A stretch of 64,000 nt of DNA from Mustelus asterias (taxonomy: Eukaryota), in NCBI RefSeq assembly GCF_964213995.1, contig NC_135808.1:7254001-7318000 (forward strand), in the 5' to 3' direction. Of this stretch, positions 1 through 64,000 are shown one piece after another. The stretch's first letter is position 1, and every line of letters starts with the position of its first letter. The translations under genes were made by a program, and so were the position numbers. The notes beneath the pieces are model-generated. The model ran no database searches and had not been told where the DNA came from. It saw only the letters and a program-made list of their open reading frames with translations.

Positions 1-90
1 ATCTGCTTATTATCTCAGTGCTGGCCTTTGTGGTACTCGCTCTCATCCTAACTAAACTAATTTTTATTCTGCAATGCTGTGGACCACCAG
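1..90 (+). CDS. Gene A transmembrane exon (5' end outside window): LLIISVLAFVVLALILTKLIFILQCCGPP
   Basis: Frame starting at nt 3 is a long hydrophobic run followed by CC. It ends at a CAG|GTAATT donor (90|91) in phase 1, typical of IgSF TM exons. Confidence 0.75.
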
Positions 91-277
91 GTAATTATTC
101 TGAATTCAGCCTATTTTACAACAAGGCATGAATGACTATTTGTCTGAAGAATAGCATGGCTGATCTATGGCTTACATTGTTATACACTTACAATGTCTCT
201 GAAATAATCAGCATGATTAATAATTGCAGTAATACCAGTATTTCCATGAATGTTCTTATTTTCCAAAAGGAATTTTT

Positions 278-555
278 AAAGTTAAATGTTTATTTATTAG
301 TCACAAGTAAGTCTCACATTAACACTGCAATGAAGTTACTGCTAAATTCCCCTAGTCGTCACTGTCCGGCGCCTGTTAGGGTCAATGCACTTAACCAGCG
401 CGTTTTTCAGAATGTGGGAGTAAACCCAATCACCCAGAGGAAACCCGTACAGATATAGGGAGACTGTACACAGATAGCCACCCAAGCTGGGAATCGAACC
501 TGGGTCCCTGGCGCTGTGAAGCAGCAGTGCTAACCACTGTGCAACCATGCCGCCC
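278..555 (-). mobile_element. tRNA-derived SINE (HE1-related, AATAAATAAAC-tailed variant)
   Basis: Head GGTTGCACAGTGGTTAGCACTGCTGC...GGTTCGATTCC (A/B boxes); many copies in the window. Confidence 0.8.
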
Positions 556-655
556 ACTAGTTACGTTAAATTTAGAAAATTATTTATAACCTTGCATAAC
601 TTGAAGCTGCAAATATCATGGGTCGTGTCATAGGTATATATTAATTATATAGAAT

Positions 656-1700
656 AAACGGGAGAGTCAGGCCACTCGGCTCAACCAATCCATGCCGCTC
701 TTTATGGTCCATTCAAACCTCCTCCTAACTTTTTAAAATCTAAATGTATCGTTATAACCATTTATAACTTATTCCCTCATTTGCTTGTGTGCATTACCTT
801 ACGTGTGTCTATACGATTCGCATCAACCAGCCCCTGTGGTAACAAGTCCCACATTTTTACCAGCTTTTGGGTAATGAGGTTTCTTCTGAATTCCCTATCG
901 GATTTCTTTGCCACCATATTATATTGATGGCTTCTATTTATATACTTTCCCACAAGAGGAATCATTCTCTTCATATCCACTCCATCAAACTTTTCATAAT
1001 TTTTAAAGTCCTGTTTTCGTTATTAATTCGAACATTATTTTCCAAGAGAGGTGGGAAGGAGCCTCCCGATCTGTTCCTGATACCCATGAGGTTCTGGTAT
1101 CATTCTTGTATATCTTCGCCACATCCTCTCCAGTGTCTCTATATCATTTTCATAACATGCCCACCATAGCTATACTCTGCATTCTAAGTGCAATCTAACC
1201 AAGATTCAATGCAGGTTTAGCATAATTTCCCTACTTCCAATTTTCTCCCCCTAGAAATAACGGCTAGTATTTGACTTGCTTTGCTCATCTGTAGGCAATC
1301 TTTAGTGATTGATGTATTTGCACTGTGAAACCCTTCTGCTCCTGTACCCCACTTAGGCGTGCACCTTACAGGTAATAAATTACCTCCCTATTCTTCCTAC
1401 TAACATGTACCATTTTACCTTTAAATGTTGAAATGTATTTGCCAATTTACTTCCCTTTCTTCAATTTTATTAATATTCCTATGCAATTTGTTGGAGACCT
1501 CCTCAATATTAGCGATCTCCCAAAGTAGGGTCATTTAGAAATTGTGCGATTGATTCGAAAGCCAATTTGTTAATGTAAGCACCGAGCATCAGCGGTCTCA
1601 ACACTGATCCTTGTGAACTACAATTTTATTCATTCTGAATGACTGCTCTTTGATTCTACTCTCTGTTTTCTGGCTTGACGTCAGATAGCTTACCATTCTG
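656..1700 (-). mobile_element. Old CR1-type LINE 3' fragment
   Basis: ORF 777..980 resembles the CR1 ORF2 C-terminus (RRNLITQKLVKMW). Confidence 0.6.
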
Positions 1701-1850
1701 GCACCTATCCCCTAGCTACACATTTTCTGGTCTTGTTCATTAGTCCAGACAGCTTATCAATTCCTTTAGAAAATCCTGATAAATAACATCCATTCCATTG
1801 CCGTTCTTTGCTCTTTCTTTTACCTCCACAGAAAATCAAAGAGAAGACAA

Positions 1851-2335
1851 TAAGACCAAAAGACATAGGAGCAGAATTAGGCCACTCGGCCCATCGAATC
1901 TGCTCCGCCATTTATCATGGCTGATATTTTTCTCTTCCCCATTCTCCTGCCTTTATCCCATAACCCCTGATCCCCTTATTAATCAAGATCCTATGTATCT
2001 CTGTCTTCAAGACACTCAATGACGTGGTCTTCACAGTCTTCTGTGGCAAAGAGTTCCACAGATTCACCACTCTCTGGCTGAAGAAATTCCTCCTCATGTC
2101 TGTTTTAAAGGATCATCCCTTTAGCCTGAGGTTGTGCCCTCTGGTTCTATTTTTTTCTACTAGTGGAAACATCATCCCACGTCCGCTCTATCCAGGCCTC
2201 GCAATATCCTGTAAGTTTTAATAAGATCCCCCCTTATCCTTCTAAACTATAACGAGTAAAGACTCAGAGTCCTCAATTCGTCCTCATACGACAAGCTCTT
2301 CATTCCAGGGATCATTCTTGTGAACCTCCTCTGGA
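1851..2335 (-). mobile_element. CR1/HER1-type LINE 3' end
   Basis: ORF 1915..2097 RRNFFSQRVVNLWNSLP; simple-repeat tail at 1851. Confidence 0.85.
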
Positions 2336-4360
2336 GGTATAACTGACCAGGCAGGGCGTTCTCTTTCCAATCGACGCATGACGACGTTCCTCATATCGCA
2401 CTTGTTTTTATGATCCCTGCTTTGGTAAGGCATCCACGATTTTCCCTGCCGTTCATGTTAAGCAGACGGGTCTATGATTCTGGAATTTCGTCCCATTCGA
2501 GATGTTCATTAGATTCAATAATTCCCTTTTCATTTTAAATAAACGTATTCCATTTTGGACCTCACCATCCAATATCCTGTTTACGTGTTAAATCTCCCTG
2601 CAAAATATTGAAGTAACTAATTATTTTTGTCATCCCTCTATCGTCACCTGTGGTAATATACTGTCTATCCTTCGATTGTACTTTCCTTATCACAACCTTT
2701 ACCTTTTATTCATTAGCTTGTAAATATATTTTGTCAGATATTTATGTTACTTGATAACTTATGTCCGTATGTCTTTTTTGTCCTCCTAATTGTTTTAACA
2801 ATTTTCTCCTCATGACTTTGTGTTTTCTCCGATCATACGCTCCTCGGCTGTACATGTGATTCATGTATGCCTCTTCCCTCACCCTTTCCAAACATGTATA
2901 CCCGTGGAGCTCTGGCATAATATGCCGACCATAACTACACACCATTCGCAGTGCAGTATAACCAGGGTTCAATACAAATAACGCCTTGTACTTGTCTTTT
3001 CTCATTGAAAGAGTCCCATTGATGTTCAGTGTTACCTTTTCTTGTTCCAAAATATCTTTTTTCCTGCTTCTCCATGCCACTATGGTCGCTTGGTAATAAA
3101 GAACTTGAGTGTTGCTAAAAACAAATATGCTGTCGAAGCTTTTTATCTTGCACTCACCACATCAGATTGGCAAGTGTCAAATCGCAAAGGGAACAATATT
3201 TTCTACACTCAGTCTCTCAACGTCAACGATTTTACCCAGTCAACTAACTTGGTTGTTATAACTTTATGTCCTTCTTCATCATTATCTTAAAGCTTATTAT
3301 ATCATTGTAACTATTGCCTAGTTATTCCTCATTTTGATCCTATTAGCTGCTCTGGCTCGTTCCCCATCACTGTTGGTATGTTTTGGTATTTTTACATATA
3401 GGGTTGGAATGATGTCCTGGTTACACTGTCGGAACCTCATTTCCTCATGCCTTTAGCTACCTCTTCCGTCCAATTGATATGAGCTTATTTCATTATTGTT
3501 ATTATTTATTCTTCCTCACTCAATTTCTAAATGTTTCTGCATATTTCTGCTCCCATTGTTTATCGCTATTAGATGAGGCGTAGACTAGACCTATTAGTAT
3601 GACTGATTCATTATTGTCATTCATTTCTCAATTGAATGCTAAAACGTATGTTAAATGTAATAGCATTTCAGTGCATTCAGTACTAATATCTGCCACCGGG
3701 TGCTCAACAGCATGAGAGAGATAGAGTTTCAATTTCCGACACACTATTTTCTCAATAAGGGCCCAACATTGCTTGCAAACACAACATGTGGGCATTGTGT
3801 GTGCATATGTGTCTGTACGGAGAACGGGTTCCTGCGAAGCTTTAAGAGCAGCGAGGGTCTCTCAATGTTTAATCCTGATGACCAACAAGGGCGAATAAAA
3901 TAAAGTTGACGCTATTGTCAATGTAATTCAGGCAAAAAGTAATAACGAAACACACGTGAACATGTTCGGTGTTGCTTGCAATTACTAATTTGAAAAATAT
4001 AGATTTTAAGTAGGAAGAGGAACGGGGTGGAGTAGAGAGGGAACAAGGAACGACAGGAGAGTAGAGAGTACAAGACCGTCCGAACTGCAAGAATGAAAAA
4101 TCGTCACTGCGGCACTACGTTGCATTAGATGTTATTTTTAGAATTCATAAAATTACAGCGTCGTGATCGAAGTTGCAAAATATAAAAAAACTTATGTTGT
4201 TCAGCATAGAAAACCTCATTATTTTAAATTCAAGTAATTTGCTCCAGAGGCCATTTTACTCTTAAATGATCCAATTTTTTGAAATCACATTACAAGATTA
4301 ATAACAGTAAGTTAAGAACAATATGATTTGTAAAGTTAGAAATTAAAATGACCCGGCGAT

Positions 4361-4662
4361 TTGGCACAGTGGTGAGCATTGCTACCTCACAGCGCCAGGG
4401 AACCAGGTTCGGTTCCCGGCTTGGATCACTGTCTGTGCGGTTTGTACATTCTCCTTGTGTCTGTGTGGGTTTCCTCCGGGTGTTCCGGTTTGCTCCCACA
4501 GTCCAAAAATGTGCGGGTTAGTTTGATTGGCCATGCCAAATTAGTATCAGAGGGATTAGCAGGGTAAATGCGTGGGGCAACGGGAATGGGGCGGGTGAGA
4601 TTGTGGTCGGTGCAGACTCGATGGGCCGAATGGTCTCCTTCTGCACTCTAGGGATTCTATGA
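4361..4662 (+). mobile_element. HE1-type SINE
   Basis: tRNA-like head, GGCCATGC-AAATT core, GATTCTATGA tail. Confidence 0.85.
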
Positions 4663-4799
4663 TAATGCAGAAATATATTTCGGTCTGAAATGAGAAATAT
4701 ATTTCGGTCTGAATCTTTAATTTACTATTGACTGTCATATTCGGATTGCGAGTTATGCTCCAGTTTTAAAATCTCTAATCCATTTAACACATTTTATAG

Positions 4800-4831
4800 G
4801 TAAAAGAAATGGAGCCCACACAGTAAAAGAG
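4800..4831 (+). CDS. Gene A cytoplasmic micro-exon, 32 nt, (G)KRNGAHTVKE
   Basis: Acceptor ttttatag| at 4799 and donor GAG|GTATGT at 4831|4832. Phase 1 in and phase 0 out links the TM exon (phase 1) to the phase-0 ITIM exon at 8286. Confidence 0.65.
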
Positions 4832-5162
4832 GTATGTACCATATTTTAATTAAGACTCTTGATTTGCACGATGATAGATCGCCATTACTCTGAAGCTAGA
4901 TTAAGTAATACAATTCTCGATACGGGGAACATGATAGTATAAATGATTAGAATGGAGCGAGACAAATAACATCCAAGGTTCGTGTTTCTTCGCGCTCTGG
5001 CTTTGGTTACGGCATGTAGATTGCAATCGGTAAGGAACATTGAGAGAGATGTGCAACTTATCGTCCAGCCGCATAGCTGGCGAAATTAGTCCACCGTCTG
5101 TTATCAAATGGGTGTGCTAACCCAGTGCTTTCTGCAGGGGGGCGGAGGTAAGAGTGCGATAT

Positions 5163-5595
5163 GGGGAGGCGATGGCCTCCTGGGGTTATCGCTAGACTAT
5201 CCATCCATGAAACTCAACTAATGTTCTGGGGATGATGCTTCGAATCCCGCCACGACAAATCCTGGAATTTCAAACTAGTTTTCAAAAAATCTGGAATTAA
5301 GAACATACTGATGACCATGAAACCATTGTCGATTGCCCATGTGGTTCACTAATGTCCTTCCGGGAAGGAAATCCTTACCTGGTCTGGCCTACATGTGAAT
5401 GTGAAAAATTGAATGTGAAAAATTGAAATGTGAAAAATTACCCCAGTCCAACGCCGGCATCTCCACATCATGACTACATGTGACTCCAGAGCCACAGCAA
5501 TGTGGTTGACTCTCAACTGCCCTCGGGCAACTAGGGATGGAAAATAAATGCTGGCCAGCCAGCGACGCCCATGTCCCACGAATGAATAAAAAAAA
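5163..5595 (+). mobile_element. Second SINE family (AATGAATAAAAA tail) carrying a 75-bp nested insertion
   Basis: Related copies at about 28707-29020 (-) and 62110-62440 (+). Confidence 0.7.
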
Positions 5596-5984
5596 TATGT
5601 AACATCCGGCCTGGTTGTGAATGAACATCTTATCCGATATCACTGAAAAATAGATGACGTCCTTATTCACTGGTCATTATCCCATAAGAATGCAAACGTT
5701 TAAATTCCTAATGCAAATCAATCATCAACTTGACTACTACCTCTCGTGGCTTCCCTTACACACAGAGCCATGAATAACACCAGGTCATGTTTATCAATTC
5801 TGTCTCCAAGATTTGCCCAGCCTCTCTGTTCTCACCTTATCTCTTAATCGAGATACTTTCTTCCTTTTTCACATTCAGCGAATGGCCAGCAAAGTAATTT
5901 TGATGATAATTTGTTCTTTTTTTGCATTGGGAACGTTAATGCGAAATAGACCTTGATTTCAGTGACCCCACATGCTATTTAAAT

Positions 5985-6290
5985 CATAGAATCTACAGTG
6001 CAGAAGGAAGCCATTTGGCCCCTCGAATCTGCACCGACCACAATCCCACCCAGACTATATCCCCATAACCCCATGCATTTGCCCTAACAAATTGTCCCCC
6101 CCCTCCTAAGGGGCAATTTGGCATGGCTAATCCACCTAACCCGCACATCCTTGGAGTGTGGGAGGAAACCGCAGCAAACGCTTGCACACACGGGGAGAAA
6201 GTGCAAACTCCACACGGACAGTGACCCAAGTGGGAATCGAACGCAGATCCCTGGCGCTGTGAGGCATCCGTGCTAACCACTGTGCCACCA
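5985..6290 (-). mobile_element. HE1-type SINE directly abutting the 5S pseudogene
   Basis: Head GGTGGCACAGTGGTTAGCAC starts immediately after the 5S terminal T-run. Confidence 0.85.
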
Positions 6291-6291
6291 A

Positions 6292-6411
6292 AAGCCCACT
6301 GCACCTGGTTTTCCCAGAAAATCTCCCATCCAAGCACTAACTAGGCCTGAGTCTGCTTAGCTTCCGAGATCAGACTAGATTGGGCATTTTCAGTAGCGTA
6401 TGGCTGCAGGC
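6292..6411 (-). pseudogene. Full-length 5S rRNA pseudogene
   Basis: Reverse complement reads GCCTGCAGCCATAC...CTGATCTCGGAAGCTAAGCAG..GGCCTAGTTAGTGCTTGGATGGGAGA...GTGGGCTTTT, a 120-nt 5S copy with scattered substitutions. Confidence 0.9.
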
Positions 6412-6879
6412 TGCATATGTAGACTGCATTCTCTGCGAATCGTCTCCAGCAAGGCATTTCAGCTCCAGCTGTTACTTGTGCCGTGTAGTACAGGGCTGCG
6501 TTGACACTCGCAAAGTTGAGACTCAGTTGGGTCTTTCGGCTCAGCGCTGTGGGCTTAAACTAAACTTCAGTCTCGAAGGTGACAGAGTGCTGACCTAATG
6601 GAACTACAAAATCTTTCGTGCAACCGATTACGAATTCAAATTGAGATTTTCTGTCCTGAACGTAATCGACAGCGCCGAATTGGGGAAACATACTGATCAG
6701 TTTACCAGCTAACTGTGTCCAATTGCCACGATGAACGCCAACTGGTCACTGGAAAACGAAACTCATAATGATTGTATGGCGAAATGTCGCGAAAGATTGC
6801 TTTAAATGTGCTTTTTTTCGGCAATAGCCAGGAAGAGAATCTCCTTTTTATAATATCACTAACTTTTGCATAACCCTAT

Positions 6880-7335
6880 TCATAGAATTGTTACAGTGCA
6901 GAAAGAGGCCCATTCGGCCCATCAGGTCTGCACCAACCCTCCGACAGGACATCTTATTCAGGACGCCCCTCCCCATCCAATCTCTGTAACTCCATTTACT
7001 TACCCCCACGAATCCCCCGAACCTACACACCTTTAGACACAAAGAGGCAATTTAACGTGGCCATCCACGTAACCTGAAGATCTTTGGACAGTAAGGGGCA
7101 ATTTAGCATGGCCAATCCATCTGACCTGCACATCTTTGGACACTAAGGGGCAATTTAGCAGGGCAACTCCAACTAACCAGCATATCTTTGGACTGTGGGA
7201 GGAAACTGGAGCACTGGAGGAAACCCACGAAGACACGGGGAGAACGTGCACACCCCACACAGTCACCCAAGGCTGGAACCGAACCCGGGTCCCTGGTGCT
7301 GTGAGTCAACAGTGCAATCCACTGCAAATATGCTG
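6880..7335 (-). mobile_element. HE1-type SINE with internally triplicated core
   Basis: Three copies of the GGCAATTTA(G/A)C..GGC core unit. Confidence 0.75.
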
Positions 7336-7802
7336 CTGTGAATGAAGCTATGGAAATTATTTTCAGTATATCATGGAACACTGAACACGGCTCACTTGTT
7401 TTAATTTGTTTAGGGGATGTGGGCGTCGCTGTTCGGCCAACATTTATTGCCCATCCCTAACTGCCCTTCAGAAGGTGCTGGTGAGCTGCTCTTTTGAACC
7501 TCGGAAGTCCCTGAGGTGTAGGCACATCCAGAGTGCTGTTAGGGATGGAACCAAATCCGAAATAAATATCAGAATATGCTCACAATGGGTATTTGCACAA
7601 ACCGTCGGGGTTTGAAGCAACATTGGTTTCTCTGCATTGTACTTGCGTTGTGAGAAAGAGACCTTTCAGTCGAAACCAATACCAGTGGCTCAGTAAAATT
7701 AAACATGAGTGATACTGCAATATCGTTTGTATCCTTCACAACCTGGGTGATCAGATCGCCCTTCTTATGAAATTTTGGAAGAAATTATCTGCTTAATTCA
7801 TC

Positions 7803-8274
7803 AGGATGTTGCCTGGTCTCGAGGGTGTTGGAAATGAGAAACGGTTGGATAAACATGGATTATTTTCACTGGAAAGACGGAGGCTGAGGGGAGACCTGAT
7901 AGAGGTCTACAGAATTATGAGCGGTGCAGGCAGGGTGGATAGTCAGAGGCTTTTTCCAAGGGTGGAAGCGTCAATTACAAGGGGGCACAGATTCAGGGGG
8001 AGAGGGGGAAAGTTTTAGGGAGATGTGCAGGGGAGGTTTTCCCGCAGATACTGATGGGTGTCTGGAACGCGCTGCCAGATGAGGTGGTGGAAGCAGGCAC
8101 ATTAGTAACATTTAAGAGGCATCGGGATGGGTACAGGAATAGGGAGGGAATAGAGGGGGACGGACCGAGTAAAGGCAGAAGGGTTCTTCTTCTTTTAGTT
8201 CAGGCATCATGATCGGCGCGGGTTTGAAGGGCCAAAGGGCCTGTTCCTGTGCTGTTCTTTTCATTGTTCTTTGT
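7803..8274 (+). mobile_element. CR1 LINE 3' end
   Basis: ORF 7806..8018 [18 protein letters not shown]; TGTTCT tail. Confidence 0.85.
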
Positions 8275-8285
8275 GCTAATTTAAG

Positions 8286-8570
8286 GAGGAAGACACGTCG
8301 GAAACTCTCGTCTATGCAAAACTGAACATCAGCTGCCCGCCTACTGATAGGACTGTGTATGAGAGGGCGAGGGCGCCGGTTCAGAGTAAAAAGCCAAGAG
8401 AGACTCGGGCGGCGCCACTCCCAGACAGCAGTGGAGAATCTGTTGTGTACGCGTCATTGCGGAAGCCCGGTTACAAGAAGGAATCAATTCGGGTGGAGCC
8501 CGTGCAGACCCGACGAAGGAATGAAGAGCAAACCGTGTACGGGATAGTGAGAGTAGAACATAGAACATAG
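8286..8570 (+). CDS. Gene A last coding exon: inhibitory cytoplasmic tail EEDTSETLVYAKL...TVYERA...SVVYASL...TVYGIVRVEHRT*
   Basis: Acceptor ttctttgtgctaatttaag| at 8285. Open 94-aa frame (extends ORF 8355..8570 upstream) that is GC-rich and non-repetitive. Contains ITIMs LVYAKL and VVYASL and ITSM TVYGIV. Confidence 0.8.
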   Translation, partial: EEDTSETLVYAKLNISCPPTDRTVYERARAPVQSKKPRETRAAPLPDSSGESVVYASLRKPGYKKESIRVEPVQTRRRNEEQTVYGIVRVEHRT

Positions 8571-9832
8571 AACAGTACAGCACAGAACAGGCCCTTCGGC
8601 CCACGATGTTGTGCCGAGCTATATCTGAAAACAAGTTCAAGCTATCCCACTCCCTATCATCCTGGTGCGCTCCATGTGCCTATCCAATAACCGCTTAAAT
8701 GTTCCTAAAGTGTCTGACTCCACTATCACTGCAGGCAATCCATTCCACACTCCAACCACTCTCTGCGTAAAGAACCTACCTCTGATATCCTTCCTATATC
8801 TCCCACCACGAACCCTATAGTTATGCCCCCTTGTAATAACTCCACCCACCCGAGGAAATAGTCTTTGAACGTTCACTCTATCTATCCTCTTCATCATTTT
8901 ATAAACCTCTATTAAGTCTCCCCTCAGCCCGCTCCAGAGAGAACAGCCCTAGCTCCCTCAACCTTTCCTCATAAGACCTACCCTCCAAAGCAGGCAGCAT
9001 CCTGGTAAATCTCCTCTGCACTCTTTCCAGCGCTTCCACATCCTTCTTATAGTGATGTGACCAGAACTGCACACAATATTCCAAATGTGGTCTCACCAAG
9101 GTCCTGTACAATTGCAGCATAACCCCACGGCTCTTAAACTCCAACCCCCCTGTTAATAAAAGCTAACACACTATAGGCCTTCTTCACAGCTCTATCCACT
9201 TGAGTGGCAACCTTTAGAGATCTGTGGATATGGACCCCAAGATCTCTCTGTTCCTCCACAGTTTTCAGAACCCTACCTTTGACCCTGTAATCCACATTTA
9301 AATTAGTCCTACCAAAATGAATCACCTCACATTTATCAGGGTTAAACTCCATTTGCCATTTTTCAGCCCAGCTTTGCAGCCTACAACAGCCCTCCACCTC
9401 ATCCACTACTCCACCAATCTTGGTGTCATCAGCAAATTTACTGATCCACCCTTCAGCCCCTTCCTCTAAGTCATTAATAAAAATCACAAAGAGCAGAGGA
9501 CCAAGCACTGATCCCTGTGGCACTCCGCGAGCAACCTGCCTCCAATCCGAAAATTTTCCATCCACCACCACCCTCTGTCTTCGATCAGATAGCCAGTTAC
9601 CTATCCAATCGGCCAACTTTCCCTCTATCCCACACCTCCTCACTTTCAGCATAAGCCGACCATGGGGGACCTTATCAAACGCCTTACTAAAATCCATGTA
9701 TATGACATCAACTGCCCTACATTCATCAACACACTTAGTTACCTCCTCAAAAAATGCAATCAAATTTGTGAGGCACGACTTGCCCTTCACGAATCCGTGC
9801 TGACTATCCCGGATTAATCCACATCTTTCTAA
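8555..9832 (-). mobile_element. CR1 LINE, 5'-truncated, RT domain with frameshifts
   Basis: ORFs 9134..9844 (QHGF, DFSKAFDKV, GVPQGSVLGP, FADD), 8899..9144 and 8637..8897. (TAGAACA)n tail; AGAGT TSD. Confidence 0.92.
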
Positions 9833-10010
9833 AGAGTGTAGCATTTGTTTTAACCTGTCCTTTCCTCAATGGAAAGAATTCTGTCAATTTTAACCAGGCA
9901 GATATTGCATTTAACAGAAGGTAATTTGATGCTCAATATCCATTGGAAAGAGGAATAAATACCCCATTGGCTTATATTTTACTGACATTGTTACTCTTGC
10001 TTTACACAAT

Positions 10011-10572
10011 CCTCCCCGTGTCTGCGTGGGTTCCTCCGGGTGCTCCGGCTTCCCCCCCACACTCCAAAGATGTGCGGGTTCGGTGGGTTGGCTATGCTAA
10101 ATTACCACTGAGTGTTAGGGGGATTCGCAGGCTAAATGTGTGGGTTCTGGGAATGGGGCCTGGGTGCGAGTGTTGTCGGTGCAGGCTCGATGTGCCGAGA
10201 GGCCTCTTTCTATACTTTAGGATTCGATGCACAATCCTGATGACCGATTGGTTAAAATTTCAACAGAGTGATCATTCTTCTAATTAAACATAGAATCATA
10301 GAAAACTACAGTGCAAAAGGAGGCCATTCGGCCCAACGAGTCTGCACCGACCACAATCCCAAACAGGCCCTATCCCCATGGCATTTACCCGAGCTAATCC
10401 CTTGACATAAAGGGGCAATTCAGCATGACGAATCCACCTAATCCGCACCTCTTTGGCCTGTGGGGGGAAACACACACGGACACGGGGAGAACGTGCAAAC
10501 TCCACACAGTCACCCAAAGCCGGAGCTGAACCCGGGTCCTGGCGCTGTGAGGCAGCAGTGTTTACCACAGTG
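10011..10572. mobile_element. Two tail-to-tail HE1-type SINEs
   Basis: About 10011-10225 (+, headless) and 10289-10572 (-). Confidence 0.75.
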
Positions 10573-11141
10573 CGCCTGCATATGATTGGTGGAAAAATAC
10601 ATTTTTAAAATTAACCAAGGATTGAAATGAGGTCTAAAAAATTAATGTCCGACAATCTCTTCTCACCCACGATTTGTCCTATATTAGATCTATCAATAAT
10701 ATTGCGACTGGTCTTGATCCTCAATTCCAGTTTTCCACCGATATCTCTGCCTCATTATTTCCCACCTCGAGTGAAGGTCTATCGACTTTCGTCTTGAATG
10801 TCCTCATTGCCTGAGCTTCCACAGTGTTCTGAGGTATGAAACTCGAAATATACACCACCTCTTGGATGAAGAAATTCCTCCTCATCAATTGGTAAATCTT
10901 GGCCCCCTTATCCTGAATCGGTTCCAATAGTTTGTGTCTCTGCAGAGGAAGCGACCTCTCAACAGGTAGATGGCCCAACCTTTTCAGAATCTTACCATTC
11001 CACTGAGATTACCTCTTATTCTTCCAAACTCCACGGATTACAGAACAGATCGACACAATTTCTCACATTGGGGCACTACACTTATCACAGGAATCTATGT
11101 AGGGATAATGCGTTTCGATGCGAATTTTTTCCAGTTTACAG

Positions 11142-11199
11142 GAGAAAACTGAAATGGTGCACAATGTTATGAGCTTGGTTCTTCTATTTCCGACGCTAG
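11142..11199 (+). pseudogene. Orphan leader-like exon MVHNVMSLVLLFPTL
   Basis: Acceptor tttacag|, 12-nt UTR, ATG at 11154, 15 codons, phase-1 G|GTGTGG. Same layout as the B and C leaders, but no intact V exon follows before gene B. Confidence 0.4.
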
Positions 11200-12747
11200 G
11201 TGTGGGATTTGATTCTCAGAAAACTGCAGATATAAACTTATATAGGCTTAACCCTACTTTATTAGCATTATATCTTAACATGGGACAGAGCAGATAGCTC
11301 CCAGGCGTGATTCCAACGACTCTGTTCAAAGTATACCTCATGAATAATTGGTGCCAGTGGTACATCATCATCTATATCTGGCAACATCATATCCCATCTC
11401 TTAACCATTTATACTGCCCCCCCCCTCCCCCGCCTCCCCGCACAACATGAAACTAAGCCTTTAAAATGTACATTGCATTTTAACTCCACTTTTACAACTT
11501 CAGACTCTATAAACTCCAAATCCTGCTCCATACGCCCCCACCCAACCGCCCAAGTTGAAGTGCTGAGCGTTTCAATCCCGCTCAGTGTTCTCGGCCCTTC
11601 GGGGAGATGGCTTGGTGACGTGAGGGCTTTCAGCTGTATCTGGTAGGAATTCCTAATTTTCCCCTGAACTGAATGGCTTGGCTTGCAAGGCCACTTCAGA
11701 GGGAAGTGCTTCTGGAGTCACATGAGGCCAGATCAGGCAAGGACAGCAATTTCCTTCCCATTAGTGAACAAGATAGATTTTTATTACAATCAACAATAGT
11801 TTCACGATCATCATGATACTTTTTAATTCCAACTTTCACCATCTACCATGTTGGGGTTGGAAACCGGTTCCCCAAAACACAACACTGGCTCTTTGGATTA
11901 CTAGTCCAGTGATAATACCACTATGCCACCACCTCCCCATTGCTTCTGAACAATCGTATCCCTCCAGTATGTTGATAGTGGCGGTGGTGGGGGGACGGGG
12001 CGGGGGGGGGGGGGGGGCGGGGGGGTCGGTGGGGAGAGGGGGGGGGGGATTGGGAGAGGGGGGGATTCAGTGTCAGCCCAAGCTGGAATATTGTCCAGGT
12101 CTTTACAAGCTCACATTGTGGCTACCATCCGTTACCATGTTTGGAATTGCCACCGTGCTAAATGGGATAGGTTTAGAAAATATATATATCAATTCAATCA
12201 TGGGCCTCCATAGGCACTTTGGGTCAGCAGCAGCAGCAGGACTGTATATAAACACAATTTGTAAACTCATGGACCGGCAAATTCCTCACTCGAACATTAC
12301 CGCTAAGCCAGGAGATCAGCTTTGGTTCAATGAAGACAGCTGGATGACATGCCAGGACTAGCATCAGGCATGTCCAAATATGAGGTGTTAACCTGGTGAA
12401 GCTACAACACAGGATGACTTGCAGGCCAAGCAGCGGAAACTGCATATGACAGAGCTAGCTGATCCTGCAACCAATGGATCAGATCTAAGCTCTGCAGTTC
12501 TGCCACATTCAGTTGCAAATATTCATGGTTAATTAAGCAACTGATAGCAGAAGGAAGCTCCACAATTATTTCTTTCTTCAATAATGGAGAAGCCTAGCAC
12601 ATCAATGGAAAAGACAAGGCTGAAGCAATTGCAATCACCCTCATCTACAATTGGATTAACCATCTTGGCCTCCTCCTCTTGAAATCCCTATCTTCATAGT
12701 ATCCCAAAAATGTGAGGTCTTCCCTCCTGCTCCAGCGTTGTAGCTAT

Positions 12748-13184
12748 CAGTGTCGGATTTAGCCATAAGCTAAACAAGCTACACCTTAGGGCCTCACAAT
12801 CCACAGGGGCCTCACAAAATTTCAGAAGGTTTACAATGAAGAGAACATTTAAGAGCGGATACCAGAAAAGAAAAAGAAAGCACCAGCTTGAAGAGCAACT
12901 CAAAAGATTCCCCAAATTACCAAAATCTATGAGAGATCAAGCCAGCCAAATGATAAATATGTAATCAGTAAATGCATTCATTTGAAAATAATTTGTATTT
13001 TTCACTTTAAATACCTTGCTATTAAATAATTAAGAGGCATAATTATGTTTTCAATTTTTTTTTGTGGCGACCCAAGGTCCTGTTTTGGTACGCACCTTTG
13101 TGAGTCCTTTTGGTGTAACTTTTTAACAAGGGGCCTCCAAGCTTTATATAGCTTAGGGCCTCACCAAGTCTAAATCCGACACTG
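12748..13184. mobile_element. Non-autonomous hAT-type DNA transposon (MITE), 437 bp
   Basis: Perfect 15-bp TIR CAGTGTCGGATTTAG / CTAAATCCGACACTG. 8-bp TSD GTAGCTAT at 12740-12747 and 13185-13192. Subterminal GGGCCTCAC repeats. Confidence 0.9.
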
Positions 13185-13214
13185 GTAGCTATATATGGAG
13201 ATTAATTCAGACAA

Positions 13215-13940
13215 ACACAAGTTGTTGCATTTTGATAAGACAAACCAGGGCAGGACTTACACAGTTCATGGTAGGGTCCTGGGCAGTGTTGTTCAACAGA
13301 GAAACCAGGAGTGCAGGTACATTGTTCCATGAAAGTGGCGTCACAAGTTGACAGGGTGGGGAAGAAGGTGTTTGGAACACTTGCCTTCATCGGTCAAAGC
13401 ACTGGATCCAGGAGTTGGGACATTATGTTACAAGTGTATAAGGTACTGGTAAGGCCACCTTTGCAGCATTGCGTACAGTTCTGGTCACCCTGCTACAGGA
13501 AGGATGTTATTAAACTGGAAAGGGTACAGGACAGATTTGCAAATATGTTACCGGGACTCGAAATTTGAATTACAATGAGAGGCTGGATAGACTGGGACTT
13601 CTTTCCCTGGAGGGTAGGAGGATGAGGGTTGACCTTATAGAGGTTTATAAAATCATGAGGGGTGACCTTATAGAGGCTTAGAAAATCATAAGGTAAATAG
13701 CCAATGTCTTTTCCAGAGGGGAGGAGAGTCAAAAACTAGAGGGCATAGGTTTAATGTGAGAGGGGAAAGAATTAAAAGGCATCTGAGAAAGACCTTTTTC
13801 ACACAGAGGGTGGTGCATATATGGAATGAGCTGCCAGATGGTAAAGGCTTTTCCAATACAACATTTAAAAGACATTTGAATATATACATGGATAGCAAAG
13901 GTTTGGAGCAATATGGGCCAAGCACAGGCAAATGGGACTC
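13215..13940 (+). mobile_element. CR1 LINE 3' fragment
   Basis: ORFs 13311..13568 (LVRPPLQHCVQFWSP) and 13756.. (FFTQRVVHIWNELP). Confidence 0.85.
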
Positions 13941-13949
13941 GTTCAGAAA

Positions 13950-15225
13950 TGCCAGAGTTGGAGGAAGCTTGTTATTGGAAATTGTTAATCTCGAGATTAA
14001 TCAGACAGAGAGTGATGATATTCAGAAGGAATGTAAATCTGAATGAGAGTTTCAATTTGAAGGTGTCAGTGAGATTCCAAACTAATATTCTGATCACTCG
14101 TCCCAAATGTTCTCCTACTGAAAATATGCTTCCCTCCATCCCCAGAACGAGTTCCAGTACGGCTACCTTCACCATTGGAATAGAAATACACAGATCAAAA
14201 AGCTATCTTACTCACGTCAGGAATTTCCCTCCCTTTTTTGCATTGTTACTATTTCAGTCTCTATTAGGATAATTGGAAGTCCTCCATGATCACTAATCTG
14301 CCATTCTTGGATCTATTTATATTTACTCATGTTGCTGCTCACCACGATTTGGTGATGTATCCATTGTCTAGTGAGCAGCTCCACATTGTTCCTTAATTCT
14401 AACCAAGTCACGTTTAATCTTTTACGTCTCAACTATGTAAGCCTACCTTGGGGCCTAAAGTAGTTATTTACAATAGTGCTACTTTCAAGTTGTGGTTTCT
14501 CTTTGTATATCTTTTCGGATTGTCTTGTGGTCAGAAGTACTAAGTTCAAAGAACAAAGAAAATTACAGGAACAGGCCCTTCGGCCCTCCAAGCCTGCACG
14601 GGTCATGCTGCTTGTCTGAACTAAAACCCCCAATCCTTCCGGGGACCATATCCCTCTATTCCCATCCTATTCATGTATTTGTCCAGACTCCCCTGAAAAG
14701 TTACTATCGTGTCTACTTCCACTACCTCCCCCTTGCAGTGAGTCCCAGGCACCCACCATCCTCTGTAAAAAGCTTGCCTCGTACATCTCCTTTAAACCTC
14801 ACCTCTCGCACCTTAAACCTATGCCCCCTCGTAATTGACTCTTCCACCCTGGGAAAAAGCTTCTGACTATCCACGCTGTCCATGCCCCTCATTATTTTGT
14901 AGACTTCTATCAGGCTGCCCCTAAACCTCCCTCATTCCAATGAGAACAAACCAAGGTTCTCCAAACTCAACTCATAGCTAACTGTGTATTTCTATTCCAA
15001 TGGTGAACGTAGCCGTACTGGAACTAGTTCTGGGGATGGAGGGGAGCATATTTTGAGTAGGAGAACATTTGGGACGAGTGATCAGAATATTAGTTTGGAA
15101 TCTCACTGACACCTTCAAATTGAAACTCTCATCCAGATTTACATTCCTTCTGTATATCATCACTCCCTGTCTGATTAATCTCTAGATTAACAATTTCCAA
15201 TAACAAGCTTCCTCCAACTCTGGCA
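13950..15225. repeat. 244-bp inverted duplication (13950-14193 / 14982-15225)
   Basis: Direct comparison gives 8 mismatches in 244 nt by my count; near-identical ORFs on opposite strands in the track. Confidence 0.92.
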
Positions 15226-15980
15226 ATATTCCAAGTGCAGCCTGAGCAAGGTTCTATAAAGATGCAACATGACTTGCCAATTTTTAAACTCAATGCCCCA
15301 GCTGATGAAGGCAAGCATGCCATATGCCTTCTCGACTACCTTCTCCACTGCGATGAACTTTCATTGACCTATGTACCTTTACACCCAGATCGCCCTGCCT
15401 GTCAATACTCTTACAGGTTCTGCCATTTACTGTATATTTCCCATCTGTATTAGACCTTCCAAATTGCATTACCTCACATTTGTCCGGATTGCCATCTGCC
15501 TTCTCTCCATCCAAGTCTTCAACCGATCTATATCCTGCTGTATCCTCTGACAGTCCTCATCGCTATCCACAATTCCACCAATCTTTGTGCCATCTGCAAA
15601 TTTAATGATCAAACCAGTTACATTTTCCTCCAAATCATTTATATATATTACAAACAGCAAAGGTCCCAGCACTAATCCCTGAGGAACACCACTTGTCACA
15701 GCCCTCCATTCAGAAACACACACTTCCACTACCTTCTGTCTTCTATAACCGAGCCAGTTCTGTTTCCGTCTTGCCAACTCACCTCTGATCCCATGTGACT
15801 TCACCTTCTGTACTAGTCTGCCAGGAGAGACCTTGTCAAAGGCCTTACTGAAGTCCATATAGACAACATCCACTGCCCTAACCTGATCAATCATCTTTGT
15901 CACTTTCTCAAAAACCTCGATCAAGTTAGTGAAACACGACCTCCCCTTCACAAAACCATGTTGCCCCTCTCTAATAATCC
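14545..15980 (-). mobile_element. CR1 LINE RT region interrupted by a local inverted duplication
   Basis: ORF 15469..15996 has RT motifs; interrupted at 14982-15225. Confidence 0.85.
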
Positions 15981-16371
15981 TCCTTTTCAGTTTCACAGAC
16001 TCATAGAAACGCTACAGTGCAGAAGGAGGTTATCCAGCCGATTCAGCCTGCACCAACAACAATCCTATCCAGGCACTGTTCCCATAATCCCATAATTATC
16101 CTGCTAAACCTGCTGACCCTAAGGGGCAATTTAGCATGGCCAATTCACCTAACCCGCACATCTTTGTACTGTGGGAGGAAACCGGTCGTTGCCATTTTAT
16201 CATAGGCCCATATGGCAACATTCGCATGCAGCTCACCAACAGCTTTACAATTGTCCCTTTGATCATAGAATCATAGAATCCCTACAGTGCAGAATGAGGC
16301 CATTCGGCCTATTGTGTCTGCACCGACTACAATCCCACCCAGGCCCGACTCCTGTAACCCCACATATTTTT

Positions 16372-19300
16372 GATTTGATTAATTATTGTTACTTGTATTA
16401 ATATACAGTGAAAAGTATTGTTTCTTGCGCTATTCAGACAAAGCATGCCATTCATAGAGAAGGAAACGAGAGAGTACAGAATACAGTCATAGCTCGGGTG
16501 TAGAGAAAGTTTTACTTAATGCGAGGTAGGTCCATTCAAAAGTCTAATGGCAGCAGGGAGGAAGCTGTTCTCGAGTCGGTTGGTACGTGACAAAGAACAA
16601 AGAACAAAGAACAATACAGCATAGGAACAGGCCCTTCGGCCCTCCAAGCCTGCGCCGTTCATGTTTCCACTATACCATTCTTTTGTATCCCTCTATTCCC
16701 AGTCTGTTCATGTGGTTATATAGAGAAGCCTCAAACGATCCCAGCGTGTCCGCCTCAATCACCTTGCTTGGCAGTGCATTCCAGCCCCCACCACCCTCTG
16801 TGTAAAATACGTCCCCCTGACATCTGTGCTGAACCTTGCCCCCCTCACCTTGAACCCGTGACCCCTTATGTTCGTCACCTCCGACCTGGGAAAAAGCTTC
16901 CCACTGTTCACTCTATCCATGCCCTTCATAATTTTATACACCCCTATTAGGTCGCCCCTCATTCTCCGTCGTTCCAGGGAGAACAACCCCAGTTTACCCA
17001 ATCTCTCCTCATAGCTAAGACCCTCCATACCAGGCAACATCCTGGTAGACCTTCTCTGCACTATCTCCAAAGCCTCCACGTCCTTCTGGTAGTGTGGCGA
17101 CCAGAACTGGACGCAGTATTCCCAATGTGGCCTAACCATCGTTCTATACAGCTGCAACATCATATGCCAACTTTTATATTCTATGCCCTGTGATCCACCT
17201 GTGCTGCCACCTTTAAGTATCTGTGGACTTGTACACCCAGGTCCCTCCATGTGTCTATACACCTGATGGTTCCGCCACTTATTGTATAGCTCCCCCTTAC
17301 ATTAGATCTACCGAAATGCATCACTTCGCATTTATCTGGATTAAATTCCATCTGCCATTTCTCCGCCCAATGTTGCAGCCTATCTATATCCTGCTGTATA
17401 ACTCTCACAATGTTCATCACTATCCGCAACTCCAGCAATCTTCGTGTCGTCCGCAAACTTACTGATCACACCAGCTACATCTTCCTCCAAATCATTTATA
17501 TATTTCACAAACAGCAGAGGTCCCAGTACGGTGCCCTGCGGAACACCACTAGTCACAGACCTCCAACCGGAAAAAGACGCCTCCACTGCCACCCTCTGTC
17601 TTCTATGGCTAAGCCAGTTCTCCACCCATTTAGCTGGCTCACCTTTTATCCCGTGAGATTTCACCTTTTGCACCAGCCTGCCATGAGGGACCTTGTCAAA
17701 CGCTTTGCTAAAATCTATATAGACGACATCCACGGCCCTTCCTTCATCAATCGTTTTTGTCACCTCCTCAAAAAACTCAGACTTTTGTATCTTTTTCCCG
17801 ATGGAAGAAGATAGAAGAGAGAATGTCCGGGTGCATGGGCTCCTTAATCATGCTGGCTGCTTTGCCAAGGCAGCGGGAAGTGTAGACAGAGTCAATGGAT
17901 GGGAGGCTGGTTTGCGCGATGGATTGGGCTACATTCACGACCTTTCCTAGTTTCTTGCAGTCTTGGGCAGAGCAGGAGCCATACCAAGCTGTTATACAAC
18001 CAGAAAGAATGCTTTCTATAGAGCATCTGTAAAAGTTGGTGAGACTCGTAGCTGACATGCTATATTTCCTTCGTCTCCTGAGAAAGTAGAGGCGTTGGTG
18101 GGCTTTCTTAGCTAAAGTGTCGGCATGAGGGGACCAGGACAGCTTGTTGGTGATCTGGACACCTAAAAACTTAAAGCTTTCGACCATTTCTACTTCATCC
18201 CCGTTGATATAGACAGGGGCACGTTCAACCCTACGCTTCCTGAAATCGAAGACAATCTCCTCCGTTTTGTTGACAATGAGGGAGAAATTATTGTCGTCGC
18301 AACAGTTCGCCAGATTCTCTGTCTCATTCCTGTATTCTGTCTCATCATTGTTTGAGATCTGACCCACTATGGTGGTGTCGTCAGCATGTTTGAAAATTGA
18401 GTTGGAGGGGAATTTGGTCATAGTTGTATAAGGAGTATAGTAAGGGGCTGAGAACACAGCCTTGAGGTGCACCGCTGATGAGGATGATCATGGAGGAAGT
18501 ATTGTTGCCTCCTTGATTGTGGTCTGTGGGTTAGGAAGTTCAGTATCCAGTTGCAGAGAGAGGAGCCAAGGCCCAGCCCATGGAGTTTGGAGATGAGCTT
18601 CGTAGGAATAATGGTATTGAAGGTTGAACTGTAGTCAACATATAGGAGTCTGACATAAGTGTCTTTGTTAACCTGGTGTTCCAGGATTGAGTATAGGGCC
18701 AGGGAGATGGCGCCTGCTGTGGATCCGATGCGGCGCTAGATGAACTGTAGTGGATCCAAGCAATCTGGGAGGCCAGAATTGATCCGTGCCATGACTCACC
18801 TTTCAAAACACTTCATGATGATGGATGTCAGGGTCATCGGACGAGTTTCGTGTCAATAATGGTGTTGAACGCTGAGATGTAGTCAATAAATAAGAGTCTG
18901 ACATAGGTGTCTTTGTTATCAAGGTGCTCCAGTGTTCAGTGCAGGGCCAGCGAGATGGCGTCTGCTGTGAACCTGTTGCGGTGGTTGGCGAACTGTTGTG
19001 GATCCAGGCAGTCAGGAGGCTGGAATTGTTTCGTGCCATGACTAACCTTTCGAAGCACCTCATAATGATGGATGTCAGAGCTACTGGATGATAGTCATTA
19101 AGGCACGCTGCTTGGCTTTTCTTTGCCACTGGGATGATGGTCGTCTTCTTGAAGTATATAGGGACCTCCGATTGTTGTAAACAGAAGTTGAAGATATCTG
19201 CGAATACCCCTGCCAGTTGATCCATGCAGGATCTGAGTGCTCGTCTGGGTACCCCCTCCAGGCCAGTTGTTTTCTGTGGGTTGACCTTCGAGAAGGCTGC

Positions 19301-19765
19301 TCTGACATCTGCAATGGTGACCTTAAAGATAGGTTAATTCGAAGCTTCCAGTGTGGAGGACGTGGTCTCGCTGACCTCTTACTCAAAACGGGCGTAGAAT
19401 GCATGGAGCTCATCAGGGAGGGATGCGTTGGAGCTGGAGATTTTTCATGCCTTCATCTTGTAGCTTGTTATGTTTTGAAGACCTTGCCATAGTCGGCGGG
19501 GGTCCGTGTGGCTAGCCTGGGACTCTAGCTTGGCCCAGTACTATATTTTGGCATCTTTGATGGATCTCCTTATATCGTATCTGGCTATCTTGTGTAGATC
19601 AAGGTTGCCTCAGACCTAGACTTCAGCAAGCAGTGGTTTCCAGTTGGGAAACACGTGCAGTTGCTCCTTTGGCACACAGTCTTCTACACACTTACTAATG
19701 GTTTCAATTACTTCAGTGGCATACTCCTTCAGGCTGGTCGCAGAGTTGTTAGATACTGACCAGTC
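16372..19765 (-). mobile_element. Rex1/Babar-type LINE, decayed, with nested CR1
   Basis: ORFs 18803..19225 (LNDYHPVALTSIIMRCFERLV) and 17777..18472 (ADDTTIVG, KAHQRLYFLR, IESILSGCITAWYG). Confidence 0.8.
16590..17775 (-). mobile_element. CR1 LINE nested in the Rex1 element
   Basis: ORFs 17380..17763 and 16759..17262; (AAAGAAC)n tail; the Rex1 sequence resumes at 17776. Confidence 0.88.
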
Positions 19766-19779
19766 TTGGTCAACACCCT

Positions 19780-19990
19780 TCTAATCCCCTGACACTACGG
19801 TCAATTTGTCATGGCCAATCAACCTAACCCGCACATTTTTGGACTGTGGGAGGAAACCGGAGCACCCGTAGGAAACCCACGCAGACACGGGACGAATGTG
19901 CAAACTCCACATTGACAGTGACCCGAGGCTGGAATTGAATCCGGGGTCCCTGGCGCTGTGAGGCAGCAGTGCTAACCACTGTGCCACCAT
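19780..19990 (-). mobile_element. HE1-type SINE
   Basis: Canonical head and core. Confidence 0.8.
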
Positions 19991-20814
19991 TTATGTAAAT
20001 GAACTCCAAACCAATATAAGACTGCACTGCATTTTCTCTGATTGCTCATATTTCTGAATGATGATATACTCATGATACTCACCTCACCCAATCCCCTCAG
20101 CAGTTTCTTTCTTCTATCTAATCATTCAAACCGTCCATTTCTCCCCTATTATTTTACACCCTCCCCTATAATACTTGTGAACCAATCCATGAAGATATTG
20201 GTCTACATTCCATTGAGATACAACCTATTCAAGTTAATTCGGACGCTCTTGCCCTTGAAAACATCTCAGTGCCACAAGAATCGGAATGTCTCCCTGCTAG
20301 ATCATTTTTCCAAACCTGCATTAACCTGTTTTATTCCACTCTTCCACTAGCCACTTGCACCTGGTCCTGGGAATGACCTAGGAATACTTAAGTCGAGTTC
20401 CTGCTTTTTAACCTCCAGTCAAGTTCCTGACATTCATTGTAGGATGCCAGTTATATTCCTTTCTATTGTAAGGCAATGATGGGTGGAGTTAAGAGACAGA
20501 TCAGGCATAATTTAATTAAATGAAGAAATGGGCTCAAAGGGTTGTATGGCACGTCATGTTCCTACACTTCTGCATTTAAAAATGGGCTGAATAATGAAGT
20601 GAAACATTTGTTCAATCCAAAACTAACCGGAGTTTCTGAACAATCATTTCAGTACAGGATGTTTTGAACATCACATTTCACTGGATTATATGGGTCTTTT
20701 GTACTTAAGGCTGAATGGTAACTTGTGTAACTTCACATAATTCCAGGATGGTGAAATCAGGTAACTGAGAGAAAACTTTGTAAAATATAGTTGAGTCAAA
20801 GCACACCAAAAAAA

Positions 20815-21240
20815 AACTGGGACTTTTTTTCCCTGGAGCGTAGGAGGCTGAGGGGTGATCTTATAGAGGTCTATAAAATAATGAGGGGCACAGATCAGCG
20901 AGACAGTCAATATATTTTCCTAAAGGTAGCGGAGTCTAAAACTAGAGGTCATAGGTTTAAGGTGAGACGGGAGAGATACAAAAGTGTCCAGAGGGGCAAT
21001 TTGTTCATCCAGAGGGTGGTGAGTGTCTGGAACAAGGTGCCAGAGGTAGTAGTAGAGGCGGGTACAATTTTGTCCTTTAAAAAGCATTTAGATAGTTACA
21101 AGGGTAAGATGGGTATAGAGGGATATGGGCCAAATGCGGGCAATTGGGATTAGCTTAGGGGTTTAAACAAAAGGGCGGCATGGACAAGTTGGGCCGAAGG
21201 GCCTGTTTCCATGCTGTAAACCTCTATGACTCTATGACTC
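20815..21240 (+). mobile_element. CR1 LINE 3' end
   Basis: ORF 20791..21153; (CTCTATGA)n tail. Confidence 0.85.
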
Positions 21241-21556
21241 TGACATAATCATCCGTAAAATAGGGCAACACGTTACCAGCATGGCTCGGGAGCTGTGTGT
21301 TGGTTTCAGGATGATTGTGATGCAAAGACAGCGATGGCTTCGCCGTGAAAGATGGAACCTGAGGAGAAAACTGAAGAGAATCGAACTCTGGAATCTCCTG
21401 GTCTAGCAAGCAAGAACTCAGGCCACTCTGAGGAACTTGTTTCTCCTTCGGAGAACTCTGGGAAGAAACCTTTAAAGGTTTCTTCAATTCCTAGGAAGAC
21501 ATCACAACTGTACCGTTGACGGTTGCATCAACTGATAATAAAACTGTTCTTGCAAA

Positions 21557-21690
21557 AGTAATCCTGCTCAGTACGAGAGGAAGCGCAGGTTGAGACATTT
21601 GGTGTATGTGCTTTGCTGAGGAGCCAGTGGCGCGAAGCTGTTATCTGTGGGATTTTGACTGAACGCCTCTGAGCCAGAATCCCGCCTAAA
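21557..21690 (+). pseudogene. 28S rRNA 3'-domain fragment including the sarcin-ricin loop
   Basis: AGTAATCCTGCTCAGTACGAGAGGAA.CGCAGGTT.AGACATTTGGTGTATGTGCTT..GACTGAACGCCTCT.AG.CAGAATCCCGCC matches vertebrate 28S with substitutions. Confidence 0.9.
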
Positions 21691-22511
21691 ATGAATCCCG
21701 ACTGAAAAGGCATTGAAGATCTGAGATTTCAATTAATGGAAAAAGAATAGAACAGAAAAAATAACTGTTTCCCAAAATTATGGAGCTGGGGCTGGGGGGT
21801 TTCTACTTTCAGCTGGCAGGAAAGGGTTAAATAGGGAGATGTCAAAACTGTTCCCTGTGCAATGTTGCTTCACTATGGCTAATGGGGAATCTGCTGAGAA
21901 CATGGAGGCAAAATAACCGCATCTGCTGTCATGAGGAACTTTCCTGTAGACAATGAACTCTGGGACATGATTACTGTCCTGGATTATGCAGCTGCTCATG
22001 ATTCTGTTGTAGTTTCTGCGCTGATATTCTGTTCTGAAAGGCAGGATGTTCAGCTGGGTACAAAGTATGGATGTCAATTAACTTTCACCCTTGGAAAATT
22101 CCAGAGCTCGATGGAGTCTAACGTGGAACTATGATTTGAATCCTGTTCAGACACGACAAACACTTTTGCATCTTCTAAAATACTTCAGAGTCTTCATCTG
22201 ATGCATGTAAGAATGGAAAGGTTTAATCACGGTCTGGGACCTCCATCTCGAGTGATCACTCCGTCCTATAAGGGATTCTCCCTCTTCACTGACCTGAAAG
22301 AGCCAATTGAGGTCCAGCAGGTCTTCATGAGTATGGTCACCCGTTTGCTGAATGCCGTCTATATCGCCACCTCTGGCGTTAATTCGTAATTGCTGGAAGA
22401 CTCATAACTTCCAGGTCAGTCCTGGGTCTAGTGAAATGTGTCCTTGTGGAAGAATTAAATTTCCTTTCCATTGTGTCAATCCCCTCATCTTCTGAATGCT
22501 GAATTTTGAAG

Positions 22512-23381
22512 TGGTGACACAGTGGTTAGTACTGCTAACTTAGAGTGCCTGGGATCAGGTTTATTCCCGACTTGGGTCACTGTCTGTGCGGAGTCTGCAC
22601 ATTCTGCCATGTCAGCGTATGTTCCCTCCCACAGTCCAAAAGACATGCTGGTTCGGTGCAGTGGCCATCCTAACTTCTCCCTCAGTGTACCCAAACAGGT
22701 GCCGGAGTTAAAGTTTATTTATTAGTGTCACAAGAAGGCTTACATTCGCACTGCACTGAAGTTACTTTGAAAAGCCCCTAGTTGCCACCCTCTAGCGCCT
22801 GCCCGGGTACACAGAATGAGAATTTAGAATGACCCCAATGCACCTACCCAGCACGTCTTTCAAACTGTGGGAGGAAACTGGAGCACCCGGAGGAATGTCA
22901 CGCAGACACGGGGAGAACATGCAAACTCCGCACAGACAGTGACCCAAGCTGGGAATCAAACACGGGTCCCTGGCACTGTGCCACCCTAATGTGGCGACTA
23001 AAGGATTTTCAAAGTAACGTCATTGCAGTGTCACTGTAAGCCTACTCGTGACAATAATAAATAAACTTTAACTCTCGTGTCTGTTCGGGCACACTGAGGG
23101 AGAATTTAGCACGGCCAATGCATCTAACTAGCACGTCTTTCGGACTGTGGGAGGAAACCGGAGCACCCGGAGGAAACTCACTCAGACATGGTGATAACGT
23201 GCAAACTCCACACAGACAGTGACCCAAGTGGAGAATCGAATGCGGGGTCCCTGGTATTGTGAGGCAGCAGTGCCAACCAGTGTGCCACGGTGCCGCCCTA
23301 GTGTGGCGACTGGGGGATTTTCACAGTAACTTCATGGCAGTGTTAATGTAAGCCTACCTATGACATTAATAAATAAACTTT
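22512..23381. mobile_element. Nested SINE stack (one + host with - copies inserted inside)
   Basis: + head at about 22512; - copies at about 22710-22985 and 23075-23298; + tails at about 22990-23070 and 23300-23381. Confidence 0.7.
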
Positions 23382-26300
23382 CACTGCTATAAATAAAAGA
23401 TGAATTGTACACGAGTGACAATGAGTGATCTAAATGGCAGACATCAGTTGCTTTGTCTGTAATTCCTTGAAGTAATCAAGCCTATTCATTCAATGCTGGT
23501 TATGAATAACATCAATATCTTAGTCTCAGAACAGCAATAGTCGTTCCCTTTATTGGAAGATCAGTACTGCCTGGACCTTGTAAATTAGGTCTGAGGGATT
23601 GGTGTCACCAACTGAAGCCAGTCGAATTCAACTGCTCGTATGTTAACAGCCGCTCCAGCATCAATGTTGTAAAGTTTTGTTGAAGCCTTGAATTTGATCT
23701 GTCACTAACCAACAATTTGAATGAACACGACATACTTCCCCAAGAAAGGGTGCTCGGTGGTTACTGTCATCGTTACCTCTCTCCATAGTGCCTCCTTCTA
23801 CTGCACAAACAGATCCAGCTGATTTCAAAGCTCCCTTCACTCTGACGTTCGTTTAGTAGCACCGATGTGTTTTTACTTTACATTGATGTATCCATGGTTG
23901 CTACCATGTTTTGAGATTGGTCCTTCTGTCTTGGACTCAAGGCGTGGGACTTGCTGCTTAGACAGTGTGTAGACATCCTCTATTACCTGCTGATCTCTTG
24001 TTTATTGATACTACATTTAAACAAATTATGGAGTACACATGTCATGTTTTGGCATGATTACAACTTCGCTTTCGAGTGTCTCGCCCATGGCTAACTAGAG
24101 TCACCACTGCATCATCATACATTAGCATATCCCATTTGTTAAACCTTTATGTAAACACATTGCTGCAACTGTGTTCTCGCCAAACCAACAGTTCTCTGCT
24201 CTAGTCCCAAATGCAATAAAGTCAAACATGCCGTTTGTCTTTCTAATTGCTTGCAGTAGCTGTATGTTGATTCTCTGGGTCCTTTGTACCAGGACACGCT
24301 GGGACACTCTGGGACACTAGGACACTCTGATAACCAACATAAGAGCATAAGGAATAGGAGCCGCTGCAGACAATATGGCCCCTCAAGCCTACTCTGCTAT
24401 TGAAAATGACTATGATTGCTCGGCCTCAACTCCAGTTTCATGCCCATCCTCATATCCTTTGATTACCTTTGTACCACCGAGAGGTGGCGACAGAGAATCC
24501 CAAAGATACCCATCCAGCTGAGCGACAAGATATCCTCATTTCCTGTCTTAATAATCCCCCCTCTATCCTGAGACTGCCCCCCACTTCTAGCTTCCCCAGC
24601 AAGAGAAACAGCCTCTGTGTGCCTACCCTAAGAACCTTCTTTTGAATATTGCATTTTTTTATCAAATTACCTCACAATCTTCTAAATTCTAAAGAATACA
24701 GGACAAATTTACCGAGCGTCTCATTACAGAACAACTCGCTCATTCCAGGAAATAATCTATTGAATCTTCGCTGTATCTTTTCCAAAGCACGTGCATCAAC
24801 CTTTAGACACAGAGACCAACATACTGCACTGTTCAACATGCTCCTGCCAAACCTCTATACAATTATGGCTCGACTTCCTTGTCTTCCATCCCTTCACCTT
24901 CGAAGCACAGGGCCAACAATGTGTAGCATCTAGAAGATGCGCTGTAACAATTCCCTGACGCTTCTTCAACAGGATATTCCAAGCCCACGGCCACCACCAC
25001 CTCGAAGTACAAGGACAGCAGATGCATGGAAACATAACCACGTTCTAGTTCCCAAACACAATCCGCTTTGAAACAATGGCATTATTCTTCCACGTTTGCT
25101 GGCATGATGACCCAGAACTCCCTCACTGTCATCACGGTCGGTATATGCACACAACATGGACTACAGCAGTTCAACAAGGCGGCTCATCATTATATTCTGA
25201 AAGGAATTTTGGGATGAGGAATAAAGACTGGGCTCGCCATTGATGCCCACATCCCATGTGTGCCCAGAGGGACAACTACAACAACGACTACTACAACAAC
25301 AACGTCAATATTCGTCGTAAGAGCAATTGTGACAATGAGAGTCAAGCATGCTGGGAACTTTGACCAAATTATAATTAAACAGATGCAGCTTGGAAGGCTG
25401 CTGTAAGTCTGACCTGTTCTGTGGACTGTGACCTGATACTTTCTGTGTTGACCAAATAAGGGAAGTCGTTTGGGTTATGCTAGACTTCTTGTCACCAAGG
25501 CTTCCCGCAATGTCCATATATGTTTAAGGCTATGTGAGCTACGTGCAGTTTGGGATAAACATTATGGAGTTGTGTACAAATAACTCCATTGGCCGTGACC
25601 AAACATTGTGATCGGTTTCAGATGATCTAGCTGGCTGAGTCCCAGAGAACCTTCTGGAAGCTTGGGAGAGCTTGGGGATAAAGAACAGTGTTTCCGCCTT
25701 TGCCTCCAGTGACAACTCGAGTCCCACCATCGCAAGTGCGCCCTGAAGAACATCTTCGGAGTTGACAACTCCGAGGAAGAATTTACACCAGGAACTGACC
25801 TGGGCTGCTCTCTCAAAAATCAGGGTCGTATTCATTTTCAATTAAAGAGTTAAAATTAAAGAGTTAAAGTTAAAACTTACAGAGTTAATGTTAGAGAATT
25901 GAAAGGGTTAACGTTGTACGTTTCGAGCTTTGGTACCTAATGTATCAAATTAACTAGAGTTTCTGTAAGTGAATTTGAGTCGACTCCTGTCCCTTTGTCC
26001 ATTATACTAAACTAAGTACCTGGAAAGAAATTGAACAAAATAGATTACATGTGAAATAACAAATATTTACAAACCTCACTTAATCTCTCTCCGGCTCGAG
26101 AAGTGTGGGTGAGTTCTCCCTGAAATCCGCATTGTTCAACGAATTTTCTGACAGTAGGTCACCTGCTCTTTATTACAATCTTCCTCTGGGCCTAATTCTT
26201 CAGAAATGAGTTCAGGGAAGGAGACTAAAAGGGGATCTGAAGAAAAGCTTGTTCACCCAGAGGGTGGTGGAAATCTAGAATTCACTGCCTGAAACAGTGG

Positions 26301-27204
26301 TTGCTGCGGGCAATCTCACAATATTCTTACTTGTGACTAATAAATAAATAAGTGTTTAAAAAGTATTTAGATGAACACTTGAAACGCCATAGCATACGAG
26401 GCTAGGGAGCAAGTGCTGGAAAATGGGATTCCAATAGCTAGACGTTTGATGGTATGATGGAGGGAAGGGCCTCTTCCAAAGCTACAAGACTCTAAAATCA
26501 TTGGCAGATAACTCGAAGACGTGTTTCCTACATTACACAGAACAACTGAGGAAAGTACAGAATTGGCGGCAGAGTTCCTTGGGACGTCCTGAGGTCGGAA
26601 GGCGCTATACAAACACAGGAACTTTCCCATTTCTATTTCAATTTCTCACATCAGCAATTCCATGCATATGGGACCTAGATTATCAATCCTCTTTTAAATA
26701 CCAGATCAATGGGGATAGAACTGGAAGCGCTTAAGCGAGTTGGGTGGAGGGAGCATTCAAACCAGGCAGCTATCAGAAAAGGAAGAATCTTCAAGTATAC
26801 AGCGTTAAGACGGGAAAACTGAGTTAGGCGAATTATTCATGCAAAGAGCCGATGTAGATACGATGGCCCAAATGGCCTGCTTTTGCGCCGTAATATTTCT
26901 GTGATTCTGTGCTCGATTTCCCTTTTAGAGATTGTGCATTACCAGAATGCGGAAGCATTCTTCCAGCTTTGCACACCGGATTTCCCAAATTAGGTCAGAG
27001 TCATTTGTTGAAGTAATTACAACCTGCATCTTCAATTTAACCGCAACTCATTGGCTGCATTTGGATATCTACTTCCTCATTATAGTATTTATAGCTGTAT
27101 TTTCCCCATTAACGGAGTAATTCCCCCTTACCTTCACTGCATTGGTTTGCAGCCGCGTAATTCGCATGCTGGTTGACCGTACATTTCGTGTGGCAGATTG
27201 ATCG

Positions 27205-27600
27205 AGAAGTTCAATAAACTGGGCTTGGTCTCCCTTGAAAGACGGAGGCTAATGGAAGGTTATAAAATTATGAGGAGCATAGATAAGGTGAACAGTTGGG
27301 AACTTTTTCGCTGTGCAGAAATGACAATCACAAGGTGGCGCAAGTTCAAGGTAAGGGGGGAAAGTTTCAGTGGAGATGTGCGGCGGAAGTTTTTTACACA
27401 GAGGGTAGTGGGAGCCTGGAATGCACTGCCAGTGAGGTGGTCGAGACAGATACGTGAGCGACATTTAAGACTTATCTGGATAAGTACATGAACAGACGGG
27501 GAAGAGAGGGATATAAGCGGTTGGTCTAGATAGAATAACGCGATCGGTGCAGGCTTGGAGGGTCAAAGGGCCTGTTCCTCTGCTGCACTGTTCTTTATTC
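27205..27600 (+). mobile_element. CR1 LINE 3' end
   Basis: ORF 27198..27491. Confidence 0.8.
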
Positions 27601-27779
27601 TTGCAACGTGTGACCTACTCCCACCCCCCACCACCTACGCCTCCGCAAGGAATCAATGAAGATGATTGGATGAGCATTTCCCTGCGAGGTTCCTGCATCC
27701 GCTTCATGAAGCTTTCGATTTGACCTGGTTGAAAGTGACCTGTTCACCTTTTGACTGCAGGCGACTAACATTATTCAGT

Positions 27780-27866
27780 GTGAACAATGTTGGTGGAGAG
27801 AATGCATGCTGCCCGGTCTATCTTTGGAAAGGCGAGTGACAGACAATTATTTTTATATCTCTGAAG
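27780..27866 (+). other. Probable first (5' UTR) exon of gene B; start position uncertain
   Basis: Consensus donor AAG|GTAAGT at 27866|27867 in unique sequence. It lies upstream of a leader exon that carries its own acceptor. Confidence 0.5.
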
Positions 27867-28341
27867 GTAAGTCCATTTGATTAGCGATTCTCCTTTATTT
27901 AATACGATTGGAAGAAGTGGAAACACCTGAGACGGAAAGTTACCTCTGCGACCTCCGAACCATTTTGAATGTAGAATCAGTGTGTTGTGGTTTCAGTTGT
28001 ATTCGCTTTTGATTTAAAATTCAATGTTCGTTAAAAGTACGCTTCAGATAAATTCTATATTATCAATTGAAGGCATGTTTTGTGTATATTATTGCTTGAA
28101 ACATACATATTTCAATATAATTATTAGTGTGTCTCAATCTCTCTGCGGGGAAAAGTGCATGGAATATACAAATGTTCCTCACTATGTCTGCAATAGATGT
28201 TCTAGATGGGGTAAATGGAGAATCAGCAGAAGTGTTCCTCCATCACTGAGGGAGACACAGCAGGGGAGTCGTCATTAGTTGGATGGGCACAAGGGAGAAA
28301 CTAATACATTAGAAACTCATCAATGTTATGTCATGGAATAA

Positions 28342-28642
28342 ATCATAGAATCCCTACAGTGCAGAAGGAGGCTATTCGGACCATCGAGTCTGCACGGACA
28401 ACAATCCCATCCAGGCCCTATCACAGTAGCCCCATGTATTTACCCTGATAATCCCTCTGACACTAAGGGGCAAGTTGTCATGGCCAATCCACCGAACCCG
28501 CACATCTTTGGAGTGTGGGAGGAAACCGGAGCAAATCCACACAGACAAGAGGAGAACGTATAAACTCCGCACAGTCACCCGAGCCGGAATTAAACCCAGG
28601 GCCCTGGCGCAGTGAGGCGGCAGTGCTAACCACTGTGCCACC
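28342..28642 (-). mobile_element. HE1-type SINE in gene B intron 1
   Basis: Canonical head, core and tail. Confidence 0.8.
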
Positions 28643-29019
28643 CCCCCCCCCTAAGTTAACAGGTGAAACTGCAGGCCTTGTTTTCTAAGTGGAATCAAGG
28701 GATTCTTTTTTTTATTATTCATTCATTGGACATCGGCGTCGCTGGCTGACCAGCTTTTGTTGCCCATCCCTAGTTGTCCTGGGAGGGCACTTGAGAGTCA
28801 ACCATATTGCTGCGGATCTGGAGTCACGTGTTGAGCAGATAGGGTTTTCCGACAATAAATGATGATTCCATGGTAATCAGTAGATTCTTAATTCCAGATT
28901 TTATTTATTGAATTCAAATTCTGCCAACTGCCGTGGCGGGATTCGAACCCGGGTCCACAGAACATTAGCTGCGTTTCTAGATTAATAGTCTAGCGATAAT
29001 ACCACTAGCTATTGCCTCC

Positions 29020-29325
29020 CCGAAGATCGGAGGCTGAATGCCCCTAACTGCTGAAGTGTTCCCCGACTAAAAGGGAACATTCCTGCCTGGCGATTGTCGC
29101 ACAGTGTCTATTCATCCGTTGTCGTAGGTCTGCACCGTCTTGCCGATGTACCATGCCTCTGGGCATCCTTTCCTGCAGCGTGAGATAGACAACGTTGGCC
29201 GAGTGGCATGAGTATGAGTATATGTGGGTGGTATTCTCATGTGTGATGGTGGTACCCATGTCGATGGTCCGGCACGTCTTGGAGAGTTTGCCGTAGCAAG
29301 ATTGTGTGGTGTGTACAGGAGCGGC
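29020..29325 (-). mobile_element. Penelope-like element GIY-YIG endonuclease fragment
   Basis: Frameshifted CHSANVVYL / RCRKGCPEAWYIGKT / LRQRMNRH in ORFs 29044..29352 and 29112..29330. Confidence 0.8.
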
Positions 29326-29404
29326 CACACATGGAGAAGGGGAATGTGCCACTATGTTGCCTATTTCAAAATACTTTTTATGATTTCCAGACCACTGTGA
29401 AGCA

Positions 29405-29450
29405 ATGAAACCCGCTGACCTGCTGTGGACCTCGATGTTACTATTCTTTA
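29405..29450 (+). CDS. Gene B leader exon MKPADLLWTSMLLFF (exon starts 29391)
   Basis: Acceptor tgatttccag| at 29390, gcaATG at 29405, 15 codons ending hydrophobic, phase-1 donor A|GTAAGA. Joins the V exon in frame. Confidence 0.75.
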
Positions 29451-29959
29451 GTAAGATTTTCTTTTAGTACTACACGTACCTATTGTGCTGTCCGGCAAAG
29501 TTGCGTAACCAGACTCTAGAAGTATATGGGCATACGAATTAGGAGCAAGTGCAGGTCAGTAGACCCCTCGAGCCTGCCCGCCAGTCAATAAATTCATGGC
29601 TGATTTGATTGTAACCTCAACCCCACATTCCTCCCTATCACTGATAACCTTTCACCCCCATGTTAATCAAGAATCTATCTAGCTCTGCCTTAAAAACATT
29701 CAAAGCCTTTGCTTCCACTGCCTCTTAAGGAATTGAATGTCAGAGATTCAAGACCCTCTCAGAGAAAATAAACTTTTCCTCACCTGTGCCTGAAATGGGC
29801 GACCCATTATTTTTGAACTGTGACCAGCAAACGATGAAGTGGAGAATCATTTGATATAATTAACTATATAATGTTTGATGATCCGACTGTTGTCGCAAAT
29901 CATACAAGGAAGAGTTCCCTCAGTTTGTACATTAACTGGCTTCGGCATTTGTCTTCCAG

Positions 29960-30313
29960 CAACAACTGCTAGCAAGATCAAAGTGTTTCAAAAACCACCC
30001 TCCATTGTGACAACGGAGGGAAAGACAGTCTACCTTCTCTGCACTTACAACACATCTCACACTCAACAGAACGGAGCTTTCTCCTGGCACAAAAACATCA
30101 AAAATGGAACCGAAGATACCAGAGTGACAAATAAATCCGAAAAATACTCGGGTAGGATTTTCGAGGTGGACAGACCATCTTTCAAAGCCAATCGAAACGC
30201 TTCTATCGCGATCAGAAACGTGAAGCAGGATGACTCAGGCACCTATTATTGTCAGGTCGAGATATTTTTCGGCGAGAAAGAGTTTGGACCAGGAACAATA
30301 CTAACAGTTGAAC
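29960..30313 (+). CDS. NCR3: Gene B Ig V-set exon with germline-joined J segment, NKp30/NCR3-like
   Basis: KVFQKP..EG...LLC...FSWHK...GRI...DDSGTYYCQV...FGPGTILTVE. Acceptor gtcttccag| and donor C|GTAAGT, phase 1-1. Symbol denotes family resemblance, not proven orthology. Confidence 0.85.
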
Positions 30314-30348
30314 GTAAGTTTATATGGTTGGTACGAGAATAGGAATCC

Positions 30349-30386
<38 letters not shown>

Positions 30387-30546
30387 GACTGTCGGCAGAT
30401 GGACAGAGGTCGAGACATATCATGGACTCAGAAATTGAAAGGCAGATAGATAGACAGGCACGTTAACACTTACACAGGTAGACAGGTGGATAGATAGAAC
30501 GATAGACTAGATTTATGGACAGACAGAAAGAAAGACAGGTAGAAAG
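30349..30546. repeat. (GT)n followed by GATA/GACA-type microsatellite running into a gap
   Basis: Seen directly. Confidence 0.85.
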
Positions 30547-30716
30547 NNNNNNNNNNNNNNNNNNNNNNNNNNNNNNNNNNNNNNNNNNNNNNNNNNNNNN
30601 NNNNNNNNNNNNNNNNNNNNNNNNNNNNNNNNNNNNNNNNNNNNNNNNNNNNNNNNNNNNNNNNNNNNNNNNNNNNNNNNNNNNNNNNNNNNNNNNNNNN
30701 NNNNNNNNNNNNNNNN
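30547..30716. other. Assembly gap (170 N) inside gene B intron
   Basis: N run. Confidence 1.
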
Positions 30717-31338
30717 AATATTTTCATTCCATATTTACTCCAAAATGCGTAACCGTTATAATATTTCAGCAATATATGAGGATGACTATCTCGAAAACAC
30801 ATTTCCCAGCCTCACATTATGGGATTGAGTGAGTGGATGCAGATATGCATGCCACAAGGCACACAGCTGACATGTATTAAGTGCAATGGGTAGCCAAAGA
30901 ACAAGCAAAATAATCAGTGCAACGAAAGCCTCATGATATTACCACACACACGATAGAGAATATGTAACATGCAATTAATTTACTAGTCCAATGGCATCCC
31001 GAACAAATTGTAAAAAAAAGCCCCTTTATTCAAGCAGAAAGAAACATTGTTCAATGTTTTAGATGATGTAACAATGGCATTAAGGAATGGGCAAATTATT
31101 GAGTAAGAAGAAAGTCAACACCAGGATTAAAGTCGAACTAGATGGTCTAAGAAGCAGGATCATTAGTATACAGTAAGTTGTGTGGAGTACCACTCTGAAT
31201 GCTCAGGTACCATCTCTCGAAAACCTTCCCGCACGAGTGTCGAAGAGAATGGGGAACAAGCTGAGTGAATATCGCGGTGAGCTGCCGGAATGAATCAAAG
31301 AAACTATTTGCTGAATTTAATTGCTACCTTCTCTATAG

Positions 31339-31541
31339 ACAAGAAGCAACCCAATAACAGCGGAGGTTCGTTAATTCGGGAGTTGATTGTGATGGGAGTG
31401 AAACTTGCAGTGTTTGCTGTGTTCATCATTATAACAATATCTCTCGTGCATTCCTGCGATTCTCGAGATTCTCCTGCGTCATTTAATTCAAGTCGAGAGG
31501 AGATTAATTCATCCTGGAAATGTTACATGGAAAACGGTTAA
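31339..31541 (+). CDS. Gene B stalk/TM/short-tail exon with Lys in TM (LIVMGVKLAVFAVFIIITISLV)
   Basis: Acceptor ccttctctatag| in phase 1, open to TAA at 31541. Paralogous to 51805-51998. Confidence 0.85.
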
Positions 31542-32819
31542 AATGAACCGATTGATATTTTGGACCGTGTGTATTTACAGTTGATTCTGAAGTGAAATTA
31601 CAACTGCAATCACTGTAGCTGTTAAATGCAAACGCAAATTATGCCATACGTCAGAACGTAACTTGAGTTCAAATATGTTCGTAGTCCCTCTTTTTCTTCA
31701 TGCAGTTTCATATGAGAGTGTTTTAATATTCAAATGTGCATTCTGTGCTCTTAAACTGATGAAACCCGTTCGTTGAAGTGTGCTTTATAGGAAGTTGCAT
31801 ATATTCCACGTGCGACTTTAAATGATTTTACCTAGTGAATCAACAAAACCCATGTCAACATGCTAAGATATTCCCATGCCTTTTTTCCCCTGGGAGATAG
31901 AGGAGCTGGATAGATGCTCCAAGGTGGAATATAACATTAATGTCTTAAAAAACATTTTTTAAACACTGTGCATGCACACGCAAGTAGAACATTGTGAGCG
32001 TGTATGGGCGGCACGGTAGCATAGTGGTTACAGTGTCTCACAGCTCCAGTTCAATTCCCGGCTTGGGTGACTGTCTGTGTGGAGTTTGCACATTCTCCCC
32101 GTGTCTCCGTGGGTTTCATCCGGGTGCTCCGGTTTCCTCCAAAGATGTGCGGTTAGGTTGGTTGGCCATACTAAATTGTCCCCCATGGTGTCCCTGGATG
32201 TGTAGGTAAGAGGGATTGGCGGGGTAAATGTATGGAGTTGTGGAGGTAGGGCCTGGATGGGATTGCTGTCGATGCAGATTCGATGGGCCGAATGGCCTCC
32301 TTCTTCACTGTAGGGTTTCTACGATTCTATGATTTACCATTATAAGCGGTCGTTTCTTATGCTGTCTCCTTCGTAACCATTAAATATTAACGCGTGCTGC
32401 ATAATTTACACGTATGCTCCTCTGGAGTTCAAGTTCAGATTCTAGTTTGCAATATAGGGACGGTTTTGCTTCGTAAGAAACATTCAATTCATTGGCAAAA
32501 CTTCCCTTAAATTCAAATCACAGTCTGACAGAACAATGTTGATTTAGCAGAGAAGTCTGACTATTCTCTGCAGATGCGAATCAATGTAATTATTTTGCAC
32601 TTATTTCCATGCCTCTTCGTCAATTATGTGTTTCCGGCAGATGCAGTTCGGCATTGAAATGTTACTCAGCTTTATACACTCATTCTTCAATTAAAATAAT
32701 CGTATGTGAGGTGCAGCACAACCTATGGGCAACAACAAAGACCCGATATAGTGAAGCAACAATGTGACCTAACACCGCCTTCAAAACTAACCGTAGCCTT
32801 TTATATGTTGTCACCCTTG

Positions 32820-33410
32820 ATAGAATGGATAATCGGAGTCTTTTTCCCAGAGTAGGAATGTCAATTACTAGGGGACAAAGGTTTAAGATAAACATAGAAC
32901 ATTACAGCGCAGTACAGGCCCTTCGGCCCTCGATGTTGTGCCGACCAGTGGAACCAATCTAATGCCCCTCTAATCTACACTATTCCAACATCACCATATC
33001 CAATAACCATTTGAATGCTCTTAATGTTGACGAGTCCACTACTGCTGCAGGCAGAACATTCCACGCCCTTACTACTCTCTGAGTAAAGAACCTACCTCTA
33101 ACATCTGTCCTATATCTCTCGCCCCTCAATTTAAAGCTATGAAGGGGGAACGTATAAAGGAGATGTGAGAGGCAAGTATTTTTACAAAGGATGGTAAGTG
33201 CGCTGGCAGAGGAGGTGGTAGAAAAAGATACCCAGATACAATAGCAACGTTTCAGAGACAGCTTGACAGATACATGGATAGACGGGGAATTGACGGATAA
33301 AGACTGCATATTGGCAAAAGGCCTTCAGTTTAGAAAGTTTAGTCAGACCTCATCTGTCGACGCAGGCCTAGTGTACCGAAGGGCCTGTTCCTGTGCTGGA
33401 CTGTTCTTTG
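32820..33410. mobile_element. CR1 3' end (+) with a younger CR1 3' end nested in reverse (about 32891-33140)
   Basis: Nested copy is nearly the reverse complement of 42655-42928 (both encode [28 protein letters not shown]). Confidence 0.8.
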
Positions 33411-35883
33411 TCCTTAGTTCTTTGTCCATTCCTGATGATGTGATTCGATACTGTCTCGCGACTTTGTAACATTTTTGCCTGTTACTCCCTACCTCTTATT
33501 CTTTTGACTTTTGCAAAGGGCACTGCTGGCAAATCACTTCCAAAGTCAGCAAGGTACTTTGTTGGAAAGCAAGCGAAATCAGTCGCTTAAATCAAGGCAT
33601 AAATGGCCGATATAGACTTGAACAGCTTGATTGGCAAAGGGCAAAAGGTCATTGGCCGTAGGCAGGAATGTGGGGTTGAGGTGAATGGTGGATTGTGCAC
33701 AGTGAGAGGCTCAGTTGCCTATTCCTGCTCCTTCTCAAAAATTTGATTTTCAACAATATCGCAGCATATAAGTTTTTTTAAGTAAACCAACCTTGAAATG
33801 AAACAATGCAAATGACTTGAAAGTTTAAAGTTTATGTATTAGTCACAAGTAGGCTTACATTCACACAGCAAGATTCTGTGAAAATCCCCTAGTCGGCCAC
33901 ACTCCGACACCTGTTCGGGTGCACTGAGGGAGAATTAAGCATGGCCAATCCACCTAACCAGCACATCTTTTGGACTGTGGGAGAAAATCCATGCCAACAC
34001 GAGGAGAACGTGTGAACTCCACACAGGCGGTGACCGAAGCCGGGAATCAAACCTGGGTCCCTGGCGCTGTGAAGCAGCAGTGCTAACCACTGTGGTACCG
34101 TGCCACCCTACTTTTAGTCAAAAACTGAAAGCTCAATGAATTCAACCTGACAATGTGTGAACAATGGCTGTAAAATAGAATGCCGACTTTTTATTTCTAT
34201 TCTATAATTTAAGGCGACTTGCATTTTGCAACGTGGTGTAATTTTATTTGCATTCGCTAAAATAAGTATGAAATCTTTTTACACTTGTGTACTTGTACAA
34301 TGTTTTTCAAAAAAATCATCGTTTGAAGCTGTGCTGAATTAATGATTTTATGCTCTATTTGTATTGTCGTCACAAAACGGCATCTGGCGCCATGAGTATT
34401 TCTCATTAAACTAACCATCAATCTATCTAAAACATAATGTTTTATTTTAAATGGTTGAGAAGAATTGAGAAACAACGAGTGTCTCAGTTGCGCATCATCG
34501 TTTTATGACTTTTGCCTTTCTTCCTGGGATGTGGTCAACCATCCATCATCCGTCAGGGTTGTCTTGAGCCATGAAATGTGTTTTTACTGTTATTATCCAC
34601 GTGGGATCCGAGCCACGCTGCGTCCCGACATACGCATTGTAGCTGTTTGCACGCCCATTGCGACGAACATGAAAGCTTCCATACTCTTATTTTCCCCATA
34701 ACATCACGGAAATTGTCTGATTCATTCCTTCCAGTTTCAAAGTTTCGCCTGCTGGGATCAGGATCTTGTGATAATCAGCACCATTCGACTCCTGCCGCTG
34801 TGCTGATTTCTATCCAAACCAATTATCTATGTCTAGATTACAAATCCAGGGTTGCAGTGGGAAGCTGCCGAATAATTAAGATAACTGTTCACTTCTGATT
34901 GACAAAGCACTTCTGTTTTGCTTTTATTAATCAGCTGTATTTGTAGCTATAAATATCAACGACTGATAGAACCTCGAACCTGGCTCCTTGGGGCAGCTTG
35001 TACATATCAGGAAGCTTGTCCTTGGGTCAGAGAATATTAGTCGATGTTAGGCTTATTAACAGATATGGGCAATCAGCATCTTTCTAAGTCAGCCTAACCT
35101 ATAGAAAGATTGACAAAAATCTCTCAACAGGCCTCTTCATTATTACAGCACCAATTTGTGATGGACCAGTAAACAGGACAGTCAATGTAAAACAAAATGA
35201 CCGTGGGTCAAACTTATTTCGCATTATAACCCATCTGGCGTAACAAGCAGTCCATTCTGCTGAGCCTTACTGTTCCTCCACAAAGATGAGTGGTGTTCAA
35301 AACACTCCACTTGTGACTCGATGGTTAATGCTCTTTTCACGTGGCATGTTAACCGGATCCAGTACACAACAACTTATAATTGGCGCTGTGCCCCTTTAAG
35401 CGTTTAAGAGTTAGCAGTTTTTAGAAAAGGAGAGTTATTGGACGCAGTGTCGTTTTCATATAGCATCCAGGAAAGTTCCGCTCAGCTGTTTTGTTCTTAT
35501 ATCATGTTGCCGCAGCGAGTTGCTTAAAGGGTAGTAAAACTGCATGGTGGGGAAGTTCAGGCGATGCGAAATGAATCACAATTTTGTGTTCTGGTACAGA
35601 TCCTGCTTCCTGCTAAATAACAGAAGCGTACCTCATTGCCTTACCATTTCACAGTCTATGTTTCTCCCACAAATCGATCAAAATGTTCTCTGCATTAACA
35701 TGGGCCGTTATTTTTCATCTGCTATTTCCCCCGGTAAATGAAATATCTAATATGCATAATGAGCCCTTGAAAAAGCTATAACACTTACAAATGCTACATT
35801 GTAAGGTAATGTTGATCCATTGTGTTCCCTCGACACCGACAGCTCTGACAAATACGAGATCATGGTAATCAATTTAGAGTACA

Positions 35884-36020
35884 AAAGTCTCACAAAATCA
35901 GGTGACGAAGGAGCAGCGCTCCAAAAGCTCGTGATTCCAAATAAACCTGTTGGACTTTAACCTGGTGTTGTGAGACTTCTTATTGTGCCCACCCCAGTCC
36001 AACGCCGGCATCTCCACATC
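35884..36020 (+). mobile_element. Penelope-like terminal (pLTR) fragment with short inverted end and degenerate hammerhead core
   Basis: AAGTCTCACAA...TTGTGAGACTT inversion; TGACGAAGGAGCAGCGCTCCAAAAGC; flanked by TTAGAGTA direct repeats. Confidence 0.6.
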
Positions 36021-38984
36021 AAATTAGAGTAACGCTGCTCTCAATACAATAATTTTCAATAAATTAAATTTCAATATTAAATTAAAATCAATATATGTTA
36101 TTTCTTGAACTTTAATTAAACTGCACAGATTTGTGACCAGCAGCGAAACATCAACTGCTCTTGCCCCACCTAGTGGTGGACGCTGTATCTGTTCACATGG
36201 CAAGGTTTTCCCCGGAAGAGGTCACGAGCTTGTGGACTCATCACTGCAAAGAAACTCAAAGCTTGAGGGAGTCGCGCTTCACACAAACAGGGCAGAGCAG
36301 GCACCGCCTGCCACTGGTGCGTTGGAAAGGACGCAAGATAAGTGGTCGGATGACTGGAGCTGACGACTTCGAGATGAAAGGCGGGGATGTAACCTACTGC
36401 GCCATAATACCGCCAAGTGAATTCACGCTTTATTGCGCATACGCCTGTCCTCACACATTCTATGGGGCTTTGTATTCGAATTTATCATCGAATCATAGAA
36501 GCATTCAGTGAAGAGGAGGCCCTCCGGCCCATCTAGTCTGCACCAATACGTATGAAACACCTTGAGTTCCCAGCCAGTACTATTCACCAGCACGTGGCCC
36601 ATAGCCTTGAATGTTATGATGTGACAAGTGTTCATCCAGGTGCTTTTTAAAGGTTGTGAGGTGGCCCACCTCTACCACCCTCCCAGGCAATGCATTCCAG
36701 ATCGTCAAAACCCTCTGGATAAAAATGTTCTTCCTCACACTCCACCCCCTCCCCCGCCCCCCCTAAATATCCTGCCCCTCACCGTGAACTTGTGTACCTT
36801 CAACTAAGGGGCACAGCTTCTCCTTATCCACTCTGTCCCTGCCCCTCATAATCTTGCAGTGATTAGAATTTGAAAAGCAAATCAGTTCGATGTAAAGGGT
36901 AGAGTCATATAGGCGGGATTTTACGGCCTCGCTCGAGCGAGACCGGAAGTTGACGCCCGAGGTCAAGGGACATTTCCACTGTTCAGCCCTCGCCCGCACC
37001 AATTCCGTGGTGGGCGGGGCGATCGAATCGGCAAAGTCATGCAGCGCATTAAAAGGCCTTTCTGCCCATCCAGTATGAACCGACAAAACATAGCACTAAA
37101 TTCGCACTAATCCCATTTTCCAGCACTTGTCCCATACCCTTGAAAGTTATGATGTTTCAAGAGCTCATCCAAATACGCTTAGAAGGTTGTAACATTTCGG
37201 TCCCCCACTTCCCAGGCAACTCATTTCAGATTCCCAAAACCTTTTGAATGAAAAACTGTTTTCTCAAATCCCCTATGAATCTCCTGATCCTTACCCTAAA
37301 GCTATGCCCACTCCTGATTGATCCCTCAACAAAGGGGAACAACTACTCCCTACTCAATCTGTCCATACCCTCATAATCTTATACAGCTTAAATATGCCTC
37401 TCCTCACCAATCCCCCCCTCCCCCCACCTCACCCCCGCCTTCTCTGCGCTAGAGATAACAATCCCAGCCTGACCGGCCTCTCTTCGTAGCTGAATTGCTC
37501 CATCTCAGGCAACATTCTGGCGGATCTCTTCTCTACGCTCTCCAGTGCAACGCTACCTATAGTGACATTATACAATTGCCCTCTAGGAGGTATAATTAAG
37601 CTTTTCTAACATTGCTGAAAGTAAGACTGCATTTTGAGTTTCCTCTTGGGGCAAACTAAGGATATAGGACCTTTGTAAACAGGGAGGGCAATTGTATATT
37701 CTTCTGAATCCAGTAATTTGAAGAACCCATACTGGGGTACAAAGAGTCTGAAACAGGAGGCCTAAAGTAGATTACGTAATCTGAAGCCAAAGCAGGCAGA
37801 GAAAAGGAAATAAAGAAGCGGATGGAACTAATGTGGCAGCGACAAAAGGCAGAAAGAATAAGGAAAGAATACTTTTTCAAGCACTCAACAATAATCAAAA
37901 GCAGATAGAGTCTTACCCTCCACTTGGAAAAGTAATTTTCGAGTGTAAGTGAGCGTGGCACAGTTGTTCACATTGTCATCTGACAGAGCCAGGGACCTGG
38001 GTTCAATTCCGATCTTGGGTAACTGTGTGGAGTTTTCACCTTTTACCCATGTCTGTGCGGGTTATCTCCAGGTGCTTCGTTTTCCTCCCACATTCCAAGG
38101 ATGTGTGTGTTAGGTTGATCGGCCATGCTAAATTACCCCTTAGTGTCAGGACGATTAGTAGGGTAAATACATGGGGCTACCGGGATAGAGTCTGCCTGGG
38201 ATTGTTGTCGGTGCAGGCTCGATGGGGCAAATGGCTTCCTTCAGCACTGTAGGGATTATAAGATTCAAAAATCCTAAATGTTTAGGACTTATTCAACCGT
38301 TAAAATGAAAGCACAGTGAAACAAAATTATATATTTTTCTCACGTCTTTAGTGGGAGTAAAACTTTATCTTAAATCATGAAACTCAGTGTGACTCGCATT
38401 CGTTTAACATTGACACCCCTAACTAGATTGGAGTCAATATTTCACTGATTTCAGAGCATAAGTTCTAGTTCTTCATGCGATAGTCTGCAATGACATCGAA
38501 TCACATCAGCAGCCATTGTTTCCTGGCCCTGAATTCAAACAGGGTGTTCAATATCCAGGTTCGAAAGCCAAATTTAAAAAATGATGCTCCAAAGAAGTAC
38601 AAAATGATGCAGTGAATAAATATTTCAGGTCTGGATTACAAATTGACTAACAGATAGAAAGCAGAGAGCAACAAGAAACAGATCATTATCAGCATGGCAG
38701 TCTGCTATTACTGGTGTGCCGCAATTGGGCTAAGGTTGTTTCAGTCTATATAAATGAAGTGGATGTGGACAGCAAATGCAGTCCTACCAAGTTTCCAAAT
38801 TGTATTCAGTGCAGTTTTTCTCTCCTCATCTAAAGAGGGATATAGTTGCCACAGGAGTGCAACGGAGGCCTATCAGGCTAATCCTTGTGATTAATGTTTG
38901 CATAAATTGTCTCTGTATACATTTTCAAGAAATGAGAGTTGATATCGCTGGAACTTACAAAATTCTTACAGGCTGTGACAAGCT

Positions 38985-39965
38985 TGAGGAATCTCAAGGA
39001 GTTGGTTTGCAGGTGCAGCAGGTAATTAACAAGTCAAATGGAATTTTGTCCTTCATTGCTAGAGGGGTGGAGTTTAAAAACAGCGAGATTATGTTGCAGC
39101 TGTATAAGGTGCTGGTGAGGCCACACCTGGAGTACTGTGTAGAGTTTTGGTCTCCTTACTTAGAAACATAGAAACATAGAAAAACTACAGCACAAACAGG
39201 CCCTTCAGCCCACAAGTTGTGCCGAACACATCCCTACCTTCTAGACTTACCTATAACCCTCCATCATATTAAGCTCCATGTACTCATCCAGGAGTCTCTT
39301 AAAGGACCCTATTGAGTTCGCCTCCACCACCCCTGACGGCAGCCGATTCCACTCACCCACCACCCTCTATGTGAAAAACTTACCCCTAACATCTCCCCTG
39401 TACCTACCCCCAGCATCTTAAACCTGTGTCCTCTCTTACTTGAGAAAGGATATACTGGCAATGGAGGGGGGTGCAGAGGAGATTCACGAGGTTGATTCCA
39501 GAGTTGAGAGGGTTGGCTTATGAGGAGAGACTGAGTAGACTGGGGCTATACTCATTGGAATTCGGAAGAATGAGGAGAGATCTTATAAAAACATATAAGA
39601 TTATGAAGGGAATAGACAAAATAGAAACAGGGAAGTTGTTTCCACTGGCGGGTGAAACTAGAACTAGGGGGCATAGCCTCAAAATAAGGGTAAGCAGATT
39701 TAGGACTCAGTTGAGGAGGAACTTCTTCACACAAAGGGTTGTAAATCTGTGGAATTCCCTGCCCAGTGAAGCAGTTGAGGCTACTTCATTGAATGTTTTT
39801 AAGGCAAGAATACATACATTTTTAAACAGTAAAGGAATTAAGGGTCATGGTGAGCGGGTGGGTAAGTGGAGCTGAGTCCACAAAAAGATCAGCCCTGATC
39901 TTATTGAATGGCGGAGCGGGCTCGAAGGGCCAGATGGCCTACTCCCGCTCCTAGTGCTTATGTTC
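38985..39965 (+). mobile_element. CR1 LINE 3' part with nested reverse CR1 (about 39162-39432)
   Basis: ORFs 38776..39171 and 39471..39875. Confidence 0.85.
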
Positions 39966-40515
39966 TCATGACAGGGTAAATGTGGATGGGATGTTTCCCC
40001 TGCCTGGTGAGTCTGGAGCAAGGGGACATTGTCTCGGAATCAGGGGCAGTCCATTTAAAATTGAGATGTGGAGGAAGTTCTTTACTCGGAGGGTGGCGAC
40101 TCTTTGGAAATCACAACCCCAGGGGGCTGTGGAAACCTAACCATTGAGCAGGTTCAAAACAGAAATCGTGAGAACATCTGGGTGCCAGTGATATCAAGGG
40201 ACATGAGGATCATGGGGGAGTCTGGCATAGAGATAATCAGCCATGACCTGTTTCAATCGAGGAGTAGGCTCGATGGGTCAAGTGGCCTCCTGCTGCCCTT
40301 ATTTCCTATGTTCTTATGTCACAGACTCCGGGAGCAAGTTGGAAAAGCTTTGTGGAGGCAATTTCCGATTTGCTCAGTTGGTAGTTAAGGGAGCTCCCGA
40401 ATCCCACACTGGCTGATGGTATTTTATAATATTGTTCATGTACTATTTATTTAACAAAGGAAACATTCAGTTGTCGCAAAAGGAACAAACACATTTGCTA
40501 ACAAAAGCGTATGCT

Positions 40516-40537
40516 TATATATACATATATAAATATA

Positions 40538-40573
<36 letters not shown>
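40516..40573. repeat. (TA)n microsatellite
   Basis: Seen directly. Confidence 0.9.
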
Positions 40574-40579
<6 letters not shown>

Positions 40580-41299
40580 AGAATTTGAAAAATGGTGCCT
40601 GACAAATTAAGAAAAACTTTTAGGGAACTTCAAACTTGTGTTTTAATTCACAAGTTTCAGTCTGTACAGGAAGACTTAGCTTCCGGTGTCTGCTTGTTGC
40701 AGACGATACGATCACATACTGATTCACTGCGACTGATACTATTTTGCGCAGGAAAAGGTTTGCAGCGAAAATAAATGCAGCCTTTTCAGAAACCACCTTT
40801 GCACAATTTTCGCGAAATTAGGAACAATGATTCTCGGAACATTTGCTTCCAATTATAACTTCAGTTTCAGATTGAGTGTCTGGCCATGGTGGACATTTCA
40901 CAAGTATTCTTCTGAAACCTTTGTTTTACCAAAAGCTTGAAACTTCTAACACTTTAAGAGCAAGCATTTGGAGATTGCAATTTCGACAGGAGTGACACTC
41001 CATTTCGTTATTCTGCTGATAAATATCCATTAGGAACGAATCTTGCAAGGACAGGAATGAAGCAGATGGTTGCATATTCACCCAAAGCAAGAATACTTGG
41101 AAAACTGTTCGCAGTTCAACGGGATTCGCTTCCCACTTTCACATATTTACTGGTCTTTCATAGCGAGATATTACACTATTCTGTGTGCATGAGAAAAGCA
41201 CTTCAGTTTCACACCCCCTTTCCCTGCCCTTCAAGGAAGTGCTGACACATCCCTTTAGATTCTGTGAAGCATCCGGTTTTCCAACCGTGTTCCATAAAT

Positions 41300-41374
41300 G
41301 ATTTTGTTACAGCAAAAGCAATAGGAAAATGCAGAGATCTCAATGCAAATAATGCACGTTGCTGCCAAGTTAAG
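41300..41374 (+). other. Probable first (5' UTR) exon of gene C; start position uncertain
   Basis: Consensus donor AAG|GTAAGT at 41374|41375 in unique sequence; same architecture as gene B. Confidence 0.45.
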
Positions 41375-41639
41375 GTAAGTCAAGCTTTACCTTTAGTAAA
41401 GCAGCGGACATTTCTGAGTCCCCCTGGCTGACATTTAACTATTCTTATTCGCAAATCAGACAGGGTATGGAGAAATGGAAGGTCAAGCTTTTGTCTAACA
41501 AGAAAATCGATGAGACCTGGGTGTTGGGCAAGGGAACATTTGTTGTTGCTTTGCTAAACCATTTCAGAGTTAATTATAACCACGCTGCTGTGGACCGGCA
41601 GTCACATGTAGGGCAGACCGGTAAGTTTGGCAGATAAGG

Positions 41640-42125
41640 AGACAGGCCAGGGACGGTTCACTAGGTTGATCCCAGGTATGGTGGGAGTTTCCTATAAGAA
41701 GAGATTGAATAGGTTTTGAGTCTGTACTCGTTGGAGTTTAGAAGAATGAGGCAATCTTATTAAGATATATAGGATTCCCAAAGGGCTTGGCAGCGTAGAT
41801 GCTGAAAGGTTGTTTTCTCTTGTGGGGAGCCTAGGACGAGAGGGTATAATCTCAGAATAAGGGGTCGCCGTATAAAACAGAGGTGAGGAGGAATTTCTTC
41901 TCTCAAAGGGTAGTAAATTTGTAGAATTCTTTCCTGCAGAGTGCTGTAGAGGTTGGATCGTTAGTATATTCAAGGATGCGATAGATAGATTTTTAACCAG
42001 TAAGGGGATCAAGGTTTATGGGGATAAAGTGGGAAAGTGGAGTTGAGATTATCACGTCAGATCAATCATAATATCACTGAATGTTGGAGCAAACTCGATC
42101 CGCCTAGCTCTGCTCCTACCTCTCA
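41640..42125 (+). mobile_element. CR1 LINE 3' end
   Basis: RFTRLIPG / YSLEFRRMR / RRNFFSQRVV coding remnants. Confidence 0.8.
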
Positions 42126-43891
42126 TGGATTCCTTCCCTAAAAGACATTAAAATAAAAGTAAAGTTTATTTGTTAGTCACAAATAAACTTACATTAACAC
42201 TGCAATAAGGTTGTTGTGAAAATCCCCTAGTCACCACACTCCGGTGCCTGTTCGGGTACACCAGGGAGAATTTAACATGGCCAACGCATCTAACCTGCAC
42301 ATCTTTGGACTGTGGGACGAAACCGAAGCACCCGGATGAAACCCACGTAGACACAGGGAGAATGTGCAAGCTCCAAACAGACAGTGGCCCAAGCCGGGAA
42401 GTGAACCCAGATCCCTGTGAGGCAGCAGTGCTAACCACTGTGCCACCCCCAACTGAAACCGATGAGTTTTACAATTGAAGATCGTTTCAAGATGACCATA
42501 ACTCAGGCTACAATTCAAATCCCGATTTTTTATTGTTAATTGAATTTAAACTTGGTGTTACTAGCAAGGACCTGTTTCTCATCCCAAATTACCCTTGAAC
42601 TGAATGGCGTGCTAGGTCATTTCAGAGGACACAGAGTTGATTACGCTGCTGTTAACACGAGGGGACATAGCTTTAAATTGAGGGGTGAGAGATATAGGAC
42701 AGATGTTAGAGGTAGGTTCTTTACTCAGAGAGTAGTAAGGGCGTGGAACGCCCTGCCTGCAGCAGTAGTGGACTCGTCAACATTAAGAGCATTCAAATGG
42801 TTATTGGATAAACATATGGATGATATTGGAATAGTGTAGATTAGAGGGGCTTTAGATTGGTTTCACTGGTCGGCGCAACATCGGGGGCCGAAGAGTCTGT
42901 ACTGCGCTGTAATGTTCTATGTTCTATGCTGTGGTTCAGGAGTCACGTGTAGGCCAGACCGGGTAAGGACCGCAGAATTTCTTCCTTGATGTTTTTTTTT
43001 CAACAATGATAGTTTCATGATCACCATTCCTGAGACCAGTTTTAAGTTCCTGACTTATCAACGTCTCCAGAGCATGAGCCCGATCGCTGTATTACGCGCC
43101 CAGCCACCTTCCATCGTCTTGCTTGATATTAACATCTTTGAACTGTAGGAGGAAACCGGAGGACCCGGAAGAAACCCACGTACATAAAGGGAGAATGTAC
43201 AAACCCCACACAGCCATCCAAGGCCGGAATTGAACCCCTGTCCCTGGCGCTGTGAGCCAGCAATGCTCACAAGTGCCTTCAGTTGCTCAGCAATGGTCAC
43301 ATGAGTATTTATATTTATTTTTCATGCCGTATTCCTCTATAAACATACCAGAAGCACAGTTGGAACTTAAGCAATCCCCACATATACAAATGTCTTTGCC
43401 CAGCATGAATCACACTACATGTTTACCGTTCCAGGCACAGAAACACTAAATTAAACACACTTAAAGATATGCCTTATCTCTAATGTTGATCAATTTCAAT
43501 ACAAACCCCTTAAAACTGTCTTTGTTTTCCTTAAAGATAAATACTTAGAGGTTACGATCAAGACTCAGTGTATTCGGCCCAACCAGTTCATATTAGATAT
43601 TGCCTTTGAGCTGTGTTTCTGCATTTACCCTGGATTTCCGCCATTTTCTGCCCCAAACGTTGGAGGACAAGTAGTGGGATCTGGCGGTGTTTCGTTTACA
43701 TATATGTAAAAAGAAAATCTGTACAGAATCGAGCGACCGATTTCGAAATTTATCCCTGAGCAGCAGTTCGCTAACTTGGAAAGGTAAAATATCACGTTTA
43801 AAAACTTTCACAAAAAGTTAAGAAAATCCACTCCAATTAAAATTGTGGTTACAAATCTCTTCTTTGCCTTCACAGACAAAAATAGAAAAAA

Positions 43892-43931
43892 ATGTTTGCC
43901 GATGCTATAATTGGTGTACTGTTGATTGCTG
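43892..43931 (+). CDS. Gene C leader exon MFADAIIGVLLIA (exon starts 43876)
   Basis: Acceptor tctttgccttcacag|, aaaATG, 13 hydrophobic codons, phase-1 donor G|GTAAGT. In frame with the V exon, giving ...LLIA-AVAIA-DFKV. Confidence 0.8.
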
Positions 43932-46478
43932 GTAAGTGTTGAACTTATTTGTCACATTTTTTACATTTGGTAATGGGATGTGGATATCACTGGCAAGGTC
44001 AGCATTTATTGCACACCTTTGGAAGTTGGTGGTGAGGCGCCATCTTTATCCATCCCAACCTTTGTGATGAAACTACACCCACAGTGCTGATGGGAGGAAG
44101 TTCCAGGATTTAGACCCATCGTTGTGACGGAACACCAATATTGCTCTAAATCAGGGTGAAATGAAAGTGCTGGGGTTGCTATTTGTCTTTTTCTTCTGAG
44201 GTGGCCAAGGTTGGGAATTTGGACAGTGCAGTAGAAGGAGGCTTGGATAGTTGCTGTAGTGCATCTTGTAGATTTCAGTGTGCAACAATGGCAGGTGGAC
44301 CCAAGGTTTGAGGTGATCAATAGGCTGCTGATCTGGTGGGCTGCTGTTTCCAAGATAGTGGGAAATATCTGATGTTACAGTCAACTAGACAAGCGGGAAA
44401 TATTCTATCACACTGCTGACTTGCACATTGCAGGTGCTGAACAGGCTGGAGTCAGGAAATGAGAAATGTGCCACAGAACAACAACATTCAAGCGGCTCCT
44501 CCAGTTAAATTTCTGCTCAACGATAACCAGCAGAATATTTTGGTGGGGACTTTAAGATGATAATGCTGTTGAATGCTAAGAGGTAGGGGAGGGGAAAATA
44601 ATGATTGGCAAGCACTTGTTCAGAACGAATGTTGCCTATCACTTCTCAGCCCAAGGCTAAACATTGTCAAGTCTTGCTGACTATGGACACAGAATACTAC
44701 AAGATCTGAGAGTTGTGAGCGGTACTGAACATTCAACAGTCATCTGCGCATATCTCTCTTTATGGCCTTACGATGTAGTGATAAAGCAAATGAAAGTTTG
44801 GCCCACAGCATTGCATTGAGTAAATATTGCTGCTTGTCCTGGGCTCAAATGGTTGGGCATTCCACAACTAGGCCCATCCTCTTTCGAAGTAGACGTGACA
44901 CCAACCAATGATGTGCTTCTACAGATTTCAGTAGTTTTTTCCTGTACAGTCCGATGTCACACCTGGTCAAAGTTTGACTGAATACCAGCAAAGTTTCCAG
45001 GGGATTTTTACAGTAACTCCCTTCTGGTGTTAATGCAAGCCTACTTGTGACACCAATAAATAAACTTTAAAAAATGCTGATTGAATATCAAGAGCAACTT
45101 CTCTCACCTCATCACTGGGAATTTGCTCTTTTGACCATTGCTGGACAAAGGCCTCAGGGATAACTGGGCCCAACAGGTCCTGATGAAATCCAAACCAACA
45201 CAGGTGAGCAGGTTATTAAACCGTCCCTTGATGACATTTTCGAAACCTTCTATCGATTTGCTGCTTGTTTAGATTAGAATTTCGGGGCAACATTAACTGG
45301 ATCTGCATGCATCCCACCAGGTCTTAGGTAAGCAAATTCCACCGTTTTGGGTGTCTGCCAGTTTTGCAGCTAGACTAGCACAGTCTGACTCCGGCATGGT
45401 TTGTTAGGGAGCATAAACCATCAGTCCAACAGCTGAGATGTTATCAGTTCCTCAAATGAGGGTGGCACAGTGGCAAAATGATTAGGACTGCTGCCGCACC
45501 GCTCCAGGAACCTGGGTTCGATTTCGGCCTGTGTGGAGTCTGCACGTTCTCCCCGTGTCTGCGTGGGTTTGCTCCGGGTACTCTGCTTTCCTCCCACAGT
45601 CCGAAGGTGTGAGGGTTAGGTTGAATGGCAATCGTAAATTGACCCATAATGTCTATGTGTTAGCAGGGTAAATAAGTGTGGTTATGAGGATAGGGGCTGG
45701 GTGCGATTGTGGTCGGTCTGGACTCGATGGGCCAAATGGCCTCCTTCTGCATTATAGGGATTGTATGATTCTATGATTCGGATTACCTGAAGACTGGCGT
45801 CTGTAAAGGTGAAGCTCTGAAGAGGAATCCCAGATAGATCCTCCAGTTCACAATTCTAGGCCCAGATGGTTAGAAACCTTTCAAGCTTGCTGTGCGCTGA
45901 AGGGCTGAACATTCAGCCAGGGAGCATGGGAAATGCCTGTGCAGCCTCCTTCAGCCAGGGAGCATGGGAGATGCCTGTGTCGCCTCCTTCAAGCTGCTGA
46001 CTGGGAAGCACGGCAGAGAGCTGAGCTGACCAGCTTGCTTTGGATCGCCTGGCGCTATTTATAACATTCTGCTTGTATGTACTCCGATGTACTACCTTCG
46101 CCAGATTGACACCTCCTTATAGGGTCTGTCTGATACTGTTCCTGGAATGATCTCCTAAACTCCTCAATGAACTGGCAAAATAATGCCGTCACTCTGTGAA
46201 CAGTTTGATGTTCTTGGCACTGGCTCAGCGGGGGTCAAGGGATGGCAATGTACAATATGTCACTTGGATAGGAACTTGAATGTACCCGAGAATTCGCATC
46301 GTCGATTGAAGGAAATTCGATTGTCATGTAGCCTCTGAAAGTTGGGGGATGTGAGTGGGAGTTCTTTGTTTGAATTTGTGATTAACCGCATTTGAATTCT
46401 TTACCAGTGGTCAGGACAGCAGTTTGGAGTGTGGAGTAAGTTTGTCTAACAAGGATAATTGGAGTCTCTGTTTTACAG

Positions 46479-46820
46479 CTGTTGCTATTGCCGACTTCAA
46501 AGTAACTCAAAGCCCAGAGGTTATCGAAGTAATAGAAGGAGAGGAGTTTCAAATCTCCTGTACATTTACTGCGTCTAAAGTGTCATCGGTCTTTGGATTC
46601 AGCTGGTACAAGCAAACATCAGATCGTGAAAACAGTTTTGTTTCGAACACATCTGAAGGATGTTTTGGTCGGGTTTTGCGGAAACGTGAACAATATTTAA
46701 ACACCGAACAAATTACAGTCATAAAGGCAAATCGGAATGATTCCGGCATATATTATTGTGAAGTGGATTTGCTGGCAGTTGGCAGAGGAACCGGAATGGG
46801 CACACGGGTAACTGTTAAAG
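46479..46820 (+). CDS. NCR3: Gene C Ig V-set exon with germline-joined J segment, NKp30/NCR3-like
   Basis: KVTQSP..EG..FQISC...FSWYKQ...GRV...NDSGIYYCEVDLLAVGRGTGMGTRVTVK. The end resembles the NKp30 motif CRVEVLGLGVGTGNGTRLVVE. Acceptor ttttacag| and donor AAG|GTACGT, phase 1-1. Symbol denotes family resemblance. Confidence 0.88.
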
Positions 46821-46919
46821 GTACGTTTCTATGTGCTACCATCTGCCTTTCTTTACAATTATTCTTTTCAATAACAAATCAAACTAATTATTCCTACACT
46901 ATCCACTCTAAAATTATCC

Positions 46920-47495
46920 CATAGAATCCCATAGAATCATTACAGTGCAGAACGAGGCCATTCGGCCCATCGAGTCTGCACCGGCCAGAGTCCCACCCAG
47001 GCCCTATTCCTGTAACCCCATGCATTTACCCTAGCTAATCCCCCTGATACTAAGGGTTAATTTAGCATGGCCAATCCACCTAACCTGCACATATTTGGAC
47101 TGTGGGAGGAAACTGGAGCACCCGGAGGAAACCCACACAGACACGGGGAGATTATGCAAACTCCACACAGATAGTGACCCGAGGCCGGAATTGAAACCGG
47201 GTTCCTGGCATTGCGAGGCAGCAGCTCAAACTACTGTGCCGCCGTGCTGTCTGTGTGGAGACTGCACATTCTCCCGGTGTCTGGGTGGGTTTCCTCCGGG
47301 TGCTCTGATTTCATCCCATAGTCCAGAAGATGTGCGCGTTAGGTGGATTGGCCATGCTAAATTGCCCCTTAGTGTCGGGGGATTAGCTAGGGTAAACGCA
47401 TGAGGTCACGCGGATAGGGCCTGGGTGGGATTGTGGTCGATGCAGACGCAATGGGCCGAATGGCCTCCTACTACACTGTAGGGAATCTATGATCC
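46920..47495. mobile_element. Head-to-head HE1-type SINE pair just downstream of the gene C V exon
   Basis: - copy at about 46920-47245, + copy at about 47247-47495. Confidence 0.8.
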
Positions 47496-50382
47496 TTTAA
47501 TTCTGAGATAATGGTTATGAAGAACATTTGGAGATGAACATTCATTTACTTAATTATATAGCTAAATAATTTGCTTCAGATGTACTCCATCAAAGCATCC
47601 ATTCCAACGTTGTTTCTATATTAGCCCGGAGCATACAGTTAAATGTGTAAATCGACGAATCGCATTTCAATGTGTCTGGCAATTTGATTTTTTTCTGGGT
47701 ATAATGCCGTGGGCATAACGGCAGGAAACCCGATTTTTAATCTGAAACGGAAAAAGGGCCGATCGGGGGAACAGGGCCCCTTAAGCTGAACACCACCAGC
47801 CCCCACCCTTCCTACCGCTCCCCCTCCTAAAGCGACCCTATTCCTCCTGATTGCCCCGAACACTCCCAAAACCTCTAGCCCCAAGACCCCGGGAATACTT
47901 TCCCCGGATATAATGGGCTTTGGACTCCTCTCTTCACCTGCAGTCCAGGCAGCTAACATTCACGCCTTCCAATTGGATTGATCAGATCCAATGTGAGACG
48001 GGTGTCCCACTGAGCACTTAGCTCTCGTTCAAGAGCCCCGCAATGCTTTATGGATGCGGGGCTGGTTGGCGCGGAGCCAGTCGGCTTCCGGCCTACGTCA
48101 TGTGCGGGGAGGAGGATGTCATCGCCCCTTGTATTATTCACCCCATTGTATCTATCATTCTGCAACACTGGCCTCCCGATTTACATCCTTTCACTATTGG
48201 AAGCCTTGCACTGCAAGGTCGCTCGGTCCTGGATTTATGTCCCTCCTACCCCTCTCTCCCACTCTTATCTTTTATTCCACTTTAATAAACCGACATATTT
48301 GATCGCCCTTTTGAACAACTTTATTTGACATCTTGGTTGGGTCCGTGTCAAAAATGGTAGAAATACCTTTAGTTGGTATTGTTGTTGTTCAGCCTGACGT
48401 TCATGGGTATCCCTGTTTTATTTAAAATCAATTGTGGCCATAAGTATGAGCTTGACTTGATGCTGACACGCAAATATGTGTACACATACATCTCTTCAAC
48501 CATAGGAATATGGGCATGTGTTTGTATTCGATATTGCTGATTCTTCCTAATCAAGTAGCATCTTCCATTTTTCCAAAGTCAACAATCATGGCTGACCTTG
48601 GATTTTTGCTAAGGAGTAGAGAGAGGAGGCAGGTCACAAACCCACTTCAGCTGGAACCAGAATCGACCCCAACGCACTTGGCGTTATGCTAGCACACACA
48701 CACACATACCGGACGGCCAGCCAACTGAGGTTGCCTTCCCCATACGTTAGGTACATATGAATAAGCAGACACACACGTTTGGTACATTTCAGTTCACCTC
48801 AGCTATACCGAGCAAAGACACATATATGGAGCTCGGTCACATGTCTGCCATGATTCCATTGAAAAACGGAAGGTGCAGAAGGACATCAATTGCCTCATCC
48901 TATTCCTAGCCATAGCTCTAAATTTATCTCTTGCTGCGATCCCCGGGGAGGCTGATAATCCTTACCAACAATCCCGCATTTCCAGTTAATTGCCGAAAGG
49001 TCAACAGGTCAACATCTCATGTTTTAAAACTTTGACTGTAACAAATCACTATTGACTGAACACTATTCTTTTTGTGTGCTCCTTACACTTTAAATGTCAG
49101 AAACTGATGTTTCCCTTTTTGTCTTCATCACACTCTACAATGAATTACAGGATTTTTGGTGGCCCGAGTCCCGGGTTCGATTCCCGGCTTGGGTCACTGT
49201 CTGTGTGGAGTTTGCACGTTCTCCCCGTATCTGGGTGGGTTTCCTCCGTGTGCGCAGGTTTCCTCCCACATTTTGAAAGACGTGCTAGTCAGGCGCATTG
49301 ACCCGAACAGGTGCCAGACTGTGGCGACTCGGGGAATTTCACCGTAACTTCATTGCAGTGTTAATGTAAGTCTTACTCGTGACTCATAAATAAACTTCAA
49401 CACAGTCCACGGTCGCTTCCTGTTTCCAATGGGTTGTCCTAAAATAGCAACTACGGGTGATCAGACAAGAGGAAGTGTCTATTCAATCAATGACCATCTC
49501 TTCTGTCATTTGTCTGGAGTATCTCACAAAGCCAAGCAGCCTCTTTTTTTTTGCTGACCACACAGAACTGCCGTCTGCCTGTGATATTCGATAATTTGTA
49601 GGGAAGCCTTTAAATTGGTGTCAGGATTGATTTTTTCTGCCCTCTTCTCCGTGACAATGTGGAACGCATTAGCTTCGTCCCGAGGTAGAAATGCTAACTT
49701 GTCATTCTGGACGGCAACTTCCTTTCATCTTAGCGGTAAATAGACAGTTTACAGCGCAACTGTTTACAACTCGGTGCTTCAGTACCTTTCTGGGCTATTG
49801 GAAGTCTCGGAGTGTGCAGACTGTAAGCTCAGAGACTGATATAATTTCCTCCAAAAGAAATGCACTCGCTATTCATTTCTATAATCTAAGCCTCCCTTTG
49901 ATCTGTAAGAATGAAACCAATGAAGCCGATTCTCGGGCAGACTGCAGAACAGGTCACATGACCCAATTCACTTACGTTTAAAGCTACAGACCCAAAGCTA
50001 TAATAATCTTATGCACCTCATAATTCCCACCACCCTTTATTGACGAAGGAAACATTGCTCAGTCCTCTGAATCAGATCATAGCACTAAAGGACTGAGTAA
50101 ATGAGGGGAAGTTAACATCAGCGTTCAGGTCAAAGTGGGAGGACTCAGGTGAATCACTGCCGCAAAGTTGGCTTTGATTTGATTTGTATTATCACATATA
50201 TTGGTTATATAGTGAAGAGTATTGGCTCTTGCGCGGAATACAGACAACGCATGTCGTTCATATAGTACATGGGGCGAAGGAAAGAAGAGGGTTTAGAATG
50301 TAGTGTTATAGTCATAGCTAGGGTATAGAGAAAGATTAACTTAATATAAGGTAGGTCCATTCAAAAGTCTAAAGGCAAACTG

Positions 50383-51505
50383 CTGCGGTTGCTGGAACTG
50401 GAAACAAAATAGAAAATGCAAGAAAATCGCACTTGGTCTGACGGCATCTGTGGAGCCAGAATAGAGCCTGGCCGGGATTTTATGACCTCGCTCGGCGAGG
50501 CTCGTAAAGTCCCGCCCGAGGCAACGGAGAATTCCGTTCTGCTAGCCTTACCCGCCCCAATTCCGGAGCGGGCGAGATGGTTTCGAGTCTGGATGACCAT
50601 TCGTCAGAGCTGAGAGCAAAGAAAACCAGGCGAGATTTATACTATGAAGGTGGGGAAGGTAGTTGGACGGAGCAAATGTAAGTGGTGAAATATGCTCAAA
50701 GTTTCCATCAAGTAATCGAAATGTATGAATGGCAGAACTAGGCACAGATTGTTAAAGACCACTTGAGGAATATGGAAGTTGCCCTGAAGGCGGAGAGGGA
50801 GGTGGGGGAGGGGTGGGGGGTGTTGGAGATAAGGTGGGGAGCGGGATTTGAGAAATTGAAAAATAGAAGTACGAATGAAAGCTGATAAAAATGGGTGAGT
50901 GAGATGAAAAGAAAAAATGAAATAAAATAAATGGAAATGGGGTGGATGTGAAGGAGGAAGTTCATGCCTTGAAGTTGTTGAACTCAATCTTCAGTCCGGA
51001 AGGCAATAAAGTGCCCAATCGGAAGATGAGCTGCTGTTCCTCCAGTTTGCGTTGGGGTTCGCTAGAACATTGCAAATGGCCGAGGATGGACACGTGGACA
51101 TGAGAGCAGGGTGGTGTGCTGAAATAGCAAGCGACAGGAAGGTCTGGGTCCTGCTTGCAGATGGACCAAAGATGTTCTACAAAGCGTTCACGCAGTCCGT
51201 GTTTGATCTCTCTAATGTAGACTAGACAGGAGAGTACATCGAAGGCACCAAACGCAGACTGTGAGATCTCTTTAATCCTGTTCTGCCATTTACACATTCC
51301 AATCCCTTCATGGACACTTTTAGCACCTTTCTCAGCCTTTGTCATCATCATTTACATTTCCTTTGTCCAACTACAGCCCCCCTCCCCCCATCCTCATAGT
51401 ATACATCTGGTGTGATTTTCATTGCTCCCCTTTCAGCTCTGATGAATGGATATCCAGACTCAAAACGTTGACCTGCTGATATTTTCCAGCATTTTCTGTT
51501 TCCGG
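50383..51505 (-). mobile_element. Penelope-like element: GIY-YIG C-terminus with inverted pLTR
   Basis: ORF 50962..51351 (VYIREIKHGLRERFVEHL...RKLEEQQLIFRLGTL..GLKIEF). Inverted hammerhead-like motifs at 50579-50612 (-) and 51434-51470 (+). Confidence 0.75.
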
Positions 51506-51804
51506 TCAAAAGTCCAATGGCAACAGGGAAGAAACTGTTCTTGAGTCTGCTGTACGTGATCTTAGACTTTTTAAAATCTTTCTCCCAACGGAAGAAGGTG
51601 GAAGAGAATATGTTCGGGGTGTCTGGGTTCCTTAATTGTGCTGGCTGCTTTTCCGAGGCATCCAAATTTGAATACAATAGCTATCAACAACCTGCGGTGC
51701 ACCAATACGCACCAAATTGGTAACACAATTCGTGACTATTTCGATAAGTTAATCGAGTGAAATGAATAAAAGAATTGCTATATTTGACTGTTCGTTCCCT
51801 ACAG

Positions 51805-51998
51805 GCCGGGAGGAGCACGACAACACTGGATGTTCGCTGCAAAGGCAGCTGATTGCGATGGGAGTGAGACTTGCAGTGTTTGCTGTGTTAATCATGATAA
51901 CGATATCTCTCGTATATTGCTGCGAGTTTCGAGGTTCTCCTACTACAGAGCGTGAAGAAGCTACCACACCTGGCAGGCATCCCATGGTAAAAAGTTAA
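51805..51998 (+). CDS. Gene C stalk/TM/short-tail exon with Arg in TM (LIAMGVRLAVFAVLIMITISLVYCC)
   Basis: Acceptor ttcgttccctacag| in phase 1, open to TAA at 51998. AATAAA at 52515-52520. Confidence 0.85.
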
Positions 51999-54019
51999 AC
52001 TGAACCGATTGACACTTTGGACAAATTGTATTTGCAGTTCATTATAAAGTGGCAGCAGAAGTGATTTCTTTTTTAGTTTATTTATCAGCGTCACAAGTAG
52101 GTTCACCACTGCATTGAAGCCACTGTGAAAATCCCCTAGTCGCCACACTCCAGTGCCTGGTCGGGTACACTGAGGGCGAATTTAGCTTAGCTAATGCCCC
52201 TAACCAACGCGTCTTTCGGACTGTGGGAGGCAACTGGAATACCCAGAAAAACCCACGCAGATACGGGGAGGACGTGAAAGCTCCACACAGGCAGTGACCC
52301 AAGCCAGGAATCGAACTCGGGACCTTGGCTGTGTGAGGCAGCAGTGCTAACCACTGTGCCACCCTGCTGCCCATGGTTCTAGCTGTTAAATGCAAACGTG
52401 GAGAAGCATGTACAGTCTGTCCCAACGTCACTTGTGTGCGGGCACGATCATATGCCCTTCATTATCTCTCCCGCCACCACCCCCCCAATCCCTTTTATAT
52501 TTAAGTGGTTTACTAATAAAACATTCTATTCTGTGTTATTGTCGATAGTCCATTAGATGGCGCAGTCATTGCCAATTTCATATGTCTCGGGTTCCCATTT
52601 TAAGTAATTTTATCTCCTAATTGCTGGAAAAAAAACTGACATCGATACATGTTAACGCTCTTACACCATGTTGTATTTTCCCCCCAGCGAAGACGGGAAA
52701 AGATGACAAGAGTCATACAATGACAATCGTATAAGGAACAGAAAACCACATGAAGGAACAAGCGGAAGATCTATCACTCATTATAAGCGAACATTTGTTG
52801 TATTTTCTCCTTCATTATCATTAAATGTAAATATGTGCTATAAAATATACAATGTATGCAGCTCTGTAGTCCAAATTCCGATGCTAGCCTGCAATACAGG
52901 AAAGAGGTATGCTTCATTGAGGGACATTCAGTTTCATAGAAAAAGCAAGGAGAATTCAAACTTAGCAAAGCATGACTCTTCATCGCAGAGAATGAAACAT
53001 GGATTTATTTTCGATTTTTCTTGTCCTTTTCTCTAAGTATTTGTTGTCGACTTTTCTGATGAGCATTGAACTTACTCCGCTTTGCACGCTCGCTCTGCAA
53101 GTGAAGAAACCTTATATGAGGTTCGACAGAGTCTATGAGCAACAGGAGTCCTATCGTTAGCCAACAATGAGATTTAACACCTTTTGAAGCAAATGGTGTC
53201 TTGTAGGTAACCTTTTATGTATTGCCACCATGTTTCCTGATGCGATTTGATACGGGATCAGCACCTTGTAATAGTTGTGCTTGTCGCTCCCTACCCCTTG
53301 TCATTTTGACTTATCAAAGACATGCTGACATGGTGGCATGGTGGCACGATGGTCATCCGAATTTGGGTGACAGTCTGGAGTTTGCACGCTATCCTCCCAC
53401 AGTCCAAAAATGTGGAGGTTAGGTTGATTGGTCATGCTAAATTGCCCCTTAATGTACATAGATGTGGAGGTTAGGTGGATTGGTAAATACTCGGGTTTAT
53501 AGGGATTGGGCCTTGGTGAGATGCTCTTTCAGAGAGTCGATGCAGAGGGGCCGAATACTGTAGGGTTTCTATGATTCTAAAGATCTGCTAACCCATATGC
53601 ACACAGATATAAACTGTAGCTTAAATCAAAACTAAACAACATGAAACTGATTATAACTGGGCCATATGCAAAATTCTAATTGTAACGAATACTGCCACAT
53701 GGAGCTTTTTAAAGTAAATCCGTTTAAAGTGAAATGACCGAGTATTGTCACAGACTCTCTCATTACAATCAAAGACTGAAACCTGAATGAATTCAATCTG
53801 GCAATGTAGGAACTATGGACTTGAAAATAAAGCACATAGTTCAGATCAACCTTTGCTTCTATTCGATAAAGTAACGATGTCTGCACGTCACGAGGTAACT
53901 TTTACTATCTTAGACATACTTTGTAATGTTTGTCTGAGCTTTGTTGTGGATTATGCTTAATTCATTTTTTCTTCGCCATATATTGGAAGCGATACGTTTA
54001 TTCAATAAGTCAATCATCT

Positions 54020-56030
54020 ATAAGAACATAAGAAATAGGAGCAGGAGTAGGCCATCTAGCCCCTCGAGCCTGCCCCGCCATTCAATAAGATCATGGCTGA
54101 TCTGACGTGGATCAGTACCACTTACCCGCCTGATCTCCATAACCCTTAATTCCCTTACCGATCAGGAATCCATCCATCCGCGCTTTAAACATATTCAGCG
54201 AGGTAGCCTCCACCACCTCAGTGGGCAGAGAATTCCAGAGATTCACCACCCTCTGGGAGAAGAAGTTCCTCCTCAACTCTGTCTTAAACCGACCCCCCTT
54301 TATTTTGAGGCTGTGTCCTCTAGTTTTAACTTCCTTACTAAGTGGAAAGAATCACTCCGCCTCCACCCTATCCAGCCCCCGCATTATCTTATAAGTCTCC
54401 ATAAGATCCCCCCTCATCCTTCTAAACTCCACCGAGTACAAACCCAATCTCCTCAGTCTCTCCTCATAATCCAAACCCCTCATCTCCGGTATCAACCTGG
54501 TGAACCTTCTCTGCACTCCCTCCAATGCCAATATATCCCTCCTCATATAAGGGGACCAATACTGCACACAGTATTCCAGCTGCGGCCTCACCAATGCCCT
54601 GTACAGGTGCATCAAGACATCCCTGCTTTTATATTCTATCCCCCTCGCAATATAGGCCAACATCCCATTTGCCTTCTTGATCACCTGTTGTACCTGCAGA
54701 CTGGGCTTTTGCGTCTCATGCACAAGGACCCCCAGGTCCCTTTGCACGGTAGCATGTTTTAATTTGTTTCCATTGAGATAGTAATCCCATTTGTTATTAT
54801 TTCCTCCAAAGTGTATAACCTCGCATTTATCAACGTTATACTCCATTTGCCATATCCTCGCCCACTCACTCAGCCTGTCCAAATCTCTCTGCAGATCTTC
54901 TCCGTCCTCCACACGATTCACTTTTCCACTTATCTTTGTGTCGTCTGCAAACTTCGTTACCCTACACTCCGTCCCCTCCTCCAGATCATCTATATAAATG
55001 GTAAATAGTTGCGGCCCGAGTACCGATCCCTGCGGCACGCCACTAGTTACCTTCCTCCAACCGGAAAAACACCCATTTATTCCGACTCTTTGCTTCCTGT
55101 CGGATAGCCAGTCCCCAATCCACTTTAACACACTACCCCCAACTCCATGTGCCCTAATCTTCTTCAGCAGCCTTTTATGGGGGACCTTATCAAACGCCTT
55201 TTGGAAATCCAAAAACACCGCATCCACCGGTTCTCCTCCATCAACCGCCCTCGTCACATCTTCATAAAAATCCAACATGTTCGTCAAGCACGACTTTCCC
55301 CTCATGAATCCATGCTGCGTCTGATTGATCGAACCATTTCTATCCAGATGCCCTGCTATCTCCTCTTTAATAATGGATTCCAGCATTTTCCCTACTACAG
55401 ACGTTAAGCTGACCGGCCTATAGTTACCCGCCTTTTGTCTCCTTCCTTTTTTAAACAGCGGCGTAACATTAGCCGTTTTCCAATCAACCGGCACTACCCC
55501 AGAATGCAACGAGTTTTGATAAATAATCACTAACGCATCCACTATTACCTCTGACATTTCTTTCAATACCCTGGGATGCATTCCATCCGGACCCGGGGAC
55601 TTGTCCACCTTCAGTCCCATTAGTCTACCCAGCACTGCCTCTCTGGTAACATTAATTGTATTAAGTATTTCTCCTGCTGCCAACCCTCTATCGTTAATAT
55701 TTGGCAAACTATTTGTGTCCTCCACCGTGAAGACCGACACAAAAAACTTATTTAAAGACTCAGCCATATCCTCATTTCCCACTATTAACTCCCCCCTCTC
55801 GTCCTCCAAGGGTCCAACATTCACTCTAGCCACTCTATTCCTTTTTATATATTTATAAAAACTTTTACTATCATTTTTTATATTAATTGCTAGCCTAGCT
55901 TCATAGTCTATCCTTCCTTTCTTTATCGCTTTCTTAGTCTCTCTTTGTTGTTTCTTAAATTTTTCCCAATCACTTGTTTCTCCACTATTTTTGGCCACTC
56001 TGTACGCAGCTGTTTTTATTTTAATACTCT
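54020..56030 (-). mobile_element. Young CR1 LINE, uninterrupted 548-aa ORF2 segment (RT), truncated by the gap
   Basis: ORF 54352..55998 with KSPGPDG, NYRPVSLTS, DFQKAFDKV, GVPQGSVLGP, FADD; TAAGAACA tail. Confidence 0.95.
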
Positions 56031-56482
56031 NNNNNNNNNNNNNNNNNNNNNNNNNNNNNNNNNNNNNNNNNNNNNNNNNNNNNNNNNNNNNNNNNNNNNN
56101 NNNNNNNNNNNNNNNNNNNNNNNNNNNNNNNNNNNNNNNNNNNNNNNNNNNNNNNNNNNNNNNNNNNNNNNNNNNNNNNNNNNNNNNNNNNNNNNNNNNN
56201 NNNNNNNNNNNNNNNNNNNNNNNNNNNNNNNNNNNNNNNNNNNNNNNNNNNNNNNNNNNNNNNNNNNNNNNNNNNNNNNNNNNNNNNNNNNNNNNNNNNN
56301 NNNNNNNNNNNNNNNNNNNNNNNNNNNNNNNNNNNNNNNNNNNNNNNNNNNNNNNNNNNNNNNNNNNNNNNNNNNNNNNNNNNNNNNNNNNNNNNNNNNN
56401 NNNNNNNNNNNNNNNNNNNNNNNNNNNNNNNNNNNNNNNNNNNNNNNNNNNNNNNNNNNNNNNNNNNNNNNNNNNNNNNNNN
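56031..56482. other. Assembly gap (452 N)
   Basis: N run. Confidence 1.
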
Positions 56483-59400
56483 CTGCCTGTCTATCTATCT
56501 ATGCTCTATATTTTCCTGGAATCTGTCCATCACCAGTGAATTTATAGTTCTCCATTCAAGTTAATCAGAAGAACTTACATAAAATAAAAGTGGTTTACTG
56601 TTTCGGTGGACCAGCAGCCACACAGAGGTTAGCCATATCTGACAACATTCCGATGGTACATGTCACGCTGCTGTACCTTTAAGAAGTGTATTTTTAAACA
56701 TGTTTGTGCAGTTTGAAAGCAAGCCTGTTTTTTTTTATTTTGCAATTGGCACTGTGAAGCCTGTAGTGGCATCTTTTATTGTTGCTAGAACCACAAGATC
56801 CAGCATCACGTGAGCATATGCAATTTCTGCGCTAAACGTAAACCGGGGGTGCATGTTTGTAAGAATGTTGTGTTGGAACCGTATCCGTAGCTGTTAAGGT
56901 TTATACAACATCATGGTTGTATTTTTCTTGTTTGTAATTGTAATTGCTAATTTTCCTTCTATGTGTTGACTGTATTTTTAACTAAACTTTGTTTGGTAAA
57001 AGCTCCCCAGTGGGTCATGTTAATCATACGTGGAATGAAACATCTTACCTGTACCAAACTTCAATGATCTCGGATGACTTTTTAAGACCCCTTGGAGTTT
57101 CTAACCTGGATTATAAGTGAGTGATGATCATTTCCGGATTAGGTCTCGTAATAAATATGAACAATCAGCTCCTTTCTATGTCAGCCTCGGCAATGAAGAC
57201 TTAGAAAAGAACATTAGCAGCCTTCTATTATTATCAGTGCATAGTTTGTTGATTAAGTATACAGAAGAACAGTCAACTTAAAGCAAACTAATCATACCCC
57301 AATCTAATGTTGCCATCATATACCAAGCAGCTGATATAAATATCGGACAATTGTGCTGATGTTATTCATTGAGTAAGATTCGTGTTTTTAAACATATCAG
57401 ACCTGTGACTTCGTGAACCTTCATTCATGCAGTCCACCACATCTTATGATGGGTCTTGTGAACCTTGAAGTAGTTCTCATAAAAAGGCTGTCTTTGCCAG
57501 TTCAATTGTACAGAATAGCCCATTGTACAGCTGCCTCTCGGCTGCCCTATCTGTTTGGGAGGCATAACTAAACTTCCTCACCTTGGCTGCTGAAGGTGAA
57601 TGCACCCTATGAGTCTTCTCTACGTGCAGGGCGACGGAAATTGGACCTCTGTGAACATGAAACGCAATTGCATATTGCCGCGTTCAATTACTTTGAAGAT
57701 AATCCAAATTTAGCAAGATACGCCTCGGCCTAGAACTGCAACATGCAACCAGCACTGCATTTTGCTCTGTAAGCACCGTTCATCAAAGTGAACCCCGTAT
57801 TGCTTCTTTTTTTTTCTCAAGCATGCAATGCAAGATATGCAGACATCGTTACTGGTAATAAAATTTAGTCGTAATGGTTGGAAAAGACGCGAGAAGAATC
57901 ACAACAATTTGTTTTCATCCGCTTTTATTAACGCTATCTGTATAAACCAAGTACGGTTGAATTGCAATCTCTACCCAGTTCACTAGATTTCTGTGGTATC
58001 TTTCCGCGTGTTTTATTAGGCAATGACTTATCAGAAAACACGACATTACCGACAACACGAAATGGTGATTCATTTTGTCCTCACGATTTAATTCTATTCC
58101 CCTTTAAGCAATTTGATGAAGCAATAGGAAATGACACCAGAACTGTTGAGTGAAACTTTTCTGCGTACAGTATTAAAACTACATTGCAGACAAGACTGTC
58201 TTTTTATGGGAACTACTTACTCTTCATGGGATTCCCGAAAACGAAATCCCATATGTTTGCAAAATACCTCTGCACTATTTATGAACAGGACTGAGGTTGA
58301 GTGAACGGGACTTTCTGCATGTCTAAATCTAATGTTGTATAGAAAGCAAAGGAAGTTCTCTGGAACGAAAGTGTAGGATAATAGAACTCTATTCATAGAA
58401 CCATAGAATCTCTGCTGTGCAGAAGGAGGCCATTCGGCCCATCGAGCCTGCAGCGACAACAATCCCACCCAGGCCCTATCCCGCTAACACCAAGCGTTTG
58501 CCCAGCTAGTACCCTGACACCAAGGGGCAATTTAGCATGGCCAATCCACCTAACCCGCACATCTTTGGACTGTGGGAAGAAACTGGAGCACCCGGAGGAA
58601 ACCCATGCCGACAGGGAGAGAACGTGTAAACTCGCCACCGGCGGTGACCCGAGGCCGGAATTGAACCCGCGTCCCTGTCACTATCCACTGTGTCAGTGCT
58701 GTGACAGTTCGAATTCAGAAGACTATGTGGCAATTTCAATGTGCCCCGATTGAAACACATAAGATCATGCGGGGACTTGAGCAAATGGAGACTGAAAGGA
58801 TGGTTTTGCTTGTGGGAGAGACCAGAATTAGGGGATAGAGTTTAAAAATAAATGGTCTCGCATTCCAGTTGGGGAGGAGAAGATTTTGTATTCTCTCAGA
58901 GGTTCATCAGTCTTTAGAACTGTTTTCCTTGGAGAGCAGTGAAGGTAGAGGTAATGGATAATCTTAAGCCTAATTTAGGTCGATGTTAACGAAGCAGACC
59001 AGTGTTAACGGTTGTAGGTGGAATGTGGAGCTGAGGCTACAGGTAGATAATCATGGAGCAGGCTCAAGGGGACCGAATGGCCTACTCCTGCTCTTCATTC
59101 GTACGCTTGTAGAGGGCGAGGTTTTAAGCTTACCCATTTTACAGCACAGCTTTTCATGAAATTTAAACAAGGATCTGCACTATCTCTGTTTCTCATGGTA
59201 ACTGCAGTTTCTGATTCCGTATCTGGCTACGTTGACCATTCCGCGAGGATTCAGTCAACTCTTGAACTATCAAAGCAATGAAACTTGCAACGACATATTG
59301 ACAAATATTTGAAATGTCATTAAGAGTGGGAGTCTATATTGTTACTGTAGTTAAATAGTCAAGTAGATGGATACATATGTATCCAGCAACAACATGAATT

Positions 59401-59536
59401 AAACAAATGATCATATGGACAAAATCAGCAATGAAGTGATTGTGAAAATCCGCTAGTCGCCATCCTCCAGAGCCTGTTCGAGTATACTGAGGGACAATTT
59501 AGCATGGCCAATGCACCTAACCAGTGTCAGTGTCAT

Positions 59537-60367
59537 AAGAACATAAGAACATAAGAAATAGGAGCAGGAGTAGGCCATCTAGCCCCTCGAGCCTACCCCG
59601 CCATTCAGTAAGATCATGGCTGATGTGAAGTGAATCAGTTCCACTTATACGCCTACTCCCCATAACCCTTAATTCCCTTACCGATCAGAAATCCATCTAT
59701 CCGTGACTTAAACATATTCAACGTGGTAGCCTCCACCACTTCAGTGGGCAGAGAATTCCAGAGATTCACCACCCTCTGAGAGAAGAAGTTCCTCCTCAAC
59801 TCTGTCCTAAACTGACCCCCCTTTATTTTGAGGCTGTGCCCTCTAGTTCTGGTTTCCTTTCTAAGTGGAAAGAATCTCTCCACTTCTACCCTATCCAGCC
59901 CCTTCATTATCTTATATGCCTCTATAAGATCACCCCTCAGCCTTCTAAACTCCAACGAGTACAAACCTAATCTGCTCAATCTCTCCTCATAATCTACACC
60001 CCTCATCTCCGGTATCAACCTGGTGAACCTTCTCTGCACTCCCTCCAAGGCCAATATATCCTTTAGCAAGTAAGGGGACCAAACCTGCACACAGTATTCC
60101 AGCTGCGGCCTCACCAATGCCTTGTACAGATGCAGCAAGACTTATCTGCTTTTATATTCTATCCCCCTCGCGATAAATGCCAACATCCCATTTGCCTTCT
60201 TGATCACCTGCTGTACTTGCAGACTGAGTTTTTGCGACTCATGCACAAGGACCCCCAGGTCCCTTTGCACAGGAGCATGTTGTAATTTTTTTCCATTTAA
60301 ATAATAATCCAATTTGCTATTATTTCTTCCAAAGTGAATAACTTCGCATTTGCCAACGTTGTACTCC
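59537..60367 (-). mobile_element. CR1 LINE 3' part, closely related to 54020-56030, 12-bp TSD
   Basis: ORF 59653..60138; TGTCAGTGTCAT at 59525-59536 and 60375-60386. Confidence 0.9.
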
Positions 60368-63300
60368 GTTATACTGTCAGTGTCATTTATTGCTTGGAAT
60401 AATCTTAATCGCTCTAGGGGATCCCGATCCTATTCTATTCTGTTCATTGATACTCCATATGGAGTTATTGTGCCATGTTGTCTGCACTTGCCGTGAATTT
60501 CAGTTCCGAATCCTCCTTTCTTGTTCTTCAAGAAAATGCTGACACGCCTCTTTAATTGCTGTAAGACGTCATGCTTCCCGTATTTGTACCACAAGTAATT
60601 CTTTTACAGTACAGGGGGAAAATATTTGCAGAAGTCGACTGTACATTTCTCTGTCAAGTTACAGTAAGTAGATTTTTATCGTTCTGTTCCTTAGTAAAGC
60701 AGAAGTCATGTTCAGAATTTAACTGCATGTCTTTTTACTGTTCTTATCGTTAAAATCGATTTTAAAATGGGGGGAAATGGAAGGTAAGGCGAGCATTTGT
60801 TGCCCTTCGGTAATTTCCGTTGGAGTGAGAGGCTCACGAGGCCATGTCAAAGGGAACTTAAGAGTCAACCAAAACCCGAAGGGTTTCGGCCAACATGTAG
60901 ATCAGAACGGGTAAAGATGGTGGATTTTCTTCCCGAACGGACATTAGTGATGTAGATGGATTTTAACGACAATACGACGATAGACTCATGGTCATCATCA
61001 CTGAAAAAACATTACATTCCAGAATGTTCGAATTAATTTATTGAATATAAGCTGTAACTATGTTCCCAGAGCATTACAATTAAAGCAATACACTGCGGAT
61101 GCTGAAAATATAAAATAGAAACGGAAAGTGCAGGAAAAAATTCAGCGGGTGTGGCATCATCTGTGGAGAGAGAAAAATACAGTTAACGTATCGAGTCTGT
61201 GTGCCTCCTCTTCAGAGCATTAGCTGCTTTCTCCGAAATGTTTTGTCTAGTCACCTTCATACTCAGCCACTTCCTTAATTGATGTGTTTCTACTGTTCGT
61301 GCTTTCATTTAATACACTGTTAATTAGTGTTTTAAGTCAACGCTGAATGCTCATGCGTATATGAGCAGATTAATCCTACCACCCTCTCAAAGGCATTTAG
61401 GAGTGGGTAAGAAATATTGGTCTTGCCAGAGTCACCCATATCCCGTAAATGAATAGATGTACGCGCACACACATACATTTATGCAGCAGTTTTGACAGGG
61501 ACTGTTCGGGTTCCGTTCTGTATTGACTTTTACTGCACCTCGGTTCACCAATAACTCGAATCAGAAATTCGTCACCCTATTTCTAAGTCTGCCCATAACC
61601 CAAAGTGATCCTTTAGCTCTACGTGGCCATCTCATCATTTCCTTGTCTCTAATTTGCACCACACTTCGCCCCCAACTCAGCACGAGGACACAGTTGTTGG
61701 TGTCTTTCTCCTTGGCTTTAAATTCCCTGTCTGAAACACTTCCGCCTTTCTAGCGTTGTGACTCTCTTTTAGACCTCTGTTAAAACATGTCTTACAAGAG
61801 TTCCGGGTTTCGCGTCCATCTCACCAAGCTTCTCCAATGCGCCCTTGGACTCGAACCTACAATAAAGGAAATAAACGACTATCTGAGACTCAGAACACAC
61901 GGAATTACATAAGTTCACTTATATACCACATGCCGGATAGTCGGGCCTACTGAAGTCGCTAGAATCGAATATTCGCCACAAGTTATGGTTTCGAAACCTT
62001 TCACCGCTGAATGAGAAGGTGATGGGTTGAAGTCCTACTTGGCCACAAAATTCAAGGCAAATACTCTAAGGCAGGAACGTGTGTCGGGGGTAGGGGGGGG
62101 GGGGGGGAAGTGGCGTAGTGGTATCGTCACTCGACTCGTAACTCAGGATGATATTTGTGGGCCCGGGCTCAGATCCCACCACGTTAGATGGTGAAACTTG
62201 AATTCACTAATCTGGAATTAAAACTCTAATATTGATCGAGAAACCAATATCCATTGTCGCCACAACCCATCTGGCTCACTAATGTCCTTTAGGGAAGGAA
62301 ATCTGCCATCCTTACCCGGTCTGGCCTACATGTCACTCCAGACCCAGAGCAATGTTGTTGACTCTCAAATGTCCCCTGAAATTCTGGACAGTTAGGGAAG
62401 GACAATGAATGCTGGCCCAGCCAGCGATGTCCACATCAAAAAAGGTGCCCTTTTTTTTAAATGTGCGGCTAATTCGCACTTTCAGGTGAATGTGAGGAAT
62501 GCTAAAAAGTTATCGGAAGAATAACAAGGGGAACAATTTCTGCTGTCCTGACGCTAGATCTGGATGTTGAAAACACCGCTCTATATGAAATGTTCGTCCA
62601 GTTAACTAAGCATAAGAACACGGTTAGCACAGTGGCACAGTGGTTTGCACTGCTGCCTCACAGCGCTAGGAATCCAGGTTCAATTCTGGCCTTGGGTGAC
62701 TGAGTGGAGCGTGCGTGCTTCTGAGTAGGTTTCCGTTCGGTGCTCCGGGTTCCTCCCACAGTCCAAAGATGTGCAGGTTAGGTGGATTCGCCATGGTAAA
62801 TGTGTGGAGTTACGGTGATAGGCGGGGGAGAGTTCCTTGGTAGGATACCCTGTGAGAGAAGCAGTGTATGCTGAATGGGCCTCCTTCTGCTCTGTAGGCA
62901 TTCTATGATAAGATCCAAGAGCAGAAATACACTATTCAGTCATTCGAAACTGCTCCACCATTCAATAAATCGTGTCTAATCTTGATAGGGATCTCAACTC
63001 CACAGAGAACATAGAACAGTACAGCACAGTACAGACCCTTCTGCCCACGATGTTGTGCCGAACCTTTTCCGAAGCCAAGATCAATCTATCCCACTCCCTA
63101 TCATTGCCGACCTTCCCTCATAGCTCTTGACTCCCTTATCTATCTAAAACCCCTCTAACTGTGTCTTGATTGGATTCAACGACCCAGCCTCCACTGTGCT
63201 TTGGCAAGCGAATTTCATATACTTTGGGGGGGGGGCTGCGATGCTCAGTATCTCCGTCTCAAACATCACTTTATCCTTAAACTGCGTCCTTTAGTACTAG

Positions 63301-63430
63301 TTTCTCCCAGAAGTGAAAACATCTTCCCGTTTTGTGGCCTATTATGGTGCCTCAGGATCGTATATGTTTCAAGAAGATCAACTCTCATTCTCCACTACGT
63401 GTAGGCTCAAACTGTCCATCCTTATAGATA

Positions 63431-63760
63431 CGGCACGGTAGCACAGTGGTTAGTACTGCTGCTTCACAGTTCCAGGGACCTGGGTTCGATTCCCGGCTTG
63501 GCTCACTGTCTGTGTGGAGTTTGCACATTCTCCTCGTGTCTGCATGGGTTTCCTCCGGGTGCTCCGGTTTCCTCCCACAGTCCAAAAATGTGCGGGTTAG
63601 GTTGATTGGCCATGCTAAAATTGCCCCTTCCTGTACTGAGATGCGTAGGTTAGAGGGATTAGCGGGTAAATGTGTGGGGGTAGGGCCTGGGTGGGATTGT
63701 GGTCGGTGCAGACACGGTGGGCCAAATGGCCTCTTTCTGTGCTGTAGGGATTCTATGATT
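63431..63760 (+). mobile_element. HE1-type SINE
   Basis: Canonical head, core and tail. Further copies at about 32018-32332, 33820-34108, 37960-38260, 42160-42448, 45461-45777, 49165-49398, 52075-52365, 58393-58690 and 62620-62908. Confidence 0.85.
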
Positions 63761-63778
63761 ATACTACTGAGCATTCAG

Positions 63779-63913
63779 GTCGAGAATCTGATAATACAAT
63801 ATCATGAAAAACATATGGGTATAAAGTTAAGTTTGCGTGCTCTTTTCATCATCCTAACTGTGATGGAAATCCTAGGAATGGCAGCTTCTTGTCTAAATAT
63901 GTACATATTATGA
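63779..63913 (+). pseudogene. Disrupted paralogous TM exon (GRESDNTIS* / MGIKLSLRALFIILTVMEILGMAASC)
   Basis: Phase-1 reading starts GRESDNT (gene C has GREEHDNT) and hits TGA. A second frame gives MGIKL (B and C have MGVKL, MGVRL) plus a hydrophobic run. A SINE sits about 18 nt before the acceptor. Confidence 0.55.
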
Positions 63914-64000
63914 TTAGGAAACGAACCATTGGGCCGATCCAGCTCGTGTTTGATTGTGCCCCTCCTGGCGTGTTTCCATTTCCTCCCTGGGTTTGTGCAG

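Follow-up and report, generated by a model that had tools for sequence, protein, structure and literature searches.

A stretch of 64,000 nucleotides from the shark Mustelus asterias (contig NC_135808.1, positions 7,254,001 to 7,318,000; the window) raises the question of whether inhibitory and activating receptors related to NKp30 sit side by side in a cartilaginous fish, and whether they form matched pairs. Three receptor genes, referred to here as A, B and C, were found in the window, all on the forward strand. We put at roughly 70% the probability that the window represents part of a large, transposon-rich elasmobranch NKp30 (NCR3)-family cluster, in which gene B would be the NKp30 orthologue, gene A an inhibitory member and gene C a mosaic activator.

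We searched 1679 open stretches, drawn from all six frames of the window, with hidden Markov models (HMMs) based on homologous sequences. Two stretches matched the V model (E 1.5e-49 and 1e-43, the next best reaching 0.69), two matched the transmembrane (TM) module model (about 1e-25; next 0.013), and one, the tail of gene A, matched the ITIM-tail model (8.7e-34; next 1.4), a specificity indicating that the array exceeds chance expectation. The splice sites of the predicted junctions are canonical and in phase 1 in genes B and C and at the donor of the gene A TM exon (Table 1). The co-oriented array of one ITIM-ITIM-ITSM gene (A) and two intact genes with a basic TM residue and motif-free tails (B and C), as set out in a preliminary description, was recovered in motifs, exons and strand. 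These sequence features partly confirm that the three neighbours are NKp30-family immune receptors, one damping and two triggering by design.

Table 1. Positions of receptor exons, motifs and other features in the window
Feature	Positions	Strand	Remarks
Gene A TM exon, 3' part	1-89	+	ends ..CCGPP; phase-1 donor GT at 90
Gene A last (cytoplasmic) exon	8286-8570	+	acceptor AG 8284-8285; stop TAG 8568-8570
Gene A ITIM 1, LVYAKL	8307-8324	+	aligned to VVYADL of P0001
Gene A ITIM 2, VVYASL	8442-8459	+	aligned to VVYAAV of P0001
Gene A ITSM, TVYGIV	8532-8549	+	aligned to VVYGMV of P0001 and TVYAAV of P0045
Gene B exon 1, start codon and split leader	29405-29450	+	phase-1 donor; 12/14 residues as in P0009 leader
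Gene B exon 2, leader remainder and single VJ-type V-set	29960-30313	+	YYC ... FGPGTILTV; donor GTAAGT
Assembly gap	30547-30716		within gene B intron 2, after (TG)n and (GATA/GACA)n repeats
Gene B exon 3, coding part	31339-31541	+	short stalk, TM, tail ~30 aa; stop TAA at 31539
Gene C exon 1, start codon and split leader	43892-43931	+	donor GTAAGT; 9/13 residues as in S. canicula P0003 and P0008 leaders
Gene C exon 2, single VJ-type V-set	46479-46820	+	YYC ... GMGTRVTV; donor GTACGT
Gene C exon 3, coding part	51805-51998	+	stalk with Cys, TM, tail ~25 aa; stop TAA at 51996
LINE reverse-transcriptase ORF, flanking the gap below	54352-55998	-
Assembly gap	56031-56482		inside LINE, 4 kb beyond gene C stop; belongs to no receptor gene
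Possible decayed TM-module relic	63815-63913	+	..MGIKLS..FIILT..; marginal

The V exon of gene B (Pfam V-set, E 9.5e-19) carries its J-like strand within the same exon, as does that of gene C (Pfam V-set, E 1.8e-11), and the germline-joined VJ domains described at the outset are thus present in both. The FGxGT pattern occurs in B only; gene C and its homologues have GxGTxVTV without the leading Phe. V-domain identity of gene B amounts to 70.9% with Chiloscyllium P0010 and 67.5% with the NCR3 of nurse shark (P0011, QTT61904.1), and the three form a clade (B, (P0010, P0011)) with 99/97 support in the V tree. On these phylogenetic grounds, gene B is the orthologue of a nurse-shark protein deposited as NCR3/NKp30. 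Similarity extends to Podarcis NCR3 (32% identity over 114 aa, pairwise E 9e-16) and, across the whole domain, to human NKp30 PDB chains (E 1.3e-9). The TM segment is 53–56% identical to those of P0010 and P0011 and matches the TM-module HMM at E 4e-25; no pairwise similarity was found to the lizard NCR3 TM. Its basic residue is a Lys (codon 31401-31403) in the outer third of the span, and no ITIM, ITSM or ITAM was found in the tail. The 3'UTR probably extends to ATTAAA at 32379.

Gene A enters the window in its TM exon, with its ectodomain exons upstream. The core of its membrane span carries no basic residue, and its tail, read in the open stretch 8280-8567 (+), places the ITSM 30 residues beyond ITIM 2 and holds two further tyrosines outside any motif. 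Since the last exon is entered in phase 0 and the TM donor is in phase 1, our model must lack one or more short exons between 90 and 8285; a search of that interval did not locate any. Family membership of gene A, which the preliminary description left open, can be approached through its homologues. The TM segment is 64% identical over 28 aa to that of Heterodontus P0045 (35% over 31 aa to Carcharodon and Cetorhinus homologues), and the tail is 46% identical over 89 aa to that of P0045 (35% to P0042 and 34% to P0001). P0045 is annotated as "NCR3-like" and has one VJ domain. As TM segment and tail both match such single-VJ "NCR3-like" proteins of horn and bamboo sharks, we infer that gene A belongs to the NKp30 family, an assignment supported by orthology, with its own V exon lying beyond the window.

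Gene C combines parts of different origin. Its V domain is 70% identical to that of Mustelus P0001, an ITIM protein, and nests with 97/94 support in an ITIM-bearing shark lineage; among the proteins found with this type of V domain, seven of eight combine an uncharged TM with one or more ITIMs, and the remaining one is truncated. Grouping it with NKp30-proper V domains was rejected in a topology test (p-AU 0.00067). The last exon, on the other hand, resembles that of gene B at the DNA level (70.7% identity over 307 nt, with a second block at 72%), including an ATTAAA at the same offset, to which the gene C 3'UTR probably extends (position 52820). Identity is highest in the TM core (59/66 nt), compared with 35/50 at the intron end and 44/59 in the 3'UTR, and the stalk (25/44 nt) and tail (50/90 nt) have diverged faster than adjoining non-coding DNA. 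That the core is far better kept than its flanks fits selection on the membrane span in both genes. The basic residue of gene C is an Arg (codon 51867-51869), and its tail likewise yielded no ITIM, ITSM or ITAM. A short tail stretch (SR-D/G-SP ... REE) is common to B, C and Heterodontus P0163, and the 5-kb intron of gene C is full of SINEs. At the sequence level, gene C is therefore a mosaic of a lineage-3 V exon and a copied NKp30-type last exon. The same architecture occurs in S. torazame P0026, a RefSeq NCR3-like model with a lineage-3 V domain and a Lys TM module. Grouping the gene C V domain with that of P0026 was rejected (p-AU 0.0055), indicating that the mosaic arose more than once or that V domains were homogenised later.

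The three V lineages of the window share only 30–40% identity with one another, and B and C share 30%. Because A, B and C fall into three separate lineages, there is no matched inhibitory/activating pair within the window, and the earlier proposal that A is the inhibitory counterpart of B and C is not borne out in the sense of matched ectodomains. Lineages 2 and 3 group together (89/87) next to the NKp30-proper lineage, while the node uniting the three shark lineages apart from bony-vertebrate sequences has 62/39 support; this deep node, together with automatic names, weakly supports kinship of lineages 2 and 3 with NKp30. Among non-rearranging single-domain PDB entries, human NKp30 matches the V exons of B and C best, in line with the family originally proposed, and it also ranks first for a lineage-3 profile, at scores (about 41 bits) no higher than those of shark V-NAR or nanobody domains. 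Of 300 relatives retrieved with a profile, 30 were looked up, and 12 of these, from rays to lizards, bear the name NCR3 or NCR3-like. One homologous TM module (..SL.WQL..G.KL.VF..) is common to the activating members of all three lineages; its basic residue is kept at the same place from rays to sharks and is present in the NCR3 models of frog and lizard. Charged-TM and ITIM forms are intermixed on the V tree, with at least eight changes among the scored sequences, and family genes lie on one contig in Chiloscyllium and on one contig in Heterodontus. Annotated NCR3-like proteins with ITIMs exist in sharks, rays, lungfish and axolotl. The contrast with mammals, said beforehand to lack an inhibitory counterpart, is real, but outside mammals the arrangement is not new and comes as no surprise.

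Relic exons, also reported for the locus, were not confirmed. Searches by tblastn with seven homologous TM and tail segments gave nothing convincing in the window beyond genes A–C. The TM-module HMM added one marginal match at 63815-63910 (11.9 bits and E 0.013 for 1679 stretches, a score that none of 2000 shuffles attained), which has an Arg and a Glu inside its hydrophobic run and no collinear DNA similarity to B or C exons. Both assembly gaps lie outside the coding sequence of the predicted genes. The one in gene B is crossed by no reading frame, and Chiloscyllium P0010 spans the V exon (residues 13-132) and last exon (129-173) of gene B with no residues lost there; the assembly does not fix the true length of either gap, which leaves a small chance that this one hides an exon.

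A different reading would take gene C as two remnants 5 kb apart, namely the leader and V exon left over from an ITIM gene after loss of the 3' exons (43892-46820) and an orphan NKp30 TM exon (51805). The 46820/51805 junction is predicted from sequence across the SINE-filled intron, agreement in phase says little because all Ig-superfamily exons are in phase 1, and ITIM forms dominate among the proteins with this V type. We nonetheless regard this reading as improbable: the reading frame is open in each of the three exons, their splice sites are canonical, the poly(A) signal is retained, no relic of an uncharged TM or ITIM tail was found in 46850-51804, and the two module types are likewise combined in the catshark model P0026. 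Moreover, flanking non-coding DNA is 70–75% identical between B and C, and the higher identity of the TM core thus indicates constraint. Rather unlikely, in our assessment, is that gene B alone is related to NKp30, with A and C in separate VJ-type Ig families nearer to SIRP, NITR or CD300-like receptors and "NCR3-like" a naming artefact. The low V identity between B and C, the lower identity of C than of B to lizard NCR3 (23% versus 32%), the weak deep node, names such as SIRP-beta-like, turtle-like, pIgR-like or cd79b for some members, and a protein atlas that gave generic V-set clusters only all agree with such a split, but the junction of lineages 2 and 3 beside the NKp30-proper lineage, the common TM module, the PDB matches of C and the lineage-3 profile, and the single-contig arrangement in two other sharks argue for one family.

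It is also conceivable, but highly improbable, that the basic residues of B and C recruit no ITAM adaptor and that both are non-signalling decoys or co-receptors outside any functional activating/inhibitory system. The rapid divergence of stalk and tail would suit such a role, and the tail stretch common to B, C and P0163 could have a function of its own. Against this, the basic residue is maintained in a strongly conserved span from rays to sharks and in the frog and lizard models, and the equivalent Arg of mammalian NKp30 binds CD3zeta or FcRgamma, as described in PMC6514059.

Compared with known systems, gene B resembles NKp30/NCR3 in its one V-type Ig domain, germline J-like G strand, short stalk, basic TM residue and short motif-free tail, and differs in having Lys instead of the mammalian Arg. 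Mammalian NCR3 is also a single gene, whereas several family members lie in the window, and it has neither an ITIM/ITSM tail, as A does, nor a foreign V domain, as C does. In Xenopus, the XMIV/NKp30 multigene family reportedly comprises expanded NKp30-like VJ genes, some with tail ITIMs, in keeping with the ITIM-bearing NCR3-like proteins annotated in axolotl and lungfish; the taxon is different. Teleost NITRs and mammalian KIR, LILR, SIRP and CD300 receptors similarly cluster ITIM-tailed members beside short-tailed members with a charged TM, and their activating forms arise by re-assortment of ectodomain and signalling exons, as in gene C. The ectodomains of these classical pairs are nearly identical, however, unlike the V lineages of the window, and consist of C2/I-type or V plus I domains rather than a single VJ-type V domain; no NITR was among the named family matches. 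ITIM-ITSM tails are known in PD-1, BTLA, PECAM-1 and Siglecs, and the ITIM-ITSM spacing of gene A would likewise suit the tandem SH2 domains of SHP-1/SHP-2, although gene A has an additional upstream ITIM and two more tyrosines, and its tail shows no sequence kinship with theirs past the motifs. Finally, the V domains of the window are as similar to Ig/TCR V domains as to NKp30 and share a J-like strand with rearranging receptors and UrIg/UrIg2, but their V and J parts are contiguous in one donor-ended exon with no C1 after it, whereas UrIg genes are described in PMC12227049 as VJ-C1.

Under the NKp30-family reading, each gene of the cluster would encode a type I membrane protein whose single V domain is of the germline-joined VJ type. 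The Lys of gene B is predicted to pair with an Asp in the span of an ITAM adaptor (of the CD3zeta/FcRgamma type or DAP12), such that ligand binding would activate the cell as in mammalian NKp30. Gene A would act as an inhibitory member of the second V lineage, with phosphorylated tail tyrosines recruiting SHP-1/SHP-2-type phosphatases. Gene C would join the leader and V domain of a third lineage, whose other known members have ITIM tails, to a diverged copy of the NKp30-type module that includes some 50 nt of intron, the TM and the 3'UTR as far as the poly(A) signal, with Arg replacing Lys. With its lineage-3 V domain and activating module, gene C may thus serve as the activating partner of lineage-3 inhibitory genes outside the window.

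Gene B has the structure and the kinship of an NKp30 gene. It encodes one V-type Ig domain, in a sole V exon placed between the leader and transmembrane (TM) exons, and the V-domain HMM found no further V exon nearby, the surroundings including a gap of uncertain true length in intron 2. A lysine is the seventh of about 22 hydrophobic residues in the membrane span, and the short tail (about 30 aa) contains no ITIM, ITSM or ITAM. The basic TM residue is thus Lys in gene B, whereas it is Arg in mammalian NKp30. The V domain is 67.5% identical to that of nurse-shark NCR3/NKp30 (P0011, QTT61904.1), with 56% identity over 32 residues of the TM exon, and gene B groups with this protein and a Chiloscyllium homologue (P0010) as (B, (P0010, P0011)) with support of 99/97 in a tree of 31 V domains, hand-picked from a 98-row quick tree and built without Ig, TCR, SIRP or NITR references. 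Similarity extends to Podarcis (lizard) NCR3 (32% identity across the V domain, E 9e-16; no pairwise similarity between the two TM regions), and human NKp30 chains match the whole V domain (E 1.3e-9), being its best non-antibody, non-rearranging single-domain match. All junctions of genes B and C are predicted to be in phase 1.

Positions of receptor exons, reverse-transcriptase reading frames and assembly gaps in the window
Feature	Position	Strand	Remarks
Gene A TM exon, 3' end	1-89	+	GT donor at 90, phase 1
Gene A last exon	8286-8570	+	acceptor AG 8284-8285; stop 8568-8570
Gene B leader exon	29405-29450	+	phase-1 junction
Gene B V exon	29960-30313	+	YYC and FGPGTILTV in one exon; GTAAGT donor
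Gene B last exon	31339 to stop 31539-31541	+	Lys codon 31401-31403 in membrane span
Gene C leader exon	43892-43931	+	phase-1 junction
Gene C V exon	46479-46820	+	YYC and GMGTRVTV
Gene C last exon	51805 to stop 51996-51998	+	Arg codon 51867-51869
Reverse-transcriptase ORF (Pfam RVT_1)	9137-9844	-	E 2.4e-24
Reverse-transcriptase ORF (Pfam RVT_1)	54355-55998	-	E 2.4e-33
Assembly gap 1	30547-30716		in gene B intron 2, directly after (TG)n and (GATA/GACA)n repeats; no frame crosses
Assembly gap 2	56031-56482		interrupts LINE, 4 kb downstream of gene C

Chance resemblance was assessed with homologue-built HMMs scanned against the 1679 open stretches of 25 or more codons found in the six reading frames of the window, one span being left out. 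Among these stretches, the V model matched the two V exons only (E 1.5e-49 and 1e-43; next best 0.69), the TM-module model matched only the last exons of genes B and C (about 1e-25; next 0.013), and the ITIM-tail model matched only the last exon of gene A (8.7e-34; next 1.4). Pfam V-set also matched both V domains (E 9.5e-19 for gene B and 1.8e-11 for gene C).

A search with the gene B V exon also retrieved a 173-aa Chiloscyllium protein labelled "cd79b" by its source (P0010; 71% identity) and a two-domain Pristiophorus protein (66% identity). CD79b was rejected as an identity, given that neither P0010 nor the tails of genes B and C contain an ITAM (YxxL/I-x6-9-YxxL/I). Gene B was likewise judged to lack a second Ig domain of the kind seen in the homologues P0009 and P0163, no such exon being present in intron 1 or elsewhere, with a small doubt arising from the intron 2 gap. 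All searches were run exon by exon, without joining exons; residues 13-132 of P0010 align to the gene B V exon and residues 129-173 to its last exon, so nothing appears to be missing across the gap. An exon hidden there is unlikely, its chance being kept above zero by the fact that gap lengths are estimates. A reading of genes B and C as rearranging Ig or TCR V segments was rejected. Each carries V and J in a single open exon closed by a splice donor, and the next exon after this V exon (YYC to FGPGT in B, YYC to GMGT in C) is a TM exon rather than a C domain.

We regard the apparent mosaic structure of gene C as the most useful result. A search with its V exon returned eight proteins among 12 candidates, and seven of the eight proteins with a V domain of this type combine an uncharged TM with between one and three ITIMs (the eighth is truncated). 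The best match (70%) is P0001, an ITIM protein from another species of Mustelus, and in the 31-domain tree the gene C V domain is the sister of P0001 (98/99) and is nested in the ITIM lineage (97/94). The last exon of gene C is instead a copy of that of gene B. The two match one another as DNA (31289-31594 in B and 51761-52051 in C, 70.7% over 307 nt), as does a second block (32338-32489 and 52779-52933, 72%), and both genes have an ATTAAA at the same offset (32379 in B, 52820 in C); no DNA similarity was found between their 5' parts. Identity between the two genes is 59/66 bases in the TM core versus 35/50 at the intron end, 44/59 in the 3'UTR, 25/44 in the stalk and 50/90 in the tail, a pattern that would fit the membrane span of each gene being under purifying selection. 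Gene C would then be one clear case of an activating gene assembled from an inhibitory-lineage V and an NKp30 signalling exon. An NCR3-like model from the catshark S. torazame (P0026) has the same architecture, namely a V domain of the gene C type (lineage 3; 57% identical to C) and a Lys TM module. Forcing the gene C V with NKp30-proper V domains was rejected (p-AU 0.00067), as was grouping the P0026 V with that of gene C (p-AU 0.0055), both tests being weakened in that their groups were named after the tree had been seen. Because the P0026 V stands apart from that of gene C, the mosaic may have arisen more than once, or the V regions may have been homogenised later.

Further features of these two genes were recorded. 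Gene C has two cysteines that gene B and most homologues lack, one in the membrane-proximal stalk (..NTGCSL.., 51805-51850) and one additional to the usual set in the V domain (..EGCFG.., 46650-46670); they could form a disulfide-linked dimer or an additional intrachain bond. The tails of B (31449-31538) and C (51915-51995) share a short SR-D/G-SP ... REE stretch with the tail of Heterodontus P0163, and are thus not quite featureless. Between the conserved 3'UTR blocks, each gene carries a SINE (32004-32334 in B, 52075-52374 in C), and the opposite orientations suggest that two separate insertions occurred at almost the same position.

The last exon of gene A encodes two ITIMs (LVYAKL and VVYASL) and an ITSM (TVYGIV), with 30 residues separating the last two motifs, and contains two more tyrosines. 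Over 28 residues, the TM sequence shares 64% identity with Heterodontus P0045, a protein named NCR3-like that has one VJ domain, an uncharged TM ending in ..CCGPR and a tail terminating in TVYAAV. Tail identity is 46% over 89 residues to P0045, 35% to the Chiloscyllium homologue P0042 and 34% to Mustelus P0001. From the TM and tail matches to P0045 and P0042, and from the V-tree lineage that these two proteins occupy (lineage 2), we infer that the ectodomain of gene A, itself not seen, would be a VJ domain of the same lineage. The place of gene A in the VJ family, which the preliminary description had left unproven, is in this way backed by TM and tail orthology with P0045. The TM donor is in phase 1 and the last exon is entered in phase 0; hence, at least one short exon of 3n+2 bases is expected between them, and homologues possess a matching middle exon (..CQ / ERT.. 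/ GDTS..). A pattern search for this exon gave 0 matches, only two of 253 AG..GT candidates of the right phase passed filters (neither was convincing), and tblastn with the corresponding parts of P0045 and P0042 reached an E of only 0.26 at best. Repeat homology begins at 8554/8555, inside the last exon, so that the final four codons and the stop of gene A are a transposon copy; P0045 and P0042 terminate right past the ITSM. Inverted copies of this repeat (8229-8278 and 8554-8602; 50 nt, 84% identical) flank the last exon, and the downstream copy starts 14 bases ahead of the stop codon.

The three receptor genes, all on the + strand and within 52 kb, are interspersed with repeats in a window of 44% G+C that contains two runs of N and consists mostly of retroelement debris, SINE copies by the dozen dominating its self-comparison. 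A 231-aa ORF in this debris (17780-18472, - strand) matches Pfam ALKBH8_N (E 3.7e-11) and probably reflects a LINE-borne domain, not a gene of the host. The array had been described at the outset as including relic exons, and that account was largely right apart from the relics, for which tblastn and HMM scans gave only one marginal stretch. With the TM and tail segments of seven ITIM homologues searched against seven sub-regions, tblastn found nothing below E 0.09 outside gene A. The marginal stretch (63815-63910) resembles the TM module (11.9 bits, a score reached by 0/2000 shuffles), with charged residues within a hydrophobic run and no collinear DNA match; the open stretch 63815-63913, which closes the span covered by the preliminary description, may be what is left of the last exon of a further NKp30-type gene, now decayed. 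A second candidate, 36344-36421 (..VTYCAI..), had an E of 1.3 and was treated as chance.

A whole-library profile search, in effect a whole-protein search since its profile took in all 173 positions of P0010, returned 300 relatives at E ≤1e-3, 54 at ≤1e-10 and seven at ≤1e-30, with nurse-shark P0011 as the best match. A second profile search scored 8000 candidates, of which 18 proteins reached E ≤1e-5; most of these had already been found. Among 30 relatives looked up, 12 were named NCR3 or NCR3-like (from rays, sharks, bichir, lungfish, frogs, axolotl and lizards), 15 were uncharacterized, two were SIRP-beta-like and one was turtle-like. The close relatives are all elasmobranch, the nearest being from galeomorph sharks. 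In the protein atlas, only generic V-set clusters were found (CD22-like, nectin, PD-1 and others), which gave no discrimination. The quick tree comprised the two window exons and 96 of 336 domain matches, chosen for covering 98 or more HMM positions, scoring 45 bits or more and coming from proteins of no more than 330 aa. The second V lineage (support 98/97) unites P0045 and P0042 with proteins from rays, and the Lys TM module is present in some of these ray proteins. By an in-house heuristic for TM and ITIM classes, 168 proteins divide into 60 without a TM, 31 whose TM is charged, 54 bearing one or more ITIMs and 23 with a plain TM. Charged-TM and ITIM forms are interleaved on the V tree, with at least eight changes among the scored rows, which would be consistent with V exons and signalling exons having been reshuffled repeatedly, as is the case in other families of paired receptors.

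In mammals, PRRC2A is an MHC class III neighbour of the NKp30 gene. One 90%-identity cluster from Polypterus senegalus (P0030/P0162) groups an NCR3-like protein with a model that bears the name "PRC2A protein, partial", suggesting that an NKp30-like gene and PRRC2A were fused in a gene model. This relative, from a species other than that of the window, is the sole hint of an MHC class III setting.

Taken as a cluster, the related genes carry an ITIM/ITSM tail (A), a TM Lys (B) and a TM Arg (C). Endings of the ITIM-x30-ITSM kind bind SHP-1 and SHP-2, and that of gene A would, by its anatomy, be of this kind. Genes B and C, with the basic residue in the outer third of the membrane span, would be adaptor-dependent activating receptors. 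One source (PMC6514059) describes NKp30 as having a basic residue in the membrane span and a short tail that lacks a signalling motif of its own, and states that the TM Arg of mammalian NKp30 pairs with Asp of CD3zeta or FcRgamma. The V domains of B and C are 30% identical, and that of A would represent a third lineage; no closely matched inhibitory/activating ectodomain pair was found within the window. With three V lineages that are 30-40% identical, A, B and C would belong to three separate receptor sets rather than contain a matched pair, and inhibitory partners of gene C would be expected among the lineage-3 ITIM genes. The preliminary description had the family and the signalling types right, and erred in placing a matched pair inside the window. 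It also rated novelty too highly, as ITIM-bearing NKp30-like genes are already present in public annotations, several under the name NCR3-like.

Flajnik et al. 2012 reportedly considered NKp30 the NK-cell receptor with the deepest known ancestry, and are said to have described shark NKp30 and a co-variation of NKp30 and B7H6 copy numbers; Ohta et al. 2006 reportedly described MHC-linked V-type genes in Xenopus, some with ITIMs. No description of ITIM-bearing NKp30-like genes of cartilaginous fish was found in the literature searched, the scope of which stopped short of the primary Flajnik et al. 2012, Ohta and Flajnik 2015, and supplements. Another source (PMC10751288) treats NKp30, which cartilaginous fish possess, as a VJ gene that does not rearrange and belongs to the MHC lineage, and the VJ-type domain of NKp30 figures there in arguments on the origin of antigen receptors. 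The known picture is unchanged here, because homologues were already publicly annotated. The present analysis gives the exon-level anatomy of a shark NKp30 orthologue and two neighbours, and shows ITIM-tailed as well as charged-TM members within one family. Genes A-C are concrete objects for tests of adaptor pairing, phosphatase recruitment and ligand binding in cartilaginous fish.

A broader reading, to which we would give a probability of about 40%, is that a very large and fast-evolving NKp30-family complex forms the main NK-type paired-receptor system of elasmobranchs, a counterpart of KIR, Ly49 and NITR, with activators made by repeated exon grafting. Such a complex would comprise at least three V lineages and span hundreds of kilobases full of retroelements, and inhibitory genes would time and again have had the NKp30 TM/3'UTR exon grafted to their V exon, as may have happened in gene C and, independently, in catshark P0026. 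If this reading is true, the pairing logic of activating and inhibitory receptors would date to the oldest jawed vertebrates, co-evolution with B7H6-like ligands would perhaps be equally old, and pairing would have begun from the sole NK receptor conserved from sharks to humans.

Follow-up and report, generated by a model that had tools for sequence, protein, structure and literature searches.

Human NCR3 (NKp30) is one activating gene. Hybrid genes of the anti-Lepore type arise by unequal crossover and stand in the order parent-hybrid-parent, the hybrid joining the 5' part of the downstream gene to the 3' part of the upstream one. Eight NCR3 accessions are given for the nurse shark, and accounts of NCR3 present it as a VJ gene that does not rearrange and is linked to the MHC (excerpts of PMC12227049 and PMC10751288). 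The transmembrane (TM) arginine of human NKp30 is described as pairing with TCR-zeta or FcR-gamma (excerpt of PMC5371597), and a membrane-proximal arginine as marking the zeta/FcR-gamma adaptor class (excerpt of PMC4258407). In that last account, the activating KIR of cattle combine an inhibitory ectodomain with a common short tail and a TM arginine, the short tail being homologous to the long tail and carrying a disrupted ITIM; five of the six are non-functional. Adjoining genes whose ectodomains are similar while their signalling modules are opposite are also found in KLRC/NKG2, PIR and Siglec-11/16, and patchy gene conversion has been documented in paired receptors (excerpt of PMC3210942).

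The window analysed here is a stretch of 64,000 nucleotides (C8:7254001-7318000, 7.25-7.32 Mb) of the 3.68-Gb genome of Mustelus asterias. Around it lies a cluster of 13 single-exon VJ-type V genes (C8, 7.15-7.59 Mb), and a further 12 VJ-type V exons occur at 20.39-21.17 Mb, giving 25 V exons within the 864 kb scanned. Four V genes around the window are labelled A, B, C and D, the last three in the order B, C, D. Like NKp30 of human and NCR3 of the nurse shark (QTT61904.1, P0003 in our set), the genes of this locus have a single non-rearranging VJ exon, a leader/V/TM layout, in B and C a positive TM residue, and MHC class I on the same contig; they differ in forming a multigene family with ITIM-bearing members (A and D) and a hybrid (C). 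In our reading, to which we give a probability of roughly 0.8, gene C was made as a hybrid by tandem duplication and has a predicted activating role as the partner of gene D, itself a predicted inhibitory receptor.

Several features place B, C and D in the NCR3/NKp30 family. Each V domain is encoded by one open exon with a Pfam V-set match and a GxG J-like motif. In a V-domain tree B falls in the nurse shark NCR3 clade (97/95), while C and D are sister to a catshark protein named 'NCR3-like' (P0005), and the top Atlas cluster for D is 'NCR3-like' (0.97). Human NKp30 is matched with E 3e-9 by B and 8e-8 by C, scores that antibody chains also reach. B and C carry a positive TM residue and a short tail; D does not, having an uncharged TM and an ITIM tail. 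All 140 MHC_I matches in the genome (140/140) lie on contig C8, the nearest at 3.66 Mb and the main block from 21.6 Mb; a genome search for MHC class II beta gave 0 matches, a result without bearing on linkage. Membership of the CD28 family (excerpt of PMC11599192) was considered and set aside, since B, C and D all lack the proline CDR3 motif. The database names 'cd79b' (P0002) and 'IgSF11-like' (P0001) were likewise set aside, as the V domains of these proteins group with NCR3-named proteins. Gene A, like D, is an ITIM-bearing member of the family, and A with A2 may form a second activating/inhibitory pair.

The upstream parent, gene B, consists of three exons, in window coordinates:

29405-29450, + strand: gene B leader exon with phase-1 GT donor; the nurse and bamboo shark leaders are its best match
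29960-30313, + strand: gene B single VJ-type Ig V exon (Pfam V-set E 9e-19)
31339-31541, + strand: gene B TM/tail exon, with a lysine near the outer TM end, a short tail and a stop

The V domain of B shares 79 of 116 residues (68%) with nurse shark NCR3 and 83/116 with bamboo shark P0002, and its TM matches the nurse shark NCR3 TM region at 20 of 37 residues. Gene C is made of D-type exons followed by B-type ones:

43892-43931, + strand: gene C leader exon, D-type (block 43835-43972 matches the D leader region 64175-64306, E 2e-10)
46479-46820, + strand: gene C VJ-type V exon, D-type (Pfam V-set E 1.5e-11; matches D)
48515-51760, no strand: chimeric junction interval in C intron 2, D-type up to 48514 and B-type from 51761
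51805-51998, + strand: gene C TM/tail exon, B-type, with an arginine near the outer TM end, a short tail and a stop
51999-52520, + strand: gene C predicted 3' UTR, B-type, with AATAAA at 52515

The three coding exons of C join in phase (both junctions phase 1) at GT/AG sites into an open frame of 191 codons, in which the sole stop is terminal. Its tail has no tyrosine motif, and the lysine of the B TM is an arginine in C, a change that keeps the charge. A SINE-like repeat splits the 3' UTR at about 52069-52377. The junction interval is partly filled with repeats, and the breakpoint is placed no more finely than within it.

A genome search with the V exon of C gave two matches only, C itself and a 69% match, gene D, whose V exon lies 2.4 kb beyond the window end. 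Gene D, being outside the window, was overlooked in the sequence-only reading. Its features, in window coordinates, are:

64232-64265 and 66353-66694: gene D leader and V exon, inside the second duplication unit
74885-75013, from 76817 and from 83305: gene D uncharged TM exon, small exon and ITIM exon, beyond that unit

The last exon of D holds three ITIM-like motifs (VVYADL, VVYAAV and VVYGMV). A Mustelus asterias database protein, P0004, has a V domain identical to that of D and an exon content matching the D structure. The V domains of C and D agree at 79 of 113 residues (70%) and 85.8% of nucleotides (dS 0.149, dN 0.159), whereas their TM exons, with 6/42 residues in common, are not alignable. 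Related ectodomains thus sit in neighbouring genes 20 kb apart, with opposite signalling modules by sequence motif, a charged TM and short tail in C against an ITIM tail in D. To judge from these motifs, C and D have the ordinary paired-receptor layout. The B/C contrast had been taken for the reverse of the paired-receptor pattern, a view that does not hold once D, with its similar V and ITIM tail, is recognised as the partner of C; the B/C pattern is a known by-product of paired-receptor making, not its opposite. The C and D V domains are less alike than those of KLRC/NKG2, PIR and Siglec-11/16, being only 70% identical, and four consecutive changes fall in the loop preceding the J-like motif, so that a common ligand is not assured, although the binding faces of the two are predicted to be related.

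The arginine pairing of human NKp30, the adaptor class marked by such an arginine and the presence of candidate adaptors in the genome (of 3 matches to the zeta/FcR-gamma TM family, 2 lie over the cut-off) together lead us to predict that C is activating, and that D, through its ITIMs, is inhibitory. C would pair through its TM arginine with an adaptor of FcR-gamma or CD3-zeta type and would activate the cell on meeting a ligand like that of D, which could be a self ligand of the B7 family or a mimic from a pathogen; D would recruit SHP phosphatases through its ITIM-like motifs. It is also conceivable, if unlikely, that the same duplication left C as a silent or recently disabled by-product that is no activating partner of D. 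The fate of the activating cattle KIR would fit such an outcome, as would the dN/dS of about 1.07 in V, which suits relaxed constraint as well as diversifying selection, the excess of dN over dS in the TM core, and the absence of C from the protein-collection matches (1/4 candidates; 2/143), although D was among them; B was likewise absent from the matches of a separate search (2/3 candidates). Against it, C has 0 frameshifts where about 7 would be expected under neutrality at the indel rate of the non-coding blocks (P0 0.0009), canonical GT/AG sites, the polyadenylation signal and a TM charge kept through the K-to-R change; the absence of stops counts for little by itself, having a neutral chance of 0.10-0.23. 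We infer that selection has probably kept the frame of C intact.

The contrast between B and C is real. As the sequence-only reading had counted, the TM cores of B (31392-31475) and C (51858-51941) differ at 10 of 84 nucleotides, and a first UTR block (31538-31586 with 51995-52043) aligns, with 40 of 49 positions identical. A second UTR block is also homologous (19/20 identical with 52378-52397), although the coordinates proposed for it were one base off, at which register only 5/20 positions agree. The figure of 88% identity for the signalling exons stands for the best stretch only: the whole coding TM exon is 146/189 (77%) identical, or 31/63 residues, and so resembles the duplicated non-coding DNA. 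This match is not due to chance (E 3e-34), and the exon has two significant copies only in the genome (2 matches at the DNA level; 2 of 3 at the protein level, the third with E 3.3). The V domains are, as claimed, strongly diverged (35/113 residues, 49% of nucleotides, dS about 1.5), and the leaders are unalignable (3/13 residues).

A self-comparison of 464 kb, together with a repeat-masked sensitive comparison, shows that the B/C similarity is one end of a much longer repeated unit:

31289-48514, + strand: duplication unit 1, comprising the B TM exon and 3' UTR, intergenic DNA, C leader, C V and the 5' part of C intron 2
51761-64000 and on to about 73958 past the window, + strand: duplication unit 2, from the C TM exon and 3' UTR through the D leader and D V

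The two units form a single diagonal (31289-48514 against 51761-73958) on which 16 of the 34 matches fall in strict order. Among the 11 matches with E<1e-6, 9 are on the diagonal and the other two are inverted; of the 16 on-diagonal blocks, five have E values of 0.003-0.03 and two are individually insignificant. Upstream of 31289 there is no match on the duplication diagonal, the 5' parts of B and C (introns and leaders) have repeats alone in common, and no remnant of the TM or ITIM exon of D was found between B and D. Both breakpoints fall in intron 2. Non-coding identity after the TM exon (474/613, 77.3%) equals that in intron 2 (438/564, 77.7%; Fisher p 0.94), as a single event predicts, although the blocks were picked by BLAST and the absolute identities are biased upward. 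Duplication of such a unit in a B-D array yields B, a hybrid with the 5' half of D and the 3' half of B, and D, the hybrid having the structure of C. It is thus very probable that C is a hybrid created by one tandem duplication of about 20 kb with intronic breakpoints.

Starting from two genes, B with a charged TM and D with an ITIM tail, the event would likely have been an unequal crossover with its ends in intron 2 of B and of D. C shares the parent-hybrid-parent order of anti-Lepore-type genes but differs in that its parents are very distant paralogues, with V domains about 33% identical. This distance, with no intron around the breakpoint that can be aligned, makes a repeat-mediated or non-homologous crossover likely. 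No same-orientation repeat was found at both breakpoints, where a 170-base N stretch in B intron 2 could hide one. Silent divergence is uneven: pS is 0.37 (95% CI 0.22-0.54) when the TM exon is taken whole but 0.135 (0.06-0.21) in V, and the single duplication has to be supplemented either by a subsequent conversion of V or by the assumption that the tail aligns poorly. The DNA flanking V is also more alike than the distant blocks (85% against 77.5%, p 0.007), and conversion confined to the V exon may later have partly evened out the V sequences of C and D, a possibility with a parallel in KLRC/NKG2 and PIR (excerpt of PMC3210942).

Local conversion of the TM exon, as first proposed, is not borne out, since colinear homology spans about 17 kb, starting at the TM exon and taking in intergenic DNA, the leader, V and part of intron 2. 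In its fuller form the proposal has two steps, a duplication of the whole of D followed by a conversion from B that replaced the TM and tail of the copy. The local 88% peak in the TM core, the heterogeneous silent divergence and the patchy conversion known from other paired receptors would be in keeping with such a history. We nevertheless regard it as quite improbable, as the TM exon runs on downstream into several kb of colinear intergenic blocks that are equally diverged, the exon as a whole is only 77% identical, and behind C there is no vestige of a TM or ITIM exon of D type.

Separate V and TM trees, the check suggested together with the idea of a charged TM module shuffled onto a divergent V, conflict as that idea requires. 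The V tree (30 rows; topology tests on a 12-row subset, 18 rows being omitted for speed) joins C and D as sisters (96/87), with the two catshark V domains as a separate pair sister to them, and places B with the nurse and bamboo shark proteins; B+C is rejected (p-AU 8e-10), as is a grouping of C with the B clade (4e-5). In the TM protein tree, by contrast, B, C and the two orectolobiform TMs form one group (93/98), and D and the catshark another (99/98). C+D is rejected here (p-AU 2e-4), C+D+catshark is not (p-AU 0.154), and B+C is neither resolved nor rejected (p-AU 0.48), the 8 rows and 47 columns of this tree being too short to resolve it.

The direction of the event is given by four foreign proteins only (P0001, P0002, P0003 and P0005). 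In the nurse shark NCR3 and bamboo shark proteins (P0003 and P0002, both orectolobiform) a B-type V is joined to a B-type TM with lysine, while catshark P0005 has a D-type V, an uncharged TM and two ITIM-like motifs, which argues that both parental linkages are old and that C is derived; the duplication likely postdates the split from the catshark lineage. A tandem duplication by itself puts no genes in order of time, and C might in principle be the ancestral arrangement with B or D as the recombinant; these outgroup linkages, and the sister relationship of the C and D V exons to the exclusion of the catshark, make this very improbable. That B and C are paralogues over their whole length, their V domains having diverged by extreme positive selection, or that C is a misassembly, accounts for the raw B/C contrast only and is hardly credible, since selection alone is excluded by the near saturation of silent sites between their V exons, B and C have nothing but repeats in common in their introns and leaders, and the copies, at 70-90% identity (the one support for the C junction in the assembly), are too divergent to confuse an assembler.

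The mechanism by which we propose C arose is already known, and the activating role of C is a prediction, which limits the novelty of the case. A literature search whose coverage left out Kinlein et al. 2021 and Flajnik et al. 2012, which may describe ITIM-bearing members, turned up no account of a shark NCR3 that is chimeric or paired with an ITIM-bearing partner. As in the activating cattle KIR, an ectodomain of inhibitory type has been recombined with a short tail and a TM arginine; unlike there, the TM exon of C comes from a neighbouring gene, is conserved in distant sharks and was acquired in one traceable tandem duplication. The origin of a paired receptor is unusually legible here, as both parents flank the hybrid, the duplicated stretch is traceable and the direction follows from outgroup proteins. 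We suggest tentatively, as a possibility we favour less than its opposite, that sharks use MHC-linked NCR3/NKp30 genes as a KIR-like paired system, that C records the birth in one step of a working activating partner, and that later conversion and ligand-driven change shaped the V domains of C and D. With the case of C, the remaking of an inhibitory into an activating receptor, described for mammalian KIR, would reach cartilaginous fish as well as the NKp30 family, known as activating, with B, C and D as a testable trio for work on ligands and signalling in shark NK-like or T cells.

The element lying inside the junction interval of gene C, the hybrid of D-type leader and V exon with a B-type transmembrane (TM) segment, has inverted ends that are 70% identical to each other, and related pieces are found at C8:7163964-7167084. 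The reverse-transcriptase frame between genes C and D is of CR1/L2 type.

Window 50580-51466: element of ~890 bases with inverted ends of ~160 bases, inside the C junction interval
Window 54355-56030, minus strand: long open reverse-transcriptase frame, C-D intergenic region
Window 13950-15225: inverted repeat pair, 244 bases, 96.7% identity

Further NCR3-like genes lie elsewhere on C8.

C8:7396625-7572283: inverted duplication of ~175 kb
C8:20.39-20.60 Mb and 21.13-21.17 Mb: second NCR3-like cluster, 12 V exons

The arms of the inverted duplication, which contains four related V genes, are ~80% identical, and the 89% cross-arm identity of the V exons at 7420009 and 7451081 suggests conversion between them. 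The second cluster, in which two genes are near-identical copies located 750 kb away, lies shortly before the large MHC class I block (21.6-24.7 Mb).

Among the proteins of other sharks, bamboo shark P0002 (XP_043533736.1) is orthologous to both gene B and nurse shark NCR3, and its source label 'cd79b' is likely a misannotation. The catshark protein P0001 (XP_038644574.1), from a 51.8-kb contig, carries a second D-type V of that species, in a gene model lacking a TM exon; its terminal residues look like read-through into the intron. One possibility is that P0001 serves as an independent partner for P0005, the catshark protein in which a D-type V is joined to an uncharged TM and ITIM-like motifs.

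Self-comparison identifies gene A and its neighbour A2 as a duplicate pair of whole genes (~25 kb), with V exons 84% identical in nucleotide sequence.

C8:7220829-7237138 and 7246183-7262441: A2/A whole-gene duplication, the second copy extending into the window
C8:7250391: gene A V exon, upstream of the window
Window 1-92: gene A TM exon, crossing the window start
Window about 8285-8570: gene A last exon, with ITIM-like motifs

The TM exon of gene A encodes a lysine placed late in the membrane segment, and the last exon holds three ITIM-like motifs (LVYAKL, VVYASL and TVYGIV). In A2 an arginine occupies the outer TM end, and the tail is shorter, its tyrosine motifs weaker; A2 and A may therefore constitute a second activating/inhibitory pair, one that would have arisen via point changes.
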